Virus record (IMG/VR): IMGVR_UViG_3300020391_000003 | Coordinates: 120,325-184,324 of that record | From: a virus | DNA: 64,000 bases | Direction: 5' to 3' (one strand) | Part shown: one piece after another, positions 1 to 64,000 of the stretch | How the letters are laid out: the number at the start of each line of letters is the position of its first letter | How positions within the stretch are numbered: the stretch's first letter is position 1 | The notes under the pieces: generated by a model | The model's input: the letters and a program-made list of their open reading frames with translations, nothing else | Databases searched by the model: none | What the model was told of the DNA's origin: nothing | Program-made: the position numbers and the translations under genes

Positions 1-2
1 TA

Positions 3-209
3 TTGGAATGTCCTCCAGGTACTCGTAGCATGTACTGGAATTGGCTCAAAAGATACGGCGCGCATGATTTTGTTAGTTATTTAATTAAGTCCACAGAAAT
101 TGAAAGTGGATATACTATAAAAACAACTAAACCTGCCAATATAGTAATCGACAAGTTTGATAACGATAATTTAAATTATCTTGTTACTCGCTTTGAGTTT
201 CTTCGCTAG
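3..209 (+). CDS. 3' part of a hypothetical protein (probably begins upstream of the window)
   Basis: Frame is open from the window edge; no recognisable motif. Confidence 0.5.
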   Translation: MECPPGTRSMYWNWLKRYGAHDFVSYLIKSTEIESGYTIKTTKPANIVIDKFDNDNLNYLVTRFEFLR

Positions 210-480
210 GCTGCTCTTTGGGTTTAAGAGCTTCTTCAAGAATTTTCTGGAAATCTTCTTCGCTTAAATTTTTAACCGTTTCTTTTGCGCGGCTCAAAGC
301 TTGATTTTGTACGATTTGAACTAATGTATCCATAGGAACCGCAGATAATGCGTCTACGAGAGTTGATCTTGCTAAAAAGTCATTTGCAATGTATTGCGTA
401 ACTTTTTGCGTTTCTTCCTCTGAAGGAGCGTTAGATTCTTGAGTTTCCTCAGCGTTTTTTTCTAGAGTTGCATCTGTCAT
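184..480 (-). CDS. Acidic hypothetical protein
   Basis: 98-aa ORF, Glu/Gln-rich, AT-rich leader. Confidence 0.65.
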   Translation of the reverse strand: MTDATLEKNAEETQESNAPSEEETQKVTQYIANDFLARSTLVDALSAVPMDTLVQIVQNQALSRAKETVKNLSEEDFQKILEEALKPKEQPSEETQSE

Positions 481-518
481 ATATATATGATATAATTATT
501 AAAGATAAATTAAAGTGA

Positions 519-716
519 TTAATGTATATTATATAAACCACCTTTTCGCGGTGTATTTATAATCATATTTTGCATCATGTTTTGAATTACTATTTGTTGT
601 TTTAATTCTTGTATTTGTAGATTTTGTTTTTGAATTACTTTGTGTTGATCCCACGCAAACCACGACAAGAAAAAGATGAGCAACAGCAAACTTATTGTTC
701 CTAAATGATCATTCAC
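519..716 (-). CDS. Small membrane-anchored coiled-coil protein
   Basis: GTG start overlapping the upstream TGA; N-terminal hydrophobic segment LLLLIFFLSWFAW. Confidence 0.6.
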   Translation of the reverse strand: MNDHLGTISLLLLIFFLSWFAWDQHKVIQKQNLQIQELKQQIVIQNMMQNMIINTPRKGGLYNIH

Positions 717-892
717 ATCTTATTGTAGTAACTTTGTTTTATTTTTTCTATAGCCAATTCAAGATCGTAATTGTTTTCCTTTGCGTATCTTTGAAAAGTT
801 TTAAATTCTATACCTTTATGAATATCATTAAATTCACTTTTTTTGATATAAAATTCATAATACCATGCTGAAATTAATTCTGAAGTATTCAT
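713..892 (-). CDS. 59-aa hypothetical protein missing from the ORF track (MNTSELISAW...QSYYNKM)
   Basis: Translated by hand; ATG at 892, TGA at 713-715, 4-nt overlap with the next gene's GTG. Confidence 0.6.
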   Translation of the reverse strand: MNTSELISAWYYEFYIKKSEFNDIHKGIEFKTFQRYAKENNYDLELAIEKIKQSYYNKM

Positions 893-998
893 TTTATTGT
901 ATTTGAATATACAATATACACATTTAATATAAGAATATAATGTGTGCAGAAAGAATCTGCAAACAACTTTAAAGTCTAAAATAGTGTATATAAATTAG

Positions 999-2381
999 AT
1001 GGCAAGTTTACCAAAATTTCAATTCACTATGGGGTTGCATGCTCAGGTTGGGGTTAGCCCCAATATATATGTAAACATTTGGACCATAACTAATGTAGAA
1101 ATGATCGATGCCGGAAGCGGAATTCAAAACAGCGCTTTTGTTCAGCTTGAAAACTTGAGCACTGTGTATCACGCTCCCGGTACGGGTGGTAGCGCTCAAG
1201 TAGGATATCCTAATAATTTTAATTTCAGAAGACCAATCATTGGACAAACAAGTTTAAGTCATTTAACTGGCACCGGAAGAAACGGAGGCGTTTTTTCTAA
1301 TTCATTAAAAGATGCCACATTCAATATAACTGTAGATCCATCTACTCAGGCGGTAAGTGGAATATCTCTTCAGAATGGAGGATTTTATTATGGAATTGGG
1401 CAGTCAAATCAAAGTATTACCACTGACTGGCGCTCTTGGGTCGGAAGGAGCGCTGGAAACTTAAACACAACATTGAGTGCAGATGGAGGATACTTTCTGG
1501 GGCTGCCCGCAGAGCTTAAGATTAATGATGTTGAAACAAGACAAGCTAGCAGCAAACAATCAAGGCCAAATAACCCTGTCTATGAAAATGTTAGCGATAT
1601 TTTTACATATAGTTTTCTAGGCAAAGACGCAACAGGTAAAATCAGAAGAGGTGTTGAGCCTTATTATGCGCCTAAAAACCCAACTCAACTTGGTGGATAT
1701 ACTTTTACAGCAGACTATAATTTACATACCGCAACTGTTTTTGCTGATGCGGGTAGTACCACTACCGAAGGAGTAATTCAGGCTAGATTTAACAGTCCCA
1801 ACGCAACAGTATACGGAATTACAGCTCCAATTTTAGGTTTAAATTCTAGCTCAAAAAATTCTATGTTTGCTCAACCCTCTGATCCAACCCCGGATCCAGA
1901 TAAAGGTTTGAAAATCTATGAATTGCCCGAAACAAATGCTGAAGAATTTGACAAAACAAATAGATTTGTAATAGTTCAACAGCCTAGCGGTGAATTATTT
2001 AAAATGAGTGCGTTTCCTTTTTCTTCTGCTCAAGGGGTAGATGGAATAGAATTTTTTGACGAAGAAATTGTGGTTGAGAACATGAGAATTAATACCTCAC
2101 AAGTAAAAGAAATAGATATCCCGGCACATGATTTAAGGGGATTTGTGCCAGATTCAGCAAATTTTGTTATTATAACAATAGAATTTGGCACCGCATTATA
2201 TCCGTTTCTATCGTGTACGCTTGGAAACTGCTTTACATATATGGTTTCAAGGGGTGATGGGGACAATGCTCCAAGATCAAATCAAGTTTTTGTTCCGATT
2301 GTTAATGGAAGATTATTGATAACAAATGTTGAGGTTAGGGCAAGTGGATTTTTAATAATTAAACTTCATGGCTACGGATAA
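999..2381 (+). CDS. Putative virion/tail-associated protein
   Basis: Gly/Ser/Thr/Asn-rich; C-terminal domain shared with the two downstream ORFs; GTGTA motif at 984-988. Confidence 0.55.
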   Translation: MASLPKFQFTMGLHAQVGVSPNIYVNIWTITNVEMIDAGSGIQNSAFVQLENLSTVYHAPGTGGSAQVGYPNNFNFRRPIIGQTSLSHLTGTGRNGGVFSNSLKDATFNITVDPSTQAVSGISLQNGGFYYGIGQSNQSITTDWRSWVGRSAGNLNTTLSADGGYFLGLPAELKINDVETRQASSKQSRPNNPVYENVSDIFTYSFLGKDATGKIRRGVEPYYAPKNPTQLGGYTFTADYNLHTATVFADAGSTTTEGVIQARFNSPNATVYGITAPILGLNSSSKNSMFAQPSDPTPDPDKGLKIYELPETNAEEFDKTNRFVIVQQPSGELFKMSAFPFSSAQGVDGIEFFDEEIVVENMRINTSQVKEIDIPAHDLRGFVPDSANFVIITIEFGTALYPFLSCTLGNCFTYMVSRGDGDNAPRSNQVFVPIVNGRLLITNVEVRASGFLIIKLHGYG

Positions 2382-2949
2382 AGAAATTAAAGACTTTCCG
2401 ATTATCATCGGTTCGGAATTTGACACATCAAAAGATTTATTTTTGTTGCCAGGAGATGGATCTGTTCATCCGACAAGCACTGTTGTTGCTGACGCAGTAT
2501 TAGACAATTTAAAAAAACAGCAAGGTTTAGTTAACCATAAGCAAATTAAAAGTCTAAATTTATTTTCCGAGTGGGACGGATTTAAGCTGAGCGCTGCATC
2601 TACAAATATAGTAGATGAATGGGCGGGTCTTAGGCAGGAATCGAGTATTAGAACCTATGATTTAAGTAACCTTGGTATTCCTGATAATACTAAAGCGGTT
2701 TACGTAAAAATATTCATTCATGGAAGTTATCCCGCATTGCATATGACTTACTATAAAAGCTCCACCGCTACCTCTGGTCATACTATGAATAATCTGCAAA
2801 AAGGGAAATCTAGGGGAGCAGCAGAAGCGTGGCAACTGTGGATGCCGGTGAATGAAAAAAAAATATTCATAAAATGGAGATATACTAGAGCCACCGGAGT
2901 GGATGGGGCTCAATCTATCGTACAATTAATGGTATCATCATATATATAA
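2368..2949 (+). CDS. Putative tail fibre/tip-associated protein, paralog of neighbours
   Basis: IKDFPIIIGSEFDTSKDLFLL and YDLSNLGIPDNTKAVYV segments resemble those of flanking ORFs. Confidence 0.5.
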   Translation: MATDKEIKDFPIIIGSEFDTSKDLFLLPGDGSVHPTSTVVADAVLDNLKKQQGLVNHKQIKSLNLFSEWDGFKLSAASTNIVDEWAGLRQESSIRTYDLSNLGIPDNTKAVYVKIFIHGSYPALHMTYYKSSTATSGHTMNNLQKGKSRGAAEAWQLWMPVNEKKIFIKWRYTRATGVDGAQSIVQLMVSSYI

Positions 2950-3554
2950 TGAACAAAAATATAGAAACCTTACCAATTTTAAATACAGACGACTTTGATT
3001 CTAGTCAAGATTTGCTTTTATTACAAAAGACTCAAGTCGGAGGGGTGGGTGAGCCTTCGATTTTTAGTTTAACAGGAGATTTAGCTAGTAACCAAGTAGC
3101 TATTCGTAATGCAAGCATAAGATTTTTACCGCAAGAGATGCATATTGATAAATTTTTTTATTCTGAAGGAGATCGCAATAAACAAGAATACGCTCAAAAT
3201 GTATTTAGATCTCAAAACTTAACATCTTACGGAGTTCCTTCAAGTGCAAACCATGTCTTACTTAGCGTAGTTGATTCGACTCGAGCGGGGGGAAATGCAG
3301 GAAGAACATTTCATATAAGATTTTTTTATGGAAAATATCCAGAAGCGCTTAATGTCAACAATTATCTATTCCAGGATTTTGTTAGACATTATACAAGCAA
3401 ACAATCTCAGGACGAGGGATATCCAATTATGCACACAGATCAGTTTTGGCTTCCTGTTTTCGAAAATACCGGAGACGATTCCAAAAAATTAATCTATCAT
3501 AAAGCTAATTTAGTAAATGTAGACTTAGATTTTTATATTATAGCTTATTCATAA
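2949..3554 (+). CDS. Putative tail fibre/tip-associated protein, paralog of neighbours
   Basis: IETLPILNTDDFDSSQDLLLL and QNLTSYGVPSSANHVLL segments; TAATG coupling to upstream gene. Confidence 0.5.
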   Translation: MNKNIETLPILNTDDFDSSQDLLLLQKTQVGGVGEPSIFSLTGDLASNQVAIRNASIRFLPQEMHIDKFFYSEGDRNKQEYAQNVFRSQNLTSYGVPSSANHVLLSVVDSTRAGGNAGRTFHIRFFYGKYPEALNVNNYLFQDFVRHYTSKQSQDEGYPIMHTDQFWLPVFENTGDDSKKLIYHKANLVNVDLDFYIIAYS

Positions 3555-3712
3555 TGCCATTACCAAAACCAAATAAAAACGAAAAAAACAGCAAGTTTAT
3601 GACGCGCTGTATTTCTCAATTAGAATCCAAAAAAGAATTCAAAGATAACAAGCAAAGAATTGCTGTTTGTTACAGCCAATTGGCTAGAAACAAAAGCAAA
3701 AAAAAGTCTTGA
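3554..3712 (+). CDS. 52-aa basic two-Cys protein missing from the ORF track (MPLPKPNKNE...FMTRC...QRIAVCYSQ)
   Basis: Translated by hand; TAATG overlap with the upstream stop; same motif recurs in ORF 18941..19453. Confidence 0.75.
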   Translation: MPLPKPNKNEKNSKFMTRCISQLESKKEFKDNKQRIAVCYSQLARNKSKKKS

Positions 3713-3737
3713 CATTTTAGCACAAATTTGAGATAAT
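3709..3737 (+). promoter_or_regulatory. sigma70-like promoter with extended -10
   Basis: TTGACA (3709-3714), 17 nt, GATAAT (3732-3737) preceded by TGn; ATG at 3744. Confidence 0.75.
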
Positions 3738-3743
3738 TCCAGT

Positions 3744-5153
3744 ATGAAATATTGGATATTATTTTTAATTAGTTTTACTTTATGTGCGAATACCTATGAT
3801 GAAGTTTTTATCAGTGGAAATTCAGATAATCGATTGGACATTGTTTTTGCTCAGCCAGAAAATGAAAATCCAAATTTAATACCAGATGTATCGAAAATGT
3901 GGAATGATGCCTGCGACTACTATCCATTTTACAAAAGATACAAAAACTTTTTCAATGTTCATGTAATCAGTAGAAATGATTTTTTAATGCACGATGAATT
4001 ATGGAATAGCGGCTATTACCAAAGAAATAATTTTAAATTAATTGATGCTAATTTTTCAAAACGCGATCTGGGTTTTATGATGAGATTTCCTTTATCTAAT
4101 AATGGGTGGGCTGCAGACTCATACTTGGAAGAAGGGCGGCTTGGGGCAATGATGGGCACAAATTTCAAAATTTTCGCCCACGAAATGGGGCATATGTTGG
4201 GAGACTTATATGACACCTATTTAAATTACATAGATAGTCATACTCATTATCCTCAAAACATAATTGTGCCAGAAAATCACCCTATTTTTCTTGCAAAATG
4301 GTTTTATCCCAAGCTTAAGCCAGGGTTTGATAAATGGAGTAGATGGCAAGATTATGAAGATCCAATTACAGGCATCAAAATAGATGGCCCTTTTATGGAG
4401 CATACAGAGCCTCATTCTAGTGAAGACATTTTTAATTATTGGAGAACAACAAGTGATACCACATTAATGAGATCATGGAATGCAGAGGGAGCCTTTTTGT
4501 GCCCAGTAGAGCGAGAGCATATGGTTTTGTCTCTTCATAAATACATCGACCCACTAGATTCATATTCAGACAATAATTTATCGATCAATGATTTTGATGT
4601 TTTAGAAGCAAATGTGGTGGATAAAGATGTGATTGATGTTTTGTGGAGCGTAAATGGAGAGCCCATTTCAAATCAGCATTTTCTTGCGATCAAAGATTTA
4701 AATTTAACTCAAGATACCAACATCACACTCACTGCATGGGACAACACACTCAATCACGATTACGAAACTGACAATCGTGGCGGCTGGGTACGAACAGAAG
4801 ATTTTTTAACAACTTATTCTACTGGCCCTGAGGGTGTAATTTCAGAAAGAGACGAAAGCAATAAGCTCACACAAATTATTGATTATAATTATGCCAAAAA
4901 CTCTGAAATTAAAAAATGGCATGATTTGATTCCAAATGTTGTTGGTAATTGGAAGCAATCAAACTGGTTTGGGGTGTTTGGCGTTTTTCAAAATGATTGG
5001 ATTTATCACGAAAAATTAGCTTGGATTTATGTTCATCAGGCAGAGAGAGGCTTATGGTTGTATCTTGAGGGTGCAGGATGGCATTGGACAAATACAACCT
5101 CTTATCCTTACCTTTACTCGCAAACCAAAAGCGAGTGGATTTGGGTGTATTAA
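3744..5153 (+). CDS. Secreted zinc metallopeptidase (M64-like) with Trp-rich C-terminal domain
   Basis: Signal-peptide-like N-terminus; AHEMGHMLGDLYDTY zincin motif; RYKNFFNV segment; C-terminal WFGVF..WIYH..W..YPYLY..W. Confidence 0.7.
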   Translation: MKYWILFLISFTLCANTYDEVFISGNSDNRLDIVFAQPENENPNLIPDVSKMWNDACDYYPFYKRYKNFFNVHVISRNDFLMHDELWNSGYYQRNNFKLIDANFSKRDLGFMMRFPLSNNGWAADSYLEEGRLGAMMGTNFKIFAHEMGHMLGDLYDTYLNYIDSHTHYPQNIIVPENHPIFLAKWFYPKLKPGFDKWSRWQDYEDPITGIKIDGPFMEHTEPHSSEDIFNYWRTTSDTTLMRSWNAEGAFLCPVEREHMVLSLHKYIDPLDSYSDNNLSINDFDVLEANVVDKDVIDVLWSVNGEPISNQHFLAIKDLNLTQDTNITLTAWDNTLNHDYETDNRGGWVRTEDFLTTYSTGPEGVISERDESNKLTQIIDYNYAKNSEIKKWHDLIPNVVGNWKQSNWFGVFGVFQNDWIYHEKLAWIYVHQAERGLWLYLEGAGWHWTNTTSYPYLYSQTKSEWIWVY

Positions 5154-5192
5154 TCCCTCTTTTTTCCTTTAATTCTTTTGATTTCGTCGGGC
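5140..5192. repeat. 53-bp direct repeat, left copy
   Basis: TTTGGGTGTATTAATCCCTCTTTTTTCCTTTAATTCTTTTGATTTCGTCGGGC, identical to 6776-6828. Confidence 0.95.
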
Positions 5193-5214
5193 CCTATATC
5201 ATTTAAAAATATAT

Positions 5215-6216
5215 TTATAAAAAATAACCAACAGATGGTTCTGGTTTAACATAAAAATATCCGTATTTTTTCATAAAAATATCCAATTTTATTTTCAAAT
5301 CGTGTTTATTAATTTCAGAATCTTTTAAACCATATTGTTTAAATACTTTTACATATGTAGATGATATTTTTGGTTTATGTATAACAGCATGATAAATCAA
5401 ACTATATAAATGCATTTCATTGTTTGGAATATAAAAACCATTCGGATGTTTTATCCTTGTATCTAAGATATCTTTTTGGAGTTTTTTATCATAATAATTA
5501 TCACCTATCGATCTAAAATCAAATAAAACTTTTTTATTATTTATAATAACATAATTGAGTATTCTGTGTTTCCCATCTTCATATCTATCATTTATTGCAG
5601 AAGTACCATCTAGAATATTTTTTACTAAATAATAATCACTAACCAATAAATCTACGTCTAAATGATCATCTATAATAATATTATTAGGCATACCTTCAAA
5701 ATTACGCATAACAACCCATTTAAGTTTAGGATGTTTGTTTAATTCCTGAAAAACTTCTTCTAATGATGAAAACTCTTTATGTTTATAAAATGTTTTATAA
5801 AGACCTAATGACTTTAAATTATCTTTTGTTTCTTGTATGTTATCTGTTGCATGTATCTTACATCCTCCAGTAATTTTACGTAATGATATTTTTAAATCAA
5901 ATAAATTAATATTTACTTTACGATTGCCTTTTGATGTTTTTCTATAATCATAAATAGGATTACTATCTTTAATTATATATATATTGAACATAGTGCTTCC
6001 ACGAAAGTCATCTACAGAAACGTTATAAAATTTTGAAATGATTTCTTTTTTTTGTTTTAATTTTTTATGTGTTATTTTTTTTATAATATGAAGTGAATCC
6101 GTTAATTTATTTTCTAATTCATTAAAATGACACGTCCAATCAATTAATATATGTAATTCCGATATATTATCCATTAATTTTAACCTTTTTAAATTTGTTT
6201 TATCACTTGATGCCAT
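5215..6216 (-). CDS. Hypothetical protein with a C-terminal nucleotidyltransferase-like domain
   Basis: WVVMRNFEGMP...HLDVDLLVSD (DxD) motif; markedly AT-rich codons; function inferred. Confidence 0.45.
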   Translation of the reverse strand: MASSDKTNLKRLKLMDNISELHILIDWTCHFNELENKLTDSLHIIKKITHKKLKQKKEIISKFYNVSVDDFRGSTMFNIYIIKDSNPIYDYRKTSKGNRKVNINLFDLKISLRKITGGCKIHATDNIQETKDNLKSLGLYKTFYKHKEFSSLEEVFQELNKHPKLKWVVMRNFEGMPNNIIIDDHLDVDLLVSDYYLVKNILDGTSAINDRYEDGKHRILNYVIINNKKVLFDFRSIGDNYYDKKLQKDILDTRIKHPNGFYIPNNEMHLYSLIYHAVIHKPKISSTYVKVFKQYGLKDSEINKHDLKIKLDIFMKKYGYFYVKPEPSVGYFL

Positions 6217-6244
6217 TTATATAATAATATAAATAATATTTTAA

Positions 6245-6751
6245 TTAAATTAAATGTAATCTTTCTAATGCGTTTTTATCTTGATTATACCCTCCTGGTT
6301 TATCTTTATTTTTACAATTCCACAGATCAATACCACAATCTAATTGTTTATTTATGGAGCCCCAACCAAAATCACATAAATATATTTTATCATTAATATC
6401 AATTAAAATCTCTCCAATTTTAATATCATTATGTTGAACATTAACACTTTTCATATCACTAAGTATTTTGTTAAATTGTTCTTTTAAATTCTTAGGTTTA
6501 TTTTTTCTAGTTACTGGAACACCTACATTACTATATACTAAAAACTTATTGATATCATCTGAATAAAGTAGTTTTGGGAACCAGTCAAAATCCTTTAAAA
6601 TTGATGCTAGGTATTTTTCTCTTTCATAAATATTATACTCTTTGTATTTTATCACATATTTAATAAATAAAAAAGGGCTTGTGAATGATGCACTGGTGGC
6701 TCCTTCATCTATGATGTTAATATCATTTTTAAGATTTATATTAGATTTCAT
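6245..6751 (-). CDS. Minimal protein-kinase-like (RIO/Kdo/APH-type) phosphotransferase
   Basis: Catalytic loop QHNDIKIGEILI and metal-binding DFG (LCDFGW); EREKY helix-C Glu; FPKLL segment. Confidence 0.65.
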   Translation of the reverse strand: MKSNINLKNDINIIDEGATSASFTSPFLFIKYVIKYKEYNIYEREKYLASILKDFDWFPKLLYSDDINKFLVYSNVGVPVTRKNKPKNLKEQFNKILSDMKSVNVQHNDIKIGEILIDINDKIYLCDFGWGSINKQLDCGIDLWNCKNKDKPGGYNQDKNALERLHLI

Positions 6752-6775
6752 TATAAAGTACTAATATAAATTATG

Positions 6776-6828
6776 TTTGGGTGTATTAATCCCTCTTTTT
6801 TCCTTTAATTCTTTTGATTTCGTCGGGC
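6776..6828. repeat. 53-bp direct repeat, right copy
   Basis: Identical to 5140-5192; contains the 3' end of ORF 6786..6980. Confidence 0.95.
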
Positions 6829-6980
6829 AATATTTTTACAACCTTATCGGTTTTATTTTCCATCATAAGTTCTGCTGGAGTAGAGCCGTTTAGTCTGGCG
6901 TTTTCTGTTTTAAGCCAAGACGTCGATTGATAAGAATTTAAATTTTTGCTAAGAGTTTCAAGTATAGACTTTTGCGACAT
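6786..6980 (-). CDS. Xre/MbcA/ParS-type antitoxin toxin-binding domain protein (DUF2384-like)
   Basis: WLKTENARLNGSTPAELM matches the WL..PN..L.G..P..L family signature; GTGTA 9 nt upstream. Confidence 0.7.
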   Translation of the reverse strand: MSQKSILETLSKNLNSYQSTSWLKTENARLNGSTPAELMMENKTDKVVKILPDEIKRIKGKKRD

Positions 6981-7031
6981 ATTATATATTACACATAAAT
7001 ATATATATTTAAAATAAGTGTATACATATAC

Positions 7032-8291
7032 ATGAGCAAAAAAACGTTTCTACCCGAGATAACAGAAAATAAGAAGCTTGCGGTTTTAAGCCAGGTGATA
7101 GATTGGGGCTTAGATCAAGCGAATGTGCCTGAAACATGGAAAACAACACAGGGAGAAGGAATTACTATTCTGGTGATTGACACAGGATTTCCTACTCACG
7201 ATGATATAGGTGATAATGCAATTAAAGGAAAAAATTGTATTCCCACAGAGCCTTTAGAAGATGAAAATGGTCACCAAAGTCACTGCGTGGGAATAATTTG
7301 TGCTAAAAACAATAACCAGGGAATGGTAGGTGTTGCGCCGAAAGCTAAAGCTCTTTGCGTAAAAGCTCTATCAAAATTTGGATCTGGAACCTATGCGCAG
7401 TTAGCAGAAGCCTTGCAATATGCAATCGAAACAAAACCAGATATAGTTTCTATGAGTCTTGGAGGCAACTCTTACGATGCAGATATGCATGAAAAGATAA
7501 AGCAATTATATAAAATGAATATTCCAGTAATTTGTGCTGCAGGAAATACCGGAAGAGGAGGAGTAAACTGGCCTGCTGCATATCCCCAAACAATTGCGGT
7601 AGCAGCTCATGATAAACATGGTAAAATAGCTCGGTTTTCTTCTAGAGGAGAAAGAGTAGAATGGGCTGCACCAGGAGTAGATATTTACAGCACATATTTG
7701 AATAATGGTTATAGAAGTTTAAACGGCACTTCTATGGCTTGCCCCTTTATTGCTGGTGTCGTCGCTTTAATGCTTGCCAAACACAAAAAACAAGAATCAG
7801 AAACTGGAAAAAATAACTGCAAAACCGTTGCTCAAATGAGGGAGCATTTATTAAAATATACCTTAGACAAAGGAATGCAGGGTAAAGATTCTTCTTGGGG
7901 TTATGGGGTGATTGATGTTGAGGGGCTTATTAGTGGAAAAAAACCAAAACCCAAGCCAGAGCCCAAGCCAGAGCCCAAGCCAGAGCCCAAGCCAGAGCCC
8001 AAGCCAGAGCCCAAGCCAGAGCCCAAGCCAGAGCCCAAGCCAGAGCCAGATATACCGCATCCATATCCAGAACCAGATATACCGCATCCATATCCAGAGC
8101 GAGAACCAGATTCTGAAGATGCAATCCATGCAGAACTCTGGCGAAAAATATTAATGGGTGTTGGGTTGCTAATTGCAGCTGGTCTAAGTATGTTTGGTGT
8201 AAGTCAATGCAATAAAGAAGAGCCCGTTGATTGGGACAAAAGATTTGAAGAAGAAATGGAAAGGAAAAATAAAAATGGGACCAATCCTTAA
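7032..8291 (+). CDS. Subtilisin-like S8 serine protease with Pro-rich linker and C-terminal membrane anchor
   Basis: Catalytic triad motifs VIDTG, NGHQSHCVG, GTSMACP; oxyanion AAGN; hydrophobic ILMGVGLLIAAGLSMFGV. Confidence 0.9.
   Translation: MSKKTFLPEITENKKLAVLSQVIDWGLDQANVPETWKTTQGEGITILVIDTGFPTHDDIGDNAIKGKNCIPTEPLEDENGHQSHCVGIICAKNNNQGMVGVAPKAKALCVKALSKFGSGTYAQLAEALQYAIETKPDIVSMSLGGNSYDADMHEKIKQLYKMNIPVICAAGNTGRGGVNWPAAYPQTIAVAAHDKHGKIARFSSRGERVEWAAPGVDIYSTYLNNGYRSLNGTSMACPFIAGVVALMLAKHKKQESETGKNNCKTVAQMREHLLKYTLDKGMQGKDSSWGYGVIDVEGLISGKKPKPKPEPKPEPKPEPKPEPKPEPKPEPKPEPKPEPDIPHPYPEPDIPHPYPEREPDSEDAIHAELWRKILMGVGLLIAAGLSMFGVSQCNKEEPVDWDKRFEEEMERKNKNGTNP
7950..8099 (+). repeat. Coding tandem repeats: 8 x 12 bp (CCCAAGCCAGAG, PKPE) then 2 x 27 bp (PDIPHPYPE)
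   Basis: Counted directly: 7950-8045 and 8046-8099. Confidence 0.95.
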
Positions 8292-8709
8292 TACTATAAT
8301 AGGCGCAGGGATAAAACTCGGGTGTAATTTACTAAACGCATGGTTGGAACAAAAAAGGCAAGATCAGCTCGCTTTGGCAGCAAGAGATGAAAAAATGTTG
8401 GACGCCTTAATTAAAAGTCAATCAGAAAACGCAAAAGATCCCTTTGTACAGGTCACAAGACGAGTGCTCTTCATGAGCATAACTTTTACGATGTGTTTTT
8501 TAATGATATATTATGCAATGAACCCTGATATAACATACAATCTTATTGTTCCAAAAGGAGATTCTGCTAAATGGGGATTTTTTAGTTGGATATTTGGTGG
8601 AAATGAATGGGAGATGGTTCAAATGACAGGAGGATTAATGTTAGCATCTTTTATGGATTTATGTTTTATGGTTGTAGGTTTTTATGCAATACCTAGCAAA
8701 AGAAGATGA
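8275..8709 (+). CDS. Membrane protein, holin-like
   Basis: Probable start MGPILNTIIG at 8275; two hydrophobic segments; basic C-terminus PSKRR. Confidence 0.45.
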   Translation: MGPILNTIIGAGIKLGCNLLNAWLEQKRQDQLALAARDEKMLDALIKSQSENAKDPFVQVTRRVLFMSITFTMCFLMIYYAMNPDITYNLIVPKGDSAKWGFFSWIFGGNEWEMVQMTGGLMLASFMDLCFMVVGFYAIPSKRR

Positions 8710-8933
8710 GATTTTTATTGATTTTATTATTATTTTTTAATGGATGTGGTGGAAAGTTTTTACAGAAATCAGAAGATTTAAAAGAAATAAATTCTACAAT
8801 TGAACCCGAGAATGTACTATCTATTGTAAAGCAAGTTAATGATTATGATCATACTTCGCCTTGGATTTGGTTTGGCATAATTATTGGTTTTGTTTGTTTA
8901 TTCTGTTTTGCTCCACTACTATTAAAAAAATGA
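8706..8933 (+). CDS. Small lipoprotein-like membrane protein
   Basis: Lipobox-like LLLFFNGC and a C-terminal hydrophobic helix; ATGA overlap. Confidence 0.5.
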   Translation: MRFLLILLLFFNGCGGKFLQKSEDLKEINSTIEPENVLSIVKQVNDYDHTSPWIWFGIIIGFVCLFCFAPLLLKK

Positions 8934-9520
8934 ATATTGGATTAGATATAATTAGCGTATTAACTGGTGTTGTTTCGGCTGCTACGGCTGTTTTAGGTAT
9001 GTGGTTAAAAGTAAAGTATGACGAGAGAAAAAGTAAGGAATTTAATTATGATCCATCTGCACATAGCAATGTAGTTGCGGCTTTAGATTTTGTAATGGAT
9101 AACACTGATTGTGATCGAGCATATGTTATGGAATTTCATAATGGAGAGCATTATTTTTCAGGAAGAGGTCAGCAGAAATTGAGCTGTACCTATGAGGTAA
9201 TTAGCGAAGGAATAAGCTCTGAATGTCATTCTATGCAAAATATTAGAATATCAAATTTTCATGCAATGATAAAAGATATAGCAGAAAATAAAACTTTTAT
9301 ATGCGAAGATACAGAAAATTATAATGAGGATATAGCGTTTAAATCATTTTTACAGCAAAAAGGCGTAGAGAGTATGTTTGCTAGGCCAGTAAAAACTTTA
9401 AATGGAAAAATCCTTGGCATTATCTGCTTGGAATATGTCAAAGAAAAGAGATTATGGGGCGTTGAGGTAGAAGACTTTGTAAGAAAACAGGCTCGAGTAA
9501 TTAGCGGCTATTTGATATAA
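8930..9520 (+). CDS. Single-TM protein with GAF-like soluble domain
   Basis: Probable start MNIGLD at 8930 (ATGA overlap); DRAYVMEFHNG and SMFARPVKTLNGKILGIICLEY are GAF-like. Confidence 0.55.
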   Translation: MNIGLDIISVLTGVVSAATAVLGMWLKVKYDERKSKEFNYDPSAHSNVVAALDFVMDNTDCDRAYVMEFHNGEHYFSGRGQQKLSCTYEVISEGISSECHSMQNIRISNFHAMIKDIAENKTFICEDTENYNEDIAFKSFLQQKGVESMFARPVKTLNGKILGIICLEYVKEKRLWGVEVEDFVRKQARVISGYLI

Positions 9521-9539
9521 TTTTATTTTTTATTATAAT
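9512..9539 (+). promoter_or_regulatory. sigma70-like promoter
   Basis: TTGATA, 16 nt, TATAAT; ATG at 9548. Confidence 0.55.
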
Positions 9540-9547
9540 ATATCATT

Positions 9548-9913
9548 ATGGCTTTTTCTTACTGTCCACATTGTGGTTTCAAAAATATGTATTCGATACA
9601 AGCGCCCAAATTTTGTGGCGGTTGTGGCGAAAGTTTAAATGTCTTATCTGCAGCAAAGCAAAAAAAATCTAAGCCTGCTGTAAGATCAAGAGCTCCTCGA
9701 GAACGAATTAAAGAACAATCTTACGATCCAGACGGACTAGATATCTTTGAAGTCCCAGAAATATCTAAATTATCTTATAGTATAGAGGTCGATAAGATTT
9801 CATTTGATCTAAAAGATGTATTGCCCTCTGAAGAAGAATTAGATAACATGAAAAAGTCAGAAACGCAAAAACCCAAAAAATTAGCTAAGCGTGGAAGACC
9901 CAGAAAATCATAA
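9548..9913 (+). CDS. Zinc-ribbon protein
   Basis: CPHCG...FCGGCG double CxxC at the N-terminus. Confidence 0.7.
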   Translation: MAFSYCPHCGFKNMYSIQAPKFCGGCGESLNVLSAAKQKKSKPAVRSRAPRERIKEQSYDPDGLDIFEVPEISKLSYSIEVDKISFDLKDVLPSEEELDNMKKSETQKPKKLAKRGRPRKS

Positions 9914-10634
9914 CTTCTCTTACGAAGACAAGTCTGAAGAAATTGATTTAGAAATAAAAAAGAGGCGAGGAAAATGGTTCCTTGATTCTTTAGCTTGGTT
10001 TGACTTTGAAGATGTTGAGCAAATTATAAAAGCTCATATTTATAAGAAATGGCATCAATGGGATCAGTCGAGGTCATTAAAGCCTTGGATAAATAAAATT
10101 ATCACAAATCAGATGAAAAATATATTGCGCAATAATTACAGTAATTTTGTGCGCCCATGCCTGAATTGTCCGTTTAATCAGTCTTGCGCAACTAAAGGCG
10201 GTGGAGAAGCTTCCTTGTGTGGCTTTACAAAAAGTGGCCTACAAGACTCTACTTGTCCGCTTTATGCAAAATGGGAAAGAACAAAAAAACCAGCTTACGG
10301 AATAAAAATGGCTTTAGCTTTAGAAAATCACTCGCATGAAGTATGCTCTATGCCAGATCAAAATTTTGATATTTTAGAAGCTCAAGATAAGTTGAATCAA
10401 TATATGAAGAAAGATCTTTCATCTAAACAATACCAAGTATATGAATTATTATTTGTAAAACATATGGACGAAGAAGAGGTTGCTAAAAAAATGGGATATA
10501 AAACAAGCGAAAAGGGTAGAAAGGCTGGATACAAGCAAATCAAAAATTTAAAGAAAATATTTAAACAAAAAGCTCAAGAAATATTGAAAAATCAAGACAT
10601 AATTACTGTTAGAGCGGTTACGCCATGGAATTAA
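9891..10634 (+). CDS. Phage RNA polymerase sigma factor (group 4/ECF-like) with a Cys-rich insert
   Basis: Region 2-like DFEDVEQIIKAHIYKKWHQWD..LKPWINKIITNQMKNILR; region 4-like LSSKQYQVYELLFVKHMDEEEVAKKMG HTH. Confidence 0.75.
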   Translation: MEDPENHNFSYEDKSEEIDLEIKKRRGKWFLDSLAWFDFEDVEQIIKAHIYKKWHQWDQSRSLKPWINKIITNQMKNILRNNYSNFVRPCLNCPFNQSCATKGGGEASLCGFTKSGLQDSTCPLYAKWERTKKPAYGIKMALALENHSHEVCSMPDQNFDILEAQDKLNQYMKKDLSSKQYQVYELLFVKHMDEEEVAKKMGYKTSEKGRKAGYKQIKNLKKIFKQKAQEILKNQDIITVRAVTPWN

Positions 10635-11677
10635 GCGAGCAACAAAAACAGATAGTTAGAGAAAATGCTTCCTCGATAAGCGATCTAACAGAACTAACTA
10701 GATTGGCTTTTCCTGATGCAGAAAAGATTGATGGAAGAAGTAAGCAGGGCAGGGCGGTCAGAGAGTTTCTTTTGAATAACGAAATAGAATATGAGACAAA
10801 GCATATATATCCAAAAGAAGATATACAGCTTACGCAAGAGCAAAAAGAATTTATTGATCAGTCTGTTTTAAGCGGAATGACCTGCGCTCAGGCAGCTTCT
10901 GTACTTTTCCCAGATATAAGGGTTACTCATAATGCAAAAGAATATCAAGCTGTATTTGAATACGTTGATACAAATGAAAATATTAAAACACCAGCTTCTG
11001 AGGACGCCATAAACAAAAGATACTCTCCTCCCAAAGCAATAAGTAAAATCATAAAAAAAATAAATGATTATGCTCAAACATCAATAAATGAAGACAAGAT
11101 GACAATCATAGAAAAAAGAGGAGTAGAATCTCTAGGAAACTTTCTATCATCTCCTAGATTTATTCAAATTATAAATAATTATGATAGTCAAGCTGATAGA
11201 GATTTATTTGAAGCAGAATTTGTTAGAGCTACTTGGGATAAGCCAGATTTAACGTCTGATGAAATTAACTTGTATATCAATGTTTGTATAGATTATATTC
11301 ACCTGAAAAATATTCAAAGCGCAATTAACAAATTAAACAGAATGTTTGACGAAGCAGAAGATCAACAAGACTTAACTGTGAGACTTGCAGAACTACTAAA
11401 AACAAAAAGCGAAGAATATAATCAATGTGAAAAACGCATGGAGTCTTTGATTCAAAAGCTTCAGGGAGATAGATCAAAAAGGATATCAAGCAAACAACAA
11501 CAAAACGCTAATATACTAGCTTTAGTTCAATTGTTTCAAGAGGAAGAAGAACGCAAAGTTATGATTAAGATTGCCGAGCTTCAAAAGCAAGCAGCTAGAG
11601 AAGAGGCAGATAAACTAGAATCTATGCCAGACTGGAAAGCTAGGGTATTAGGAATTTCTAAAGAAGATGTCATATAA
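10625..11677 (+). CDS. Hypothetical coiled-coil protein (possible small terminase)
   Basis: Helical, heptad-rich C-terminal half; two genes upstream of TerL; function inferred from position only. Confidence 0.35.
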   Translation: MELSEQQKQIVRENASSISDLTELTRLAFPDAEKIDGRSKQGRAVREFLLNNEIEYETKHIYPKEDIQLTQEQKEFIDQSVLSGMTCAQAASVLFPDIRVTHNAKEYQAVFEYVDTNENIKTPASEDAINKRYSPPKAISKIIKKINDYAQTSINEDKMTIIEKRGVESLGNFLSSPRFIQIINNYDSQADRDLFEAEFVRATWDKPDLTSDEINLYINVCIDYIHLKNIQSAINKLNRMFDEAEDQQDLTVRLAELLKTKSEEYNQCEKRMESLIQKLQGDRSKRISSKQQQNANILALVQLFQEEEERKVMIKIAELQKQAAREEADKLESMPDWKARVLGISKEDVI

Positions 11678-12587
11678 ATGCAAAGTCTGCGAGCAAGTCT
11701 TTGATGAAGAAAAACAACTTCACATGCATTTACGTTCGCATAAATTAATGCTTTCCGAGTATTATCTAAAATATTATCCGAGAAAAAATCTATATACTGG
11801 AGAGCCTTTACCTTTTAAAACTAAAGAACAATATTTCTCAAAAGACTTTTCTCATAGACAACAGTTATTAAATTGGTGCAAAGAAAATGAACCAGAAACT
11901 GTAAAAGAATATATTCTAAAATTACTGCAAAATAGAATACAAAAAAAGAATTTAAAGTATGGCCCATCTCATTTAGAATTGGAGCTTCACGATTTACCAA
12001 CAATAGAAATTTATCAAAAGCATTTTGGATCATATACTGCGGCCTGTAAAGCTGCTGGAGTAAACCCAATGTTTGGATCTCGTTTGCCTGATGAGTGGTC
12101 AAATCGATCTTATAAAAATGTAAAGGTTTTTATTGATACAAGAGAGCAACAGCCTCTAAAGTTTACTAACTCTGAATCGTTAAAGTTGGATTTTGGAGAC
12201 TATGCAGTGGGCAAAGAATATTACGATTATACTTATGTGGATAGAAAGGGAGAACAAGATTTTAAATCAACTTTGAGTAAAAATAATTTAGAAAGATTTA
12301 CTTATGAACTGAAAAGGGCAAGGGATTTCGATAGTTATTTATTTGTTGTTACTGAGGGGAGTATTAGAGATATAGAGAAGCATAATAGGTGGACTCATCA
12401 TACTTCAAATATGAAATATATTTATCATAACATGCGAGAGCTCGCGCACAAGTTTTGTGGAAATTGTCAGTTTATATTTACTAAAAATAGAGAAGAATCC
12501 GAGCATATAATCCCAAAAATACTGGTACTTGGCAAAAGATTATGGGATGTAGATATGCAATATTATATAGATAGAAAGATGATATAA
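11667..12587 (+). CDS. C2H2 zinc-finger + ERCC4/XPF-family nuclease
   Basis: CKVC...HMHLRSH; VFIDTREQQP, GDY, YVDRK..QDF ERCC4 motifs. Confidence 0.75.
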   Translation: MSYKCKVCEQVFDEEKQLHMHLRSHKLMLSEYYLKYYPRKNLYTGEPLPFKTKEQYFSKDFSHRQQLLNWCKENEPETVKEYILKLLQNRIQKKNLKYGPSHLELELHDLPTIEIYQKHFGSYTAACKAAGVNPMFGSRLPDEWSNRSYKNVKVFIDTREQQPLKFTNSESLKLDFGDYAVGKEYYDYTYVDRKGEQDFKSTLSKNNLERFTYELKRARDFDSYLFVVTEGSIRDIEKHNRWTHHTSNMKYIYHNMRELAHKFCGNCQFIFTKNREESEHIIPKILVLGKRLWDVDMQYYIDRKMI

Positions 12588-14458
12588 TGGTTTGGGAAAC
12601 AGGAAATCAATTATCTAGATCTTCTGAGAAAGATTTTAATGAAGAGCTGACAAAAATCAAAGGCTTTATTGACGAAAAAGATGCAAAAATATTACTGTAT
12701 AAATTTTTAAGAGAAAACATAACTTTTACAGCAGACTTAGTAAGCGGAGTAAAACTATTTCCATTTCAGCACATGGCAATTAAATCCATGTTTAATACGG
12801 ATTACTTTATGGGAGTATGGAGTCGAGGTATGAGTAAATCTTTTACCACAGCAATTTTTGCTTATCTGGATGCAATGCTTAATCAAGGAGTTGAGATAGG
12901 TATTTTATCTAAATCATTTCGTCAAGCAAAAATGATATTCAAAAAAATAGAAGATATAGCTTCTAAGCCTGGCGCTGCATATTTGTCTCAATGCATAACT
13001 CATAAATCAAAAAGTAATGATGAATGGCTTCTGGAAATTGGTTCTAGCCGTATTCGTGCATTACCTTTGGGCGATGGAGAAAAACTAAGAGGATTTAGAT
13101 TTCACAGAATCATTATTGATGAGTTCGCATTGATGCCAGAAAGAATATATAATGAGGTTATAATTCCGTTTTTGAGTGTTGTTGAAAATCCAACTCAAAG
13201 AGAAGAGCTTTTTAATGTAGAAACGCAATTGATTAATGACGGTAAAATGAAAGAAGAAGATCGTCATGTTTGGAAAAACAATAAATTGATTGCATTAAGT
13301 TCTGCAAGCTACAAATTTGAATATATGTATAAAGCATACGAGCAATTTGAGCATCTAATTCAGGCAGGAAGCACAAGGCAGAGTGATGCGCATAGAGTTA
13401 TTATGCAATTTAGTTATGATTGCGCTCCAAAGCAACTTTATGATCAAAATCTTTTGGATCAAGCAAAATCAACAATGAGTCAAAGCCAGTTTGATCGAGA
13501 GTTTGGTTCTATATTTACTGATGATAGCAGCGGTTATTTTAAAACTTCCAAAATGGCTTCATGTACTCTTAAAGACGGAGAAACGCCTACTGTAGAAGTT
13601 TGTGGAGAAGTAGGAGCAAAATATATTCTTGCATTTGACCCAAGTTGGGCAGAAAGTGAAAGCAGCGACGATTTTGCAATGATGGTTTTAAAATTAAATG
13701 ACGATAAGAAGATTGGAACAGTTGTTCATAGTTATGCTTTAAGTGGTGCAAATTTAAAGCAACATATATTTTATTTTTATTATTTATTAAAACATTTTAA
13801 TATTGTATCTATCGTTGGAGATTATAATGGAGGTGTTCAGTTTATTAATGCTTGTAATGAAAGTAGTTTATTCAAAAAAAATAAATTAAATATAAAATGT
13901 TTAAATACTAACTTTGATGATATAGAAAATTATCAACAAAAATTAGCAGAAGGAAAAAAAGAATATAATTTAAAAGATAAAACTATTTGTTATTTGAGAA
14001 AACCAACAAGCCAATGGATCAGGGTGGCCAATGAATTGCTGCAAGCAAACTTTGATCATCATAGAATATTTTTTGGTTCCAGGGCAATTGATGATGCATA
14101 CAATGAGCAGCGACAAAAAAAGATACCAATTCAGGATATTAATTTTCTGAGAACATCTCAGAGTTTAGAACGTCAAACTAATGCCGCAAAGATGATTGAT
14201 TTCGTGGAGCATCAGTTTGATATGATGAACTTAATCAAAACACAATGCTCTTTAATTCAAATCACTACATCAGCTGGTGGAACGCAAACATTTGATCTGC
14301 CGCCAACATTAAAAAGACAGACTGGGCCAGAAAAAGCAAGAAAAGATAGTTATTCTGCATTAATACTTGGCAATTGGATGGTTAAGTTGTACTATGATAT
14401 AGTGAACGTAAAAACTGATAATGTTAACTATACCTTTACTCCCATGTTTATAAACTAG
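12587..14458 (+). CDS. terL: Terminase large subunit
   Basis: Walker A-like WSRGMSKS, LRGFRFHRIIIDE Walker B, RNase H-like LAFDPS..SDDFA, late KDSYSAL; upstream of head genes. Confidence 0.9.
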   Translation: MVWETGNQLSRSSEKDFNEELTKIKGFIDEKDAKILLYKFLRENITFTADLVSGVKLFPFQHMAIKSMFNTDYFMGVWSRGMSKSFTTAIFAYLDAMLNQGVEIGILSKSFRQAKMIFKKIEDIASKPGAAYLSQCITHKSKSNDEWLLEIGSSRIRALPLGDGEKLRGFRFHRIIIDEFALMPERIYNEVIIPFLSVVENPTQREELFNVETQLINDGKMKEEDRHVWKNNKLIALSSASYKFEYMYKAYEQFEHLIQAGSTRQSDAHRVIMQFSYDCAPKQLYDQNLLDQAKSTMSQSQFDREFGSIFTDDSSGYFKTSKMASCTLKDGETPTVEVCGEVGAKYILAFDPSWAESESSDDFAMMVLKLNDDKKIGTVVHSYALSGANLKQHIFYFYYLLKHFNIVSIVGDYNGGVQFINACNESSLFKKNKLNIKCLNTNFDDIENYQQKLAEGKKEYNLKDKTICYLRKPTSQWIRVANELLQANFDHHRIFFGSRAIDDAYNEQRQKKIPIQDINFLRTSQSLERQTNAAKMIDFVEHQFDMMNLIKTQCSLIQITTSAGGTQTFDLPPTLKRQTGPEKARKDSYSALILGNWMVKLYYDIVNVKTDNVNYTFTPMFIN

Positions 14459-14475
14459 GTGTACCTTTCTTGTAA

Positions 14476-16095
14476 ATGTCTAAAGAATATAAATATACAA
14501 CAACGTTTGAAAATATAATTTTTGCATCGAGCGATATTGAAGACTCAAATATCAGTCAAGCTTCTTTGGAATCTTTGAGACCTTTGATTCCTGCAAGTAT
14601 TGATTTAGACAAAAATATTGATTTGCTTGGAGTAGCTTTTAATGCTGCAGTTGTAAATAAATTTAATAAAAATGGAGATGGTATTGATAGTGAAGCGGCA
14701 GTTAAAATCAAAGATTATTTTGTTCACAAACCTGCAAACATAGAGCATGATAGAGACAGAATAGTGGGGCACATTGTTTCTGCTGGATTTTCAAAATACT
14801 CTGACTCTTCAGAATTGATGAGCGACGAGGAAGCTTTGGTTGAAGACAAAGCTTATAATATTGCATTGGCTGCAGTAGTTTATCGAACAGCCAGCAAAGA
14901 GTTTGCAGATTTAGTTGTTAATTCGACAGATCCAGACAGCGACTTTTTTGAAAGTGTTTCTGCTAGTTGGGAAGTTGGATTTAATGATTACGTAATTTCA
15001 GTGGGAGGAGATGACTTACATGAGTCTACTATAATTTCTAACCCAGAGGAGGTCAAAGCATACTCTCCTTATTTAAAATCTTTAGGTGGAAAAGGAATGC
15101 TTCAAGACGGAAGAAAAGTAAATCGATTAATAGTTGGAGATATTTATCCACTAGGAATTGGCTTTACTTCTAATCCTGCTGCCGATGTCAAAGGCCTTGT
15201 TGCCGAGAAAGGAGAATCTAAACCAGAACCTTCTGTTAAAAAAGATCCTATCGACAAGTTAATGACAAAAAGCAAAAAAACTTCCCATTCTACTCAAGAA
15301 AATGTACTAAACAAAGAAACCTATCATAATAACATTATGGACAAAGATCAAATCATCAATGAATTCCGAGCAGCTTTAGACGAAAAGCTTGGCAACCAAG
15401 ATTTTTCTGAAGAGAGTGTCGCAAGCATCTCTAAAGTTTTTATCGAGGCTATCCGAGAGAAAGGCGAGCAATATGTCGCCGATCTTGAAAAGGCTAAAGC
15501 TGAAAAAGAAGAAGCTGTTCAGGCTCAAAATTCTCTTCAAGAGAAAATGGGAGAAGTGGAGCAGCAATTACAATCCACGCAAGAAAAACTTTCTGTGTTA
15601 GAAGAAGAAAATTCTGCTAGAGAAGCAGAAATTCGCTTCAACTCACGCATGGAAGCTTTAAACGAAATCTATGACCTTGACGAAGATGATTCCAAAATTG
15701 TGGCTTCTGAAATCAGCGACCTTGACGAAAGCGAAGAAAGCTTTGCAGAATATCAAGAAAAACTCGCTAAAGTCTGGAAGCACAAGAACAAAGAATTTAT
15801 CGCAGCTGAGCAAAAAGCTTTTGAAGATCGTGTGGCTCAAGAAGTTGAGAAACGAATCGCTCAAGCATCAGAATCTCAGCAAGACACAGAAACCGAAGAA
15901 GAACTTGAAGTTGCAGAAGCATCTGCAGAAAAAACTGAAGATGCTGAAGAAGCTGATGCAGTAGAAGAAGCTCTTGAAAGTTTAGAAGTCGAAGAAGCAG
16001 CCGTTGTCAATAACAACGAATCTTCTTCTGATGGAGAATCTTTAAGAGATCGTCTTCAAAAGACTTTCAAGGATTCTGTAAAAATTTCATACTAA
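14476..16095 (+). CDS. Prohead protease / scaffold fusion
   Basis: NKNGD, ANIEHDRDRIVG and SASWE protease-like N-terminal domain; very acidic coiled-coil C-terminal half; precedes capsid genes. Confidence 0.7.
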   Translation: MSKEYKYTTTFENIIFASSDIEDSNISQASLESLRPLIPASIDLDKNIDLLGVAFNAAVVNKFNKNGDGIDSEAAVKIKDYFVHKPANIEHDRDRIVGHIVSAGFSKYSDSSELMSDEEALVEDKAYNIALAAVVYRTASKEFADLVVNSTDPDSDFFESVSASWEVGFNDYVISVGGDDLHESTIISNPEEVKAYSPYLKSLGGKGMLQDGRKVNRLIVGDIYPLGIGFTSNPAADVKGLVAEKGESKPEPSVKKDPIDKLMTKSKKTSHSTQENVLNKETYHNNIMDKDQIINEFRAALDEKLGNQDFSEESVASISKVFIEAIREKGEQYVADLEKAKAEKEEAVQAQNSLQEKMGEVEQQLQSTQEKLSVLEEENSAREAEIRFNSRMEALNEIYDLDEDDSKIVASEISDLDESEESFAEYQEKLAKVWKHKNKEFIAAEQKAFEDRVAQEVEKRIAQASESQQDTETEEELEVAEASAEKTEDAEEADAVEEALESLEVEEAAVVNNNESSSDGESLRDRLQKTFKDSVKISY

Positions 16096-16116
16096 TATAT
16101 ATAGAAGAAAAAAATT

Positions 16117-16740
16117 ATGGCAAAAAGAATACTACCATACCGAGACTACAGCGAACACGACGTCGTTAATCTCTTCGCTCTTGATGTTTCTAGCGCAACC
16201 TTGGCTAACATGGTTCCTGGAGGCTCCGGCGATTTTGATGCAGGCGTAGTGGTCAAAGTAAGTGCGGGCGCACTCCCCGGTGACACACCATCAACACTTG
16301 AAACTTCAGGAAGTCTTAGAGACTATCTTGGAGCAAGTTTTAGTGGTGCACACATCGGATTTAACGCATACCCCTCTAACGGTATGACGGTTGTCCCCGC
16401 TGATGGCTCCGGAGCAACTCTGGGTATCACACTTCGTGAAACCTTAGCGTTCGACGAAAACGGAGAGAAAATGTTATACTACAAGCAAAAGCTTGATGAA
16501 GCACAAGGAGTTCTTCCTGGCGAAACAGTTCCTGTTTTGTGCAAGGGAATGGTTCTTTTGGCTGCATCCGCTTTTACGTCTGCGCCTTCACTAGGAGATG
16601 ACCTCGAGGTTGATTCTAGCTCTGGTAATGCTGGAAAGCTTGTAACCGCATCAACTGGAACTGTTGTAGGAAAAGTTATCGCTACTGGTGTTGACACAAG
16701 CAACTCAGCTGCTAAATTTCTCTGCAAGGTTAGCTTCTAA
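16117..16740 (+). CDS. Capsid decoration/cement protein
   Basis: Gly/Ala/Ser-rich beta protein between protease and MCP; GETVPVLCKG..VVGKVIATG. Confidence 0.55.
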   Translation: MAKRILPYRDYSEHDVVNLFALDVSSATLANMVPGGSGDFDAGVVVKVSAGALPGDTPSTLETSGSLRDYLGASFSGAHIGFNAYPSNGMTVVPADGSGATLGITLRETLAFDENGEKMLYYKQKLDEAQGVLPGETVPVLCKGMVLLAASAFTSAPSLGDDLEVDSSSGNAGKLVTASTGTVVGKVIATGVDTSNSAAKFLCKVSF

Positions 16741-16757
16741 AGAAAGGACTTAATAAA

Positions 16758-17873
16758 ATGAAAATCACTCTAGATAGAACACCCGAGCAAGTCGAGCTTG
16801 TAAAAGCTATGGCTTCCAAGAACAGAGATGTTGCTTATGAAGCTCAAACTGCTTTGGCTGAATTTATTGGCCCAGTTTTGGCAGAAGTTGTTAACGCAGC
16901 TCCCACAGTAAGCAACATGTTTACGTCGCTGCAGTTCAATTCTGATGAAAGCCCAAGCATTCCTTTGGACCTTTATCACGACATTACTGATGAAGATTAC
17001 ATTCAGGTTTGGAGTCAGTCAGTTCCTGGCGGACTTCCCACCAACCAAGTCGCTCCTTCGCAAAGCGAGCTTAAGTTCACAACTTATACTCTCGACAGCG
17101 CTTTGAGCTTCGACAAGCGTTACGCTTCTCGTTCAAGACTTGATGTAGTTAGCAAGACATTTACCCGCATGGCTCAAGAAGTTTTACTTAAGCAAGAAAA
17201 AACTTCTGCTTCCATGATCTTCACCGCATTGGCTAACGCTGAAACAAATAGCGAAAAGCACGTTATTCGTTCTGCTCAAGCTAATCGATTCCTTCTTTCC
17301 GACCTTAACAAGTTGTTTACAAAGGCCAAGCGCATTAATACTGCTTGGACCGGTGGAACACCTGCTGAGCGTCGTGGACGTGGAATCACCGATATTCTCG
17401 TTTCTCCTGAAATCGTAGAAGAAATCCGCGGTTTGGCTTATAACCCAATCAACACTGTTGGTACTGATTCTATTCCTGGAACAGATAGTATGCGTGACGC
17501 TGTTTTCAATAGCGCTGGCATTCCTGAGTTCTATGGCGTATCGATCCAAGAGTATAATGAAATGGGCAATGGTCAAAAATGGAATACTACATTTGATGTA
17601 GCTGCAGGTGATACAGAATATGATGATCACTATGCTACGGCAGCAAGCAAAGACACATTTGATGGCTCTACAGAGCAAATCATCGTTGGTGTTGACCTTA
17701 GCCGCGAATCCATGATTCGTGCAGTAGCTACTGATTCCGAGTCCGGAGACGAGTTCTCTCTCGTAGCCGACGATCAATTCGTAACACGTCAATCCAAGAT
17801 TGGTTACTACGGTTCTCTTGAAGAAGGCCGTATGATCATCGATGATCGCGTGTTGCTTGGTCTTATCGTTTAA
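16758..17873 (+). CDS. Major capsid protein
   Basis: 371 aa; follows protease and decoration genes; strong codon bias; followed by a terminator. Confidence 0.75.
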   Translation: MKITLDRTPEQVELVKAMASKNRDVAYEAQTALAEFIGPVLAEVVNAAPTVSNMFTSLQFNSDESPSIPLDLYHDITDEDYIQVWSQSVPGGLPTNQVAPSQSELKFTTYTLDSALSFDKRYASRSRLDVVSKTFTRMAQEVLLKQEKTSASMIFTALANAETNSEKHVIRSAQANRFLLSDLNKLFTKAKRINTAWTGGTPAERRGRGITDILVSPEIVEEIRGLAYNPINTVGTDSIPGTDSMRDAVFNSAGIPEFYGVSIQEYNEMGNGQKWNTTFDVAAGDTEYDDHYATAASKDTFDGSTEQIIVGVDLSRESMIRAVATDSESGDEFSLVADDQFVTRQSKIGYYGSLEEGRMIIDDRVLLGLIV

Positions 17874-17900
17874 TTTTTTTAAATTAACGTTTTGTAAAGG

Positions 17901-17930
17901 TCCACCTCAGGCAACTGGGGTGGATTTTTT
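17901..17930 (+). terminator. Rho-independent terminator after the MCP gene
   Basis: TCCACCTCAG-GCAA-CTGGGGTGGA hairpin (GNRA loop) followed by a T tract. Confidence 0.9.
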
Positions 17931-17986
17931 ATTTAATTAGTTTATTATATTAGTGTATAACCCATACAAGGCAAAAGGTAAAAATT

Positions 17987-18406
17987 ATGGCAAAAAAGAA
18001 AACTACTACGAGCAAGTCTACTGCTTCTAAAACTGTAAAGGCAAGGAAACAGCCAAAGCTTGAAGATTTACAACAAACAAACGGTAAAAATTATGAGGAT
18101 CAAGTCGCAAAGGCACGCGAGCTTGAAGAAATTTTAGGTATTCCAAAGATTAATCCATTTAGAACTAATGACAAAAGAGTATTCGCAGATATGCTGCAAG
18201 ATATGAACTTAACAGACCTTCAATCATTTGCGGTAAAAGTCGGAGTATTTCCATCTGGAAATAAAACTGTATTAAAAAACAAAATAAAAAGAGCATTTGA
18301 TTCTAGCTTGCACGGAAAAGGAAGCGTTCAAGTAATGGGCGAACCCATCAAGTTAGATCCATCAAATCCAAAGCATAAGCAAGTTATTGATTATTTAAAC
18401 AACTAA
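17987..18406 (+). CDS. Hypothetical protein (head module)
   Basis: 139-aa ORF with basic N-terminal tail; GTGTA at 17953-17957. Confidence 0.6.
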   Translation: MAKKKTTTSKSTASKTVKARKQPKLEDLQQTNGKNYEDQVAKARELEEILGIPKINPFRTNDKRVFADMLQDMNLTDLQSFAVKVGVFPSGNKTVLKNKIKRAFDSSLHGKGSVQVMGEPIKLDPSNPKHKQVIDYLNN

Positions 18407-18407
18407 A

Positions 18408-18926
18408 ATGGCTCACGATATTAATCCAGATACAAATCTCGGTCAACTCGCAGTAAAGATTTACGATCAAGAGTTGGGGTTTGAAGAGCATGGCGATTCT
18501 CGTAATTCAGAGATTGGCTTGATATCTGGTTGGCTCGAAGGTCATCTTGGAGAGTTAAATAATTTAATATTTACTTCTTTTAGCGGAGATAGTCCAGAAA
18601 ATTTAAAGCTAGAAGAGCAATCTATACTGAGAGAGATGTATGTTTCTGAATATAATCGTAAAGCACATAGAAGAACTTTGCGAGGAATTGATGGAACCAC
18701 ACCTGGGCAAGATTTTCAAACAATCAGAGAGGGCGACTCTATGATTCAAAGATCAAATAAAAATGTTACTGCAAAAAATTATTCAGAAGCATATTCTCAA
18801 TCTCAAGCAAGATTAAAAGATCTAATATATGCATATAATTTGCATGCAGCGCAACCAAATCAAGTTGTAGGAAAAGACGCTCCAAATCAAAAGTCTAGCT
18901 CTGGTTTGGATCAATATCTTAATTAA
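18408..18926 (+). CDS. Putative head-completion/adaptor protein
   Basis: Position after the MCP operon; function inferred. Confidence 0.4.
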   Translation: MAHDINPDTNLGQLAVKIYDQELGFEEHGDSRNSEIGLISGWLEGHLGELNNLIFTSFSGDSPENLKLEEQSILREMYVSEYNRKAHRRTLRGIDGTTPGQDFQTIREGDSMIQRSNKNVTAKNYSEAYSQSQARLKDLIYAYNLHAAQPNQVVGKDAPNQKSSSGLDQYLN

Positions 18927-18940
18927 GTGTAAGTATAATT

Positions 18941-19453
18941 ATGAGCGAACTCTCAGAAAGTAATCATATGTCAGATCATGGCAATACAAATAAAAAAGTA
19001 AAATCTGAATTGTATCACATTTGGAAAAAGGCCAGGGTGATGTATGATATGGTAAAGGATGAATCTAATTTAGAAGGTTGGGTTAAGAATAATATAGCTC
19101 AAGCATATGATTTGATTGACCAAGCTATGAGATACTCTGAATACGAGCAAATGTTCCCAGAAAAACAGCCAGAAACCCCTGAAGAAGAAAAAAATAATTT
19201 TCTTACAAATGAAGACAAAAGGTATCCAACTCCAACCGCGCAAGAATCAGGTGATCAGTTTATGACTAGATGTATTTTAGACGCAAATATGAAAAAAAGA
19301 TATCCTGTTCAAGGCGATAGGTTTGCTGCTTGCATGTCAATTTATAATGAAAATAAAGATGCCCCTTCAGAAAATCCCGGAGAAAAATTTGAAGATCCAA
19401 TGCAGGTAAAAGAGGATCCAATGGGCGATCCAATTAAACCTCTTCTTCCGTAA
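18941..19453 (+). CDS. Hypothetical head-associated protein with two-Cys module
   Basis: LEGWVKNNIAQAYD helical segment; YPTPTAQESGDQFMTRC...RFAAC; GTGTA 9 nt upstream. Confidence 0.6.
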   Translation: MSELSESNHMSDHGNTNKKVKSELYHIWKKARVMYDMVKDESNLEGWVKNNIAQAYDLIDQAMRYSEYEQMFPEKQPETPEEEKNNFLTNEDKRYPTPTAQESGDQFMTRCILDANMKKRYPVQGDRFAACMSIYNENKDAPSENPGEKFEDPMQVKEDPMGDPIKPLLP

Positions 19454-21890
19454 TATTATTTATTATTTTTCCTTTGCACAAGGAAAACTTTATTTCTGAG
19501 CCAGCAACTAATTTATTACTTAAGAGCATCTTAGACAAATCATTTTCAATAAATTTTTGAATAAGTCTTTTGATTGGTCTTGCTCCCATTTTTTCCTCAT
19601 GCGCTGCTTCAGCTATATGTCTGACTGCTTTAGGGGTGACCGAGATAGATATATTTTTGTGAAAAAGTTTATTTTCTAAGTCTTGAAGCTCAAGTCTTGC
19701 TATTTGTCCAAGTTGGCTAATATTAAAATCCTCAAAAACTATAACCTCATTTAGTCTATTTAAAAATTCTGGTTTAAAATAAATTTTTAATTCTGATTTA
19801 ATTTTATCTGCAGAATTAGAAGAGGTATCTGTAGAAAAACCAACAGATGCTTTGTCTAATTTTTCACTACCAACATTGCCTGTTAATATTATTGTGCAAT
19901 TAGAAAAGTTAATTTTTCTTCCAGAATTATCAGTGACAAAACCTTCTTCTAATATTTGCAAAAGAACATTTAAAACTTCAGGATGAGCTTTTTCTACTTC
20001 ATCAAATAATACTACACTGTAAGGGTTTCTTCTTACTTTTTCTGTCAATTCTCCTCCTTCTTCATATCCAACATACCCTGGAGATGCTCCAATTAATCTG
20101 CTTGAAGAAATTTTTTCAGAAAATTCACTCATATCAATTTGTATAAGTTTGCTTTTGTCTCCGTATATATATTCAGCTATACATTTAGCAGTATATGTTT
20201 TTCCTGTTCCAGTCGCACCAACAAGCAAAAAGCTACCTACTGGTTTATTTGGATCTTGAAGTCCAGATTTAGATCTAAGGATACATTCGGAAATTTCTTT
20301 AAGAGCAGTAGATTGGCCAATAATCTTTTTATTTAATTTTTTGAACAATCCGAGCATTTTGTCGGAATCTTTTTTTGAAATTTCAGATATAGGAATTCTA
20401 GTTCTAGAAGATATAACTTCATAAATATCTTTCTTTTTTACAGATATTTTTCTTTTCATGGTTTTTTTTGCCCAATTATCAATTATACCATCATATTCTT
20501 CTAATAATTGTAACTGCTTGTCTTCTAGGTCTATTGACTGAGCTCCAATCAAATTAAGCTTTGACTCTTGAAGTGCGAGCTCTTCTAGCTTGTGCTCAAT
20601 GTCTTTTGCTTCTTGAGGTCTTTCTATATTTTTTATTTTAACTTTTGATCCCACCTGATCAATAATATCAATTGCTTTATCTGGAAACTGCTTGTCAAAA
20701 ATATATCTTGATGTAAGCTCTACTGCTAGATCAAGGACTTCTGGTGGATATAATATCCCATGAAATTCTTCGTACTTTGATTTAATTCCCTCAAGTATTT
20801 CTCTGGTTTGCTCTTTGGTTGGTTCTAAAACCGTTACTGCCTGAAAGCGCCTATCTAGTGCTCCATCTTTAAGTATAGATTTTTTATACTCGTCTTGAGT
20901 AGTCGCTCCAATGCATTTCAATTCTCCTCTGGCAAGTAAAGGTTTTAATATATTTGCGGCATCCATACTTCCTTCTGCGCTGCCTGCACCAACCAGAGTA
21001 TGTATTTCGTCGATGAATAAAACTAAGTTGTCATTTTTTTTAGCTTCATCTATAACACCTTTTAGTCTTTCCTCAAATTGACCTCTATATTTTGTTCCTG
21101 CGATTAAGGAACCTAAGTCTAAAGAATATATTGTTTTATTTAAAAGAAAATCAGAGGCTTCTCCACTGTTAATTTTTTGAGCTAGTCCTTCAACAATCGC
21201 AGTTTTACCAACTCCAGCTTCACCCAAAAGAACTGGATTGTTTTTTGTTCTTCTACATAAAATTTCAGAAACTTCGTATATTTCTTGACTCTTGCCTACT
21301 ATATTATCAAACTTTCCTTGGGAGGCCATAGCATTTAAATTTGTAGCAAATTTCTCTAAATTTTGTATGTTTTTTTCTTTTACTGATTTAGTCTTGCTTC
21401 TATTAGGAGAGGAAGGTTTTTGTACACCGGAAGCTTCTTTGCCAAGGTGCAGATAATCTCTAACTTCAGAAATAATATCATCTTCAGAAGCGTTAAAGGA
21501 ATTGAAATATTTGGGTATATTTGATTCTTCGTATTTTAGTAACGCTAAAAGAATGTGTTCTATCCCTACGTATTCATGTCCTAGCTTGCTTGCTATAGAT
21601 GCAGAAACTTTTAAAACTAGATGAAAATGTTGATCAAATGAAGGTTCCATCATCATGTCAAAACTTGTCTGATCAAAATTAAAAAAAGAGCTTTCAATTT
21701 TTTCTTTTAATAAATTTTGGTCAATTTTAAGCAAGAAAAGTATTTCGGCTAGTATCCCAGCATTTAAATTAACCATTCCATAAAATAAGTGATCAAGTGT
21801 CACAAATTCATTGGAATATTTTCTTGCAACTTTTTTAGCTTCATTAATTGCCTGCTGAGCGCGAGGCGTAAAATTAGGTTTAGGAGTCAT
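19434..21890 (-). CDS. clpC: ATP-dependent Clp protease ATPase subunit (ClpC/ClpA family)
   Basis: Clp N-domain repeats; NBD1 GEAGVGKT/LFIDEIH; NBD2 GATGTGKT/LFDEVEKAH; VGF loop; MGARPIKR. Start may be 21890 or 21896. Confidence 0.9.
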   Translation of the reverse strand: MTPKPNFTPRAQQAINEAKKVARKYSNEFVTLDHLFYGMVNLNAGILAEILFLLKIDQNLLKEKIESSFFNFDQTSFDMMMEPSFDQHFHLVLKVSASIASKLGHEYVGIEHILLALLKYEESNIPKYFNSFNASEDDIISEVRDYLHLGKEASGVQKPSSPNRSKTKSVKEKNIQNLEKFATNLNAMASQGKFDNIVGKSQEIYEVSEILCRRTKNNPVLLGEAGVGKTAIVEGLAQKINSGEASDFLLNKTIYSLDLGSLIAGTKYRGQFEERLKGVIDEAKKNDNLVLFIDEIHTLVGAGSAEGSMDAANILKPLLARGELKCIGATTQDEYKKSILKDGALDRRFQAVTVLEPTKEQTREILEGIKSKYEEFHGILYPPEVLDLAVELTSRYIFDKQFPDKAIDIIDQVGSKVKIKNIERPQEAKDIEHKLEELALQESKLNLIGAQSIDLEDKQLQLLEEYDGIIDNWAKKTMKRKISVKKKDIYEVISSRTRIPISEISKKDSDKMLGLFKKLNKKIIGQSTALKEISECILRSKSGLQDPNKPVGSFLLVGATGTGKTYTAKCIAEYIYGDKSKLIQIDMSEFSEKISSSRLIGASPGYVGYEEGGELTEKVRRNPYSVVLFDEVEKAHPEVLNVLLQILEEGFVTDNSGRKINFSNCTIILTGNVGSEKLDKASVGFSTDTSSNSADKIKSELKIYFKPEFLNRLNEVIVFEDFNISQLGQIARLELQDLENKLFHKNISISVTPKAVRHIAEAAHEEKMGARPIKRLIQKFIENDLSKMLLSNKLVAGSEIKFSLCKGKIINNITEEEV

Positions 21891-21912
21891 CTTCATATAT
21901 TTACACTGTAAA

Positions 21913-24474
21913 TTATTTAACGTCAGACATTTTCATATAGATCTTTTCATCCATAATATTCAATGAATCAAGAAATACTATATCTTCGCCTTTTCTTCCA
22001 TAAGCTACAATAATACTCTTTTTAGACGGAGTTTTATTTTTAGATTCAAAGTACCTATCATAATAGTTTCCTCTTCTTGAATTGAGTAACATAGCATCGT
22101 ATTTACCAAATTCATCAGAGATGGAAAGCTTCATATACTTATTTCCATTTCTAGATGTTCTTTTAATGCAGTCGTCAACCACGCCAATAAATTTTCCTTT
22201 TTCATCTGACTCCATAATTTTAAGATCTCTAGAATCTAAAAGAGAATTATATGAGTCAATAAAACATGATTTCAAGTTAGAGCTATGGCTATAACCCAGC
22301 AACTCTGTTTCAAAATACCAGTTTGCAAAAGTTTCATAAGGCTTGTTTTTATCATAAATAGATTTATAAACATCATACTTCTTCTTAAATGTTTTAAAAC
22401 GAGACTCCTTCATGAGAGGCTTTCCATCATCGCCAACTAATTCTCCTTTTTTTGCATCAGAAATACAATTAAGAAGTTTATATTGATATTTTTCTCCGAG
22501 CAATATAAAGTTTCTTTTTTCTCTTTCAGTTAAAAGATTAAATGCTTGAGCCTCTAAAACCATCAGCGATCTATTTGAACCTTTACTTTGTAATGATCCA
22601 GCTTGTATTAATGCACTAAGCACGCCAATATTTAATCCTGCTTGTTTGGCGGCAAGAAATATATCATATTTTGTTGGCGTGTCACTCGACCTAAAATCTT
22701 TTAGAGACTGCAGAGACTTTTCGCTTACTCCTTTTATACTGTTTAATCCAAAGCGAATATCTTTGCCTTCAATCGAAAAATCCATATTAGATTTTGCTAA
22801 ATCTGGCGAAAGTAATTTAATACCAAAGCTTGATAATTCTTTGCATATTTTTGATATTTCTTCTTGAGGTGCAGGCTCATACTTTGTCATCTTCAATAGA
22901 GACAAGAAGAACTGTTGTGGATGCTGAAACTTTAAGTATGTAGTCCATGCACTCAGAACAGAATAACTCAAAGAGTGTGATTTATTAAATGAGTAGTTGG
23001 CGCTATCTTCTGCAACGCTCCAAAGAATAGTTCCTACTTCTGGAGGTAAATCATTTTCCTCTACTTTTTCTCGTATCTTTGCTTTCCAAGCTGGCATTTG
23101 ATCAACTTTCTTTTTGCCCACTATTCTTCTTAACTGCTCTGATTCGTCAAGGGTAAAACCTACCTTGACGGCCATTTGCATAAGCTGCTCTTGATAAAGA
23201 GGAATACCTCCTGTATAATCTAAAACATCAGTAAAAAACTCATGAATGACTTGTGCTTCACCAGTTTCAATATATGTCGCATAGTCTTGGAGAAATTCTA
23301 AAGCGCCAGGTCTTCCAATGGCTACAACCGCGCTAAGCTCTTCTAGGCTTCTAGGCTTGATTTTTTTGCATACTCTATAGTTGGTGTCAGATTCAATTTG
23401 AAAAAGGCCGTGAGGCGCGCTAAGCGACTGCAAGGGGGTAAATGTGGAAACCTCATTTAAGTCAATATCTTCGCAATCAATATTTAGCTCTTTACATACA
23501 TCATGAATTACGCTCAAGGTGCGCAGTCCCAAAATATCAAATTTAACCATAAGTTCTGAAACCCAGTTCATGTCATATCCAGTTACCAAGGCTCCGTCGT
23601 TGGACTTTTGTATTGGGCATATGTCAGTCATTTTGTCAAAAGAAATTGCGATTCCGCTTGGATGAACTCCAGTGTTTTTGTTGAGCCCTTCTAGCTTTAA
23701 CGCTATGTTAAACGACTCTGCATTTTCTGCAGACCAGTCAACGAATTTTTCGCTTTCCTCTAAAGCAGTTTTAAGCGGAACAACAACTCCAAATCTTTTG
23801 GGAATAGTGTCGCTAACTTCATTAACTTCTTGCTCTGATAACTCACCAACTATCTTGCCGCATTCTTTTATGCATAGCTTGCCGCTTAGGGTATTGAGTG
23901 TTAAAATTTTTGCAGTCCTGCCAGGGTGTTTTTTATCAATATAATTTATTACCTCTACTCTTCTTTCGTACGCAATATCGTTATCAACGTCTGCTAGTAA
24001 ACTTCCGTCGAGATATGTAATACCATTATGTTCAATTTTTCTCGCTCTGCTTTTAGAAACAAACCTTTCAAAGAAAAGATTATATTTTACGGGGTCTACG
24101 TTTGTGACTCCTATTAAATATAAAACTAAGGATCCTGCAGCAGAACCTCTGCCTGGGCCAGTAGGTATATTGTTTTCATGGCAGTAATTTAGTATATCCC
24201 AATTTAGCAAAATATAATCCGTAAATCCAAGATCTTCTAAAATTGTTAACTCTGTTTTTGCGCGGTCAAAGTAGTCTTTTTTGTTTTCAAATTTGTCTAT
24301 ACCTTTATCATAAACACCTTTGTGGCAGAGTTTTCTGAGAAAATCATAGTTTGAGATATTAGGTTTTGCGTCAAGCATTTTATAATATCTGTCTTCGATT
24401 TTGATATTTGGAAGTCTGACTCCAACTGGCACGCAGTCATCATAGGATGAAAATTGTTCTGTAAAATTACTCAT
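21913..24474 (-). CDS. dnaE: DNA polymerase III alpha (family C) core lacking the PHP domain
   Basis: GPGRGSAAGSLVLY, FERF, DVDND, HPSG, KFDILGL, YQEQLM, YSFNKSH; C-terminal OB fold; start at ATGA overlap 24474. Confidence 0.92.
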   Translation of the reverse strand: MSNFTEQFSSYDDCVPVGVRLPNIKIEDRYYKMLDAKPNISNYDFLRKLCHKGVYDKGIDKFENKKDYFDRAKTELTILEDLGFTDYILLNWDILNYCHENNIPTGPGRGSAAGSLVLYLIGVTNVDPVKYNLFFERFVSKSRARKIEHNGITYLDGSLLADVDNDIAYERRVEVINYIDKKHPGRTAKILTLNTLSGKLCIKECGKIVGELSEQEVNEVSDTIPKRFGVVVPLKTALEESEKFVDWSAENAESFNIALKLEGLNKNTGVHPSGIAISFDKMTDICPIQKSNDGALVTGYDMNWVSELMVKFDILGLRTLSVIHDVCKELNIDCEDIDLNEVSTFTPLQSLSAPHGLFQIESDTNYRVCKKIKPRSLEELSAVVAIGRPGALEFLQDYATYIETGEAQVIHEFFTDVLDYTGGIPLYQEQLMQMAVKVGFTLDESEQLRRIVGKKKVDQMPAWKAKIREKVEENDLPPEVGTILWSVAEDSANYSFNKSHSLSYSVLSAWTTYLKFQHPQQFFLSLLKMTKYEPAPQEEISKICKELSSFGIKLLSPDLAKSNMDFSIEGKDIRFGLNSIKGVSEKSLQSLKDFRSSDTPTKYDIFLAAKQAGLNIGVLSALIQAGSLQSKGSNRSLMVLEAQAFNLLTEREKRNFILLGEKYQYKLLNCISDAKKGELVGDDGKPLMKESRFKTFKKKYDVYKSIYDKNKPYETFANWYFETELLGYSHSSNLKSCFIDSYNSLLDSRDLKIMESDEKGKFIGVVDDCIKRTSRNGNKYMKLSISDEFGKYDAMLLNSRRGNYYDRYFESKNKTPSKKSIIVAYGRKGEDIVFLDSLNIMDEKIYMKMSDVK

Positions 24475-25115
24475 ATTTCTATTTCCCATATCATTTTTTT
24501 AAATACTTCAAAATTAACTTCAATATCGTATAATGCATCATGAAGCTTATTTTCATTAAAAGGCACATCAAAATCTTTGCAGCATTGTTTTAAATTACAA
24601 GATAACCCTCTTTCTATTAAGTGATTTAGTCTATATTGCCATGCCAGAAAGTCGTCGTCTTTATTTAATTTAATTCTTTTCTTTAGAGCTTTAGCTAGAC
24701 AGAGAGTGTCAACCAGTTGGTTGGCATAAGAAAAGTCTGGCTTGTATTTTTCATTCACAAGTTTGCGATGTAAATTGTGCATGTAAACATCAAAACCTAA
24801 AAGGTTATGCCCCACCTTAATATAATCTGGGTCATATAAATATTTTTCAAAATGTTCTAGAGCTTGTTTTGGGCAAGATGCTTTTTTATCATATTTAGCT
24901 TTTGTGAAACCGGTAATTTTTGCGGCTTCAGGAGAGACAGTTAAGTCGTTCCATTTTAACCAATAATCTTTTGATTCTATAATTTTATTATTTTCCACAA
25001 CAAGAAATGCTAATTGCCATGGTTTATTATTTGATACCAAATTTAAATTGCATGTTTCATAATCGAACAGTAAGTATTTTTGATTTTTTTTAAATCTTAA
25101 TAGTGATTCTTTCAT
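24471..25115 (-). CDS. DEDD 3'-5' exonuclease (epsilon-like)
   Basis: LFDYET (Exo I), GHNLLGFD (Exo II), HDALYD (Exo III). Confidence 0.85.
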   Translation of the reverse strand: MKESLLRFKKNQKYLLFDYETCNLNLVSNNKPWQLAFLVVENNKIIESKDYWLKWNDLTVSPEAAKITGFTKAKYDKKASCPKQALEHFEKYLYDPDYIKVGHNLLGFDVYMHNLHRKLVNEKYKPDFSYANQLVDTLCLAKALKKRIKLNKDDDFLAWQYRLNHLIERGLSCNLKQCCKDFDVPFNENKLHDALYDIEVNFEVFKKMIWEIEI

Positions 25116-25621
25116 TTTAAATCTTCTCTTTCTGGGTTGCCATAGTTTATTAAAATTTCTTCCCCCTTTTTGATGTCAATTACAGATGTATATCTAAATA
25201 AAAAATCATCAAAATCTATTTCCCAATTTGCGTTATATTTTTTTTCGGAATGATTAAATATCATTCCATAGCCTAAAACTGCAGCCGTACAGTAAATTTC
25301 AGAAATATCTTTATACCCCAACTCTTCTAGATCCTTAAGTATTTTATTTTTTAAACCTTCGTCGCCAATGTGTGAAGCTAGAGAAATTTTGAAATTAATT
25401 TCTTCATTTTCCTCGGGGGAGCTTGCTTCGTTATAAAAAAGAGAAAAGAAATATCTACTGAGCTCTTTGTCTTGAAAAGTTTGTTTTGCGCCGCAAACTA
25501 TAAAGTGAGCTTCTTCAAGTATTTCTCCTTCTTTAATATTCTCTGAAGCAAATACGCCTCTGCCTCCAATGTTGGATTTTCCGATTGATATTTTGTTATT
25601 TCTTATTAGTTCGTACTTCAT
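25112..25621 (-). CDS. SET-domain protein (putative lysine methyltransferase)
   Basis: GRGVFASENIKEGEILE, MIFNHS, DIKKGEEILINYG; probable start MKYELI at 25621. Confidence 0.85.
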   Translation of the reverse strand: MKYELIRNNKISIGKSNIGGRGVFASENIKEGEILEEAHFIVCGAKQTFQDKELSRYFFSLFYNEASSPEENEEINFKISLASHIGDEGLKNKILKDLEELGYKDISEIYCTAAVLGYGMIFNHSEKKYNANWEIDFDDFLFRYTSVIDIKKGEEILINYGNPEREDLK

Positions 25622-26375
25622 TTTCTTGCTTCCAGCTTTGAAAACTAAATTGATCGCTTCCAAAATGGTCTAGGTTTGGTTTGCTCAGCGTTTTATTGCC
25701 AAAACTTCTTCCTGTAATGCATTTATAGGTTTGAAGTGCGGCTACATCTTTGTTTTGTTTGTAATAAATGCTTTTTGTTTGCTCTGTTTTAAAGTCGTTA
25801 GAGCGGCAGTATTCTGAAACTTTTTCTGACAAGAAGTTGTCAAATGGAAGTCCATTATTTTCAATAAAGAAAACAGGTTTACAAAAATCAAAATTTGGTG
25901 TGCAATTAGAAAACTTCATAAGATTATTGTATATAAAACTATCATAAAATGGAATTGCCATGATTAGACTTCTGCTTGACCAGTGCTTTTTTAAAAGTTT
26001 GTGATCAACGCAGTTGTGATTCTTTGTAAATGCTTCGCTGTAAATTTTATTAATTAATTGACATCCCTTTGCGTTTCTTGCAAACAGGATTATTTTGTGC
26101 GAGCTGTCCAGTGATTCTTCTTTGGGATCTATCATTCCATCTTCTTTCATATTTATTCTTAGTCCGAAGACTAGTTTGATGCCTAGCTTGTCTGCGTTTT
26201 TCTTCGCTTGAAGAAATCCAGTAAGCGAATCTTCAACTAAAACTATTTCTTTTAAATTATTTTCTACAGCAATACTAAAAATGCTATCTGCTCCGCCTTC
26301 TTTTTGTGTAATTGGATCATCTAGAGTTAATATACTTTTGCCGATAGAAAAGTGGCTTTTGAATAATGCGATCAT
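25596..26375 (-). CDS. Stand-alone PHP domain of DnaE
   Basis: FKSHFSIGKSIL, VED..GF, GIKLVFGL, HKIILFARNAKGCQLINKIYS resemble the DnaE N-terminus; start at 26375 supported by the promoter. Confidence 0.75.
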   Translation of the reverse strand: MIALFKSHFSIGKSILTLDDPITQKEGGADSIFSIAVENNLKEIVLVEDSLTGFLQAKKNADKLGIKLVFGLRINMKEDGMIDPKEESLDSSHKIILFARNAKGCQLINKIYSEAFTKNHNCVDHKLLKKHWSSRSLIMAIPFYDSFIYNNLMKFSNCTPNFDFCKPVFFIENNGLPFDNFLSEKVSEYCRSNDFKTEQTKSIYYKQNKDVAALQTYKCITGRSFGNKTLSKPNLDHFGSDQFSFQSWKQENEVRTNKK

Positions 26376-26382
26376 GCCCACT

Positions 26383-26411
26383 ATTTTATCAATAAATGCG
26401 GTCTTTGTCAA
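26383..26411 (-). promoter_or_regulatory. sigma70-like promoter for the PHP-SET-exo-dnaE operon
   Basis: TTGACA, 17 nt, TAAAAT; ATG 7 nt downstream. Confidence 0.8.
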
Positions 26412-26446
26412 GCTCTAAAAAAGTTATCAACAATTTAAAAATACAA

Positions 26447-26475
26447 TTGACAGGAACCCATTTAAATGTTAATAT
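26447..26475 (+). promoter_or_regulatory. sigma70-like promoter for nrdA
   Basis: TTGACA, 17 nt, TAATAT with a TG extension. Confidence 0.7.
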
Positions 26476-26486
26476 TTTAGGTAAAT

Positions 26487-28946
26487 ATGGATATCAAAGT
26501 AAAAAAACGAAACGGACGTCTTCAGGACTTTAGAGTAGAAAAAATAAATACAAATGTGGAAAGGGCATGCGAAGACATTTCAGAGGTTTCTGTTAGCGAA
26601 GTAGTACTCGATGCCCAGCTACAATTGTATGACAAAATCACCACCCGAGAAATAGATACAGCATTAATTCTTAGTGCTAGAGAAAAAATTGAGAAGGAAC
26701 CTGACTATAGCTTTGTGGCAGCTAGACTTCTTTTAAATACTGTATACAAAGAAGTTTTTAAAGAGGGTGTTGACTCCGACATATTTAAATTGCAATATAG
26801 GAAAAGCTTTATTCAGGGCGTTAAGCGTCTAGTCAAGCTCGAAAGGTTAAATCCAAAAATGCTTGAGTTTGATCTTCAAAAGCTTTCGGAAGCAATTAAA
26901 ATTCATAGAGATTTAAAATTTAAATACCTGGGCATTCAGATTTTAACAGATAGATACTTTATTAGAGAAGAAGGAAAACTCATGGAAGCTCCTCAATCTT
27001 TTTGGATGAGGGTTGCCATGGGTCTTGCTATCAACGAAGAAAACAAAGAAGACAAGGCTATTGAGTTTTACAATTTATTTAGTAAGTTTTTATATACTTC
27101 TTCGACGCCAACTTTATTTAATAGTGGAACCGTAAGGTCCCAGCTTAGCTCGTGCTACCTTAATACATTTGATGATAGCATCGATGGAATTTTTGATGGA
27201 GCTTGGCAGGAGGCAAGAAAATCAAAATATGCTGGTGGGCTGGGTCTTGACGTTACACCTTTTAGATCAACTGGTTCCCATATTCAAGGAACCAATGGAG
27301 TATCTAGCGGATTGGTACCTTGGTTAAAAATTTATAACGATTTATTGGTTGCGGTTAATCAAGGCGGAAAGCGTCCAGGTGCAGGATGTGCATATCTCGA
27401 ACCCTGGCATTTAGACTTCGAGGACTTTCTTAATCTTCGTAGAAATACTGGAGATGATCGATTGAGGTGTCATGACATGAATACCGCTTCATGGATTCCT
27501 GACGAGTTTATGAGAAGAGTTCAAAATGAAGATGTTTGGTATTTTTTCGATCCTAGAGAAGCTGACCTACATGATTGCTTTGGCTCTGAGTTTGACAAAA
27601 GATATAAAAAGCTCTGCAATCAAGCAGAAGAAGGATTAATCAAAAATTACAGAGTGATGCCTGCAAAAGAATTATGGAAGAAAATGCTAAAAGTACTTTT
27701 TGAAACTTCTCATCCTTGGAATACTTTTAAAGATCCTTGCAATATCAGATACACAAATCAGCATGAAGGTATCGTTCACAGCAGCAATTTATGCACGGAG
27801 ATAACCCTACATACCAAAGCTTCCAAGTATGATAAAGGACAAAAAACCGAAGTTGGAGAAACAGCTGTGTGCAATCTTGGATCAGTAAATTTGCTTAATC
27901 ATCTCAACGAAGATGGGGATGACATCGATTATATTAAGCTAGAAAAAACAATTCATACCGCAATCAGAATGCTTGATAATGTTATTGATTTGAATTTTTA
28001 TCCAACCTTAGAAGCGTCAAATTCTAATTTAAGAAATCGACCTATAGGCCTTGGCCTTATGGGATTGCATGATATTCTTCATAAAAAGAACATTATAATT
28101 GACAGCAAAGAAGCTGTAGATTTTAGCGATAAACTGTTTGAGTTTTATTCAATGCATGCAATTTATGCCAGTTCTATATTGGCAGCTGAGAGAGGCAAGT
28201 ACGAAACTTACGAGGGTTCTCTTTGGAGCGGGGGGGTATTTCCAATTGATTCTTATAATAATTTAATGGTATACAGAGGAAAACAAAAAGTTCCCCAACA
28301 ATCTGTAACAGGCAAGCCTCTTACCGGAACAGGTCAAACGTTTGAGGATTGGTCAAAAGTTAGAGTTCATGTGGGAGAACACGGCATGAGAAATTCTAAT
28401 GTAATGGCTATAGCTCCAACGGCAACTATTGGATATATAAATGGTATTGAGCAGAGTATAGAACCTAATTTTTCTGTATTATTTGTATACGAAAATAAAA
28501 GCGGTAATTTCTTTATTACTAATGCGCATTTTATTGATGATATGAAATCAAGAGGTTTATGGAATAGTGAAATAGCTTCATTGGTAAAAGAAGCTGATGG
28601 CGACCTATCATTATTAAATGGATCTATACCTAAAGATTTAAAAGAAAAATATAAGACAGCTTTTGATAGAGATATGTTTACGCTAATTGATGCCAATGCA
28701 GCAAGACAAAAATGGATGGATCAATCAATTAGTTTTAATTTATACAATAAATCAACTTCACTTAAATACTTAAATGATGTTTATATGGCTTGCTGGGAAG
28801 CTGGCCTCAAAACAACTTATTATCTTCGTAATAGAGCTGCGTCTAAGGTAGAAAAATCTCACGCTGAGGATCAAAAAAATGAAGAGCAAACCTCTTGTAG
28901 TATTGAGGCAATGAAAAATGGAGAGTCTTGTGAAAGTTGTCAATAA
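26487..28946 (+). CDS. nrdA: Ribonucleoside-diphosphate reductase alpha subunit (class I)
   Basis: ATP cone VKKRNG; TPTLFNSG, LSSCY, SNLCTEI, VCNLGS, APTAT, TTYYLR, C-terminal CESCQ. Confidence 0.95.
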   Translation: MDIKVKKRNGRLQDFRVEKINTNVERACEDISEVSVSEVVLDAQLQLYDKITTREIDTALILSAREKIEKEPDYSFVAARLLLNTVYKEVFKEGVDSDIFKLQYRKSFIQGVKRLVKLERLNPKMLEFDLQKLSEAIKIHRDLKFKYLGIQILTDRYFIREEGKLMEAPQSFWMRVAMGLAINEENKEDKAIEFYNLFSKFLYTSSTPTLFNSGTVRSQLSSCYLNTFDDSIDGIFDGAWQEARKSKYAGGLGLDVTPFRSTGSHIQGTNGVSSGLVPWLKIYNDLLVAVNQGGKRPGAGCAYLEPWHLDFEDFLNLRRNTGDDRLRCHDMNTASWIPDEFMRRVQNEDVWYFFDPREADLHDCFGSEFDKRYKKLCNQAEEGLIKNYRVMPAKELWKKMLKVLFETSHPWNTFKDPCNIRYTNQHEGIVHSSNLCTEITLHTKASKYDKGQKTEVGETAVCNLGSVNLLNHLNEDGDDIDYIKLEKTIHTAIRMLDNVIDLNFYPTLEASNSNLRNRPIGLGLMGLHDILHKKNIIIDSKEAVDFSDKLFEFYSMHAIYASSILAAERGKYETYEGSLWSGGVFPIDSYNNLMVYRGKQKVPQQSVTGKPLTGTGQTFEDWSKVRVHVGEHGMRNSNVMAIAPTATIGYINGIEQSIEPNFSVLFVYENKSGNFFITNAHFIDDMKSRGLWNSEIASLVKEADGDLSLLNGSIPKDLKEKYKTAFDRDMFTLIDANAARQKWMDQSISFNLYNKSTSLKYLNDVYMACWEAGLKTTYYLRNRAASKVEKSHAEDQKNEEQTSCSIEAMKNGESCESCQ

Positions 28947-28963
28947 TTTATTTGAACTTAGGC

Positions 28964-28992
28964 TTGACTATTTTCGTTATTTAATGTAGAAT
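28964..28992 (+). promoter_or_regulatory. sigma70-like promoter for nrdB
   Basis: TTGACT, 17 nt, TAGAAT; ATG 7 nt downstream. Confidence 0.75.
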
Positions 28993-28999
28993 ATAAACC

Positions 29000-30013
29000 A
29001 TGAATGATAAAACTGGAGAATTATTAACTGAAAACATCGCGGGAGTAAATAGAATTTTACCTCATAAACATAAATTTGCATGGGATCTATTTTTAAAAAG
29101 CTGTGCAAACAATTGGATGCCTACCGAAATAAGTATGCAAAATGATATTAAACAATGGAAAAATGATGAAATTACGGAAGATGAAAAACTTCTTGTTAAA
29201 CGCTGTCTTGGATTTTTTGCTGGAAGCGAGTCTTTGGTTGGCAATAATTTGTTATTATCAGCCTTTCGCTATATTACAGATGCTGAGTGTCGCCAATATA
29301 TATTGCGTCAAGCATTTGAAGAGAGTCTACACAACCTCACCGTAGTATATGTCTGCGATAGCTTGGATTTAGATATTGAAGAAGTTTTCGCTGCTTATGA
29401 AACGATTCCGAGCATTAAAGCCAAAGACGACTTTCTTATGGAAATTACAAATGATCTTAGTCGTCAAGATTTTAAGCCTCACACAAAAGAAGGAAAGCAA
29501 GAAATACTAAGAAACTTTTTAACGTATTGGATAGTATGTGAAGGAACTTTCTTTTTTAGTGGATTTGCTATGCTATTAGCACTAGGCAGGCAAAATAAAT
29601 TGCAAGGAATATCAGATCAAATTAAGTATACATTGAGGGACGAAAGTTCTCATATTTCATTTGGAACATATTTAATAAATACAATGATCGAGCAAGATCC
29701 TTCTATATGGACAAAAGAAATTCAAGAAGAATTTGTTGAGCATATGAAAAAAGCTGTTGAATTAGAAATTGCATACGCTCACGATGTTTTACCAACGGGT
29801 ATTCTTGGATTAAATGCTGATATGTTCGTAGATTACATGCATTATATTGGTAATCGAAGACTAGAAGGTATTGGGCTAGATTACAGATTTCCCAGTGACA
29901 AAAATCCCTTTCCTTGGTTAAGTGAAGTCGTAGACGTTCAAGCTATGGGCAACTTCTTCGAAAGAAGAGTAAGAGAGTATCAGCAAAGTGGGTCTTTAGA
30001 AGATGACTTTTAA
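29000..30013 (+). CDS. nrdB: Ribonucleotide reductase beta subunit, class Ic (R2c)-type
   Basis: E77; E108xxH111; EGTFFFSGF; DESSH; Val115 at the radical-Tyr position. Confidence 0.9.
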   Translation: MNDKTGELLTENIAGVNRILPHKHKFAWDLFLKSCANNWMPTEISMQNDIKQWKNDEITEDEKLLVKRCLGFFAGSESLVGNNLLLSAFRYITDAECRQYILRQAFEESLHNLTVVYVCDSLDLDIEEVFAAYETIPSIKAKDDFLMEITNDLSRQDFKPHTKEGKQEILRNFLTYWIVCEGTFFFSGFAMLLALGRQNKLQGISDQIKYTLRDESSHISFGTYLINTMIEQDPSIWTKEIQEEFVEHMKKAVELEIAYAHDVLPTGILGLNADMFVDYMHYIGNRRLEGIGLDYRFPSDKNPFPWLSEVVDVQAMGNFFERRVREYQQSGSLEDDF

Positions 30014-30043
30014 CGGGTTGATAAATTAATTAATTATTAACAC

Positions 30044-30068
30044 AACAGCCCCAAGGGGCTGTTTTTTT
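30044..30068. terminator. Terminator between the convergent nrdB and DUF1501 genes
   Basis: AACAGCCCC-AA-GGGGCTGTT hairpin plus T tract. Confidence 0.85.
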
Positions 30069-31332
30069 ATGTCAAGATATCCAAGATTGGTGGCTCGCCA
30101 TTTGAAACTTTAAAAGGTCTTCCGCTAGGAGAGTATGTAATTTTTTCAATACTCAATCCCATAGCGTAAGCAATTGTTGCATTAATTGATGGAACATCAA
30201 CTCCTTTTTCTTCAACGTAATGTGCCCGCTTATCAGATTTACCATGAACATAACCTTGCTTAATTCCGCCTCCAGCAAAAAATACGCTGAACGCAGACGG
30301 ATGATGATCTCTTCCAACTCTTCCGGCTTTGATTTCTGGAGTTCTTCCAAATTCACTTGCTACAACAACCATTGTATCTGAAAGCATACCTCTGCGATCA
30401 AGATCTGAGAGCAAGGTCGAAAGTCCATCATCTAAAACTTTTGCTTTGTTTTCTAATCCGCCAAAAACATCATTATGCATGTCCCATCCTCCATACGATA
30501 CTTCTACAAAACGCACTTTGTTTTCTATAAGTCTTCGAGCTAAAAGACAACCTTGACCAAAATTGTTTTGTCCATATTCTTCTCTTAATGCTTCTGGCTC
30601 GTGAGTAAGGTCAAATGCTTCGAGGTCTTTACTTTTCATAAGTTTTATTGCATCGTCATATAAATCAGAATAAGCTCTAACTTGTTTTTGAGGAAATTGC
30701 CTAGTAAAACCTTCGTTTAAAATACTTGATGCATCTAGTCTGTCTTTATACATATCTTCTTGTACATATCCTGATTTTTTTACGTTTTGTATGCCAGCAT
30801 CTGGGTTTCCAAGAGGCAGTGGGCCGTGCTTACTTTCGAAATATCCCGCGCCAATAATTCCACTTCCGCCATTGATTTTAACATTATCTGGAAGGCTGTG
30901 ATTTAATTTTCCACATAATTTACTAATCCAGCTGCCCATGCTTGGGTGAATAATTGTGCCACGCTTTTGATAACTTGTATGCAAAAGATAGTTTGCTTGT
31001 TCATGTGCCCCTTGATTGCTATTTACCGATCGAACTAACGACGCTAAGTGCATTTGTTGCGCTGTTCTAGGAAGCCAGCTGCCAATCTGAATGCCATCTG
31101 CAGAAGTATTTATTGCCGTAGTTTCACCCATAACCTCTTTGTTTTCTGGCTTTGGGTCAAATGTATCTATGTGAGTCATTCCTCCTGACATATTTAAAAA
31201 TATAACGTGCCTAGCAGTAGGGACTCGTTCTGTGCGGGCGATTAAATCTTGTCCATATATTAGAGCGTTTACTCCGAGGTATGCTTTGGCAATATTTTGC
31301 GCAAATTGTCTTCTAGTTAATTCATCGTTCAT
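30067..31332 (-). CDS. DUF1501-family protein with a Tat-like signal
   Basis: TRRQF twin-Arg; VIFLNMSGGMTHIDTFDPK, GQGCLLARRLIE..VRFVEV, GGWDMH, EFGRTP, GRDH. Confidence 0.9.
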   Translation of the reverse strand: MNDELTRRQFAQNIAKAYLGVNALIYGQDLIARTERVPTARHVIFLNMSGGMTHIDTFDPKPENKEVMGETTAINTSADGIQIGSWLPRTAQQMHLASLVRSVNSNQGAHEQANYLLHTSYQKRGTIIHPSMGSWISKLCGKLNHSLPDNVKINGGSGIIGAGYFESKHGPLPLGNPDAGIQNVKKSGYVQEDMYKDRLDASSILNEGFTRQFPQKQVRAYSDLYDDAIKLMKSKDLEAFDLTHEPEALREEYGQNNFGQGCLLARRLIENKVRFVEVSYGGWDMHNDVFGGLENKAKVLDDGLSTLLSDLDRRGMLSDTMVVVASEFGRTPEIKAGRVGRDHHPSAFSVFFAGGGIKQGYVHGKSDKRAHYVEEKGVDVPSINATIAYAMGLSIEKITYSPSGRPFKVSNGEPPILDILT

Positions 31333-31352
31333 AATAATTATTTGTTTACACT

Positions 31353-33401
31353 TTACTTGATAAAAATAAATTCATGGCTATTTAATAGTATCCATGATAC
31401 ATGTTTGAATCCATCTTTTTCATCAATAAATTTTGTTAATAAATTTGATTCACTAGTTTTAGGTTTTCTAGATAAAATCGATAAAAATGCATTTTCTACT
31501 TGTTTTGTTTTTGTTTTTTCTGATTGCATTAATTCTATAAAATCTGCATCTTTTTTGTTCAATATATTTGTTTCTACAAATCCATTTAAAAGATTAAGTA
31601 CTTGTGTTGTATTTGGCTCTGAATTGCTATTATCTATTTGCTCTTTATCACTACCACCAAACTGCCTTATTAAGTGTCCTCCTGGAGCTGGATAAGAAAG
31701 ATAGCTGCTTCTAACAAGGTTGCGATCCTTTACCTTGACTTTTTCATATTCAAGGCCCGAAGCTTTTTCAATTAAACTAACAAAGTTTCTGCTGTTTGGG
31801 TTTTCATCTGCAAGGGCTTTGATGTCTTGATAGATTTCCGGGCCAGTCATGTCTTTATATCTTTTGTATATAATAGAATAGTCTTGTTGATTTTGCATGT
31901 GAATTCTAGATTGACTGTCTATATCATTATAAACTAAAGTTACCAAAGAATCCCAGAGTTGCTCTCCTGTCATTCTTCTCAATATAGGACCTTCAAAATT
32001 ATAGTCTTCCAAGCTTTTGTAATCTTCTTTTTTACTTTCTCTTTGAAACAATCTAGTATTCAAAAGAATTCTTTGGTATTCTTTCAAGTCATAATTCACA
32101 CTAACCATTAATCTTTCCAGATATTTCATCAGCTTTTCGTTGCTAGCCAAAGTATCATCCATCATCGAATCAATAGGTTCTATAAGGCCAGCACCAAAAA
32201 TATGTTTCCATATTCTGTTTGCAATCATTGTTGTAAATCTAGGATTATCTTTACTTGTCATCCAGTTCGCAAAAACTTTTCTACTATTACCTTCTATTTT
32301 TTCAATCGGCTTGGGGGTAAATATAGCTTTTGCTAAAACAGTATCTCCTGGATTAGCATTATCTTCCGCAAAATCTACAGGCAATTTTATTGTTCCTGTG
32401 CCATTATTTTCTATTCCAAACTGTATAGAATCTCTTATTTGATTTCGCCAATTATTAAATGTTCCAGCTCGAGGATCAGCGTCACTATCAATACTTCGAC
32501 TTAAATCATTTATAACCTTACCTTCTTTTCTTAATCTAACATTACCAATACCAGAAGTAAATGCTGTCATTTCATAAAATTCTTTTTGTGTCCATCGATC
32601 AAAAGGATGATCGTGGCACATCGCGCACTCTAGTTGGGTTCCCAAGAAAATTCTAACTGTATGAGAAAGATTATCTGCTTGCATGCCTCTATCTCTTAAA
32701 TAATAACTTATGGCTTCTCCGCCATCATATAGCTTACCAGTGCTTCCTAATAACTCTTTTACAATTTGATCATATGTTTTGTTTGCAGTTATTGCTTCTC
32801 TTAGCCACTTGCGATAAACAATACCCACACTAATATTGGTTCCATTTATTCCGTCTTTAATTCGCAACATATCGCTCCACCAGTTTAATTGATGATTTAC
32901 ATAACCACTTGAATTTAAAAGTTTTTGAATTAACTTATCTTTTCTATCTCTGTCATTATCATCAGTAAATTCAATCACTTCTTTGTGAGTTGGTATTCTG
33001 CCTATAGTTGTTAAATACAATCTTCTTGTATAAGTATACTCGTCTAATTCTTTTGTTTTTTGTAATCTTTTTGAACGTAAATTTTGATCTATAAGCGTGT
33101 CTATATAGCTAGAGTACTGTTTTAGGGTTTTAGTATCAAGAGGCGTTTTAAGTGGCGGTATGGAGCTGTATCGACCTTCTGAGTAGTAAAGTTCTATTTG
33201 CTTTTGAGAGTCTTTTGTTAGAAGCTCTGTTTTAATTCTAAATTGTTGCAAATCTGAAGATCTTTTTAATAAAACATGTGTTGTATTAGCTTCTATAATT
33301 TCTGCGTCTAATGATTTGCCGTTATTAAAATAAAGCTTACTTGCTAAGGTTATTGGCGCTGTTACCAATAAAACAAATAGTATAAATATAAATTTTTTCA
33401 T
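31353..33401 (-). CDS. DUF1549/DUF1553 (PSCyt2/PSD1) domain protein
   Basis: Signal peptide; RRLYL..GRIPT, FLGTQLECAMCHDHPFDRWTQKEFY, NPRF..ANRIW..FG.GL, RRMTGEQLWDS, WILLNSHEF. Confidence 0.9.
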   Translation of the reverse strand: MKKFIFILFVLLVTAPITLASKLYFNNGKSLDAEIIEANTTHVLLKRSSDLQQFRIKTELLTKDSQKQIELYYSEGRYSSIPPLKTPLDTKTLKQYSSYIDTLIDQNLRSKRLQKTKELDEYTYTRRLYLTTIGRIPTHKEVIEFTDDNDRDRKDKLIQKLLNSSGYVNHQLNWWSDMLRIKDGINGTNISVGIVYRKWLREAITANKTYDQIVKELLGSTGKLYDGGEAISYYLRDRGMQADNLSHTVRIFLGTQLECAMCHDHPFDRWTQKEFYEMTAFTSGIGNVRLRKEGKVINDLSRSIDSDADPRAGTFNNWRNQIRDSIQFGIENNGTGTIKLPVDFAEDNANPGDTVLAKAIFTPKPIEKIEGNSRKVFANWMTSKDNPRFTTMIANRIWKHIFGAGLIEPIDSMMDDTLASNEKLMKYLERLMVSVNYDLKEYQRILLNTRLFQRESKKEDYKSLEDYNFEGPILRRMTGEQLWDSLVTLVYNDIDSQSRIHMQNQQDYSIIYKRYKDMTGPEIYQDIKALADENPNSRNFVSLIEKASGLEYEKVKVKDRNLVRSSYLSYPAPGGHLIRQFGGSDKEQIDNSNSEPNTTQVLNLLNGFVETNILNKKDADFIELMQSEKTKTKQVENAFLSILSRKPKTSESNLLTKFIDEKDGFKHVSWILLNSHEFIFIK

Positions 33402-33484
33402 AAAAAAACCGCATTAAATAATAAACAACCTATGCCAAGAATCAATAAAAACTCTAATAAGAAAAAAAGATTTGATGTATTCAT
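33398..33484 (-). CDS. Possible 28-aa hydrophobic peptide (MNTSNLFFLLEFLLILGIGCLLFNAVFL)
   Basis: Translated by hand; ATGA-coupled to the DUF1549/1553 gene. Confidence 0.35.
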   Translation of the reverse strand: MNTSNLFFLLEFLLILGIGCLLFNAVFL

Positions 33485-33487
33485 TAT

Positions 33488-33516
33488 AGTATATACTAAT
33501 ATTAATATCTTGTCAA
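33488..33516 (-). promoter_or_regulatory. sigma70-like promoter for the DUF1549/1553-DUF1501 pair
   Basis: TTGACA, 17 nt, TATACT. Confidence 0.7.
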
Positions 33517-33529
33517 TCAAAAATTACAC

Positions 33530-33554
33530 AAAAAAACCGCATTTAAGCGGTTTT
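33530..33554 (-). terminator. Terminator after hsp20
   Basis: AAAACCGC-TTAAAT-GCGGTTTT hairpin with T run on the minus strand. Confidence 0.8.
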
Positions 33555-33575
33555 GTGGCAGAAGCAATATTATAA

Positions 33576-33977
33576 TTAATTGATTTTAATTCTGCTTTTT
33601 GGTGAAGATTTTTTTCGTTTTATACTTATTTCAAGTATTCCATTATTCATGGATGCCTCAATATTTTTATCATCTAAATCTTTAGATAATTTAAATTTAT
33701 TATAAAAACCATCTTTGAAAATTTGTTGATGAACAAAAGATTGATCTTCTTCAGCTCCATCATATGAAACTTCTAAAATGCCATCTTTAACATTAATATC
33801 AATATCTTCTTTATTTATTCCAGGAGCTTGTAAATGTATTTCTATATGCTTATCATCTGAAAGTATATTTGATGGAGCAGGAACATTATCAAAACTTTTT
33901 CCGCTAAAAATAGAATCAATTAAATTATCCCATGAATTAACATGGCCGTTATTTGTATTTTTGTAGTAATATGTCAT
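33576..33977 (-). CDS. Small heat-shock protein (Hsp20/alpha-crystallin)
   Basis: PGINKEDIDINVKDGILEV, F...F.L, IEASMNNGILEISI; probable start MTYYYK at 33977. Confidence 0.9.
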   Translation of the reverse strand: MTYYYKNTNNGHVNSWDNLIDSIFSGKSFDNVPAPSNILSDDKHIEIHLQAPGINKEDIDINVKDGILEVSYDGAEEDQSFVHQQIFKDGFYNKFKLSKDLDDKNIEASMNNGILEISIKRKKSSPKSRIKIN

Positions 33978-33988
33978 GTATATTAACT

Positions 33989-34005
33989 TGCATATAGTGT
34001 GCCAA
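33989..34005 (-). promoter_or_regulatory. sigma54-like -24/-12 promoter upstream of hsp20
   Basis: TTGGCAC-ACTAT-ATGCA with GG-N10-GC spacing; ATG 12 nt after the GC. Confidence 0.65.
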
Positions 34006-34605
34006 TTATTTTCTAAATAAAAAAGGTTCCCACTCTGGTCTATGTTTTTGCATAGGATCAAAGAAAGGGTAAGGGTTTGAGGGAGACAGCTCATGTCCTT
34101 TACAATTTTTATAAGGATATATAGCCGCTTTCTTTGAATTACACGGTTGACATGTAAGAGTGACATTATGACTCTCGTTTGTACCGCCTTTGCTTTTTGG
34201 GTAAATATGTTCAATTGTCATTTGCTTCATGTCAAACTTTTCTCCGCAAATTTGACACCTGCCTCGATATCTTTTATAGAGATACCTTAAATTTGGTTTT
34301 GCTTTTGTTTGATGTATCCATTTGCAAGTTGTAAGCAATATAGTCGGAACTGGATATTTAAAATTATAAGATTTTATATGCGGTTGATTGGGATAATAAT
34401 TTGAACGCTCTGGATTAATCCAACTTTCCCAAGAAAGAGGTTCTCCGCCGTATGAAAGCGCAAAGACGGATTTTGTTCTTAAGGAATCTGATCCGCAAGA
34501 TATTAGTTTTCTAATACCTTCTCTGGCGGTAGTAATATTTATTGGAGTCCAAAAGTGAGATAAAATTAATACTATTTGATTTTTTGCACAAAAAAGCTCA
34601 CTCAC
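34006..34605 (-). CDS. HNH endonuclease (McrA-like)
   Basis: CQICG..TIEHIYPKSKGG...NVTLTCQPCNSKK; start uncertain. Confidence 0.85.
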   Translation of the reverse strand: MSELFCAKNQIVLILSHFWTPINITTAREGIRKLISCGSDSLRTKSVFALSYGGEPLSWESWINPERSNYYPNQPHIKSYNFKYPVPTILLTTCKWIHQTKAKPNLRYLYKRYRGRCQICGEKFDMKQMTIEHIYPKSKGGTNESHNVTLTCQPCNSKKAAIYPYKNCKGHELSPSNPYPFFDPMQKHRPEWEPFLFRK

Positions 34606-34819
34606 TTTGATTAGCTTGAAGGTTTGATACGTCAACCTGAATACCGGAAATTTCCGATTGTATATTTTCTATTTGTGATGTAGAGTTTATATTCTCAGTG
34701 GTAATAATTAAATGATCATTTATATACAATTGTCCACTAATTTGCCTTAAAATAATTTCATTGCCAGACGGCGAGTCGGGCGATAACTTCATTGAGTCTA
34801 TTACAATATTGCGCGCCAT
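34598..34819 (-). CDS. Small fibre-like hypothetical protein
   Basis: 73 aa with C-terminal heptads IQSEISGIQVDVSNLQ. Confidence 0.55.
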   Translation of the reverse strand: MARNIVIDSMKLSPDSPSGNEIILRQISGQLYINDHLIITTENINSTSQIENIQSEISGIQVDVSNLQANQSE

Positions 34820-34849
34820 AAGGTAGTTGTAATATACTGGGCTTGTGTT

Positions 34850-36358
34850 TTAACTTTTACTTTTTTCTTCGGATTTTTTCTTATCCAAAATTTCTTTGTG
34901 CTTTTCCATAAAAACTTTATGGCTAGGTCCTGCCATATATAACGTCTTACCGTTTTTATCTTTGAGGGTATGAAAACCTTGCAAGCCAAGTTTTTTTGCG
35001 TCCTTAAGAGCTTCTTCTTTTGTTTCAAAATAATGTTTCATGGGGTCAGGATTACCTTGAGCTCTTTTTAAAGCTTCTTTTGTGGGCCTATCTTTATCTC
35101 CAGGCTTTGCTGGTCGATAGTTTTTGCCCATACGTTTTTTCTTTTTGCGAATATTTTCCCAAAGACTTGAGTAAGATTTTTTCTTTTTCTTTTTGTCTTT
35201 ATCTTTTTCGTGATGACCAGATTCGGACTCTTTCATTTCTTCGCCTTGCTTTTTTAAAATTGCTTCTTGCAATGGCTTGGGAAGTTTCTTTTGTTTTTCG
35301 GTTAAACCAGCTTTACTTTTTTCATACAATGAGCTTTTCATTTTTTTGTATTGAATTGCGCAAGCTGCATAAGTTTTATCTTTATCCATTCCAGCGGTAT
35401 TAACTAAATCATCATCATATTTTGCACAATGATGCATAAATGCCTTTTCCATGTAGTCCATAGAACTTGCTTCAGATTCTTCAGTTTCTTTGTGATCTTC
35501 TCCCTTGGTCATTTTTGTTACGCTTTTCTTTGACCACATTTTGCAGCTCCAATAACGTGCTTTTGTTTTGGGTCCGGGATTTTCACAATTATGTCTAGCT
35601 CTAAAGTTCTTGCGACGATTTGGATCATCGCGTTTAATTTCCATGTTCGGATCTCCAAAATTTACTTTTACTACATTGCCCTTTTCATTTTTGACATAAA
35701 CAGAAAACTTTTTTGGACCGCCTGGAGTTCTAAATGGTTTATTGAGTTTTTTACCTTTGTTGGCTTCAGCCGCCCAACTTTCTTCATCAACATACTCTTC
35801 AAAACCTAATTCGTCAACGTCCGAAAAAATTTCGCTCCACATTTCTTCGGTGAAGTCTGGGTCTTCTTGTAATTGGTCGTTATAAATATCAAGCTTAGCT
35901 TGAATAAAATCTTCTTCAGTCAAAAAGTTTTCTTCTCTAATACCGTCATCGATAATTACATTGGCACTAGCTTTAGCGATATCTTGGTCAGCTTTTCTGT
36001 AGCTATCTTTTACTTTACCACCACGCACCATTTTAAGAAATGTATTAACTCTTGCCATAGCCCATTGACCTCTTGATTTTCCTGGCCTGTGACTGGATGA
36101 AAATGCTCCAGCTCCTCTGCGATAAACTTTTTTAAGCTGTGAAAGAGTAACTTTTTTACTATACTTAGAGTTATGTTCTTTTACTTTATTTTTTAAAGAC
36201 TCTAAAACTTTGGCTGAAAAATTAATTTTACCACCTTTTTGGCCAGCACTACCTGGCTTATTTTTAGAGGAGCCTTTTTTACGTTCTGATTTTTTAGCTG
36301 GAGTTTGAGCGGAGCTTTTTGGTCCAGGGCGTTTTGCGGAGCTGTATTTATCTTTCAT
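34850..36358 (-). CDS. Lys-rich multi-module protein, putative head/internal protein
   Basis: Modules YRRGAGAFSSSHRPG..WAMARV and KKFSVYV..KVNFGDP..RRKNFRARH; GTGTA 9 nt upstream. Confidence 0.6.
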   Translation of the reverse strand: MKDKYSSAKRPGPKSSAQTPAKKSERKKGSSKNKPGSAGQKGGKINFSAKVLESLKNKVKEHNSKYSKKVTLSQLKKVYRRGAGAFSSSHRPGKSRGQWAMARVNTFLKMVRGGKVKDSYRKADQDIAKASANVIIDDGIREENFLTEEDFIQAKLDIYNDQLQEDPDFTEEMWSEIFSDVDELGFEEYVDEESWAAEANKGKKLNKPFRTPGGPKKFSVYVKNEKGNVVKVNFGDPNMEIKRDDPNRRKNFRARHNCENPGPKTKARYWSCKMWSKKSVTKMTKGEDHKETEESEASSMDYMEKAFMHHCAKYDDDLVNTAGMDKDKTYAACAIQYKKMKSSLYEKSKAGLTEKQKKLPKPLQEAILKKQGEEMKESESGHHEKDKDKKKKKKSYSSLWENIRKKKKRMGKNYRPAKPGDKDRPTKEALKRAQGNPDPMKHYFETKEEALKDAKKLGLQGFHTLKDKNGKTLYMAGPSHKVFMEKHKEILDKKKSEEKSKS

Positions 36359-36399
36359 GCATTATGTTACACGAAACAGAGGTATTTTATATTATTTTT

Positions 36400-37458
36400 T
36401 TAACTTAGTAATGCATAATCATTGTTATACATCTTTTTAACTAAATCATTAAAGTTTGTTTTTCTTTTCCATCCTAATTCTTTTTCAGCTAAAGATGGAT
36501 CTCCTTGCAATAGTTCAACTTCCGCAGGTCTATAGAATTTTGGATTAATATTCAATAGCTCTAAATCTGTAATATTATTATCCTCTGCAATATAATTTGA
36601 TAAAAACAACTTTTCGTTTATGCCTGATCCTTTCCAATAGCATGGAATGTTTGCTGCCGAAAAACAATTTTCTACAAAACTTCTTATTGAGTGCGTTTGC
36701 CCTGAACTAAGAACATAATCTCTTGGTCCTTTAGAATTATTCATCATCAACCAGATACCTTCCACGAAATCTTCTGCATCTGACCAATCTCTTTTTGCTT
36801 CCAAATTACCAAGAGATAAAGGCTCAAAAGGTTTTTTATTTTCTAGACATTTAACTATTTTAGCGACACCTTTAGATATTTTTCTGGTAACAAATTCTTC
36901 TCCTCTTCTTGTTCCTTCGTGATTGAATAGCCAGCCTTGAACTGCATATATATCGTAAGAATCTCTATAAACTTTTACAAGATGTCTTGCGGAAGCTTTT
37001 GAAGCTCCATAAGGACTTCTTGGTCGAAGTGGATGATTTTCGTCCTGAGGACAATGTATGACATCTCCAAATTCTTCGCTGCTGCCGGCATTATAATACT
37101 TGCAATTTGGGCAATGTTCAGCTATAGAAGTTAACTGATAAAGCACCGACATAGTATTATTTTCCATATGGCTAATAGGCATTGACCAGCTGTTGCCAAC
37201 AAAAGAGTTTGCGGCAAAGTTTAAAAAATAATCTGGTTGTTCTTTAAGAATAACATTAGAAACATTTTGTTGATCTGTTACATCAAGGTCTATCAACTTG
37301 AACCGATTATTATTTTCTAAATGTCTAATATTTTTATGGTTTTGAACGCTTAACCTTCTTATACCTCCTATTATCGTATCTGTGGTATTTTTAAGTAAAT
37401 AATCTACCATGTGACTGCCATCTTGCCCTGTGACTCCTGTGATTATTATTTTTTTCAT
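36400..37458 (-). CDS. gmd: GDP-mannose 4,6-dehydratase
   Basis: ITGVTGQDGS, AGSSEEFG, PRSPYGASK, FNHEG..RG, LGNLEAKRDW, FYRPAEV. Confidence 0.92.
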   Translation of the reverse strand: MKKIIITGVTGQDGSHMVDYLLKNTTDTIIGGIRRLSVQNHKNIRHLENNNRFKLIDLDVTDQQNVSNVILKEQPDYFLNFAANSFVGNSWSMPISHMENNTMSVLYQLTSIAEHCPNCKYYNAGSSEEFGDVIHCPQDENHPLRPRSPYGASKASARHLVKVYRDSYDIYAVQGWLFNHEGTRRGEEFVTRKISKGVAKIVKCLENKKPFEPLSLGNLEAKRDWSDAEDFVEGIWLMMNNSKGPRDYVLSSGQTHSIRSFVENCFSAANIPCYWKGSGINEKLFLSNYIAEDNNITDLELLNINPKFYRPAEVELLQGDPSLAEKELGWKRKTNFNDLVKKMYNNDYALLS

Positions 37459-37889
37459 TTTAATATGTCTGGATTTTGTTTAATTGTTTGTTTTGCGATC
37501 AAATCTTTTAATCGAGTAGTAGACCACTCATGTGAGCGAGTGGTGTATATAACTTTAGGAGGAAGATCATCTCCTGTGAAGCTTTTGCCAATGTAATCTT
37601 CTCCAAGTATACGAACATCAGGTTTCCAAAATTTTATTAAATCAACAAGCTCTTCTTCTGTTTGATACATGTATACTTCGTCGATATATTTTATAGCCAT
37701 TAATGCTTTGTATCGTTCGTAGTACGGTATAACAGGTTTGTATTTTGTGAATCGCGTGGCACTTGGGTCTTTCTGTAAAAAAATTAAAAAACGATCACAA
37801 TGTCGTTTCGCCTCCTCAAAAGTATAAATGTAACCTGGATGCAATAAATCAAAATTGCCTGCCGTGAATCCTACTATTTCTTTATTCAT
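37455..37889 (-). CDS. Cytidylyltransferase-like (HxGH family) nucleotidyltransferase
   Basis: AGNFDLLHPGY, ER..L.AIKYIDEV, ILGEDY, STT; probable start MNKEIV at 37889. Confidence 0.8.
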   Translation of the reverse strand: MNKEIVGFTAGNFDLLHPGYIYTFEEAKRHCDRFLIFLQKDPSATRFTKYKPVIPYYERYKALMAIKYIDEVYMYQTEEELVDLIKFWKPDVRILGEDYIGKSFTGDDLPPKVIYTTRSHEWSTTRLKDLIAKQTIKQNPDILK

Positions 37890-37890
37890 T

Positions 37891-38514
37891 TTAATTATGT
37901 ACAAATAAAATTTTAGGTATTTTTTGAGTTTTATCAAGAGAAATATGTTGCAGACAGCCTTGAAAGAAGTTCCAGTCTGCTCCAAAACTTCTAAAGGGAA
38001 AACCTACTTTCATAGCTATATCCGATTTGACAGCAACGCAGCCCATGTCAATCCAAGTGTCTTTTAGTTGAGAATTTAATAAGCCATATCCACATATTCT
38101 ATCAAAATTAACATTTCGATGATTATGAATACAATCCCAATATATAAAATCTTTATCTTGATTGGCTAAATTATTAATATCGGACACCCAAATTGGTACA
38201 TAATAATTATCGCAATTAGTTATTGTAATATAAGGTGCATCTGAGATTCTATTTTGTAAACCATACTCACGCAATGGATGGCCCCATTTGTTGGTGCGAG
38301 TTTCAGTTGCAGACAATACAATTCTAGAATTATCTAAATATCCATTGCTAGATAAATCTTCTTTCAGATTTTCAAAAATTTCTCCAGCACCATCATGAAT
38401 AATGTGAAGACGCCAATTGGGACTTGTTTGAGACCGAATGCTATCAATAAAACATTTTAATTTGAAGCCATGGTCATAAGTAACAGCTATAATTTCTAAT
38501 ATAGGTTTGTTCAC
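37891..38514 (-). CDS. GT-A fold glycosyltransferase (GT2-like)
   Basis: IIAVTY, HIIHDG, TNCDNYY, ADW. Confidence 0.7.
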   Translation of the reverse strand: MNKPILEIIAVTYDHGFKLKCFIDSIRSQTSPNWRLHIIHDGAGEIFENLKEDLSSNGYLDNSRIVLSATETRTNKWGHPLREYGLQNRISDAPYITITNCDNYYVPIWVSDINNLANQDKDFIYWDCIHNHRNVNFDRICGYGLLNSQLKDTWIDMGCVAVKSDIAMKVGFPFRSFGADWNFFQGCLQHISLDKTQKIPKILFVHN

Positions 38515-39443
38515 ATCAATTCTTTTAATCCTTCCTCAAAATTTACACTAGGAGACCAATTCAATTCATCTTGAATTTTATTATTATCAATTGCATAACG
38601 CCAATCGTGACCTAATCTATCTTTCACAAACTCTATTTGGCTTTCATCCTTGCCTAGCAGTTTAAGAATGGTTTTAACGATATGAATGTTTCGCACTTCA
38701 TTTTTGCCGCCAATATTGTATACTTCACCAATTTTTCCTTCATGCAGAACTGCATCGATACCAGAGCAATGATCTGAAACATGAATCCAGTCGCGAATAT
38801 TTCTACCATCACCATAAACAGGAAGTTTTTTTCCTGCTTTAGCATTTTTAATTATTAATGGAATTAATTTCTCTGCATGTTGATTTGGCCCGTAATTGTT
38901 TGAGCAGCGAGTAATTAAAATAGGATAGCCAAAAGTCTCATAAAAACTGCGACATAATAAATCTGCGCTAGCCTTGCTTGCAGAATAAGGGCTATTAGCT
39001 TGTAACGGAGTGTTTTCAGTAAAAGCATCGTCTTCCTCAGTTAAACTGCCATATACCTCGTCTGTGGACACTTGAAGGTATCTCTCGACACTCGGGCAAT
39101 CGTGAAGCAAACTCAATAAAGAATGTGTTCCATTTATGTTAGTCTGTACGAAAGGAGTTGAGTCATTTATACTATTATCAACATGACTTTCCGCCGCAAA
39201 ATTAACTATGTAGTTTATATTGTTCGTCTGCACAAGACTTTTAATATAACTAGTATCATTTATATCTGATACTATTAATGAATACCTATTTGAGTTAGAT
39301 ATATCATCATGTATATTGTCAAAATTAGAGGCATATGTACGAGAATCTACATTAAATATTTTGTAGTCGTATTTATTAAATACATATTTAATAAAATTAC
39401 TTCCAATAAAACCTAAGCCTCCTGTTACTATGATTTTTTTCAT
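38511..39443 (-). CDS. rfbB: dTDP-glucose 4,6-dehydratase
   Basis: VTGGLGFIGSNF, NFAAESHVDNSI, VSTDEVYG, SPYSASKAS, RCSNNYGP, DRLGHD.RY. Confidence 0.92.
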   Translation of the reverse strand: MKKIIVTGGLGFIGSNFIKYVFNKYDYKIFNVDSRTYASNFDNIHDDISNSNRYSLIVSDINDTSYIKSLVQTNNINYIVNFAAESHVDNSINDSTPFVQTNINGTHSLLSLLHDCPSVERYLQVSTDEVYGSLTEEDDAFTENTPLQANSPYSASKASADLLCRSFYETFGYPILITRCSNNYGPNQHAEKLIPLIIKNAKAGKKLPVYGDGRNIRDWIHVSDHCSGIDAVLHEGKIGEVYNIGGKNEVRNIHIVKTILKLLGKDESQIEFVKDRLGHDWRYAIDNNKIQDELNWSPSVNFEEGLKELM

Positions 39444-39835
39444 TTTAACATTAGTATTGAATTTTTTGTTTCTTCTGTTATGGGAGATGGTAGGCAATTC
39501 TTTTCTATTTTAAAAAATCCCCACTCTTCATGCTCTACAGCATCTATAGCTTTTTGATCTGGAAATATTAAATCATCAACATCTGAATAAAAAACATAAA
39601 ATGTGCCTCCTTTATAATTTTCAAAATAAGTAAGAAATTCGATTGGTGAATTTAAAATAATATTTGTTTCTTCAAAGAATTCTCTTTTTGCAGCATCAAT
39701 AGGTTTTTCAAAATCTTCACACATACCACACGGCATTGACCAATATCCACCAAGGATTTCGCATGTTCTTGATCTTCTTCCTAGAAGAGCAAGATTGTTG
39801 AATCTTATAATTATTCCTGCAGAATTAATTTGCAT
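39440..39835 (-). CDS. NUDIX hydrolase
   Basis: W.MP.G..E..E.P.DAAKREFFEETN Nudix box. Confidence 0.85.
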   Translation of the reverse strand: MQINSAGIIIRFNNLALLGRRSRTCEILGGYWSMPCGMCEDFEKPIDAAKREFFEETNIILNSPIEFLTYFENYKGGTFYVFYSDVDDLIFPDQKAIDAVEHEEWGFFKIEKNCLPSPITEETKNSILMLK

Positions 39836-40901
39836 CCAAAAAATCTTCTATTTTTTCTTTATTGTTCCAATGTGGGCATCCTTCATATTTCATTTTAACT
39901 ATTTCGTCTCCTTCTTCTATTGTTAATTTATATTTTTCTTCTAAGAATGCTGTTTTTTTAAGGTTGCCATCTTTATCCTTCAATGCGTAGTATTCCATTG
40001 GTTTGCGATATGGACATATATAAGCTAATATAGGCTCTCCATTTTTATCTAGAATAGGCTCGCCTCTAGACATCTTATAACCATCTTTACCGCAAGCAAG
40101 CGGTCCTCCAAATGTTCCATCTTTTGGATAATCTTGCGTGGCAGCATAGTTACTCATTGCGGTATTTTTATCAAAATTATCTAAATAGTTTTGAAACTCT
40201 GTGAGTTGATATTCAAAGCCTTCTAATTCTTCTGGAGAAATTTTATCCATTTTTAAAAATCCTTTTCCGTAATTACCTAATAGATCTCTATCAAGATCAA
40301 ACCTTAAAAAAAGAAATTCGCTTTGAGGATTGCACTCTGGCATTAAGTGTTTGACCGCAAGGCAATATATTAAATTTTGTAAATTATCTGAAATCTCTTT
40401 TCCTTTAAAAACTGATTTACTGCTTTTGAAATCTCTGATTATTACAGAATTATCTTTATATACAAAAAGTTTATCTATGTACCCTCGAATTGCATACCTC
40501 TTAATTCCATCTTTAATTTCTAAGTCAAAAAACTTTTCGGATTCTGCATGCGTTGGTTTTTCTACTGTATCTCCAAAAAAATCGCATCGTAAGCCGTTGA
40601 CAATCATTTCATCAATCAAATCAAGATTTTCTTTATCGTTTACATTTAATTCTTCTGCTTCTTTGTTTACTTGACTTGCTACAGCTCTTGTGTTCCAGAT
40701 AGTTCCTTCTTTTACAATTTTATTAAATTCTCTTTTATGTTTATCTCCTAATAGTTCAAAGACGTTGTGGCATATAGTTCCTCTGCTTGATCCGTCATTA
40801 CCTGAATCAGGAAGCTTTAACTTATAATTGCACCAATAAGTCCATGAACAAGTTTGCGCAGTTTTTATTCTACTGGCGGAGAGTTTGGTTAATTCACTCA
40901 C
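39825..40901 (-). CDS. PD-(D/E)XK nuclease (RecB/Cas4-like exonuclease)
   Basis: LSASRIK..QTC, GTICH, IRGYIDKL, IRDFKSSK. Confidence 0.85.
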   Translation of the reverse strand: MSELTKLSASRIKTAQTCSWTYWCNYKLKLPDSGNDGSSRGTICHNVFELLGDKHKREFNKIVKEGTIWNTRAVASQVNKEAEELNVNDKENLDLIDEMIVNGLRCDFFGDTVEKPTHAESEKFFDLEIKDGIKRYAIRGYIDKLFVYKDNSVIIRDFKSSKSVFKGKEISDNLQNLIYCLAVKHLMPECNPQSEFLFLRFDLDRDLLGNYGKGFLKMDKISPEELEGFEYQLTEFQNYLDNFDKNTAMSNYAATQDYPKDGTFGGPLACGKDGYKMSRGEPILDKNGEPILAYICPYRKPMEYYALKDKDGNLKKTAFLEEKYKLTIEEGDEIVKMKYEGCPHWNNKEKIEDFLDAN

Positions 40902-41928
40902 TACTAATTATTTTTACATTTTTTAGCAATGTTTTTGGTATATTTTTATGTATATTGTTTATTTTTTTTAATATAAATTTTTGTTGATTATTTGGATCTG
41001 TAGATTGTAGCTTGTTTGACCATTTTTTAAATTCTTCTTGATTCATATCTCCAAAGTCTTTTTGAAGTGGGAGGCATATTACAATTTTATGCGGATCATA
41101 ATAATTTAATAATCTAAGATAATTTTTGATGCTGGCTTCTAAGCCACGATTTCTAGACGAAGAGATGTCATTATTTAAGCTGACAACAATTTTTTCAACA
41201 TTTAAAGAAAGACTTGCGCAGATAACTTTTGTTGATATATCTAAGCCAAAAGTAACAATAACATTGTGAAAGCCATTTTCATGTAGATTTAACATATCTC
41301 CAATACTTTCAACAAAAATTATTTCTGATGTTTTGTTTATGGATTCTAATGTTTTTTTATTTACATATAAGGGGTATATCCAGCTTTTCTTTTTTCCGAC
41401 ATGTTTCCATTTGGGTCTAGAGCTAGAGCTTTGCATATCTCTACCGGAAAAGCCGTGAATTTGTTTATGCTCATTGTATATTGGAAATACGAATCTATTA
41501 TTTAATTTTCCGCTTGTTGCATATCCACCCTTAAGTGGAATGAGGGTATCATTAGAAATCGCTTTATCGTTATAAAATTTATAGTGAGGAAGAAGCCTAT
41601 CAAGGCAACTCTCTGGGTATATTTCGTCCATTTCTAATTTTTCTGAAAATTGAAGTTTATTATAATTTGCGCCAATATCTTCTTCATCTATATATTGGTT
41701 GACAGATTTAGGGTCATTTGTTCCAAGAGTAATTTCAACTAATCTTTTAAATGGAGAGAATTGACTTTCAGCAACATGATCTTTCCATACTCCTGTGTTT
41801 TTATATATTTGTATGGCTGTTTTATTATCTCCATTTCTGAAAATAGCATTAGTCTGCCAGTAAGAACCTCTATCTGCCAGTTTATACCCTAGTTGAACTA
41901 GAGAATCTTTTATCTTTTCTGGGCTCAT
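40894..41928 (-). CDS. DNA primase (DnaG-type TOPRIM)
   Basis: RFVFPIYN...GFSGR, PKWK, FVESIGD, SLNND, KDFGD. Confidence 0.85.
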   Translation of the reverse strand: MSPEKIKDSLVQLGYKLADRGSYWQTNAIFRNGDNKTAIQIYKNTGVWKDHVAESQFSPFKRLVEITLGTNDPKSVNQYIDEEDIGANYNKLQFSEKLEMDEIYPESCLDRLLPHYKFYNDKAISNDTLIPLKGGYATSGKLNNRFVFPIYNEHKQIHGFSGRDMQSSSSRPKWKHVGKKKSWIYPLYVNKKTLESINKTSEIIFVESIGDMLNLHENGFHNVIVTFGLDISTKVICASLSLNVEKIVVSLNNDISSSRNRGLEASIKNYLRLLNYYDPHKIVICLPLQKDFGDMNQEEFKKWSNKLQSTDPNNQQKFILKKINNIHKNIPKTLLKNVKIISSE

Positions 41929-43442
41929 TAAATATCGGGGACTTCATCTCCTCTTTCAATAAGAACGCCAACTCCTTCCGATTCTATATGGTCAACCATG
42001 TCTTGAAGGTCTCCTTTTTCTGTGATTGAAAAATTTTCTAAATTTAAATTGATATAGTTTTTTCTTTTGCTTCCATCTGGCATTTCTATAGGTTGTAGGG
42101 CTCTATGTACATCTTTGCCTAGCCATCTGTACTTTAGGCAAATGAGTTTATGAGTGCCAAAGTCTTCAGGTTCATCTTGAATTTCATCCATTGTTTTTTG
42201 TCTTAATAAAAATAAGTGAGAGCAAAATTGTGTAATTTGATCGGATAAAGAAACTATACTTTCGTCATCTACTACATTGTCTGAATTTCTATTATTGGTA
42301 ATTCCTAGGCGATTGCTCTGGACACTTGTGAGCATAGATACTGCAGGCTTGTCATTGAAACATAATTCTTTTTGAATTAATTGCTTGAATTTATCAACCA
42401 TTCTTCCCACAGTTTCCCAGCTACTCGTTCCATTCTGGCGCTCATAGGTAGTTTTAATATAGTCGAAACTAAAAATCATCTGGTTTCCTCTGCCAACCTC
42501 GGAATAATAAAACCTTCTTATTATATTCAACATGCTATCTATGGAGTGTCCTGCAACATTGTAGTAATAAAACTTGAATTTTTTAACCTTCTTCCAGGTA
42601 TCTCTTACTTTTTCTATAATTTCTTCTCCAGCTTGACGCCATCGACCAGTTTCAAGCAAATGCATGGGCACTCCAGAAAGTGCAGAACACTGCCTAACAA
42701 TTAACTCTTCTTTGCTCATTTCTCCATTGTCAAAATGAAGTACAGGAATATTGTTATTTATCTCTGAAACTTTTGTGCAGAAATCCATACAAAATTGTGT
42801 CTTACCAACTCCTGCTCTAGCTACAACAACCGCTATATTTCCTGGTCTAAACAAAGAACCATAAAGTTCATTTAATCGAGGATGAGGCCCCATTAATCCA
42901 AATTCATCAATTGGATTATTGCCTCTTTCTTCAATAAAATCTTCCATGTCATCAAAAAGATTCTCTGGCTTGCTTGAGCCCATCTCGTATAGATTTATTT
43001 TATCGTTGTATATTTTGTCTGCTTCGCTTACAATGTCATCAAAACTGGCGCTTGAAGGCATGCTCTTCATATTTTTTGCAACTTGTAAAGATGCATTGTG
43101 TATCTCTCTTCTTACCGTAATTTTCTTCAACTCTTGCGCGGCTTTTAAAACTCCTTCTTTGGATATCTGTCTCATGGATAGAGCTTTAATGTAGTCTGAA
43201 ATGTTAATATTATCTTCAAAGGAAATATTTAAAGACTGAACTCTTTGAGCTAGCAGAACTTCGTCTAGTGCATCTCCCAATTCAAGTGATTGCCTTAACA
43301 CACAAAAAATAGTTTTATTAACAATAGTGTTTTTATCAAAGAAATCGTCTTGATTTATGAAAGATGCTATTAGTGGATAGCTTTCTGGGTATTTTATAAG
43401 TCCAGCTATTAGATGCTGCTCTAGTTCGTGTGAATTTACCAT
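41928..43442 (-). CDS. dnaB: Replicative DNA helicase (DnaB family)
   Basis: ARAGVGKT Walker A, FDNGEM, FDYIK, SVQSNR, KYR. Confidence 0.88.
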   Translation of the reverse strand: MVNSHELEQHLIAGLIKYPESYPLIASFINQDDFFDKNTIVNKTIFCVLRQSLELGDALDEVLLAQRVQSLNISFEDNINISDYIKALSMRQISKEGVLKAAQELKKITVRREIHNASLQVAKNMKSMPSSASFDDIVSEADKIYNDKINLYEMGSSKPENLFDDMEDFIEERGNNPIDEFGLMGPHPRLNELYGSLFRPGNIAVVVARAGVGKTQFCMDFCTKVSEINNNIPVLHFDNGEMSKEELIVRQCSALSGVPMHLLETGRWRQAGEEIIEKVRDTWKKVKKFKFYYYNVAGHSIDSMLNIIRRFYYSEVGRGNQMIFSFDYIKTTYERQNGTSSWETVGRMVDKFKQLIQKELCFNDKPAVSMLTSVQSNRLGITNNRNSDNVVDDESIVSLSDQITQFCSHLFLLRQKTMDEIQDEPEDFGTHKLICLKYRWLGKDVHRALQPIEMPDGSKRKNYINLNLENFSITEKGDLQDMVDHIESEGVGVLIERGDEVPDI

Positions 43443-43448
43443 GCAAGA

Positions 43449-43477
43449 ATGGTATCATAATAAATAAGAAATGTCAA
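43449..43477 (-). promoter_or_regulatory. sigma70-like promoter for the dnaB operon
   Basis: TTGACA, 17 nt, TACCAT with TGn extension; ATG 6 nt downstream. Confidence 0.75.
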
Positions 43478-43755
43478 GGCATTTCTTCGTCACCAACATC
43501 GCCACCGGAATTCAATTCAATTTCTTGTGCAGCTAGTTGATCGAGATATTGCTCTAAAGCTTTTCTCAGTCCCATTTCTACAATTGGGGAAGATGCTTTG
43601 GTAATGACCGAGGGCAACCCATCTTGATTAACAAAAGATAATATAAAACCGCTATCACCAGAGCTTGATCCAGAAAACTCAAAGAGTTGACTGAGTATAT
43701 TTTCTGGCAAGTGAAATTTTGATAAATTTTCTGGGTCAATAAATTCGTCGCTCAT
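43474..43755 (-). CDS. Acidic hypothetical protein
   Basis: 93-aa ORF; GTGTA 9 nt upstream. Confidence 0.65.
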   Translation of the reverse strand: MSDEFIDPENLSKFHLPENILSQLFEFSGSSSGDSGFILSFVNQDGLPSVITKASSPIVEMGLRKALEQYLDQLAAQEIELNSGGDVGDEEMP

Positions 43756-43772
43756 ATTCTATATTACACTAA

Positions 43773-44183
43773 CTATAGATTAACTCCAAAATTAGAGAAT
43801 AAACTTTTGTTAAGCTTGTCTCCGTCGTAAATCTCAACAAGTTGTATATTGTTTATCTCGCAAAATTTTAATTTATCTCTATCTCTTTTTAATTGATTTA
43901 GGTAGTTAATTTTATTGGAACCATGAAAAAACGGAACATATTTTGTGTGCTGCTTGCCTTGAACTTCGACAGCTATTTTTTTATTTGCATTATAAAAATC
44001 TAATGAAAGTTTTGTTCCTGCAACGGGAAACTCTTCAAAAACAATATGATTGCTCCAATGCTTTTTTAAAAATTGCTTGGCTTGAAATTGAATTTTACTT
44101 CTGCTTTCACCGTCCCAATCTATTAAGTAGGATCTAGCTTTTTTAACAGTTCTTTCAGCGCCAGTTAAAGTCTTAAAGCGCAT
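43773..44183 (-). CDS. Vsr/DUF559-like endonuclease
   Basis: LSLDFY..KKIAVEVQGKQH...RD..K..C..N.I. Confidence 0.7.
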   Translation of the reverse strand: MRFKTLTGAERTVKKARSYLIDWDGESRSKIQFQAKQFLKKHWSNHIVFEEFPVAGTKLSLDFYNANKKIAVEVQGKQHTKYVPFFHGSNKINYLNQLKRDRDKLKFCEINNIQLVEIYDGDKLNKSLFSNFGVNL

Positions 44184-45279
44184 TAGTTAGGTTTTTAAAA
44201 TCTTTATACAAGAAGTCGCAGAGCTTTTCGTTTTCTTCCAAGAATTCCACTAACCTTAATTCTCCCTGAAATTTTTCATTAATTTTAATTTTCTTGCCAG
44301 CTAGTTCTTTTACTAAATCTTCTGAGACTGTAATCCATGCTCCTTTTTTAACTATAAGATTAAACAAGTAAAGCATGTCAAGTATTTCTCTTGCCCTCCA
44401 AACTGACTTTCCATCTTTTTGCCCATATTGAATTGGATATCTTACTGTCGAGCCAGTTTTTTCATTTATACTTTTCCTGAATTTTACTTTACAATAGTGA
44501 CCTATTGGCTCTCCCTTTTCGTCTATTCTTGTTGCAGTTGGGTTTTTATATATGAGATCTGAGGCGAATCTTTCTTCAAACTCTAAAATAAAATTGGCAT
44601 AATGTTTTATTGCATTTCCACCTGCTTGTTTTACTCTTGGGCCTCCACGCGCAGCGTATGGATTCGTTGCTACCTCGACCCTAACCTGACTAGTCAAGAT
44701 CATTGTGTGCCCCATTTTAGTGATAGGAAGAACCATTTTCTTTAAGAAAACAGAAGTAATTAGCGCTCCTCCTGCAACTTGTTCTGATTCGGCGAAAGGC
44801 TTATCTATATCTCCTACCCTGCATAAAGCATCTACGCTATCAATTATGAACATATATTTTTTGTCATGCTCATTGTTAAAAACAAGTTCTCTAATTAACT
44901 CGAAAACTTTTTCAAAAATATTGCAATCAAACACAAAAAACTTTTCAGGATTTGTATCAATACCTGAGCGTTCTATCATCTCTTTACTAAATCTGCCTTC
45001 GCTTTTGATGTAAATAATCATACCATTTTTATCGAAATGGTTTTGGAAATTTTTTGCAAATGCCATTGCACAACTAGTTTTTCCGCCTTCGTTGATTCCT
45101 GTGAACCTATGTGCTCCGCTTGGTAGGCCTCCGCCCAAAGCTATGTCTAGGTTAAGGCTTCCGCTTGATATTTTATATTCTTCGCTTTCGTGAAAGTTAT
45201 AGTGATACTTTTGGTTATCTTTGTCAGAAAGAAACTTTGCTATCTGTTCGGTTGTTTGAATGTCTTTAGTTTTGCTCAT
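44173..45279 (-). CDS. RecA/UvsX-like recombinase
   Basis: SSGSLNLDIALGGGLP, GINEGGKTS, IIDSV, TSQVR, GGNAIKHY. Confidence 0.88.
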   Translation of the reverse strand: MSKTKDIQTTEQIAKFLSDKDNQKYHYNFHESEEYKISSGSLNLDIALGGGLPSGAHRFTGINEGGKTSCAMAFAKNFQNHFDKNGMIIYIKSEGRFSKEMIERSGIDTNPEKFFVFDCNIFEKVFELIRELVFNNEHDKKYMFIIDSVDALCRVGDIDKPFAESEQVAGGALITSVFLKKMVLPITKMGHTMILTSQVRVEVATNPYAARGGPRVKQAGGNAIKHYANFILEFEERFASDLIYKNPTATRIDEKGEPIGHYCKVKFRKSINEKTGSTVRYPIQYGQKDGKSVWRAREILDMLYLFNLIVKKGAWITVSEDLVKELAGKKIKINEKFQGELRLVEFLEENEKLCDFLYKDFKNLTNAL

Positions 45280-45604
45280 CTATAAATTGTCTGATTGTTT
45301 TTAATTTTTTCGAAATTATTTTGTCTTTTCCCTGTTTTTTTCCTATTGGAATTTCAACCTTCTCAGGTATTTTATAATTAAATTCTTTATACTTTTTTGA
45401 TAGTATGTTTAGTCCGTGACCAGATCTTAATACTGCTAAAGAGGGAACTTTATCTAGGGTAACCCTTTGCCAGAAATCTTCTGACTTGAACATATTCATT
45501 AGATCATTGAGAATTTTCATTTCTCTAGCCCAAAACATTCTCTTTTGGGTTGATGGCTCAGTAACAATTTTTTTAATTATATTTCTTTTGTTGAGTTTTT
45601 TCAC
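45266..45604 (-). CDS. Basic hypothetical protein
   Basis: GTG start 6 nt after the -10 box. Confidence 0.65.
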   Translation of the reverse strand: MKKLNKRNIIKKIVTEPSTQKRMFWAREMKILNDLMNMFKSEDFWQRVTLDKVPSLAVLRSGHGLNILSKKYKEFNYKIPEKVEIPIGKKQGKDKIISKKLKTIRQFIDEQN

Positions 45605-45610
45605 CCATCA

Positions 45611-45639
45611 AGTATAACTTAATTTGTATAAAAAGTCAA
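45611..45639 (-). promoter_or_regulatory. sigma70-like promoter for the recombinase operon
   Basis: TTGACT, 17 nt, TATACT. Confidence 0.75.
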
Positions 45640-47648
45640 GCTTTATATTTATACTTGGGTTTTATATTGTGGTAAGTTCTATTGTCAACATGTTGGTCTA
45701 CTAAATTTTTAATCATAGAATTAAATATACTTTCTTTAGTTGATGGGTCTTTACCTATATCTGCCAAATCTATTTTATCTGAAATGTCTGAAAATTTATA
45801 TATATCCTCTTTTGTAAAATTATTTAATCTTTCAAAGCAGTGATGGCCAGAGTGCTTACATGGTACTTCTAGTAAATATCTTCCATTAGGTAAAATCGAG
45901 CATGTAATAATTGATATTTTACGATTTTTAATTTCAATATTTTCTTTTAATAATTGATTTTTCTGAGTGGTGAGTTCAGATATTTTATTCTCTAGTTCTG
46001 TATTTGGATTAATATTAACTTCTTGACTTTTATTTAAAAGCTGTTTTTCTAAATTAATATTTTTAATATAAAGATCTTCTTTTTCTTGCTCGAGGGCTGT
46101 TACTTGATTTTTTATTTCCGATAAAGCATTGGCACTCACACATATTTCAGATTTTAATTCGTCGATTGCATTTGATTGAGACTTATGGGAAATCATGATT
46201 TCTTTTATTTCGGAAACGTTTTTTGCGGCTTCATCTGCTTTGTTCAGTAGTTTGGCTTTACTAATTTTTATTTGCTTAATGTCATTTTCGGCAATTGTTT
46301 TTTGTTTTATTAGCTCTTCAATTTCTTTAGATACAACCGAGGAGTCTTCTTTTTTTATTATTTCTTGCTGACATTGTATTTTAATTTTTCTGAGTTCTTC
46401 TTTGGCTGCAGAAACTTCTTTTTGGTATTTTTGTACTTGATTCTCCTTTAGTGAAAGTATCTTACTTTCTTGGTCTATATCTTTTTGTTTTTCTTCAAGA
46501 TCAATTTGTTGCCTATCTAATTCTTTGATTTTAAGTTCAATTTCAGTTGACTTTTCAAATACAACAGTTTCATCTTGCATGGCTTTAGGAAACCTTTTGG
46601 ATAAACTAATGTGAGCCGCAAGAACCAGAAGAATAGCTAGAGGATCAAAAACGAAAATTAATATAATTATTACTATTCTTACAGCTTTCCCCATATCAAA
46701 TTGCATACCTGTAAAGTCCGCAATTAATTCTGCCACATATTTTATTGGCCCAATCTCGGCTTCTAGTTGTCTGGAGCCATCATCTAGCTCAAATTTTTCA
46801 CGTTCTAGATTGTCAATAATATTTAGAGCTTCAGAAATATTACGATTTAATTCTTCTATTTTTAATTCTGTATCTTCTGGCTTTTGAAATCCTATGGTTT
46901 GATATTCTTGTATTCTTTGTCTTATGTCTGAAATAATGGAAGATGTTTCATCTCTATATTTAGAAATTCTTGATTCTATTTCTTGTTTTTTAGTTTTAAG
47001 TTCTTCTCGCTCTGTAGCTTGCTCGGTTACTTTATCCTCTATCTTTTTCTTTTTGTTTGAAAATAAACCTCCAGGCCCATTTTTGACTTCATTCAATTCT
47101 TGGTTTAGTTCGTTAATTCTTGCTTGTATTGGATCAAGCATTTTGCTGTCAAGAGCTATATCTTTTTCTAGCTGTTCTGTAAGTTGGGATATTTTCTTCT
47201 GCTCCAATTCAATGTTGTCTGAGCTTTTATCTGATAGGTTTCGGTTTTTATCTTCGTTTTGAGCTATCAACTCTTTTTGCCTAGAAATATAATCTTGTTG
47301 TCTTGATATTTTTGTTTCAACCTGCTGAACTAAAGCTTGTGCTTTTTCGCTATTTTGCTCGTGTTCTATATGAGATTTAGATAAAAAACCAAAGATTCCC
47401 ATGCTTGTTATTCCCATCAAAACAACAATAGCTGAAAATAAATAAATTTTTATCATCTTAGGCGCAGACTTCCAGTTCTTGTGAAGCCATATTGCTGCTA
47501 TAATTTTACCAACTTCAAGAGCTGATCCCATAGCTATCACTGCGGCAATAGAACCTGGGAATATTGTGGCAAGACCAATAATACTAAAATATGCTGCTAT
47601 GCAAGATATGCTTAGCGCAGAAACAAGAGTCAAGATCGCGAAGATCAT
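45636..47648 (-). CDS. Multi-TM membrane protein with long coiled coils
   Basis: Three N-terminal TM segments (AAYFSIIGLATIF, LEVGK, MGIFGFLSK), GPIKY..VFDPLAILL fourth TM, heptad-rich remainder. Confidence 0.7.
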   Translation of the reverse strand: MIFAILTLVSALSISCIAAYFSIIGLATIFPGSIAAVIAMGSALEVGKIIAAIWLHKNWKSAPKMIKIYLFSAIVVLMGITSMGIFGFLSKSHIEHEQNSEKAQALVQQVETKISRQQDYISRQKELIAQNEDKNRNLSDKSSDNIELEQKKISQLTEQLEKDIALDSKMLDPIQARINELNQELNEVKNGPGGLFSNKKKKIEDKVTEQATEREELKTKKQEIESRISKYRDETSSIISDIRQRIQEYQTIGFQKPEDTELKIEELNRNISEALNIIDNLEREKFELDDGSRQLEAEIGPIKYVAELIADFTGMQFDMGKAVRIVIIILIFVFDPLAILLVLAAHISLSKRFPKAMQDETVVFEKSTEIELKIKELDRQQIDLEEKQKDIDQESKILSLKENQVQKYQKEVSAAKEELRKIKIQCQQEIIKKEDSSVVSKEIEELIKQKTIAENDIKQIKISKAKLLNKADEAAKNVSEIKEIMISHKSQSNAIDELKSEICVSANALSEIKNQVTALEQEKEDLYIKNINLEKQLLNKSQEVNINPNTELENKISELTTQKNQLLKENIEIKNRKISIITCSILPNGRYLLEVPCKHSGHHCFERLNNFTKEDIYKFSDISDKIDLADIGKDPSTKESIFNSMIKNLVDQHVDNRTYHNIKPKYKYKA

Positions 47649-47884
47649 TACGGTTTATAGTTTGAGTTTGGTGGCTGTATTTTGTTTGGTAGATCTATCG
47701 TTGACGAGCTTGGTCTATTAGAGTTTGCAAAATCACCTTTATTGTCATTACCGTAGTAACCTTTTTCGCCTTTTTTCAGAGAAGGATCGTTTTTTTGTTG
47801 GCTGGGATAGTCATATTGACTTGGTGAAGCCTCCCTGTTGTCGTTTGGGTATCTGAAGTTAGGATCTTGGTTTGGATTGCTCAT
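47648..47884 (-). CDS. Low-complexity hypothetical protein
   Basis: 78 aa, Asn/Pro-rich; GTGTA 9 nt upstream. Confidence 0.55.
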   Translation of the reverse strand: MSNPNQDPNFRYPNDNREASPSQYDYPSQQKNDPSLKKGEKGYYGNDNKGDFANSNRPSSSTIDLPNKIQPPNSNYKP

Positions 47885-47899
47885 TTTAATATATACACT

Positions 47900-48079
47900 T
47901 TATTCTTCAATCAATTCAGTCATTTTAACTGTAATCATTTGACCATTATCTAGTTCAATAACAGCAAAAACTGCGCCATCCTCCGCGCCACCAAGTTCTT
48001 CATATTCGTTTATGACAGTGCCACCAATTTCTCCATTTTCTGTAGAAACTATACATCTTTTTCTTTTTTTATCAGACAT
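47900..48079 (-). CDS. 59-aa hypothetical protein missing from the ORF track (MSDKKRKRCIV...MTELIEE)
   Basis: Translated by hand; GTGTA 9 nt upstream of the ATG. Confidence 0.7.
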   Translation of the reverse strand: MSDKKRKRCIVSTENGEIGGTVINEYEELGGAEDGAVFAVIELDNGQMITVKMTELIEE

Positions 48080-48110
48080 ATTTATGTATACACTATTTAT
48101 GGTTTACGGA

Positions 48111-48160
48111 AAAGTCTAAAAGTTAACTTTTAACTTTTAGTAGACTTTACTTTGACTTTC
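48111..48160. repeat. Nested inverted repeats and ACTTT iterations in a divergent intergenic region
   Basis: Perfect palindrome AAAAGTTAACTTTT at 48118-48131 inside AAAGTCT...AGACTTT; five ACTTT copies. Confidence 0.7.
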
Positions 48161-48174
48161 GTGTACCATAATGC

Positions 48175-50154
48175 GTGGCCAAAAGAAAATATATAAAAAA
48201 ATCTGATTACTGGAATAAGTTTTCCAAAGATAGCTCAGAAGATCTTTCCAAAATTATTCAATCTAACGACGCTAGCCCTTCTTCTTCTGGGGAACCTTAT
48301 TATACAGAATCTATAGCATCTACTTATAGTAGGAATAAATCTCTGTCTGACGAATTTTCTTCAAGAAGAAATGCGACACACAAGTCAACAAAAAAACATA
48401 GATTCTCTAATATTGCTAGTGGAGTCTTGCCATATACATATGGAGCTGACGGAGTAAACGTCAGAGAGACAATTGAGCTTTGTCAAAAAGCGTACGCGAA
48501 TATTTCTGTATTTAGAAATGCAATTGATGTTATGTCTGAGTTCGCTAATTCAAAAATATACTTAGAGGGTGGAACTCAAAATTCTCAAGACTTTATATAT
48601 AAATGGTTTGAGAGAATAAATTTATGGAACTTAAAAGATCAATACTTTAGAGAATATTATAGAAGTGGGAATATCTTTATGTATAGGGTTGATGGCCAGT
48701 TTTCAAAAGCTGACTTTGACAAAATAAGTAAAATTTATGGATCAACAATATCTTTAAAACCTGGAAATCTTCCTGTTAAGTATATTATGCTAAACCCTTA
48801 TGATATTGTCGCTAAAAAGGGATCTTCATTTGAAAATGGATTGTATGAAAAAATATTATCGGAGTTCGATATAGAAAGACTAAAAAGCCCTAAAACAGAA
48901 TATGATATTCAGGTATTTGAAGCTCTAGATCCTGAAACCAAGCAGGCAATAGAAAGAGGTCAATATAATTCTGATGGATTAAAAATAAAACTTGATCCTG
49001 GGCATTTGGTATATTCATTTTATAAAAAACAAGATTACGAACCTTTCGCTATTCCTTTTGGGTTTCCTGTGCTTGATGACATTAACTTTAAATTAGAGCT
49101 AAAGCAAATAGATCAGGCTATCTGTAGGACAATTGAAAATGTAATACTTTTAATAACTATGGGCGCAGAGCCAGATAAAGGCGGTATTAATCCAAGAAAT
49201 ATGGAGGCGATGCAGAACCTTTTCAAAAATGAGAGTGTTGGCAGGGTTTTGGTTAGTGATTATACAACAAAAGCAAATTTTGTTATACCTGACATCAGTA
49301 AAGTTGTTGGGCCGTCTAAATATGAGGTAATTAATAATGACATCAAAGAGGGATTGCAAAACGTAATTGTTGGTGATGAGAGATATAGTAATACCCAAGT
49401 GAAGGCGAAAATATTTTTAGAAAGACTTGAAGAATCAAGGAATGCTTTTATATATGATTTTTTACAACCTCAAGTAAAAATGATTTGTCAAAACTTAGGC
49501 TTTAGGAAATATCCGACTGTAAAATTTGAGCAGACAGATATAAAGGATGAAGTTCAGCTGCAAAGAGTTGCTACTAGATTAATGGAGCTGGGTATTATAA
49601 CTCCTGAGCAAGGCGTAAATGTTTTAGAAAAAGGTTCTTATCCAAGACCAGATGAAATGGAGGGAGCTCAAAAGAAATATATAGAGCAAAGAAAGCAGGG
49701 TATGTACAATCCAATTGTAGGAGGAGTTCCAATGATTGAACCTCAAACAGGTACAGGGTCTGGCCCATCAAAAGAAGTCGGAAGGCCAGTCGGAACAAGT
49801 GAAATTCCTCAGGAAAACAAAATTAATGCACAAGAATTATATTCAAGAAAAAACATACAAGACATAATTTATTCAACAGAAAATTTAAAAGCTCAAGGTT
49901 TAAAAGAAATGAGAAAGAGGCTTGGAAAGAAGAAGCTTAAAAAATCTGAAGAGTCTATGGTTTTTGAATTGATAGAGTCTGTAGTGCTATCGGAGGCAGA
50001 GAATCTATGGCAAGAAAGTATGTCGAAATGTATAAAAGATCCTGAGCAAGTTCTAAATTTAGGTATTAATAGTGAAATAAGAAATATATCTGAAGCGCAT
50101 GATTTAGATTTATATTCTGCAGCTTTATTATATCACAGTAACAGGAGGGATTAA
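48175..50154 (+). CDS. Probable portal protein
   Basis: 659 aa; FRNAID.M..FAN, EYYRSGN, HS.YKKQDYE..AIP, helical stem segments typical of portals; GTG start 9 nt after GTGTA. Confidence 0.7.
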   Translation: MAKRKYIKKSDYWNKFSKDSSEDLSKIIQSNDASPSSSGEPYYTESIASTYSRNKSLSDEFSSRRNATHKSTKKHRFSNIASGVLPYTYGADGVNVRETIELCQKAYANISVFRNAIDVMSEFANSKIYLEGGTQNSQDFIYKWFERINLWNLKDQYFREYYRSGNIFMYRVDGQFSKADFDKISKIYGSTISLKPGNLPVKYIMLNPYDIVAKKGSSFENGLYEKILSEFDIERLKSPKTEYDIQVFEALDPETKQAIERGQYNSDGLKIKLDPGHLVYSFYKKQDYEPFAIPFGFPVLDDINFKLELKQIDQAICRTIENVILLITMGAEPDKGGINPRNMEAMQNLFKNESVGRVLVSDYTTKANFVIPDISKVVGPSKYEVINNDIKEGLQNVIVGDERYSNTQVKAKIFLERLEESRNAFIYDFLQPQVKMICQNLGFRKYPTVKFEQTDIKDEVQLQRVATRLMELGIITPEQGVNVLEKGSYPRPDEMEGAQKKYIEQRKQGMYNPIVGGVPMIEPQTGTGSGPSKEVGRPVGTSEIPQENKINAQELYSRKNIQDIIYSTENLKAQGLKEMRKRLGKKKLKKSEESMVFELIESVVLSEAENLWQESMSKCIKDPEQVLNLGINSEIRNISEAHDLDLYSAALLYHSNRRD

Positions 50155-50157
50155 TAA

Positions 50158-50691
50158 ATGGGAGCGTTCGAAACTTTCGTTAATGCTAACCTAGGAATAA
50201 GAAAGCCATTAATCTTGGACGTAGGGCATCCAACTGGCAGCACAAAGGCTGCTGGAATTGTTGGGTCTGAATATATAGATACTTCTAACAATTTTATATA
50301 CGAAAAAACCGGAGAGAATAATCAAGAAGACTGGAGGTTTGTTAGAAAACTGGGCGAGTTTAGTGATACAATTCAAAATGTATCTGGATCTTTGTATCAA
50401 CAAATTTCATCTGTGTCTGAAAATACTGTTTGTACTGAATTAAATTTACCGACAGGAGTTGATAGTGTAAGTTTAAGATACGATGAAATTAATAGCTCCT
50501 TAAGTTTCTCTGATCCGCCACACGTTTTTGTAAATTTAAAGTCAAGCGGGGGTTTTCCAAATTTCTACGCTTTATCAACTTATGATGTTGATAACGAATC
50601 GTTTAAGGTAGGATTTTCTAATCAAATAGTAGATGAAGATCTTTCTTTAGAGATTATGATAAAAGGATATGACGGTAACACCGTTACTTAA
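50158..50691 (+). CDS. Putative virion protein with a C-terminal H-lectin/gp53-like domain
   Basis: FSDPPHVFVNL..YDVDNESFKVGFS; co-transcribed with the portal. Confidence 0.45.
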   Translation: MGAFETFVNANLGIRKPLILDVGHPTGSTKAAGIVGSEYIDTSNNFIYEKTGENNQEDWRFVRKLGEFSDTIQNVSGSLYQQISSVSENTVCTELNLPTGVDSVSLRYDEINSSLSFSDPPHVFVNLKSSGGFPNFYALSTYDVDNESFKVGFSNQIVDEDLSLEIMIKGYDGNTVT

Positions 50692-50881
50692 TACATATAC
50701 TATCAAAATCAGCTTTGCCGCAAAACTTAGATAATTTAGTACCATCTTCATCTATAGCTTTCAGGCAATAACGAATAGATAACTTGCCTGATTTGGTTAT
50801 TTTTTCATAAGTTTTTTTTGAAACTTTAGCAGAATCAATTAAAACTTTTGCTTTTTTCTTTACATTATAAAATTCGATCAT
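50684..50881 (-). CDS. Small basic hypothetical protein
   Basis: 65-aa ORF. Confidence 0.6.
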   Translation of the reverse strand: MIEFYNVKKKAKVLIDSAKVSKKTYEKITKSGKLSIRYCLKAIDEDGTKLSKFCGKADFDSICIK

Positions 50882-50902
50882 AATTATGTAGGGTTGTAAA
50901 TA

Positions 50903-51583
50903 TTATAAGGGTTTTAAATTTTTTGTCAATAACTCGAATATTTGTTGTTTTGTTTTTTTGTCAGATTTTGACCACTTATACATGATATCATTTTTTATTT
51001 GTTTTATGTTTTTTTGCATTTTTTGTATTTCAGACCTTAATTGCTGAATGAATTTTGGCGTTATATTTTTTATTTGCACGTTTAATTCTAGAGCTACTTG
51101 AAGTATTTTTCTCAAGTCTCCTCCTTGTTTTCCTTTTACCGCCTCATTGTACAGGTCAACCATTTCTTCCATTTCTTCTTGTGGTAAATCTTTATTAAGG
51201 TCTGGGTGAGTTTTTTTTACTATCTCTCTGAACAAATCATTCATATTTTTATCTGAAAGATTTTCTTTTTGTTTCGCTTCTGGAGAAACCGACTCAAATG
51301 GATCTTCTATTTTTTTATCTTTGCAATACTCTAACATTTTGCTTATGAATATATGGCGAACTTCTTCGAATTCTTCAATTAATTCTTCATGTTCCATGTT
51401 GAGATACAAGGCCTTGTGGCGTAATTTTTTAAATTGCTTTCTTAATTGTTTTTGGGCTTGTGGAGCAGAGTATTTTACAGGAAGATTTTCTTTTGCGTAT
51501 TTTTTGTTTTCAGGTGTGTGTTTGCCTAATTCATGTTTAGGTTTGTCTCCAAATAAATCATCAAATAATTCTTCTCTGTTCAT
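50903..51583 (-). CDS. J-domain (DnaJ-like) co-chaperone protein
   Basis: LFREIVKKTHPDL HPD motif in a central helical domain; GTGTA 9 nt upstream. Confidence 0.7.
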   Translation of the reverse strand: MNREELFDDLFGDKPKHELGKHTPENKKYAKENLPVKYSAPQAQKQLRKQFKKLRHKALYLNMEHEELIEEFEEVRHIFISKMLEYCKDKKIEDPFESVSPEAKQKENLSDKNMNDLFREIVKKTHPDLNKDLPQEEMEEMVDLYNEAVKGKQGGDLRKILQVALELNVQIKNITPKFIQQLRSEIQKMQKNIKQIKNDIMYKWSKSDKKTKQQIFELLTKNLKPL

Positions 51584-51597
51584 ATATTATTTTACAC

Positions 51598-51623
51598 AAA
51601 AAAGGCGACCCCAAAGGGTCGCC
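51598..51623 (-). terminator. Terminator after the repeat-fibre gene
   Basis: GGCGACCC-TTTG-GGGTCGCC followed by TTTTTT on the minus strand. Confidence 0.88.
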
Positions 51624-51652
51624 CAAGAATTAAATCTTGCTCGTATTACTGA

Positions 51653-52657
51653 TTAACCTGCGATTGACGCAATCAATTCCACTGTATAATTAGCGGAAGG
51701 AACTGCATCTGCGAATGTTACAGTAGCAGCACTTGTACTTACTGCAGAAACCATGCAGGCAATGATTGGATCATTTGCGTTAGAGCTCTTTAGTAAGGCT
51801 ACAACAACTGGTGTTGAAGCGAATGTTCTACCAAATGCTATTGAACCAGAATTATCTGCTCCATTACTTATTGGAGAGCTTTTGGCTACGACATCATTTG
51901 TAGCAATCAATCCAGCAAGGCTGGAAATGTCACTGTCTGTAGTACCTTCGTCTGCATTACGCTGAGCTTGTAAGCTAGAAACGTCACTTTCGAGATCTCC
52001 CTTGTTTTTGGAGATGTCACCAGCAAGACTGGAAACGTCACTATCTGTAGTACCTTCGTCTACGTTACGCTGAGCTTGTAAGCTAGAAATGTTGCTTTCG
52101 AGATCACCTGTGTTTCCGGAGATGTCACCAGCAAGACTGGAAATGTCACTGTCTGTAGTAGCTTCGTCTACGCCGCGCTGAGCATGCAAGCTAGAAACGT
52201 CGCTTTCGAGGTCTCCCTTGTTTTTGGAGATGTCACCAGCAAGACTGGAAACGTCACTATCTGTAGTGCCTTCGTCTACGCCGCGCTGAGCATGCAAGCT
52301 AGAAACGTCGCTTTCGAGGTCTCCCTTGTTTTTGGAGATGTCACCAGCAAGACTGGAAACGTCACTATCTGTAGTGCCTTCGTCTACGCCGCGCTGAGCA
52401 TGCAAGCTAGAAACGTCGCTTTCGAGATCTCCCTTGTTTTTGGAGATGTCACCAGCAAGACTGGAAACGTCACTATCTGTAGTGCCTTCGTCTGCCACAC
52501 GCTGGGCGTGCAAAGATGAGATATCACTTTCGATTGTAGCTTTACTCATTAGTGTGGAACCGCTGCTATCTGTAATTTCAAAAGCATCGGTTGCACTCGC
52601 TGCCAAGCGGATATTGCCCGCTAGGTCTAATGTTTCGGTACGGAATATTTTAGCCAT
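51653..52657 (-). CDS. Coiled-coil repeat fibre protein with an H-lectin/gp53-like tip
   Basis: Eleven 18-aa repeats followed by FGRTFASTPVVVA..VSTSAATVTF beta domain; own terminator. Confidence 0.7.
   Translation of the reverse strand: MAKIFRTETLDLAGNIRLAASATDAFEITDSSGSTLMSKATIESDISSLHAQRVADEGTTDSDVSSLAGDISKNKGDLESDVSSLHAQRGVDEGTTDSDVSSLAGDISKNKGDLESDVSSLHAQRGVDEGTTDSDVSSLAGDISKNKGDLESDVSSLHAQRGVDEATTDSDISSLAGDISGNTGDLESNISSLQAQRNVDEGTTDSDVSSLAGDISKNKGDLESDVSSLQAQRNADEGTTDSDISSLAGLIATNDVVAKSSPISNGADNSGSIAFGRTFASTPVVVALLKSSNANDPIIACMVSAVSTSAATVTFADAVPSANYTVELIASIAG
51911..52525 (-). repeat. 108-bp (36-aa) coding tandem repeat made of alternating 18-aa A/B units, about 5.5 copies
   Basis: DVSSLHAQRGVDEGTTDS / DVSSLAGDISKNKGDLES. 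Confidence 0.95.
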
Positions 52658-52721
52658 ACGTAACTATATACGTTCAAAAAAAGAGTATGGGAAATTTTTT
52701 TTTGAAGGGATTTTTTTCGTT

Positions 52722-53519
52722 TTACAGGGACTCTGTAGAAAAATTATTTTGCCAATAGCTCATGAATATTTTCTTTAATTCATATGGATAGGCCATAAAA
52801 TGTAATATAAATGAATCTTCGTTTACTAGCCTTGGGTCTGTATTAAATTCGTTCATTTCGAATATTTTTCTATTAAATCCAAAGCCATCACTTTTTCTTA
52901 AAATTTCGCAGAGTATTTCTTGATCTCCGCCGCTGGCGTACAGTGAAGACTTGTCTCCATTGAAATCTCGCCATTTTGTAATTAAGTTTTTTGTGTATTG
53001 ATGAGATTTAAAAAATAATACCCCGCTATTTAACATACAATGGTTGCCAATATCTTTTGTTGCAAGTATGAATTTTTTAGGAGATTTTTCTATAATCGAC
53101 TCGAGTTTTTTTTCTGGATTAAAAATTAATGTATCAGAGTCCATCCAAACTATGTAATCGTGATCGTCAATATGGTTTAATAAGGCTTGCGATTTTGACC
53201 AGTTTGGGCTTCCGTTTTTGTCTAACTTTTCTCTGTAGACGTAAAAACTGTAACCCTGCTTTTCGCAGTAATTTTTAATACTTTCTTCTGAGTAAATAGC
53301 AAATTCAGAAATTTCTTTAGTATACAAGCTGACAATCGCAATTTTCTTAAATGGATTAAAGCAATTGAATCTATCTTCAGGTTCTTCAATCACAGGTATT
53401 TGCGAGCTTATGTATTTAACCCAATCAAAAAGCTTTCTGTGTTTTCCGAATCTATCATTATTGAAAAAATTAAGCCATTCGTTTTTTAGGCCTATGAATT
53501 CTTGTTGTTTTTTATTCAT
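52722..53519 (-). CDS. Glycosyltransferase, GT34 (MNN10/GMA12)-like
   Basis: WSK, VWMDSDTL, LNSGVLFFK, GGDQ, DSFILHF. Confidence 0.8.
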   Translation of the reverse strand: MNKKQQEFIGLKNEWLNFFNNDRFGKHRKLFDWVKYISSQIPVIEEPEDRFNCFNPFKKIAIVSLYTKEISEFAIYSEESIKNYCEKQGYSFYVYREKLDKNGSPNWSKSQALLNHIDDHDYIVWMDSDTLIFNPEKKLESIIEKSPKKFILATKDIGNHCMLNSGVLFFKSHQYTKNLITKWRDFNGDKSSLYASGGDQEILCEILRKSDGFGFNRKIFEMNEFNTDPRLVNEDSFILHFMAYPYELKKIFMSYWQNNFSTESL

Positions 53520-55154
53520 TTAATATAATTTAAAATCTTCACTATTTAAAATTTTTGCTCCTGCGTTTTTAATCTTGCTTGTTAATAATAACTCGTTAAT
53601 TATGCACTGAGTTTTTTTCTTGAATAGTTTAACATTTGATTCTATCTTAAATTTACTATGCCAGCCTTTTGTCAACCAGTTTATTATGTGATTCTTTAAA
53701 TCGCTTGAAATCCTTGACGAATTTAGAAATGAATTTAATTCGTTTTCATCCTGAATTAATGAGTCAATTTTTATTTCCGAAGAGTTGTCTAATTTTATTT
53801 TTTGCAGTATTTTATTTGGTATAATAATCGCATTGCTACAAATCCAGTTGTTAAATTTCGCGTTATCAAGTGAAAAGTTTTTTTCCGATAAATTTAATCC
53901 ATCAATCTTTCCAAAAACTAAATCGTGTTTTTTTAATACATTTAATAAATCTTGATTTAAATGTTTGCCTATAACTTTTGTATTATAATTTAAGAAAGAA
54001 TCATTTGTTATTAAAATTAAGTCATAATGCTTGCCTTTTGATTCGTCGAATCCTTTTTGCCAACCCGAGAACTCCCAGTTTAAATTGTTACCTGGAATTA
54101 TTGATATTTTTTTTCCTTGAAATTTATTTAATCCTTCTCGCTTGTTATCTATTACTACGCAATCAAAATCTATACCTTTATTGTATAAGGCATCGGATAA
54201 AATTTTAAAAGAATGAGGGTATTTGTTGGAGTCGAATTGAGTATATAAAACTAAAAGATTTGCTTTGTCTTGAGGGTTAATTTTAAATCTAGAGCAATAT
54301 CTATCATGCACTCCGCATAATACGAAGATATCTGTCCCCTCTTTTTCTAAACTGCAACAATAAGATTTATCTTCTGGGGGATTTATTTCTTTTTTTTCTT
54401 TTATTATTATTTCTTTATCTATTATTTCAAAGCTTACCTTGTTAAACTTGTATTCGTATTCACCTCTTCTTTCGTGGCAAAGCATTATGAATTCATTAGA
54501 CTGAATATTTATAGGGTTACATGAGTTTCTGAGATTTATATTTTGATCTAGGTTGATGTTATTAAAAGAAATATTCTCTAATTTTTGTGCAGTTGTATAG
54601 ATGAGGGGAAACATAGAGTATATCACGTAAAACAAATCTTCATATTTGAAGCTCATCCAGTTTTTATTTGGATTGATTTGGTTTATTGAGTCGAATTTTT
54701 TAATATTAGTGATTTCAAGTTTAGATAAGTTTACTGAGCAGTGCCCTGCTGAAAAATCAATAGACACTTTTTTGCATTCTTCGTCATGGCAGATAGTTTG
54801 GTTTATTATTGTGCATGTAGCTAAAGCAATGATATCGCCGTTTTCTATTGTTACTGCACCATGTATAAATCTTATATCTTCAGGAAATTTATAATCTGGA
54901 TTTACATCTTTTTTTATATAGCTGTGGATTTTTTTCCCTTTTATATTGAATTTTAATTTAACATATTCGCCAGAATCTTCTTTTAACCAATAGGTAGATT
55001 GGCCATTAAAGTGGCCTCTGGGCGGAGGAGAGTTTTTGTAGTCTTCTCCTCTCGCAATAGTATATTTTTTGCCATTAAAGTTTGTTGAGCTTGGATTGAA
55101 GATGCAAATTGTTTTTTCGCCGGTTATTGATTTGCCTATATTTTTTAAGTTCAT
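53520..55154 (-). CDS. Two-domain glycan-modifying protein (propeller-like N-terminus, GT-like C-terminus)
   Basis: PEDIRF, KNWMSF, LRNS propeller-type motifs; VVIDN, WEFSGWQKG, ITNDSF in the C-terminal domain. Confidence 0.5.
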   Translation of the reverse strand: MNLKNIGKSITGEKTICIFNPSSTNFNGKKYTIARGEDYKNSPPPRGHFNGQSTYWLKEDSGEYVKLKFNIKGKKIHSYIKKDVNPDYKFPEDIRFIHGAVTIENGDIIALATCTIINQTICHDEECKKVSIDFSAGHCSVNLSKLEITNIKKFDSINQINPNKNWMSFKYEDLFYVIYSMFPLIYTTAQKLENISFNNINLDQNINLRNSCNPINIQSNEFIMLCHERRGEYEYKFNKVSFEIIDKEIIIKEKKEINPPEDKSYCCSLEKEGTDIFVLCGVHDRYCSRFKINPQDKANLLVLYTQFDSNKYPHSFKILSDALYNKGIDFDCVVIDNKREGLNKFQGKKISIIPGNNLNWEFSGWQKGFDESKGKHYDLILITNDSFLNYNTKVIGKHLNQDLLNVLKKHDLVFGKIDGLNLSEKNFSLDNAKFNNWICSNAIIIPNKILQKIKLDNSSEIKIDSLIQDENELNSFLNSSRISSDLKNHIINWLTKGWHSKFKIESNVKLFKKKTQCIINELLLTSKIKNAGAKILNSEDFKLY

Positions 55155-55158
55155 AATT

Positions 55159-56664
55159 TTAAATGAATTTCATTTTGTTTTTATCTATAGGGTTTTTTAT
55201 CCCCCAATGCTCAACACCGCTTTCATCGTACATAGCTTCTTTGCCGAGACCATTGCCGAAATTAAAAGTATTTTTATCATATTTAAATATAAAAGTCTCT
55301 TCAGGGACAGTCTCTATGAAGGTTTGAGAATATTTTGATTGATTTATTTTTTTAATTATTTTATCTGACACTTCTTTGCTTGGGTATCTTTCTAGGGCGT
55401 GGCCATAAATCAGTTTAGTCAAGCCATGAAAGTAGGTAATTGGTGCCAGCGTAAGTATGTCCTGCCATCCTGATCTTCTTCTTCTGAGCATTAGATCTAG
55501 CGCTGACTTATGTAGCGGATTATTTGGGGCGCTTATCATAATATCTTGAGAAAAATCGATAATTTTTCCATGATTGGAGTGCAAGGGTAGGACACATTTT
55601 GCGTTTTTTTCTATGATTGAGTTTAGTTCTTTATTTGCGTGCCTATCTATGTCTGTATATAGGCCGCCTTCGTTTACTATTTTTAATAAACGCCACGTGT
55701 CAACTTTTGATACAATTGGGGCATCTTTTATTAAATTGTAATCTATAGTTGATAAATTTTCTTTCAAGTATACTTCGACTTCATTATCATCTGAAATTTC
55801 AAGTTTCCATTCTGGGTTTATTTTTACTAGATTTTGTATTCCGTTTATGGCTAATTGATTTGAGCTTTCTAATATAGACCTATCTTTCCATGATATATGA
55901 ATTTTCTTGGGTATTGAGGGTAAAGGTTCAAGGAGATCATCTAAATTTTGTTTCTGTGAACTTATTCTCATCACAGAGGAGTTTCTGAAGTAATTAGATT
56001 TTCGATTAGATAAATTTATGGGGTCCGAAAAAACTTCTTTGTTGTATCTTTTGTTATCTAATTCGAAATTGGTTGCAGCTTCTCTTCCGCCAAACTTTAA
56101 GTCTTGCAAGAAGATAGGTTTTTTAAGCGCGTAAACATTATAGTTTGATTGCATTTCAGCGGCAAATACATCCCAGATTTTTTCTTGATAAAAACCGTCG
56201 ATCATGGCTTTCTCATAGGCTGCGGCACCAAGTGCGGAGCAAATCATAATTGCGTGACCGCTTAGCATATTAAATATTTGATAAGTATTTTCATCAATTT
56301 GTTGAGCAGAAATATTATCAATAGCTTTACCGTTGTTCATTGCAAGCTGAGATAATCCTAGATAAAATAAATCTGTATCATTAGGAATGTCAATTTCTTT
56401 TGGCATTTCTCGGTAAAAAGATACGTCATCCTCTAATATTACGAATGGCTGAAATGGTCTTGAATTATCTTGCTCCCTTAGGCCTGCTTCAATCATTCTT
56501 GCGTGACCTATACTTCCCGATTTTTCTTTTGATATGCCTATTTCGTAAGGTAGTATTTTTCTAAAATTATAGTCTTTTAGTATAGATTCTATATGTTTAG
56601 AGTTTTCACTATTTTTTGTTTTTGTTAGGTAATAAAATTTAAGATTGTTTGTTTTTAATATCAT
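55159..56664 (-). CDS. Bifunctional glycosyltransferase (GT25-like + GT32-like)
   Basis: FVILEDDV..LFYLG..LSGHA; IPKKIHISW, KVDTWRL..EGGLYTDID. Confidence 0.75.
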   Translation of the reverse strand: MILKTNNLKFYYLTKTKNSENSKHIESILKDYNFRKILPYEIGISKEKSGSIGHARMIEAGLREQDNSRPFQPFVILEDDVSFYREMPKEIDIPNDTDLFYLGLSQLAMNNGKAIDNISAQQIDENTYQIFNMLSGHAIMICSALGAAAYEKAMIDGFYQEKIWDVFAAEMQSNYNVYALKKPIFLQDLKFGGREAATNFELDNKRYNKEVFSDPINLSNRKSNYFRNSSVMRISSQKQNLDDLLEPLPSIPKKIHISWKDRSILESSNQLAINGIQNLVKINPEWKLEISDDNEVEVYLKENLSTIDYNLIKDAPIVSKVDTWRLLKIVNEGGLYTDIDRHANKELNSIIEKNAKCVLPLHSNHGKIIDFSQDIMISAPNNPLHKSALDLMLRRRRSGWQDILTLAPITYFHGLTKLIYGHALERYPSKEVSDKIIKKINQSKYSQTFIETVPEETFIFKYDKNTFNFGNGLGKEAMYDESGVEHWGIKNPIDKNKMKFI

Positions 56665-57745
56665 TTATTATCTTATTATATATATTAATGTTGTCTTGAT
56701 TGTATGGGCTATACTGTTTTAAAAAGTTTTTGTTATCATATTTGGTTTGATCTAATGTTTTGCTATGATTTAGTATGGCGTTCTTTAATTGGTTTGCCCC
56801 GAAGTCCACATCGCAGTCGGGATAATAATAACCTACATCTTCTAGAGTCGAAGAGTTGTGTATTAAGGGTAGGTTTAAGAATAAAGCTTCAAGGTAACTA
56901 TAGTTCAGTTCGTTTTTAATTTGATGACTAACTATGGTGCTACCAAATTTGCTCAACGCATCAAGTAAGCTCCATCTTTTATTGAAATAGCAGAAGTCTT
57001 TCTTTTTTACCACTTCTAATCTGTTCATTAGTTTTTCAAAGAAAGGATTAAATTTAATTCTTTGGCAACAGAATATGTTTATGGAGTTTAATATTTTCGG
57101 ATCTTTATGATAAAGATTTTCGCATATATTAATTGGTATTACGCAATTTTTAATAAAAGATATGTTTGGTTCAAAGACGCACACTTTTTTAATTTGTTCT
57201 TTTTTAAAGCTTGGGTCCATACCCTTTTTTTTAAGTTCTTTTATCTTATCTTCTATGAAAAAAGAGTCCCATATGAATGGAATAATTATAACGTCTTTGA
57301 AGTTATAATAAGTTTTTATGTAGCTTTGGGAATACTCATGTTGAGGAGATATCCAGATTTGTTCTAGGTGTTTAGGTTTTTCTAGTGGCAGCTTGGGGCT
57401 TTTACTTAATAGGGAATGATTGATATCATCCATTAACTTATTGCCAAAATGTATTAGTATTGTTTTGAAATTGCTATTCCTGGATTTTAATTTGTCGTAC
57501 ATTTCTGGAAATAAATCGAATCCGGCCACAATTAATAGGTCTAAATTTTCATTATCGTCGGCAAGCAAATCATCTAAAAGCATACCTTTATGATTTTTCT
57601 TTAGTGTGTGAATAGGTTTTTTATGGGTAATGTAAAAACATTCGTGCCCACATCTTTCTATCATTTCATAAAGAAATACGATGTTTTGTTGCATTCCGTT
57701 TGCCCAAAAAGCAACGGACATATCTAGTGTAATTCCTATTTTCAT
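56639..57745 (-). CDS. DUF2827-family protein
   Basis: IGITL..FWANGMQQNIVFL, IWISP, PFIW, VFEPN, HQ..NELNYSYLEAL..LIHNS, GYYY. Confidence 0.75.
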   Translation of the reverse strand: MKIGITLDMSVAFWANGMQQNIVFLYEMIERCGHECFYITHKKPIHTLKKNHKGMLLDDLLADDNENLDLLIVAGFDLFPEMYDKLKSRNSNFKTILIHFGNKLMDDINHSLLSKSPKLPLEKPKHLEQIWISPQHEYSQSYIKTYYNFKDVIIIPFIWDSFFIEDKIKELKKKGMDPSFKKEQIKKVCVFEPNISFIKNCVIPINICENLYHKDPKILNSINIFCCQRIKFNPFFEKLMNRLEVVKKKDFCYFNKRWSLLDALSKFGSTIVSHQIKNELNYSYLEALFLNLPLIHNSSTLEDVGYYYPDCDVDFGANQLKNAILNHSKTLDQTKYDNKNFLKQYSPYNQDNINIYNKIINDIKNKQS

Positions 57746-58542
57746 AATTTTATTTTTGTTTTTCTCAATGGTAAGAAGTCTATATTATTTGCGATTAATA
57801 ATATTGCTTGTTTATATATTTCAGTAGGCCTATGGTTTAGTTTGTCATCACCTTCGTAGCTTCTTTGATATGCTCCCCAAACTTGACACGAAAACACTAG
57901 CCAATAATACTCTAATTCTGTATCGCACGAGATTTCTTCATTCGCGAATCTAACAAAGCGATCATAATCTAAAGGGTGGTGACCCATAAAGTGTATTAAA
58001 AAGTCTCCACGATTGTATAGAGTTGGGTATATATTAAAGTGATGTGGGTTTACAGGGTTGAGTTTGCTATGTTTTCTTAGAACATCTACTAGCCTACCTT
58101 GATCAGCCCCATTTCCGTTTCCCCCATGCCTCCAGGGTTTGTCTGTACCTATCAATCGAGATTCCCACCACTCATTTAACACTTGTAGTGAATAATTATT
58201 TGTTCTAAAAAACAAAACGCCAGAATTTAGAGGACTAGCCCCAGGGTCTTTTGCGTATAAAATATCTCGTTCTGAGCTACTTAAATAAGTATATAAATCG
58301 AAGTCTCTATTAACTATTGCAGTATCAATGTCTATCCACCCTAGGTATTCATATTCATTAAAATGCTGCAACAACTTTAGCGGCTTTTGGTAATTAACAT
58401 GAACTGACTTATCAAGAGTTCCTGCCGCTCCCAGGTAGTCGTAGCCTTTTCTGCTGCAATAATCTATAACTGAATTTACGCAATTCTTGCGTTTTTCATA
58501 ATATTTTAAATCGGATAGTTGACAAATTCCTATTTTTTTCAT
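57742..58542 (-). CDS. Glycosyltransferase, GT34-like
   Basis: YQKP, GWIDIDTAIVN, LNSGVLFFR, ADQG, GDFLIHF. Confidence 0.75.
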   Translation of the reverse strand: MKKIGICQLSDLKYYEKRKNCVNSVIDYCSRKGYDYLGAAGTLDKSVHVNYQKPLKLLQHFNEYEYLGWIDIDTAIVNRDFDLYTYLSSSERDILYAKDPGASPLNSGVLFFRTNNYSLQVLNEWWESRLIGTDKPWRHGGNGNGADQGRLVDVLRKHSKLNPVNPHHFNIYPTLYNRGDFLIHFMGHHPLDYDRFVRFANEEISCDTELEYYWLVFSCQVWGAYQRSYEGDDKLNHRPTEIYKQAILLIANNIDFLPLRKTKIKL

Positions 58543-59618
58543 GACAATAATTTTTTATATTTTTCTATAACAATTGGATTTGTTGGAGAGTATTTGTAGA
58601 TTATTTTTTGCGCTTCATCTTTGTATTTATCTAAATTTTTATCGTGATAATTTAGGGCGAGGTTTAGGGCCTCTGCCCCTAACTTGGTGTCGTAATTAGG
58701 GTAGTAGTATCCAGATTCTTTGATCAGCTCAGAGTTGTGAACAAGTGGCAAATTAAAATGTAACGCTTCGAAATATGTATAATTTAAAGAATTTAATAGT
58801 TGATTTGAAATTATCACATTAGACATATCTGTAAATATTTTAGAAACTTTTATTCTTCCTTTAAATTCTATTTTATTTTCTTTTGTTACATCTAGTTCCC
58901 ACATTAGGGATTTGAAGTATTTTTTATCCAAAAATTTTGCCGCGCAATAAACTGTTATTTTATTGAAATCATTTCTGCTAAACTTTGTGTAAAATTCTTC
59001 GGCTATCATGATTGATGGAAGGCAGTGCTTTGTCATGTTTAAATTGGGTTCGAGTATTCCAATATTTTTAGCTTCGCCAGGATTGTAACGGCAGGTCTTA
59101 TTTATTTTGTTCCATATTTTTTCATGCATATCTATATATTTTGAGCTCCAGATATAAGGTAATTCAAATACTTTTTCTGTATTATAGTATGTTTTATAGT
59201 AGTTGTATGAAAATTTGTAATGAGGAGATATCCATATTTCGTCAACCATTTTTGTGCTTATGGCTAAATGATCTTGCCAGCTACATCTTTCTATGTCTGC
59301 TAAAAGACCGTTTCCATAAACAATATGTATGTTTTTTGAATTTTTATTTTTTGCTTTTATTAATTTTATTATATCATTATTTATTAACCAGGAAGTATTT
59401 AATATAAAAGATATATCTTCACAATATTCTAATAATTCATTTTCTTCTACAATTAAAATATCACATGGAGGATCAATGCATTCTTCCATTTTATGGTTTA
59501 TAGCAATAATCGGAGTAAATCCGATATCTTTTAATAAATCAGCAAGGAACACTATGTTTTGTTGCAATCCATTGCTGAATAGCCCGTTTTTATAATTAGC
59601 AGTAAGCAATATATTCAT
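58539..59618 (-). CDS. DUF2827-family protein (second paralog)
   Basis: LFSNGLQQNIVFL, IWISPH, PYIW, ILEPN, NQLLNSLNYTYFEAL..LVHNS, GYYY; GTGTA 10 nt upstream. Confidence 0.75.
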   Translation of the reverse strand: MNILLTANYKNGLFSNGLQQNIVFLADLLKDIGFTPIIAINHKMEECIDPPCDILIVEENELLEYCEDISFILNTSWLINNDIIKLIKAKNKNSKNIHIVYGNGLLADIERCSWQDHLAISTKMVDEIWISPHYKFSYNYYKTYYNTEKVFELPYIWSSKYIDMHEKIWNKINKTCRYNPGEAKNIGILEPNLNMTKHCLPSIMIAEEFYTKFSRNDFNKITVYCAAKFLDKKYFKSLMWELDVTKENKIEFKGRIKVSKIFTDMSNVIISNQLLNSLNYTYFEALHFNLPLVHNSELIKESGYYYPNYDTKLGAEALNLALNYHDKNLDKYKDEAQKIIYKYSPTNPIVIEKYKKLLS

Positions 59619-59648
59619 CGCATTTTATTACACGGCAAATTTCAATAT

Positions 59649-62264
59649 TTATTCTGAAATGACAAAACTAGCAGGATTTAATGTGGAGGTATTAGCTGAC
59701 CTATTTAACTTATCAAGGTTAAATAAAAATGATCCGTTTGAGTCTGCAATACCATTAGAGTCGCACACTGTAAAATTATTATTTTCATCTATTGCGTTGG
59801 ATAATTGAAAACCGTCGGCATATGATTTATATGTATAAATGGTGCCTCCGTTTGGTGCAGTTCCACCTTCTGATATATTTTCCAAAGATACGTTGGTTGG
59901 ATTTGAAACCGTAGTGCCTATATCGGCTAATCCTGCGCCTAGACTATTTGGTGATGCGGATATGGTTCTAGAAGAAAATCCTTCTAATTTATATGTTGGT
60001 CTTGTAGAAATTGATGTAGTTTCTATATTGGCCAAATTAAAAGCTGAAACTTGCCATGAAAATGTTCCTTTGGTGTCGACATCTTTTGCAACTATTGTAA
60101 AAGAATTGCTGTTTCTTCCTGTGCCGGATGAATTTATGGTAAGTTGAGATGGGTTTGTTTGTGCGCTGCTGGTAGATAAGGATGGAGCAGTAAGCATTAA
60201 TTGATTACTGGACATTGAGAATTGATCTGAGTTGCCAGCTGGAGAGCTAATTAATTTTGAAGCTAAGTTGTTGATTGACAAAGATAAAGGTGTATTTGCA
60301 ATATTTACCACATCTTGATCTTCTATTGTAATTCCATTTGAGGTTTTTGTTGCAGATATTTTTATATTATTTTGACCACCATCATTTTTTACATTGTATC
60401 CCCCGTTTAAATAATCCACACTTTTATTTGATTCGAACGTATTAGGGTTGGATATTGTTAACTGGTTATTTGGCGATGCGTATATTACTGAATCGTAATT
60501 GTTTAGAGTGTTTAAAACGGTTGCGCTTTCTGTGTCTTTAATAGCTTGTTGTGAAGCAGGGTAGGTAATTGATGATATTGAAACTGATGGAGCGCTACCG
60601 TTATTTAATTTAGCTGTATCTGTTGTTGTGAATTTGTCGCTTTGTGTGCCAAAATTATTTCTAGCCTTAAAGGATGCAGCTTGATCTCCGTCTCTATTTG
60701 AGGATCCAATTGAACCAAATACAGAGATAGGAACTGTGAATTTATATGTTCCGTCTGATAGAGTTGTTTTGGAGTAAGTTGAAGAGAAAGATGTTTGTGT
60801 CCCCTTTGATACCCCTTCATTTTGAACAGAAATTGAAATGTTATTAATGGAAACTCCTTTTCCGTCAACAACAATTTCTGAATTGATAGTGTCACCAGCC
60901 TTAACTTCTTGGGTTCCAATAATATGTGGAGATGTTGTGGATGTGGCTAATGAGTCTAATGATCCGCTGATGATCGCTGGACCGTTCGCAATTTTTACTT
61001 TCACTCTTTCTGTATCTGTAGCTCCATTGTTTGTTCTAAGTGCATGTATTTCAATATTATCTGAATTATTAAATATACCACCAACATAATTTACCGTTTT
61101 AGGTGATTCGAATATTCCTGAGTTAGTTATGCTGATTTCAGAATTCAAAGATGAATAAGAAACCGTATCTGTGGTATCTTGCCAGTTTAATATGCTGTTT
61201 GAAAAGGTTGTAGACTCACCTTCTCTTAGGCCGTCTGATCTTCCATTATATGATGTTGGATCACTTGCGTTAATAATTGGATATAGTTGATCAAGGTCTC
61301 TTGTTCCGCTGGTATGACCGTAATCAGTCGATTCTTTTAAATCACCTGTAGCACCAAAGGTATTAATTGCTTGAACTGCGACTGAGCTTGGACCAGATCT
61401 ATTAGAAACTGTTACGGGAATCGTAGCCCTAAAAAGTCCACCTATGTCCACTAAATTGTAATTACTAAAATCAATTTCTTCTGCTAAGCCATGATTGTGA
61501 ACTTTTATAAAGTCTACGTCATTCCTATCAAAATCAACGAATATATTAATTGTGTCTCCTTGTTTTAAATGAGAGGATCCTAGTTCATGGCCAGGTCTTG
61601 CGGTTGCATTTGATATTTCGTCAATCATTATATTTACCGCCTCAGGACCGCCACCAAGTTCATTTAAAGGTATGATTGTAGATCTACCATTTGCGTGTCC
61701 AGTTATGCCTGTAAAACCTTCAAGATTAACATTATCCAAAAATCCTTTAAACCTTCTTGTATTATCTCCAAGTTCTTCTATATTTTCAAGAGGTATTGCT
61801 TGGCCATTAATGGAAGCAAATCCAACATAATCTTGACTTGGTCCGTCCCATTCTATCTCGATTCTTAAATCTTCGGCAGTAGCCACAGTAACTCCCGAAA
61901 GATGAGTGTTTGCATCTGGGGTATTGGTATAAAATATTTTTTCTGTAACTCCGATATTATCACTAACATCTGAGAAAAAAACAAATTCTGCGGCTCCAGA
62001 ACTAACTTGAGTTATTGAAGTGTTTAGGGTATCTAGTTTTGTTGCAACATCAACACCCGCAACGGTCAAACCATTAGTGAAGTTTCCTTGATTAAATTCA
62101 ACTGAATCAGTAGTTCTTACGTTTTGATCCATGACAAGAAACTCATTGTTAATTAGCTTGCCATCAAAATATAGATTATCAAAGACGCCTGTACCCCAGG
62201 CTCTGCCTATTCTACCTACACTGCCTTCTCCGCTATTTCTTGGAACTAGATTTCTTGTGCCCAT
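59649..62264 (-). CDS. Large Ser/Thr/Gly/Asn-rich virion protein (fibre/baseplate-like, Ig-like repeats)
   Basis: RNLVPRNSGEGSVG N-terminus; internal similarity (LK.GDTIN / VKAGDTIN; FESPKTVNY / FESNKSVDY); GTGTA 9 nt upstream. Confidence 0.6.
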   Translation of the reverse strand: MGTRNLVPRNSGEGSVGRIGRAWGTGVFDNLYFDGKLINNEFLVMDQNVRTTDSVEFNQGNFTNGLTVAGVDVATKLDTLNTSITQVSSGAAEFVFFSDVSDNIGVTEKIFYTNTPDANTHLSGVTVATAEDLRIEIEWDGPSQDYVGFASINGQAIPLENIEELGDNTRRFKGFLDNVNLEGFTGITGHANGRSTIIPLNELGGGPEAVNIMIDEISNATARPGHELGSSHLKQGDTINIFVDFDRNDVDFIKVHNHGLAEEIDFSNYNLVDIGGLFRATIPVTVSNRSGPSSVAVQAINTFGATGDLKESTDYGHTSGTRDLDQLYPIINASDPTSYNGRSDGLREGESTTFSNSILNWQDTTDTVSYSSLNSEISITNSGIFESPKTVNYVGGIFNNSDNIEIHALRTNNGATDTERVKVKIANGPAIISGSLDSLATSTTSPHIIGTQEVKAGDTINSEIVVDGKGVSINNISISVQNEGVSKGTQTSFSSTYSKTTLSDGTYKFTVPISVFGSIGSSNRDGDQAASFKARNNFGTQSDKFTTTDTAKLNNGSAPSVSISSITYPASQQAIKDTESATVLNTLNNYDSVIYASPNNQLTISNPNTFESNKSVDYLNGGYNVKNDGGQNNIKISATKTSNGITIEDQDVVNIANTPLSLSINNLASKLISSPAGNSDQFSMSSNQLMLTAPSLSTSSAQTNPSQLTINSSGTGRNSNSFTIVAKDVDTKGTFSWQVSAFNLANIETTSISTRPTYKLEGFSSRTISASPNSLGAGLADIGTTVSNPTNVSLENISEGGTAPNGGTIYTYKSYADGFQLSNAIDENNNFTVCDSNGIADSNGSFLFNLDKLNRSANTSTLNPASFVISE

Positions 62265-62287
62265 TTATTATATTACACCCAAGGTTA

Positions 62288-62941
62288 TTAAAAAGATATA
62301 TCGTCAGTAAATGCATTTGGACCTGTATCATATCTCCAAAGATTAGCTCTTAATTCTAAATTATTATCGTCTCTAAGAATCCACATTGTATCAGATATGA
62401 ATTCATGGGTTGTTGGGGTAACTTCCCCAAATTCATTTAGTTCAAAAGCTTCTTTTTGAAGAAATCTGCTTCTAAGCATTTCTTCTTCGAAGCCACTACT
62501 TAATCCACTGCCACCAACTCCTGAAATCTCGATGCCTGAAACTGTAGATTGGAGTTCGTTAATTTCGTTCAAGAGTGATAATCCGGTAGAATCAAGATTA
62601 CCACTTAATGTATCAATATGTTCGTGGAGATGAAGTTCTGTGGTTTCGAGATTACCACTTAATGCATCAATATGTTCGTGGAGATGGAGCTCTGTGACTC
62701 CGGGGTTTCCACTTGATAAGTTAAAACCTGTAGAATTTTGTAGTAAGTCAATAATATTTATTTTTTCTCCAGATAAATTTTGTAAAAATCCAGATTTAAA
62801 ATTTAATTGATCTACATCAATTTGTTTAGTAGAAAGTTTTTTTCCTTCAATTAATACAAGTGGATCAAAGGGCTGCTGGCCAATAATATACTTATCTTTG
62901 CCAATCTTTCTTAATGCATTTTTTATTTGAAAAAATTCCAT
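62288..62941 (-). CDS. Fibre-like protein with a His-rich 18-aa duplication
   Basis: ELHLHEHIDALSGNLETT / ELHLHEHIDTLSGNLDST. Confidence 0.6.
   Translation of the reverse strand: MEFFQIKNALRKIGKDKYIIGQQPFDPLVLIEGKKLSTKQIDVDQLNFKSGFLQNLSGEKINIIDLLQNSTGFNLSSGNPGVTELHLHEHIDALSGNLETTELHLHEHIDTLSGNLDSTGLSLLNEINELQSTVSGIEISGVGGSGLSSGFEEEMLRSRFLQKEAFELNEFGEVTPTTHEFISDTMWILRDDNNLELRANLWRYDTGPNAFTDDISF
62595..62695 (-). repeat. 54-bp coding tandem duplication
   Basis: 62595-62641 matches 62649-62695 with few substitutions. Confidence 0.9.
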
Positions 62942-62947
62942 AATTTA

Positions 62948-64000
62948 TTAGATTACATCGTTATCGCCTGTAACTTTATATACTATAGAATATTTAACTG
63001 TATATCCAGAAATAGTATGAGGCCTTTTAATAAAAACCCTTCCCGCTTCGTCATTGTCTATTTTTACTCCGATATCTGAATCAATAAATATTAAATCTTC
63101 ATTTTTTGGTGAAACTGGTTCATTTTTATTTAATCTTCTATCTGCAGTATGAAATTGTATTGGATATGATGATTCATTAAAAATAACAATGTGATCCATT
63201 AAGCCTCTTTCATATAAGTTGTTATAATCTTCTAGTTCATAAGAATTTATCAAACTAGCTGAAACGTTTTCTTGACGAAGCGAAAATTGCGTGTCTGTGT
63301 GAAATGTGCTAAATGAGTCAACGCATCTGTCTTGCGGTGTATATTCTGAGTGTATAAAGTATTCTGGATGAGCTATTTCGAGCTCGCTTTTATTCATTCT
63401 GCCATTTTCAAAATAAGTTCCAAAAACATCATCCATTAAATTTTTATTTGTTCCGTAACAACTTCCAGAGTCAGTGCCATACCTTAAATTATCTGGTATA
63501 TCTTCCATTAATATGAAATCTTCTTCTATTTTTTGATTAACAGTTTTTGTTCTTTTTTTATAAGGCTGAGTGTCACTTCGTTTTATAGTTACTCCTTCGC
63601 CGGAAAAACCAATATTACTTAATTTAGATATGACTCCAGAAAGAAGTTCGTGCGTTTTTACATCAGAATCTAATTCTACATCAACGTGTATGTTAGAAAG
63701 TTCTCCAGAAATACCAGAAAGTAATCTATGGGTTTCGCTGTCATCTATATCTATATTAGAAAGCTCTCCAGAAACCCCAGATAGTAACCTGTGAGTTTCT
63801 GCGTCATCAATATTGATATTAGAAAGCTCTCCTGAAACTCCAGATAGTAACCTGTGAGTTTCTGTATCGTCAATATTGATATTAGAAAGCTCTCCTGAAA
63901 CCCCAGATAGTAACCTGTGAGTTTCTGTATCGTCAATATTGATATTAGAAAGCTCTCCTGAAACCCCAGATAGTAACCTGTGAGTTTCTGTATCGTCAAT
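62948..64000 (-). CDS. Repeat-containing virion protein, 5'-truncated by the window edge (at least 350 aa)
   Basis: Frame from 64000 (IDDTETHRLLSGVSGELSNIN...) is open without stops into the ATG at 63508 called by the track. Confidence 0.8.
   Translation of the reverse strand: MDDTETHRLLSGVSGELSNINIDDTETHRLLSGVSGELSNINIDDTETHRLLSGVSGELSNINIDDAETHRLLSGVSGELSNIDIDDSETHRLLSGISGELSNIHVDVELDSDVKTHELLSGVISKLSNIGFSGEGVTIKRSDTQPYKKRTKTVNQKIEEDFILMEDIPDNLRYGTDSGSCYGTNKNLMDDVFGTYFENGRMNKSELEIAHPEYFIHSEYTPQDRCVDSFSTFHTDTQFSLRQENVSASLINSYELEDYNNLYERGLMDHIVIFNESSYPIQFHTADRRLNKNEPVSPKNEDLIFIDSDIGVKIDNDEAGRVFIKRPHTISGYTVKYSIVYKVTGDNDVI
63692..64000 (-). repeat. 63-bp (21-aa) coding tandem repeat, about 5 copies, running off the window
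   Basis: Period 63 bp; unit IDDTETHRLLSGVSGELSNIN; copies degrade toward the C-terminus. Confidence 0.92.

What the first reader, a model, noticed from the sequence alone, without database searches (positions are those of the whole stretch)
984..62278. Genome-wide GTGTA motif 9 nt before start codons: candidate phage late promoter and regulon
Seen: GTGTA lies exactly 9 nt upstream of ten starts (6980-, 7032+, 18941+, 36358-, 43755-, 47884-, 48079-, 48175+, 51583-, 62264-). It lies 10-14 nt upstream of five more (999+, 59618-, 21890-, 14476+, 31332-) and 29 nt upstream of 17987+. These are mostly operon heads for portal, prohead protease and fibres, but they also include ClpC, DUF1501, the DUF2827/GT cluster, S8 protease, J-protein and the MbcA-like gene. 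Core replication and RNR operons instead carry TTGACA-17-TAnnnT. Inference: a single short element, possibly read by the phage sigma (9891..10634), gives leaderless or near-leaderless late mRNAs and marks several unexpected accessory genes as late. Alternative: an unusual translation-initiation signal, since the spacing is SD-like.
Basis: partly seen in the sequence, partly recalled or inferred. Interest (0 to 1): 0.85.

Follow-up and report, generated by a model that had tools for sequence, protein, structure and literature searches.

The report
Phage GTGTA promoters abutting start codons
An uncultured 184-kb marine phage, like a very large clade of its relatives, puts the five-base word GTGTA 9-10 bases before the start codons of its structural and accessory genes. 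It is most likely a one-piece promoter read by a phage-made sigma factor, so that the messages start on the AUG itself.

Summary
All 16 named sites exist with the stated spacings. The window holds 9 GTGTA-N9-ATG against 1.1 +/- 1.0 in shuffles. In the whole 184-kb genome an unbiased k-mer scan finds only two fixed-position words before starts: TTGAC at -35 (19 genes) and GTGTA at -14/-15 (19 genes).

The promoter reading is well supported from sequence, and the ribosome-site reading is not:
- The reverse complement of GTGTA is the most depleted of 1022 pentamers inside genes.
- Spacers are bimodal: 9-10 nt without SD, or 21-30 nt with an AAGG-type SD.
- GTGTA stays invariant while its flanks drift.
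- No -35 box appears in 173 distinct sites.
- The geometry matches the phiEco32 gp36 promoters (tAATGTAtA, start 6-8 bp downstream).

Limits:
- No transcription start was mapped; only assembled RNA contigs were available.
- The genome encodes two sigma factors, both core to the clade, so assigning GTGTA to 9891-10634 is open.
- Most sites are internal promoters in 14-41-nt gaps, not operon heads.
- The sigma-70-type early promoters are also placed for leaderless mRNAs.

This scan has already found and followed up the same motif on related DNA. I rate it a new variant of a known kind, of moderate interest.

The parts
984..988 (+). GTGTA, 10 nt before ATG 999 (460-aa protein, no family hit); divergent intergenic region
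6990..6994 (-). GTGTA, 9 nt before ATG 6980 (64 aa, weak MbcA-like match); back to back with the next site
7018..7022 (+). GTGTA, 9 nt before ATG 7032 (S8 peptidase); one RNA-run contig begins at about 7031-7034
14459..14463 (+). GTGTA directly after the TerL stop codon, 12 nt before ATG 14476 (539 aa, portal by position). Invariant in 28 distinct relatives while the 11-14-nt spacer varies
17953..17957 (+). GTGTA, 29 nt before ATG 17987, with an AAGG SD-like element in the leader; follows terminator hairpin 17896-17929
18927..18931 (+). GTGTA directly after a stop codon, 9 nt before ATG 18941 (170 aa)
21902..21906 (-). GTGTA, 11 nt before the second ATG (21890) of the ClpC/ClpB-like gene; in relative G001 the second ATG lies at 10 nt
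31347..31351 (-). GTGTA, 14 nt before ATG 31332 (DUF1501)
36368..36372 (-). GTGTA, 9 nt before ATG 36358 (DUF5824 protein)
43765..43769 (-). GTGTA, 9 nt before ATG 43755 (93 aa)
47894..47898 (-). GTGTA, 9 nt before ATG 47884 (78 aa)
48089..48093 (-). GTGTA, 9 nt before ATG 48079 (59 aa); divergent partner of the next site
48161..48165 (+). GTGTA, 9 nt before GTG 48175 (659 aa, no family hit)
51593..51597 (-). GTGTA, 9 nt before ATG 51583 (226 aa), immediately behind a GC-rich hairpin plus T-run (51598-51624, - strand)
59629..59633 (-). GTGTA, 10 nt before ATG 59618 (DUF2827)
62274..62278 (-). GTGTA, 9 nt before ATG 62264 (871 aa, no family hit)
917..921 (-).
9891..10634 (+). Sigma-A: divergent ECF-like sigma with four invariant Cys between the sigma-2 and sigma-4 parts; one of two candidate readers of GTGTA. 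Lies in an operon headed by a sigma-70-type promoter (TTGATA-16-TATAAT, 9512-9539)
3709..3746 (+). Example of the other class: TTGACA-17-GATAAT-6-ATG, with TTGAC exactly at -35 from the start codon (469-aa gene)
43440..43477 (-). TTGACA at -35 from the ATG of the DnaB-like helicase gene (sigma-70-type, leaderless geometry)

Best explanation
GTGTA, followed by an A/T-rich, G-poor stretch, is the single core element of a phage-specific promoter class. It is -10-like and has no -35 box. Host core RNA polymerase carrying a phage-encoded sigma factor recognises it and starts transcription about 9-10 nt downstream of its last A. The sigma is either sigma-A at 9891-10634 or the second sigma at genome 3746-4339.

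In about six sites in ten (121 of 205 distinct sites have a 9-14-nt spacer) that point is the A of the start codon or a few bases before it, so the mRNA is leaderless or nearly so and needs no Shine-Dalgarno sequence. In the rest the element sits 21-30 nt upstream and the short leader carries an AAGG-type SD. Many copies sit in 14-41-nt gaps inside co-directional gene strings, so each structural or accessory gene unit gets its own boost.

Both sigma genes lie behind sigma-70-type promoters. This gives a cascade: host sigma drives early and replication genes plus the phage sigmas, which then drive the GTGTA genes.

Shown from sequence: position, strictness, conservation, avoidance on both strands, absence of a -35 box, and the link between spacer length and SD. 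Inferred: the transcription start point, the timing, and which sigma reads the element.
For: 1. Position. GTGTA is one of only two fixed-position words before gene starts in an unbiased scan. This holds in this genome, in relatives G001 and G004 (TerL about 70% identical), in 15 loci of more distant lineages, and in the complete 147-kb genome G011 (TerL 50%, sigma-A 38% identical).
2. Parallel class. TTGAC(A/T) lies exactly at -35, tG at -15/-14, T-12 A-11 ... T-7, and ATG at +1 in 20 genes (32 within offsets of 33-38 nt). The phage therefore places canonical promoters for leaderless starts, and GTGTA sits where their -10 region sits.
3. DNA-level signal. Against synonymous-codon shuffles, sense GTGTA inside genes is 38 against 65 (z -3.7). 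Its complement TACAC is 47 against 123 (z -8.4), the most depleted of 1022 pentamers. TACAC is again rank 1 in G001 (36 against 110) and is depleted in G004 and G011. GTGTA is the rarest of its 30 permutations, and 41% of copies in relatives lie within 60 nt of an ORF start, against 1-9% for 28 of the others and 16% for the overlapping word AGTGT.
4. Spacers. In 205 distinct sites, 97 have 9-10 nt (1% with an SD-like word), 24 have 11-14, there is a trough at 15-20 (13 sites), and a second mode at 21-30 (34 sites) where 65% have an SD-like word against 8% in shuffled leaders.
5. Footprint. Upstream of the portal gene, the TerL stop plus GTGTA is invariant in 28 distinct relatives while the next 11-14 nt vary. 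In distant relatives GTGTA lies 28 nt upstream, with AAGGAG (L064) or AAGGA (L078) in between.
6. Anatomy. No -35 box appears in 173 distinct sites. All five bases are needed: 37 sites against 0.49 expected, and one-mismatch words are not enriched except GTATA and GTTTA, weakly. There are divergent back-to-back pairs and copies right behind terminators.
7. Precedent. phiEco32 middle and late promoters are a single element, tAATGTAtA, read by phage sigma gp36 with starts 6-8 bp downstream (PMC8948821; PMC12276001). That is TGTA-(8-10 nt)-start, the same geometry as here.
8. Candidate readers. Two sigma-70-family genes are present, and no T7-type RNAP match was found (uninformative because the control was empty).
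9. Regulon. It holds tail J-like, tape-measure, giant-fibre, portal-position and capsid-neighbour genes.
Against: - No transcription start has been mapped. Only assembled RNA contigs were on hand. At the leadered site 17953, contigs of two studies begin 13 nt upstream of GTGTA, just after the terminator hairpin. This fits read-through but gives no support.
- Five bases carry little information, and 85 copies remain inside genes, so extra context must matter.
- Neither sigma is detectably related to gp36.
- Sigma-A appears to keep a sigma-4-like domain although no -35 box is seen.
- 'Late' rests on gene content only.
Confidence: 0.7

Rival explanations
1. GTGTA is a promoter element, but it is read by host RNA polymerase holoenzyme (primary or an alternative host sigma) whose specificity is changed by a phage factor. 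The phage sigmas serve other, unrecognised promoters. This would resemble the Thermus phage late promoters (TAGGGT -10) or the appropriator systems of T4.
For: - The Lalka27a preprint infers a phage factor acting on host RNAP for a distinctive late -10 element in a mostly leaderless phage.
- The TA of GTGTA falls on or next to T-12 A-11 of the phage's own sigma-70-type class.
- With two phage sigmas, only one phage-specific motif was found.
Against: - GTGTA lacks the T-7 of TAnnnT.
- It lacks the one-base gap of the extended -10 (TGnTA), so it does not fit sigma-70 rules.
- Two conserved phage sigmas need promoters, and no other fixed-position motif exists.
Confidence: 0.15
2. GTGTA acts on the mRNA as an unusual ribosome-binding or translation-initiation signal with SD-like spacing.
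For: - The modal spacing of 9-10 nt to the start codon is near the SD range.
- The genes concerned lack an SD.
- Many copies lie between co-directional genes, where coupling signals are expected.
Against: - The strongest avoidance is on the antisense strand of genes, which an RNA signal cannot explain.
- The element also works from 21-30 nt away, where a normal AAGG-type SD is then supplied.
- Divergent back-to-back pairs and copies right behind terminators look like promoters.
- The phage clearly uses AAGG/AAGGA as its SD and avoids those words inside genes.
- GTGTA is not complementary to the canonical CCUCC anti-SD (established knowledge; the host rRNA is unknown).
Confidence: 0.05
3. GUGUA is an RNA-processing site: a phage or host endoribonuclease cuts polycistronic RNA about 9 nt downstream and so creates leaderless cistrons.
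For: - Many sites lie within co-directional gene strings without terminators.
- RNA contigs bridge some sites.
Against: - Antisense-strand avoidance.
- Sites in divergent intergenic regions where no upstream transcript in that direction is expected (6990/7018, 48089/48161).
- No nuclease candidate is tied to the motif.
Confidence: 0.05

Closest known systems
Middle/late promoters of coliphage phiEco32, read by the phage sigma gp36 (PMC8948821, PMC12276001, PMC4331800)
   Same: - A single short -10-like element containing TGTA (tAATGTAtA there, aGTGTA here), with no -35 box.
- Start 6-8 bp after the 9-bp element, which is TGTA-(8-10 nt)-start. Here it is GTGTA-(9-10 nt)-ATG.
- A phage-encoded sigma and sigma-70-type early promoters in the same genome.
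- The elements precede middle and late genes.
   Different: - The core word differs: GTG against AAT before TA.
- Neither sigma of this phage is detectably homologous to gp36.
- The papers read for phiEco32 did not mention leaderless transcripts, whereas here the start codon is locked to the element.
- About 30-40 sites per genome here, against six in phiEco32.
- No transcription has been shown here.
Leaderless transcription programmes of Thermus phages phiYS40 and Lalka27a (bioRxiv 10.64898/2026.04.20.719267)
   Same: - Most transcripts start on the A or G of the initiation codon.
- Temporal classes are distinguished by different -10 elements.
- Late promoters are dense, standing in front of individual late genes without intervening terminators.
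   Different: - The Thermus late element is TAGGGT (a TAnnnT variant) plus a C at -25, and is ascribed to modified host RNAP. Here the element is not TAnnnT, and phage sigmas are present.
- The hosts differ: Thermus, where leaderless mRNAs are common, against an unknown marine bacterium.
- The Thermus data are experimental.
Late promoters of phage T4 (TATAAATA, read by gp55 with gp33 and the clamp) and the bipartite late promoters of Salmonella phage 7-11 (GTAAtg-16-aCTA, PMC8948821)
   Same: A phage-encoded sigma-family protein redirects host core RNAP to a short phage-specific element at late genes.
   Different: - The sequence words differ.
- T4 late mRNAs carry leaders with an SD (own knowledge).
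- The 7-11 promoters are bipartite.

Membership tests
phiEco32 gp36-type single-element phage promoters | One conserved -10-like element containing TGTA | tested here: met
   GTGTA is invariant at 37 starts in three genomes against 0.49 expected. The phiEco32 consensus is tAATGTAtA.
phiEco32 gp36-type single-element phage promoters | No -35 element | tested here: met
   No informative column from -45 to -7 in 173 distinct sites or in 21 sites of this genome.
phiEco32 gp36-type single-element phage promoters | Transcription starts 6-8 bp downstream of the element | not testable with these tools
   Only assembled RNA contigs were available. The geometry (start codon 9-10 nt after GTGTA, bimodal spacers) is consistent.
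phiEco32 gp36-type single-element phage promoters | Cognate sigma homologous to gp36 | tested here: not met
   hhalign of the sigma-A profile against gp36 gave probability 0.1%. BLASTP of sigma-B against gp36 gave E 2.3.
Sigma-70 family, group 4 (ECF-like) sigma factor (sigma-A, 9891-10634) | Sigma-2 domain (regions 2.1-2.4) | tested here: met
   Pfam Sigma70_r2 scores 25.1-27.4 bits against a cut-off of 24. It matches region 2 of SigR, 1h3l.
Sigma-70 family, group 4 (ECF-like) sigma factor (sigma-A, 9891-10634) | Sigma-4 domain | tested here: inconclusive
   Sigma70_r4_2 scores 13.5 bits, below the cut-off of 25.7. TIGR02937 scores 37.1, below 42.9. The Foldseek top hits are whole ECF sigmas (Mtb SigH, E 3e-3), but the model is mediocre (pLDDT 69.5).
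Leaderless mRNA genes | No Shine-Dalgarno sequence, and mostly an AUG start | tested here: met
   Among 97 distinct sites with a 9-10-nt spacer, 1% have an SD-like word and 92 start with ATG.
Leaderless mRNA genes | [quoted passage not shown] | tested here: inconclusive
   RNA-run contigs begin at about 7031-7034 (ATG 7032) and at 14480 (ATG 14476), but contigs cannot show true ends. At 17940 they begin upstream of the element.
Sigma-70 extended -10 promoters (TGnTAnnnT) | TG one base upstream of a TAnnnT hexamer | tested here: not met
   In GTGTA the TG abuts TA, and T at the sixth hexamer position is at chance level. The phage's own sigma-70 class does show tGnTAnnnT.
Shine-Dalgarno-type ribosome-binding site | Acts on the sense RNA only, at a fixed short distance, and pairs with the 16S 3' end | tested here: not met
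   The strongest avoidance is on the antisense strand. The element is also found 21-30 nt upstream with a separate AAGG SD. Pairing with the host rRNA could not be tested because the host is unknown.

The most novel reading that the evidence does not exclude
A very large clade of marine phages runs its whole programme on leaderless messages. The sigma-A family alone has 518 clusters at 50% identity. Host-sigma early promoters and phage-sigma GTGTA promoters are both locked to the start codon. The GTGTA class would be read by a previously undescribed sigma subfamily that carries a four-cysteine (zinc-ribbon-like) insert and needs only five base pairs. If so, the phage may gain a translational advantage over SD-dependent host messages late in infection.
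Probability: 0.3. Interest if true: 0.7.

Novelty: new variant of a known kind. Interest (0 to 1): 0.5.

Why it matters
- **Regulatory map.** If the reading holds, one five-base word gives a ready map of an abundant but uncultured marine phage clade. It shows which genes are switched on together with the virion genes, including ClpC-like, DUF1501, glycan-synthesis, APS-kinase and PhoH genes.
- **Annotation.** It fixes true start codons, for example the second ATG of the ClpC-like gene, and improves gene calling in these AT-rich genomes.
- **Testable pair.** It offers a compact sigma/promoter pair that can be tested in vitro without the unknown host.
- **Translation strategy.** Together with the sigma-70-type class at -35 from the ATG, it suggests that systematic leaderless expression is not confined to Thermus and actinobacterial phages.

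Tried and rejected
- **RNA evidence.** The 24 runs found are all kept as assembled contigs. Laying four of them gave contig ends near two GTGTA-led start codons (7032, 14476). At the third site the contig ends lie 13 nt upstream of the element, next to a terminator hairpin. Contigs cannot show starts, so nothing was concluded.
- **Host.** The DUF1501 gene is closest (55-59% identity) to marine Opitutia/Puniceicoccaceae MAGs. Five such genomes show no excess of TTGAC-N18-TANNNT-N6-ATG (0-3 matches a genome against 0-2 for the control), and their matched sequences look GC-richer than the phage. The host stays unknown.
- **Isolated phages.** TerL reaches only about 24% identity and sigma-A has no significant match in 50,697 phage records.
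- **Literature.** No paper in the library holds GTGTA together with 'phage' and 'late promoter'.
- **Third promoter class.** A motif for the second sigma was sought among upstream regions lacking both motifs, by eye and by a positional TAnnnT count. Nothing convincing was found.
- **Co-occurrence.** Presence or absence of sigma-B was tested as a way to tell the sigmas apart. Sigma-B is present in G001 and in all four distant genomes tested, so the test is uninformative.
- **T7-type RNAP.** There was no match, but the control genomes gave none either, so this is uninformative.
- The contexts of distant sigma-A homologues were fetched through the search for related loci instead.

Full report
**What the window is.** The window is the last 64 kb of a single-contig virus record of 184,324 bp with 34% G+C. 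It encodes a T4-type-like large terminase, RNR, DnaB, a Pol III alpha, a ClpC/ClpB-like AAA+ protein, DUF1501 and DUF1549/1553 proteins, and glycan-synthesis genes. Outside the window lie tail J-like, tape-measure and giant-fibre genes. No isolated phage is close: TerL reaches about 24% identity. IMG/VR, however, holds more than 588 relatives.

**The observation.**
- The window has 9 GTGTA-N9-ATG, plus one GTGTA-N9-GTG, against 1.10 +/- 1.02 in shuffles, and none of 100 shuffles reaches 9. GTGTA as a word is nonetheless under-represented (48 against 60.9).
- Genome-wide there are 127 GTGTA. An ATG follows after 9 nt in 16 cases and after 10 nt in 9, against 0-3 at most other spacers (up to 8 at 13 nt).
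Only two signals stand out. TTGAC begins exactly at -35 in 19 genes (0.28 expected, p 8e-29). GTGTA begins at -14 in 13 genes and at -15 in 6 (0.08 expected each).
- The word is strict. Over three genomes, 37 starts carry GTGTA at -14/-15 against 0.49 expected. One-mismatch variants are not enriched, except GTATA and GTTTA weakly.

**The other promoter class sets the frame.**
- Aligned on the start codon, the TTGAC class is a textbook sigma-70 promoter: TTGAC(A/T) at -35 to -30, a 17-bp spacer, tG at -15/-14, T-12, A-11 and T-7, with the ATG at +1.
- This holds exactly in 20 genes and within offsets of 33-38 nt in 32.
- By the known geometry of sigma-70 promoters, transcription then starts on the A of the ATG. 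The phage therefore builds leaderless genes on purpose. This class heads the small-gene block, the DnaB-like helicase gene and the RNR small-subunit gene; the RNR large-subunit gene has its TTGACA at -40.
- GTGTA occupies -14 to -10, or -15 to -11, which is the place of the -10 region in that frame.

**Promoter or ribosome signal?** Five independent lines point to a DNA-level signal.
1. *Avoidance inside genes.* Against synonymous-codon shuffles, GTGTA on the sense strand is 38 against 65 (z -3.7). Its reverse complement TACAC is 47 against 123 (z -8.4), the single most depleted of 1022 pentamers. TACAC is again rank 1 in the complete relative G001 (36 against 110). It is depleted in G004 (z -4.8) and G011 (z -4.4). 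An RNA signal gives no reason to avoid the antisense strand, whereas an antisense promoter does. GTGTA is also the rarest of its 30 permutations. In relatives, 41% of its copies lie within 60 nt of an ORF start, against 1-9% for 28 of the other permutations and 16% for the overlapping word AGTGT.
2. *Bimodal spacers.* Among 205 distinct sites, 97 have 9-10 nt and 24 have 11-14. There is a trough at 15-20 (13 sites) and a second mode at 21-30 (34 sites). In that second mode 65% carry an SD-like word at -16 to -4, against 8% in shuffled leaders. In the 9-10 class only 1% do. This is what a start point about 9-10 nt after GTGTA predicts: either no leader, or a leader long enough to hold an SD.
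3. *Footprinting.* Upstream of the portal-position gene, the TerL stop codon plus GTGTA is invariant in 28 distinct relatives, while the next 11-14 nt differ in sequence and length. In distant relatives GTGTA sits 28 nt upstream, with AAGGAG (L064) or AAGGA (L078) in between.
4. *Anatomy.* Copies form divergent back-to-back pairs (6990/7018, 48089/48161). Some follow terminator hairpins directly (17896-17929; 51598-51624).
5. *The phage's own SD.* The phage uses AAGG/AAAGG as its SD and avoids AAGGA, AGGAT and TAAGG inside genes. GTGTA is therefore not its ribosome word.

**Anatomy of the element.**
- No -35-like column appears in 21 sites of this genome or in 173 distinct sites of the family.
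- The flanks are A/T-rich, and the 9-nt spacer is almost free of G.
- The element is not an extended -10: TG abuts TA, and there is no T at the hexamer's last place.
- Of the 16 window sites, five lie in divergent intergenic regions. Eleven lie after a co-directional gene, nine in gaps of only 14-41 nt and two behind terminators (17987, 51583). Often GTGTA begins right after the stop codon. These are internal promoters rather than operon heads.

**Who reads it.**
- The genome has two sigma-70-family genes that are unrelated to each other.
- Sigma-A (9891-10634) scores Sigma70_r2 above the cut-off and has a weak region 4. It carries four invariant cysteines, C90, C93, C110 and C122, between the two parts. 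A mediocre AF2 model has whole ECF sigmas as its best fold matches.
- Sigma-B (genome 3746-4339, - strand) scores TIGR02937 at 46.6 bits, above its cut-off.
- Both genes sit behind sigma-70-type promoters, as expected for a cascade.
- A search for a T7-type RNAP found nothing, but its control was empty, so it is uninformative.
- Sigma-A is syntenic with TerL in all relatives. Its family has 518 clusters at 50% identity.
- In loci of lineages whose sigma-A is only 38-66% identical and whose TerL is 40-70% identical, GTGTA at -14 is again the top word (12 of 345 starts against 0.14 expected). The complete 147-kb genome G011 shows both classes again.
- Sigma-B is also present in G001 and in all four distant genomes tested. 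Co-occurrence therefore cannot decide between the two sigmas.

**Comparison with known systems.**
- The closest described system is phiEco32. Its middle and late promoters are a single element, tAATGTAtA, without a -35 box. They are read by the phage sigma gp36, with starts 6-8 bp downstream. That equals TGTA-(8-10 nt)-start, against GTGTA-(9-10 nt)-ATG here.
- Neither sigma here is detectably related to gp36. The likeness is one of mechanism, not of family.
- Genome-wide leaderless transcription with class-specific -10 elements and dense late promoters is described for the Thermus phages phiYS40 and Lalka27a.
- No paper in the library mentions this motif.
- Within this scan the same motif has been noted and followed up on several related genomes, with the same reading. 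I reached my reading before seeing those notes.

**What remains open.**
- No 5' end is mapped. Contigs from RNA runs begin at about 7031-7034 (ATG 7032) and at 14480 (ATG 14476). At the leadered site they begin at 17940, before the element. Contigs cannot show true ends.
- Timing ('late') is inferred from gene content only.
- The host is unknown.

**Verdict.** It is a promoter with high probability, read by a phage sigma with moderate probability, and the identity of that sigma is undecided. I class it as a new variant of a known kind.

Noticed in passing
whole genome; in the window e.g. 3709-3746(+), 43440-43477(-), 45602-45639(-), 28964-29002(+): Sigma-70-type promoters are locked to start codons. 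TTGAC begins exactly 35 nt before the start codon in 20 genes, with tG at -15/-14 and TAnnnT at -12 to -7, so early and replication genes also look leaderless. The same is seen in relatives G001, G004 and G011.
   Followed up: yes
G000:C1:3746-4339 (- strand; outside the window; L082:1156-1749): A second phage sigma factor (197 aa; TIGR02937 46.6 bits), unrelated in sequence to the one at 9891-10634. It lies in an operon headed by a leaderless TTGACA promoter and is conserved (35-43% identity) in G001 and in four distant genomes of the clade. No promoter class of its own was found.
   Followed up: partly
window 9891-10634: The sigma-A family has four invariant cysteines (C90-x2-C93 ... C110 ... 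C122) in an insert between the sigma-2 and sigma-4 parts, and an invariant RKAGYKQIKNLKK stretch near the C-terminus. The family has 518 clusters at 50% identity in the 1.84-billion-protein library.
   Followed up: partly
relatives G001 (194.5 kb), G004 (116 kb), G011 (147 kb): CCGG is completely absent from G001 and G004 (about 178 and 133 expected from base frequencies). GCCGG, CCGGA and ACCGG are absent from the genes of G011, where TGTAC and GTACT are also absent and GTACA occurs once. This genome has 77 CCGG (about 157 expected). It looks like lineage-specific avoidance of restriction sites.
   Followed up: partly
window 21890-21896 (- strand): The ClpC/ClpB-like gene probably starts at its second ATG (21890, 11 nt after GTGTA) rather than at 21896 (5 nt after). 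In G001 the second ATG of the orthologue lies 10 nt after GTGTA.
   Followed up: partly
whole genome, coding regions: AAGGA, AGGAT, TAAGG and AGGAC are among the most depleted pentamers inside genes, and AAAGG is enriched at -13 before starts. The host ribosome therefore uses an AAGG(A)-type Shine-Dalgarno pairing, although many phage genes do without it.
   Followed up: partly
whole genome, last four bases before start codons: AATT lies immediately before the start codon in 22 of 228 genes (3 expected), including many leaderless-type genes. This may reflect a preference at the start point (T at -1, A at +1).
   Followed up: no
window 30067-31332 (- strand): The DUF1501 gene is closest (55-59% identity) to genes of marine Opitutia/Puniceicoccaceae MAGs (Verrucomicrobiota). 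This hints at the source of the gene or at the host, but those genomes look GC-richer and show no leaderless promoter pattern.
   Followed up: partly
relative G001, e.g. G001:C1:6515, 8137, 19555 (- strand): A subfamily of early promoters, TTGACA-N17-TAGTGT followed by 6 nt and ATG, shares the longer word TTTAGTGTG. It contains GTGT in another register and should not be counted as a GTGTA site.
   Followed up: partly

Follow-up and report, generated by a model that had tools for sequence, protein, structure and literature searches.

The question raised by this locus is what a virus does with a DUF1501 gene and an adjoining DUF1549/DUF1553 (PSCyt2/PSD1) gene, and how it came by them. The source record is an IMG/VR virus of 184,324 bp, rated 100% complete by CheckV, and the window (the whole stretch of DNA analysed here, 64,000 nucleotides) comprises its final 64 kb. 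The window encoded a terminase large subunit, a DnaE-like polymerase, DnaB, a primase, a RecA-like gene and ribonucleotide reductase (RNR) genes, and phage genes (terminase, polymerase, helicase, primase, RNR) were found on both sides of the pair. The pair is carried by an uncultured marine tailed phage; a first-pass annotation of the sequence had called it phage-borne. This phage had a GC content of 34% and belonged to a lineage with genomes of 120-220 kb and no cultured member. Among GenBank phages no cultured relative was found (its terminase had matches, of about 24% identity, in distant Firmicute phages only), the pair had no DNA or protein match, and no cultured phage had these families. 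Glycan-synthesis genes (GDP-mannose dehydratase-like, 36400-39497) were located near the pair. No tRNA was found in the 64-kb window, and the tmRNA of the phage matched Opitutia genomes only in its universal 3' 30 nt, which is uninformative on the host.

The following features were recognised at the locus (window coordinates):

33533-33554, minus strand: terminator-like hairpin and T run at the end of the upstream Hsp20 gene
33488-33516, minus strand: sigma-70-like promoter (TTGACA-17-TATACT) that precedes the pair, the best site of the region (11/12 matches)
31353-33401, minus strand: DUF1549/DUF1553 (PSCyt2/PSD1) protein, hereafter the partner, 682 aa (Pfam, translation, AF2 model)
32613-32627, minus strand: CAMCH, residues 259-263 of the partner, in the C-A-x-C-H-x-H-P...W motif of PSCyt2
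31347-31351, minus strand: GTGTA motif between the two genes (20-nt spacer), 14 nt ahead of the ATG of DUF1501
30067-31332, minus strand: DUF1501 protein, 421 aa (Pfam, AF2, VIA-align, Foldseek, hhalign)
31300-31317, minus strand: twin-arginine motif T-R-R-Q-F-A, residues 6-11 of the DUF1501 protein (translation)
30044-30063, no strand assigned: hairpin where the RNR small-subunit and DUF1501 genes converge

Both frames were intact and co-oriented on the minus strand, with 20 nt between the stop of the first gene and the start of DUF1501. The promoter was located in an intergenic gap, directly after the Hsp20 terminator hairpin. Promoter-like sites were not in excess in the region (17 compared with 16.4 in shuffles), so that only the TTGACA-17-TATACT site carries weight. 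The GTGTA motif also preceded DUF1501 in related loci (L002, L003, L009/L016, L015 and L018), and in several relatives it preceded the partner gene. The T tail of the hairpin at 30044-30063 was clear on the plus strand and weaker on the minus strand. Intact adjacent genes, promoter, GTGTA motif and flanking terminators were all encountered where the first-pass annotation had placed them.

The family assignments proposed at first reading were borne out by Pfam. The partner displayed PSCyt2/DUF1549 (PF07583; E 5.7e-40, 137.9 bits, residues 100-283) followed in the same protein by PSD1/DUF1553 (PF07587; E 1.3e-32, 113.6 bits, residues 374-658), both above the gathering score, and no match to the PSCyt1 domain. 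The DUF1501 protein covered profile positions 1-389 of 390 of PF07394 (E 8.7e-109, 364.7 bits for a cut-off of 27). No NCBIfam model matched either phage protein at E <= 1e-5. Export signals were read in both translations, Sec-like in one and twin-arginine in the other, as had been claimed together with the CxxCH motif. The partner starts with MKKFIFILFVLLVTAPITLA followed by SK, the signal occupying residues 1-21, and it also holds the CxxCH expected of a c-type cytochrome (C259-A-M-C262-H263). Residues C259, A260, C262, H263, H265, P266 and W270 were invariant in 43/43 diverse homologues, H576 being a further invariant histidine, which makes CAMCH a candidate haem c or metal site. The arginine pair of DUF1501 was kept in nearly all aligned homologues with the N-terminus present, while one paralogue (the second copy of L009) had RK instead.

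The association of DUF1501 with PSCyt1, PSCyt2 and PSD1 has been described as a 'conserved genetic module' of Planctomycetota, Verrucomicrobiota and Lentisphaerota (PVC bacteria), with no function assigned (Kamneva 2012, PMC3542564; He 2017, PMC5615132), in agreement with the first-pass annotation, and occurs in dozens of paralogues per genome (PMC3542564). The phage pair, two adjacent genes on one strand with Sec and Tat signals, shares with this module the Pfam families, the gene order, the Tat signal on DUF1501, and the signal peptide and CxxCH on the partner. It differs in being phage-carried, single-copy and phage-like in composition, in having an SH3-like barrel in place of PSCyt1 or carbohydrate-binding domains, and in missing the PSCyt1 cytochrome c that the module holds in the partner or in a neighbour gene. 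As module loci without PSCyt1 have also been described (PMC3542564), PSCyt1 is not obligatory for the module. The literature yielded no paper that connects DUF1501 or PSCyt with phages or reports a tested function for them.

The nearest cellular genes were encoded in Opitutia/Puniceicoccaceae MAGs, in the same gene order and with 54-59% (DUF1501) and 40-43% (partner) identity. In both gene trees the phage clade (support 100) adjoined Opitutia with a common inner topology, and the pair diverged in step with phage core genes. Judged from these sequences, both genes entered an ancestor of the phage lineage together, the donor being a relative of marine Opitutia (Verrucomicrobiota). The cellular operon comprised a TonB receptor, PSCyt2/PSD1, DUF1501 and a PSCyt1 cytochrome c, an order that recurred in 10/10 loci (L038-L047) as far as each reaches; its TonB receptor scored below every NCBIfam subfamily cut-off. 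Alignments of its partner protein, about 90 aa longer than that of the phage, reached into the N-terminal region of the phage partner. Only the middle two operon genes were present in the phage genome, and no relative of the donor-type PSCyt1 cytochrome was found anywhere in it. Marine Opitutia are probably the source of the pair in this lineage and perhaps also its hosts, although the GC content of donor-like loci (49-59%, compared with 34% in the phage) counts against the host link.

The AF2 model of DUF1501 (pLDDT 82.7) is predicted to fold as an enzyme of the alkaline phosphatase superfamily (Z about 20). In VIA-align, its top structural matches were the two-metal phosphoesterases ENPP6, ENPP7, PafA and NPP (Z 20.3-19.4, rmsd 3.1-4.5 over 240-281 residues), tied in Z with sulfatases (Z 19-17 over about 250 residues), the latter also being recovered by Foldseek (E 3e-7 to 4e-5); LtaS, LtaP, EptA, EptC, PbgA and YejM followed at Z 16-17. 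Profile comparison (hhalign) with Opitutia sulfatases gave a probability of 91.8%, while matches to Phosphodiest were weak, both in Pfam (E 0.024) and in profile alignment with Opitutia Phosphodiest proteins (probability 11%).

The conserved residues of DUF1501 (D59, K61, H110, W283, D284, H286, E327-F-G-R330, P332 and H343 in 28 homologues of 31-84% identity) include a set rich in Asp, His and Glu (D59, H110, D284, H286, E327, H343), and the Asp/His-rich invariants recall NPP and PafA, but no invariant Thr or Ser nucleophile accompanies them. The fold shared with type I formylglycine (S1) sulfatases (Z 17-19, Foldseek E 3e-7) comes with an identity of about 10-14% only. The formylglycine motif C/S-x-P-x-R was absent from DUF1501 in the alignment with Opitutia sulfatases, of which 7/14 recovered ORFs (7/9 of those aligned) had C-x-P-S-R. 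The DUF1501 helix aligned to this motif reads (Q-G-A)-H110-E-Q-A, starting with the invariant H110 and with only that His invariant. The 'SEFG' of DUF1501 aligned with the metal-binding 'SD[NH]G' of sulfatases, E327-F328 opposite the Ca ligand D-N/H, so that only a single acidic ligand position is retained; M47-S48 stood opposite the Asp-Asp pair that follows strand 1, and this ligand pair is not kept. No conserved Cys, Ser or Thr occupied the sulfatase/NPP nucleophile position in the aligned homologues, S/T53 being Ala in some members, and hydrolysis is therefore not assured.

The model of the partner (pLDDT 90.1) suggests an SH3/Sm-like beta-barrel at about residues 18-76, resembling Sla1 SHD1 and Hfq (Z about 6), then an all-alpha body, with a short helix at 258-261. 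The structure search proposed at first reading, which brought DUF1501 into the alkaline phosphatase superfamily, gave no Foldseek match in PDB at E <= 0.001 for this helical body, and VIA-align returned a best Z of about 6 on short helical stretches only; both searches used the whole 682-residue model, and a sub-domain may still have a known fold. DUF1800 was tried as a remote homologue of the partner and rejected (hhalign probability 3.5%, E 0.012, last 77 residues only); it was not found in this phage.

The reading that we favour, with a probability of roughly 0.55, is that of a host-derived exported auxiliary enzyme pair plugging into a periplasmic uptake pathway of the host. Both proteins would be exported to the host periplasm during infection, where DUF1501 would be a metal-dependent enzyme acting on a small organic molecule of ester or related type, and the PSCyt2/PSD1 protein would be its substrate-binding or cofactor-bearing partner. 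The pair would connect to the TonB-dependent receptor and the PSCyt1 cytochrome c of the host itself, the flankers of the Opitutia orthologues, and would keep a rate-limiting periplasmic nutrient-processing step running as host gene expression declines. As expected of phage auxiliary genes, the pair is flanked by viral genes, derives from a cellular clade, is conserved in related viruses and is under purifying selection. The pstS and phoA genes of cyanophages are exported nutrient-acquisition genes of marine phages, with known substrates and hosts. Like these genes, whose products are periplasmic, the pair is host-derived and kept by ocean phages under selection; it differs in that two proteins are carried. 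Among the observations that speak against this explanation, the promoter is not conserved among relatives, and one sub-lineage lacks the partner.

Against a hydrolase, redox chemistry is suggested no less strongly by the CxxCH motif and by the cytochrome c of the donor operon. The pair could form a periplasmic redox module, in which PSCyt2/PSD1 would bind haem c at CxxCH and DUF1501 would carry a cofactor loaded in the cytoplasm, hence its Tat signal; an imported substrate would be oxidised or reduced and the electrons handed on to the PSCyt1 cytochrome c of the host, so as to sustain energy or a redox-dependent uptake step in infection. The invariance of CxxCHxHP and H576, the Sec signal that haem c attachment requires, the PSCyt1 and cytochrome c gene directly downstream in Opitutia operons and the missing usual nucleophile of DUF1501 are consistent with it, as is the Tat export typical of cofactor-bearing enzymes (argued in PMC3542564). 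However, the superfamily to which the DUF1501 fold belongs consists of hydrolases, transferases and mutases, the phage encodes neither a PSCyt1 domain in the partner nor a donor-like cytochrome, and the helical body of the partner matches no known cytochrome fold. Redox chemistry is the rather less likely account.

Envelope remodelling appears improbable. DUF1501 would then act like the LtaS, EptA or OpgB transferases of its superfamily on a surface polymer or receptor, for instance to keep out superinfecting phages or to make lysis easier, as its structural matches among such enzymes and the nearby glycan-synthesis genes might suggest. Those transferases are, however, membrane-anchored and use a Ser/Thr nucleophile that DUF1501 does not conserve, the cellular orthologues adjoin a TonB receptor and a cytochrome rather than envelope-synthesis genes, and the dozens of paralogues in each PVC genome (PMC3542564) fit substrate diversity better than envelope upkeep.

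Conservation among related viruses bears on whether the pair has a role at all. In 19 related IMG/VR loci both genes were found intact and in the same orientation, in the same neighbourhoods between phage genes, and ORF lengths were narrowly distributed in viral relatives (675-695 aa in 20/20 partners and 420-445 aa in 28/28 DUF1501 proteins). DUF1501 had a median dN/dS of 0.030 (22 pairs) and the partner one of 0.049, against 0.017 in the RNR small subunit and 0.018 in the polymerase, synonymous sites being near saturation in this comparison; these values point to strong purifying selection, like that on the phage's own RNR and polymerase genes, and dispose of the relaxed selection that the first-pass annotation had considered. 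GC3 of the pair (0.22-0.26) fell within the range of phage genes (0.20-0.29), far from that of Opitutia homologues (0.53), and its composition appears to have become fully phage-like since capture. A misassembled host fragment or a recent neutral acquisition without role, to which the cellular nature of the families and their absence from cultured GenBank phages might lead, is hardly credible in view of the synteny across 19 independent assemblies, the phage-like GC3, the low dN/dS and the divergence along with core genes, and the chimera feared at first reading falls with it.

The interpretation of the pair as a self-contained, minimal functional unit fared less well. It stands as a PVC module in a real phage, retained and selected; self-containment and minimality lack support in the form proposed. 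Redox chemistry, scavenging and envelope modification, the roles suggested at first reading, are possibilities only. The donor operon has four genes, of which the phage lacks the outer two. Five genomes (90-100% complete) of a related phage sub-lineage encoded DUF1501 without a DUF1553 or DUF1800 partner; in four phages of this sub-lineage DUF1800 was not found. In several relatives an unrelated phage gene stands between the two genes. The promoter, taken as the pair's own, was kept in the closest relative only (L002), with similar sites in two others (L005 and L011). As side observations, the gene splitting the pair in some relatives was Lys-rich and DUF5824-like, had no signal peptide and looked unrelated to the module, and DUF1501 in the partnerless sub-lineage adjoined an APS-kinase-like/nucleotidyltransferase gene and a pyrophosphatase, a hint at sulfur metabolism that was set aside.

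DUF1501 relatives were encoded in 258 IMG/VR stretches, and a DUF1549/1553 gene was located within the 6-kb flank in 53/79 loci kept, which answers the suggested search for viral DUF1501 pairs. Viral DUF1501 copies formed at least 4 clades and a single phage clade was rejected by the AU test (p 0.00016), which indicates repeated capture. A wider proposal, which we hold tentatively and which is more doubtful than the favoured reading, is that PSCyt2/PSD1 and DUF1501 form a portable two-protein periplasmic enzyme whose step limits phage yield in marine Verrucomicrobia with >100 sulfatase genes; this would be why ocean phages captured it at least 4 separate times, and would make it a widespread, unrecognised auxiliary-gene class.

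DUF1501 and PSCyt/PSD rank with the largest orphan families in Planctomycetota and Verrucomicrobiota, with no function assigned since 2004 (16,227 clusters at 50% identity for the partner family by itself), and paralogue redundancy makes their bacterial genetics hard. The one copy in the phage, selected as strongly as its polymerase, implies that one pair by itself measurably affects fitness, and the phage supplies a compact DUF1501 and partner pair for expression and assay. If the portable-enzyme proposal is true, these small viral forms would offer the most direct access to the biochemistry of a family of >16,000 sequence clusters. Recurrent acquisition by marine viruses would place a new entry among the host functions that they appropriate.

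Two adjacent genes make up the module, and every element reported in the first-pass annotation (both genes, the Sec and twin-arginine signals, the CAMCH motif, the promoter, the GTGTA motif and the terminators) was confirmed in place, Pfam assigning PSCyt2/DUF1549, PSD1/DUF1553 and DUF1501:

31353-33401, minus strand: PSCyt2/DUF1549 plus PSD1/DUF1553 protein (the partner), 682 aa, classical Sec signal at its start, CAMCH at residues 259-263
30067-31332, minus strand: DUF1501 protein, 421 aa, T-R-R-Q-F-A at residues 6-11
Upstream of the pair: hairpin terminator of the Hsp20 gene
Upstream of the pair: sigma-70-like site TTGACA-17-TATACT, 11 of 12 matches, top-scoring in the region
Inside the 20-nt spacer: GTGTA motif
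Between the pair and the convergent RNR small-subunit gene: hairpin

Promoter-like sites overall were no more numerous than in shuffled sequence, and weight was therefore placed only on the single strong sigma-70-like site. Among the relatives, only the closest one (L002) shares this site; others have a GTGTA motif or the end of a tRNA gene ahead of the module. Between the DUF1549/1553 start and the promoter-like site there is a strongly hydrophobic mini-ORF of 28 codons (33398-33484, minus strand), whose TGA overlaps the main gene's ATG (ATGA); since L002 lacks it, it is probably due to chance.

The IMG/VR record (184,324 bp) was complete by CheckV, and the window (GC about 34%), which makes up its final 64 kb, also encodes a terminase large subunit, DnaE-type polymerase, ClpB-like ATPase, DnaB, primase, RecA-like protein, PD-(D/E)XK nuclease and both RNR subunits. 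When IMG/VR was scanned by pattern, 27 viral loci with DUF1501 relatives (97 to 53% identity) came up, 19 of them with a DUF1549/1553 gene upstream on the same strand amid the same replication genes. Partner ORFs (675-695 aa) were intact in 20 of 20 cases and DUF1501 ORFs (420-445 aa) in 28 of 28. The pair's GC3 values (0.22 and 0.26) lay inside the 0.20-0.29 span of the phage's own genes, against 0.53 in the closest bacterial homologues. Because of this synteny, the intact ORFs and the phage-like GC3, a misassembled host fragment was ruled out, and the pair is phage-borne as first proposed. Relaxed selection was likewise ruled out by low Nei-Gojobori dN/dS in pairs with usable dS (DUF1501 median 0.030, range 0.014-0.055, 22 pairs; partner median 0.049), compared with 0.017 and 0.027 for the RNR small and large subunits and 0.018 for the polymerase. 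Against L002, dS was about 0.9-1.1 and dN 0.02-0.06.

Elsewhere in the same phage genome, ARAGORN detected a tmRNA (G000:C1:66721-67082, outside the window; tag peptide AKNINSVESFSQEGLALAA) and one tRNA-Thr (81387-81462); the universal 3' end was the sole match of the tmRNA to the Opitutia genomes. An extremely Lys-rich DUF5824-like protein with no signal peptide (34850-36358, minus strand) has a homologue between the two module genes of viral locus L017 (8442-9995), with a different segment order.

When a single genome of each prokaryotic species was scanned, the nearest cellular DUF1501 genes came from marine Opitutia/Puniceicoccaceae MAGs (54-59%), followed by other Verrucomicrobiota and Planctomycetota. 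In the same Opitutia loci, the gene upstream was closest to the phage partner (40-43%), and the alignment took in the N-terminal region. The DUF1501 tree placed the 20 viral rows of the window's clade (support 100) as sister to Opitutia plus a second viral clade, which was nested inside Opitutales and grouped with Opitutia at 96. A single phage clade was rejected (AU test, p 0.00016), the tested group having been defined after the tree was seen. The partner tree agreed in placement and inner branching, so the two genes were captured and passed on together. The module has been captured repeatedly by low-GC viral contigs: in IMG/VR, a profile search detected DUF1501 relatives in 258 viral stretches; 79 loci were kept, 53 of which carry DUF1549/1553 in the 6-kb flank, and the viral copies formed at least four clades.

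In many relatives from both viral clades, the module is preceded, at a distance of a few to a few tens of bases, by what resembles the 3' end of a tRNA (T-arm plus CCA); it lies upstream of the partner gene (L007, L012, L026) or of a lone DUF1501 (L020-L022, L024, L025, L027, L028), and tRNA genes may be sites of cargo uptake or swap in these phages. Contig L048 (JAYQMT010000004.1, 210,818 bp, GC 0.35), assigned to a Cellvibrionales MAG, has a DUF1501 of viral type on its own; across 8.2 of 13.3 kb it aligns with phage loci L022 and L027 at 74-75% nucleotide identity. The likeliest explanation is a phage genome that was placed in a bacterial MAG during binning.

The first-pass annotation regarded the pair as a self-contained, minimal functional unit. 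That it is intact and retained stands, but self-containment was undermined by several observations besides the promoter restricted to L002. In the ten nearest Opitutia loci, each as far as covered, the pair occupies the centre of a conserved series, in the order TonB-dependent receptor, PSCyt2/PSD1, DUF1501 and a PSCyt1-plus-cytochrome c protein, with genes for a PAS protein and a SufS-type desulfurase often following; this set is bordered by clearly cellular genes. Neither the donor receptor nor the cytochrome was found in the phage genome. Within the second viral clade, five genomes (rated 90-100% complete) of a DUF1501-only sub-lineage gave no PSD1 match, the same search being positive on the window's own genome; DUF1800 was sought in four of these five genomes and found in none. 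Gene neighbours in these phages (L022, 7503-9564 and 11342-12148; L024, 11253-12918) include a nucleoside deoxyribosyltransferase-like gene, a UvdE-like endonuclease, an APS-kinase-like/nucleotidyltransferase fusion and an inorganic pyrophosphatase. In several relatives the pair is separated by a Lys-rich phage gene lacking a signal peptide or by a second DUF1501 paralogue, as in L009 / L016 (8709-9956), where a distant copy (34% identity, GGMAHQESWDPK type, start MNRKNF) is inserted after the partner gene and before the main DUF1501. Most likely, the phage proteins rely on host components.

The modelled fold of DUF1501 (pLDDT 82.7) is that of the alkaline-phosphatase superfamily. In an exhaustive structural comparison, ENPP6, ENPP7, PafA and a bacterial NPP (Z 20.3-19.4) were effectively tied with many sulfatases (Z 19-17), while Foldseek ranked sulfatases and LtaS on top. 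Sequence profiles gave weak matches to the PDB, all on the strand ending in the metal-binding pair and aligning 'SEFGR' to the sulfatase 'SD[NH]G'; nine donor-genome sulfatases matched in profile-profile comparison (probability 91.8%, E 7.5e-7). A formylglycine sulfatase was excluded, since that comparison shows the C-x-P-S-R of the sulfatases' formylglycine helix replaced by Q-G-A-H110-E-Q, in which His alone is invariant. S/T53 also varies. The invariant residues (D59, K61, H110, D284, H286, E327, R330, H343) point to a differently composed metal centre, with a geometry read only from residue order. Assembly of such a centre in the cytoplasm would agree with export by Tat. In G006-G008, Opitutia genomes with the nearest cellular pair copies, the one Phosphodiest-family (PF01663) protein of each genome (L188-L190) carries 'SEYG' at the position of the Asp-His of classical NPPs; this resembles the 'SEFG' of DUF1501 and may bridge the two families. 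The partner model (pLDDT 90.1) contained an SH3/Sm-like barrel (about 18-76), while its large helical body had no PDB match; invariant residues include C259, C262, H263, H265, P266, W270 and H576.

The TonB receptor context and the enzyme fold favour a role in which the pair would process an imported organic substrate. A redox role is well alive, given the cytochrome gene adjoining the pair in Opitutia and the CxxCH motif of the partner. As for the substrate, G006, G007 and G008 harbored 131, 140 and 104 Sulfatase-family matches in genomes of 3.8-4.5 Mb, which marks the donors as specialists on sulfated algal polymers, and sulfatase genes have been reported near PSCyt genes (He et al., PMC5615132); both serve as background and do not count as evidence that the substrate is a sulfate ester.

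Descriptions of the module in PVC bacteria date from 2012 and 2017 and assign it no function (PMC3542564, PMC5615132), and nothing on phage copies was found in the literature searched. New here are the donor operon of four genes, the residue-level exclusion of a formylglycine mechanism, the number and clade structure of viral copies, and the DUF1501-only sub-lineage. The phage pair offers a tractable way into a very large orphan family.

What the first reader, a model, noticed from the sequence alone, without database searches (positions are those of the whole stretch)
51653..64000. Candidate virion-fibre glycosylation system: two DUF2827 and four GT genes sandwiched between Ser-rich fibre genes
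Six co-oriented, overlapping or abutting genes (DUF2827, GT34-like, DUF2827, GT25+GT32, propeller+GT, GT34-like) start from a GTGTA motif. They are flanked on both sides by Ser/Gly-rich repeat structural genes, and nucleotide-sugar genes lie elsewhere in the window. From memory, bacterial DUF2827 genes cluster beside adhesin genes and are suspected GT-B protein glycosyltransferases. Inference: DUF2827 paralogs initiate glycosylation on fibre serines and the GT-A enzymes extend it, giving a glycan-coated tailed phage analogous to giant-virus fibrils. Purposes could include host-glycan mimicry or shielding.
Basis: partly seen in the sequence, partly recalled or inferred. Interest (0 to 1): 0.82.

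Follow-up and report, generated by a model that had tools for sequence, protein, structure and literature searches.

The report
Phage fibre glycosylation gene cassette
An uncultured 184-kb marine phage carries, in one operon with its serine-rich fibre genes, a conserved pair of uncharacterised DUF2827 enzymes plus a variable set of sugar-adding enzymes. The same enzyme family sits beside serine-rich fibrous adhesins in bacteria, so the cassette most likely coats the phage's fibres with sugars, although no glycan has been observed.

Summary
Six co-oriented, overlapping or abutting glycosyltransferase genes (two DUF2827, two GT34-like, one GT32-containing, one propeller+GT) lie at 52722-59618 on the minus strand. 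They sit behind a GTGTA box and between the two most Ser/Thr-rich large proteins of the genome.

New evidence:
- DUF2827 models as a GT-B, GT4-like enzyme (pLDDT 96; Z 23.6 to BshA).
- The two paralogues are adjacent in all 28 related viral contigs and are predicted to form a heterodimer.
- The GT-A genes behind them vary even between close strains.
- Wherever enough downstream DNA is held, a fibre gene follows, although the cassette occupies two different genome positions.
- The 334-aa fibre is a coiled coil with a lectin-like knob. It carries an SSL triplet once per repeat, in all 88 distinct repeat units taken from 11 homologues.
- Bacterial DUF2827 genes lie next to extremely Ser/Thr-rich trimeric autotransporters with the same kind of motif (25 of 31 full-length loci).
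- A conserved terminator closes the unit after the fibre gene.
- The genome has no ThyA/ThyX-type gene, which argues against DNA glycosylation.

The acceptor and the glycan remain unproven. The database label "tail sheath" for the upstream 871-aa gene is probably wrong: it is phiKZ gp145-like, a putative tail fibre. Verdict: a plausible new variant of virion glycosylation, working like GtfA/GtfB with serine-rich adhesins.

The parts
58539..59618 (-). DUFb, the first DUF2827 paralogue (359 aa) and first gene of the cassette
   Evidence: PF10933, E 6.5e-64. It is 32% identical to DUFa. Family-invariant residues are kept in 16 orthologues. It forms its own clade.
59629..59633 (-). GTGTA box 10 nt upstream of the DUFb start codon
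   Evidence: Kept in 13 of 14 relatives. The same box precedes the gp145-like gene, g226, the 2381-aa fibre gene and a protease-like gene (PHROG phrog_3677).
57742..58542 (-). GT34b, a GT34-like GT-A enzyme (266 aa), dispensable in some strains
   Evidence: PF05637, 38.7 bits. DxD at residue 71. Absent from L001 and L006-L009. One RNA-library contig skips it.
56639..57745 (-). DUFa, the second DUF2827 paralogue (368 aa)
   Evidence: PF10933, E 8.6e-74. AF2 model with pLDDT 96 and a GT-B fold; VIA Z 23.6 to BshA. Predicted heterodimer with DUFb: ipSAE 0.84 against a best control of 0.00.
55159..56664 (-). Two-domain GT (501 aa): an N-half like giant-virus GT25-like proteins and a C-half GT32-type DXD domain
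   Evidence: PF04488 at residues 274-354 and phrog_24091 at residues 1-219. Atlas feature neighbours. DxD at residues 96 and 338.
53520..55154 (-). 544-aa protein: N-terminal GH130/BMT-like beta-propeller plus a C-terminal GT-like domain, dispensable in some strains
   Evidence: Atlas features and structure rows. No Pfam or NCBIfam hit. Absent from L001, L002, L008 and L009.
52722..53519 (-). GT34a, a GT34-like GT-A enzyme (265 aa). It is always the last GT module before the fibre gene.
   Evidence: PF05637, 44.3 bits. DxD at residue 127. It is present, free or as the C-terminal module of fusion proteins, in every locus that extends far enough.
51653..52657 (-). Candidate acceptor: a 334-aa fibre with an N-terminal beta module, a helix of about 215 residues built of 18-residue repeats each carrying D-[IV]-S-S-L, and a C-terminal lectin-like knob
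   Evidence: No signal peptide and no TM segment. RNA-library contigs identical to it were found.
51603..51624 (-). Intrinsic terminator closing the unit after the fibre gene
   Evidence: Nine-pair stem with 7 G-C pairs, followed by a T run. Kept in seven relatives with compensatory stem changes.
50903..51583 (-). g226, a Lys/Glu-rich 226-aa protein that follows the fibre gene in most relatives and has its own GTGTA box. Function unknown.
59649..62264 (-). 871-aa phiKZ gp145-like tail structural protein (putative tail fibre class), 23% Ser+Thr. It is labelled 'tail sheath' in databases, probably wrongly.
   Evidence: phrog_15433. tblastn to PhiPA3 gene 165, which is annotated 'similar to phiKZ gp145'. 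In phiKZ, gp29 is the sheath and gp145/146 are putative tail fibres.
62288..62941 (-). 217-aa repeat protein (18-aa repeats containing ALSGNL), 134 to 1021 aa long in relatives
62948..64000 (-). C-terminal 350 residues of a 507-aa repeat protein (21-aa repeats containing LLSGVSGELSN). Its start lies at the other end of the contig.
36400..39497 (-). Nucleotide-sugar genes: a GDP-mannose-dehydratase-like gene, a nucleotidyltransferase and a dTDP-glucose 4,6-dehydratase. They are possible donor supply.

Best explanation
The unit is a cytoplasmic protein O-glycosylation system for virion fibres.

Proposed steps:
1. A DUFa-DUFb heterodimer of GT-B (GT4-like) enzymes puts the first sugar or sugars on the exposed Ser-Ser of the repeated h-S-S-h motif. 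That motif sits on the alpha-helical coiled-coil stalk of the fibre encoded directly downstream. The same enzymes may also act on the similar h-S-G-h repeats of the neighbouring fibre proteins.
2. The strain-variable GT-A modules (GT34-like, GT32, GT25-like, propeller+GT) then extend the glycan. They use host donors and phage-made nucleotide sugars.
3. The glycosylated fibre is built into the virion.

What is shown and what is inferred:
- Shown: gene identities, the GT-B fold, conserved synteny, the operon boundaries, the motif statistics and the parallel with bacterial loci.
- Inferred: the acceptor, the order of action and the biological purpose. Candidate purposes are diversification or masking of an exposed surface, or fibre stability.
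For: 1. DUF2827 is a GT-B enzyme.
- AF2 model pLDDT 96. Foldseek E 1.6e-10 and VIA Z 23.6 (rmsd 4.0 A, 326 residues aligned) to BshA.
- The protein O-glycosyltransferases SdgB (Z 18.6) and GtfA (Z 18.4) are also in the list.

2. The architecture is a conserved pair plus a variable set.
- DUFb-DUFa is adjacent in all 28 IMG/VR loci.
- The GT-A content differs even among relatives whose DUFa is 83-91% identical, and is fused into proteins of up to 1216 aa in others.
- Elsewhere DUF2827 is fused to GT2, GT25, GT32, GT11, GT31 and GT77 domains.

3. A fibre gene always follows.
- In one clade it is the 334-aa type. In the other it is a 760-1430-aa fibre homologous to the 2381-aa giant fibre.
- This holds although the cassette sits at two different genome positions.

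4. The SSL motif.
- S-S-L occurs once per repeat in 11 fibre homologues: 88 distinct 18-residue windows taken around SSL triplets, with spacings of 11, 14, 18, 22 or 25 residues. The rest of the repeat diverges.
- The stalk is modelled as one long helix.
- By my own reading of the 18-residue repeat, the flanking V/I and L fall at core positions, which would leave the two Ser on the surface.

5. An independent parallel in bacteria.
- 390 DUF2827 places were found in 185,579 species genomes.
- 25 of 31 loci with full flanks hold an ORF of at least 250 aa with Ser+Thr of at least 25%, at a median gap of 1.4 kb. These are trimeric autotransporters whose 14-18-residue repeats carry ITSL, VSSV or SSGLSN motifs.
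- The association is also reported in bioRxiv 10.64898/2026.01.22.700529.

6. The cassette lies between the two most Ser/Thr-rich large ORFs of the genome.

7. It forms one unit with structural genes.
- The GTGTA box is shared with tail genes.
- No terminator lies between the last GT gene and the fibre gene, and a conserved terminator lies right after the fibre gene.

8. None of the six enzymes has a TM segment or signal peptide.

9. The model supports a DUFa-DUFb complex.
- ipSAE 0.84 against a best control of 0.00, in a calibration where 58 of 80 solved complexes and 2 of 110 mismatched pairs reached the mark.
- The runs share at least 95% of contacts, and the partner's pLDDT is 90.
- Both paralogues keep the family's invariant residues.

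10. RNA-library contigs identical to the window cover the fibre gene, the 544-aa gene and DUFb.
Against: - No glycan, mass shift or enzyme activity has been observed for any DUF2827 protein.
- The best fold matches act on small molecules (BshA, MshA), so the fold does not name the acceptor.
- All 28 viral loci belong to one phage lineage. The synteny may only reflect a hypervariable tail-fibre region that collects accessory genes.
- In L018 the short fibre gene is convergent with the cassette, not co-transcribed.
- A D-h-[ST]-[ST]-L repeat frame also occurs in a coiled-coil protein of Bacillus Herelleviridae phages, which gave no DUF2827 match. The frame itself is therefore structural, and only the strict Ser-Ser is special here. 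Concerted evolution of repeats could inflate that.
- The predicted heterodimer uses the same surface on both paralogues. It could mirror a homodimer of the family.
- Contigs from RNA libraries cannot show timing, and they may contain DNA.
Confidence: 0.5

Rival explanations
1. The virion is glycosylated, but the acceptor is another structural protein (the gp145-like 871-aa protein, the capsid or the tail tube) rather than the coiled-coil fibre repeats.
For: The 871-aa neighbour is the second most Ser/Thr-rich large ORF. In mycobacteriophages the known acceptors are capsid and tail-tube C-termini, as summarised in PMC12619734.
Against: In clade L010-L023 the cassette is not next to the gp145-like gene, yet it is still followed by a fibre gene. 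The bacterial parallel points to repeat-bearing fibrous proteins.
Confidence: 0.15
2. The enzymes remodel a host surface glycan or a host adhesin (LPS, capsule or a host Ser-rich protein) during infection, for example to block superinfection.
For: GT25-, GT32- and GT34-type enzymes and deoxysugar genes are typical of LPS and capsule pathways.
Against: No flippase, polymerase, initiating phosphoglycosyltransferase or Gtr-type membrane protein lies in the unit, and all six proteins are soluble. The unit has the same upstream box and terminator as the structural genes. A fibre gene follows it wherever enough downstream DNA is held.
Confidence: 0.12
3. The cassette builds a free or lipid-linked oligosaccharide or polysaccharide that is not attached to a phage protein.
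For: The top fold matches are small-molecule and polysaccharide GT4 enzymes.
Against: It does not explain the strict linkage with fibre genes in phages, or with Ser-rich autotransporters in bacteria.
Confidence: 0.1
4. The enzymes glycosylate phage DNA, as the T4 alpha- and beta-glucosyltransferases do.
For: T4 AGT and BGT are GT-B enzymes and appear in the fold lists (Z 18.8). Virus-encoded GTs that hypermodify DNA are known (reference 46 of PMC12619734).
Against: No ThyA-family gene (which includes the hydroxymethylases) and no ThyX-family gene was found in the complete genome at E<=0.001. Bacterial DUF2827 genes sit by adhesin genes, not DNA-modification genes. Six GTs with propeller and GT-A modules fit glycan building.
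Confidence: 0.04

Closest known systems
GtfA-GtfB priming complex plus variable extension GTs of serine-rich repeat adhesins (SRRPs) in Gram-positive bacteria (PMC6973325)
   Same: A conserved two-protein GT-B unit is followed by a species-variable number of further GTs. All are encoded next to a Ser-rich repeat fibre that is glycosylated in the cytoplasm before assembly or export. GtfA is among the fold matches (Z 18.4).
   Different: This is a different enzyme family: there is no DUF1975 domain. Both DUF2827 paralogues keep the catalytic-looking residues, whereas GtfB is a non-catalytic chaperone. There is no accessory Sec system. The acceptor would be a helical coiled coil with one Ser-Ser per repeat rather than a disordered SRR region. 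The product would be a virion part.
DUF2827 genes next to trimeric autotransporter adhesins in Burkholderia, Veillonellales and Pasteurellales (bioRxiv 10.64898/2026.01.22.700529)
   Same: Same Pfam family, two or three tandem paralogues, cytoplasmic location, and a position next to a fibrous repeat protein. I find the neighbouring adhesins are 25-54% Ser+Thr, with h-S-S-h type repeats.
   Different: That work covers bacteria only and tested no function. Here the genes are in a phage, are joined to GT-A genes in one operon, and their neighbour is a tail-fibre-type protein without signal peptide or beta-barrel.
Virion glycosylation of mycobacteriophages (Freeman et al. 2023, as cited in PMC12619734)
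   Same: Phage-encoded glycosyltransferases decorate virion proteins.
   Different: The acceptors there are the C-termini of capsid and tail-tube subunits, the enzymes are not DUF2827, and the hosts are actinobacterial. I could not read that paper here.
Glycosylated fibrils of giant viruses and chlorovirus capsid glycosylation (own knowledge, not checked here)
   Same: The virus encodes its own multi-GT and nucleotide-sugar machinery for surface structures. The nearest language-model neighbours of two GT modules here are Nucleocytoviricota clusters.
   Different: Those are eukaryotic viruses with unrelated acceptors, and no DUF2827 involvement is known.
SdgA/SdgB glycosylation of Ser-Asp repeat adhesins in staphylococci (PDB 7ec1/7vfm in the fold list)
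   Same: GT-B (GT4) enzymes act on a short Ser-containing repeat of a surface fibre. SdgB gives Z 18.6.
   Different: SdgB has an extra acceptor-binding domain, and there is no sequence relation to DUF2827.

Membership tests
DUF2827 (Pfam PF10933) | Full-length match to the family HMM above the gathering score | tested here: met
   249 bits and 216.5 bits against a cut-off of 25, covering positions 2-361 and 10-362 of 362. Confirmed on the genome.
GT-B fold glycosyltransferases (GT4-like) | Two Rossmann-like domains with a cleft between them, superposable on solved GT4 enzymes | tested here: met
   AF2 pLDDT 96, pTM 0.92. VIA Z 23.6, rmsd 4.0 A, 326 residues aligned to BshA 6n1x. 136 chains score Z>=8, and the 50 entries shown, down to Z 15.6, are almost all GT-B glycosyltransferases.
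GT-B fold glycosyltransferases (GT4-like) | E-x7-E motif of the C-terminal domain (own knowledge of GT4) | tested here: inconclusive
   By inspection, the stretch H-Q-x-x-N-x-L-N-Y-x-Y-L-E reads N278-x7-E286 in DUFa. The second Glu is kept and the first is Asn. No structural superposition of side chains was done.
GT34 (Pfam PF05637) | HMM match above the gathering score, plus a DxD motif | tested here: met
   44.3 and 38.7 bits against a cut-off of 23, but only profile positions 26-99 of 238 are matched. DxD at residue 127 and residue 71. The two are 33% identical to each other.
GT32 (Pfam PF04488 DXD region) | HMM match above the gathering score, plus a DxD motif | tested here: met
   33 bits against a cut-off of 23 at residues 274-354 of the 501-aa protein. 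D-I-D at residue 338.
GT25 (Pfam PF01755), N-half of the 501-aa protein | HMM match | tested here: inconclusive
   No Pfam hit at E<=0.01. Atlas feature score 0.95 to giant-virus clusters, of which 14% carry PF01755.
GH130/BMT-type five-bladed propeller, N-half of the 544-aa protein | Propeller fold | tested here: inconclusive
   Only the Atlas model (pLDDT 0.70). TM 0.65-0.68, normalised by the hit, to GH130-bearing clusters over residues 1-300. No Pfam hit.
SRRP / GtfA-GtfB / accessory Sec system | GtfA and GtfB with a DUF1975 domain, plus SecA2/SecY2 and Asp proteins | tested here: not met
   Pfam finds none of these in the ten genes of the region. The resemblance is one of mechanism only.
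phiKZ gp145-like tail protein (the 871-aa protein) | Sequence homology to the gp145 homologues of phiKZ-like phages | tested here: met
   tblastn E down to 1e-27 over 59-88% of the query in 65 records. The PhiPA3 match is annotated 'similar to gp145 of phiKZ'.
Contractile tail sheath | Match to the sheath families PF04984 or PF17482, or to the phiKZ gp29-type sheath | tested here: not met
   No match in the genome at E<=0.1. The only place matched in PhiPA3 is the gp145-like gene. In phiKZ the sheath is gp29.
H-type lectin domain (C-terminus of the 334-aa fibre) | Beta-sandwich superposable on Helix pomatia agglutinin | tested here: inconclusive
   Foldseek E 0.02-0.06, TM 0.43-0.53 normalised by the lectin. 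Hits are mixed with pyocin-fibre and tailspike domains. No Pfam hit.

The most novel reading that the evidence does not exclude
DUF2827 hetero-oligomers are a new family of cytoplasmic protein O-glycosyltransferases. They would recognise a Ser-Ser (h-S-S-h) sequon displayed once per repeat on alpha-helical coiled-coil fibres, and would be used both by bacteria for trimeric autotransporter adhesins and by a widespread marine phage lineage for its tail fibres. That would make them a Gram-negative and viral counterpart of the GtfA/GtfB-SRRP system, with strain-variable glycans on the phage's host-recognition organ.
Probability: 0.35. Interest if true: 0.8.

Novelty: new variant of a known kind. 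Interest (0 to 1): 0.66.

Why it matters
- It would assign a function and a sequon to a domain of unknown function that accompanies adhesins in Burkholderia and other bacteria.
- It would extend phage virion glycosylation from mycobacteriophage capsids to the tail fibres of an abundant uncultured marine lineage.
- It offers a compact, soluble set for testing: two enzymes plus one 334-aa acceptor.
- Strain-to-strain gain and loss of the GT-A modules suggests that the glycan, like an O-antigen, is under diversifying selection. That would bear on host range and on recognition of phage particles.

Tried and rejected
Tools and searches that gave nothing or could not be run:
Context came from the search for related loci instead.
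- Megablast of the region and tblastn of DUFa against 50,697 GenBank phage records found nothing. No cultured relative could be used.
- The wide DUF2827 alignment had no stretch conserved enough for a genome-contig scan. A narrower alignment worked.
- Sequence searches of PDB with the DUF2827 profile, the 871-aa protein and GT34a gave nothing useful.
- The listing of cluster members gave almost no names.
- PMC10527164 (Freeman et al.) is not held.

Reading revised:
- I first read the 871-aa protein as a tail sheath, from PHROG and RefSeq labels. I rejected this after seeing that the matched genes are phiKZ gp145 homologues.

RNA evidence, limited in what it can show:
- RNA-library contigs cannot rank genes, give timing or prove transcription.
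- Two contigs end 1-2 nt before the ATG of the fibre gene and of DUFb, and two stop just before the terminator. These are hints only.
- Parts of the region without RNA contigs say nothing.

Tree:
- The tree is a quick tree with long branches and compositional bias, and it is unrooted. It shows two phage clades but no donor.

Not tried:
- I did not fold an enzyme-acceptor complex. The single complex job went to the DUFa-DUFb pair.

Full report
**What is there.** The window is the last 64 kb of a single-contig, 184,324-bp uncultured marine virus record. It has no near relative among 50,697 GenBank phages. On the minus strand, six genes run head to tail from 59618 to 52722 with 4-nt overlaps, one 26-nt overlap, one 4-nt gap and one abutting junction.

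Pfam identifies the first and third as DUF2827 (PF10933, E 6.5e-64 and 8.6e-74). The second and sixth are GT34-like. The C-half of the fourth is a GT32-type DXD domain. The fifth has no Pfam family. The ESM Atlas model of the fifth gene shows a GH130/BMT-like propeller at residues 1-300 followed by a separate alpha/beta domain. The N-half of the fourth resembles giant-virus GT25-like clusters only by language-model features. None of the six proteins has a TM segment or signal peptide. The window also holds a dTDP-glucose 4,6-dehydratase, a GDP-mannose-dehydratase-like gene and a nucleotidyltransferase.

**The flanking genes.** Downstream lies a 334-aa protein with 5.4 copies of a 108-nt repeat. 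AlphaFold models it as a small N-terminal beta module, one helix from residue 39 to 253, and a C-terminal beta domain. That C-terminal domain weakly resembles H-type lectins, pyocin fibre knobs and tailspike domains.

Upstream lies an 871-aa protein. PHROGs and several GenBank records call its relatives 'tail sheath'. However, the matched PhiPA3 gene is annotated as similar to phiKZ gp145. In phiKZ the sheath is gp29, and gp145/gp146 are putative tail fibres. The genome matches no Pfam sheath family.

Further upstream are a 217-aa and a 507-aa repeat protein. The latter is cut by the contig end, and its start is at the other end of the contig. Of 74 ORFs of at least 250 aa in the genome, the two richest in Ser+Thr are the two genes that flank the cassette.

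**What DUF2827 is.** I built an alignment of 71 family members from an exhaustive HMMER search. That search found 984 clusters (each a 50%-identity cluster) at E<=0.001. DUFa folds with pLDDT 96 into a GT-B enzyme. The best matches are retaining GT4 enzymes: BshA at Foldseek E 1.6e-10 and VIA Z 23.6. The protein O-glycosyltransferases SdgB and GtfA, and T4 alpha-glucosyltransferase, score around Z 18-19. So the fold shows a nucleotide-sugar transferase but does not name the acceptor.

Longer family members fuse DUF2827 to GT2, GT25, GT32, GT11, GT31, GT77 or Fringe-like domains. This places the family in multi-step glycan assembly.

**Comparative anatomy in viruses.** Twenty-eight IMG/VR loci encode relatives. 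In all of them DUFb and DUFa are adjacent and in this order. The genes behind them differ:
- Close relatives (DUFa 83-91% identical) have four different combinations, with or without GT34b and with or without the 544-aa gene.
- More distant relatives carry fused multi-domain GTs of 630-1216 aa.
- A GT34a-like module comes last in every locus that extends far enough.

The cassette occupies two genome positions: behind the gp145-like gene, or behind the p659-p177 pair. In every locus with enough downstream DNA, the next gene is a fibre gene. It is either the 334-aa type or a 760-1430-aa protein homologous to the 2381-aa giant fibre of this genome. In one locus (L018) the short fibre gene is convergent with the cassette.

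**The candidate sequon.** Across 11 homologues of the 334-aa fibre the repeats diverge strongly and use periods of 11, 14, 18, 22 or 25 residues. Each repeat still holds one S-S-L triplet, usually as D-[IV]-S-S-L: 88 distinct 18-residue windows were taken around these triplets. In an 18-residue coiled-coil repeat, V/I and L fall at core positions and the two serines between them face outward. This placement is my own reading of the repeat, not a computed result.

The neighbouring 507-aa and 217-aa proteins, and the large fibres of the other clade, carry the related h-S-G-x-h motif.

One caution applies. A Bacillus Herelleviridae phage protein has a similar D-h-[ST]-[ST]-L frame, and those phages gave no DUF2827 match. 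The frame is therefore structural, and only the strict Ser-Ser is distinctive here.

**The bacterial parallel.** A pattern scan of one genome per species found 390 DUF2827 places. Most are in Burkholderiales, with others in Moraxellaceae and Verrucomicrobia. The 80 best loci hold one to three tandem copies each. Of 31 loci with full 8-kb flanks, 25 contain an ORF of at least 250 aa with Ser+Thr of at least 25%, at a median gap of 1.4 kb. These ORFs are trimeric autotransporters. Their stalks are long arrays of 14-18-residue repeats containing ITSL, VSSV or SSGLSN, the same motif class as in the phage fibres.

A 2026 preprint reports the DUF2827-adhesin association independently and suggests glycosylation. 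A quick tree puts phage DUFa and DUFb in two sister clades apart from the sampled bacterial sequences. It also shows that bacterial tandem copies fall into position-specific clades, so the paralogues are old and not redundant (quick tree, unrooted, long branches).

**A two-protein enzyme.** Both paralogues keep the family's invariant residues. The complex predictor supports a DUFa-DUFb dimer: ipSAE 0.84 against a best control of 0.00. In its calibration that mark was reached by 58 of 80 solved complexes and 2 of 110 mismatched pairs. The runs share at least 95% of contacts, and the partner's pLDDT is 90. The interface uses the same surface on both chains, so it may mirror a homodimer of the family.

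**Expression unit.**
- The GTGTA box sits 9-10 nt before 13 of 150 start codons in the genome. These include the gp145-like gene, the giant fibre gene, a protease-like gene (PHROG phrog_3677), g226 and DUFb. It is kept upstream of DUFb in 13 of 14 relatives, at both genome positions.
- The fibre gene has its own GT(G/A)TAT box at the same distance from its ATG, plus a conserved TTCCCA box further upstream.
- The only strong terminator in the region lies directly after the fibre gene and is kept in relatives through compensatory stem changes.
- Contigs from metatranscriptomic libraries of two studies cover the fibre gene and several GT genes. They cannot show timing or level.

**Rivals.**
- DNA glycosylation is unlikely. 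The complete genome has no ThyA-family gene (which includes the hydroxymethylases) and no ThyX gene.
- Host-surface remodelling is not excluded, but the unit lacks membrane or export components, and this rival does not explain the fibre linkage.
- Another virion protein could be the acceptor.
- A free glycan could be the product.

**Comparison and verdict.** The system works most like the GtfA/GtfB priming pair with variable extension GTs next to serine-rich repeat adhesins (PMC6973325). It is not a member of that system, because the families and the export route differ. Phage virion glycosylation is known from mycobacteriophages (cited in PMC12619734). I rate this as a new variant of a known kind. 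It remains unproven without chemistry.

Noticed in passing
window 62288-64000 and genome 1-1938 (L031:1-1938): The two contig ends repeat each other. The 507-aa repeat protein at L031:415-1938 (minus strand) ends with the same sequence as the open 350-aa frame at the window's end. The 217-aa gene appears at both ends but with three rather than two 18-aa repeats. The genome is therefore circular or terminally redundant, and the population varies in repeat number. IMG/VR lists the record as linear.
   Followed up: partly
window 59649-62264; PhiPA3 NC_028999.1 150758-153493 (L116): PHROG phrog_15433 and several GenBank/RefSeq records label phiKZ gp145 homologues 'tail sheath'. In phiKZ the sheath is gp29 and gp145/146 are putative tail fibres, so the label looks like a propagated mis-annotation.
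   Followed up: yes
window 52658-52725 and the matching spacers in L002, L005, L006, L009, L025 and L027: Upstream of the fibre gene, a conserved TTCCCA box lies about 16-17 nt before a GT(G/A)TAT box, which itself lies 9-10 nt before the ATG. RNA-library contigs end 1-2 nt before the ATG of the fibre gene (52659) and of DUFb (59619). This hints that the GTGTA-type box is a -10-like element giving nearly leaderless mRNAs.
   Followed up: partly
L001-L009 versus window 53520-55154 and 57742-58542: Near-identical strains carry four different GT sets, with or without GT34b and with or without the 544-aa gene. One metatranscriptome contig joins 57738 to 58536, which removes GT34b. The glycan-building part is gained and lost quickly.
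   Followed up: partly
genome 3746-4339, minus strand (L031): A 197-aa protein with a weak Sigma70 region 2 match (E 2e-4) lies next to an SSB gene and a dNMP kinase gene. It is a candidate phage sigma factor that might read the GTGTA box.
   Followed up: no
genome 5663-11343, plus strand (L031): A further sugar-related block: a weak GT1 match, an RXYLT1_C-like domain, and a HAD phosphatase fused to a nucleotidyltransferase. An APS-kinase-like gene at genome 80510-81331 also carries the GTGTA box.
   Followed up: no
window 50903-51583, minus strand: g226 is a Lys/Glu-rich 226-aa protein with no family. It follows the short fibre gene in nearly all relatives and has its own GTGTA box. It may be a fibre assembly factor.
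   Followed up: no
L117:2405-3682 (Bacillus phage vB_BsuM-Goe17): A 425-aa hypothetical protein of Herelleviridae phages has coiled-coil repeats of the form K-S-D-[VI]-[ST]-[ST]-L. They resemble the marine fibre repeats, and those phages gave no DUF2827 match.
   Followed up: partly
L075, L095, L098, L058 (Oxalobacteraceae and Comamonadaceae loci): Bacterial triplets of DUF2827 genes fall into three position-specific clades shared across genera. The tandem arrangement is therefore ancient and the copies are not interchangeable.
   Followed up: partly
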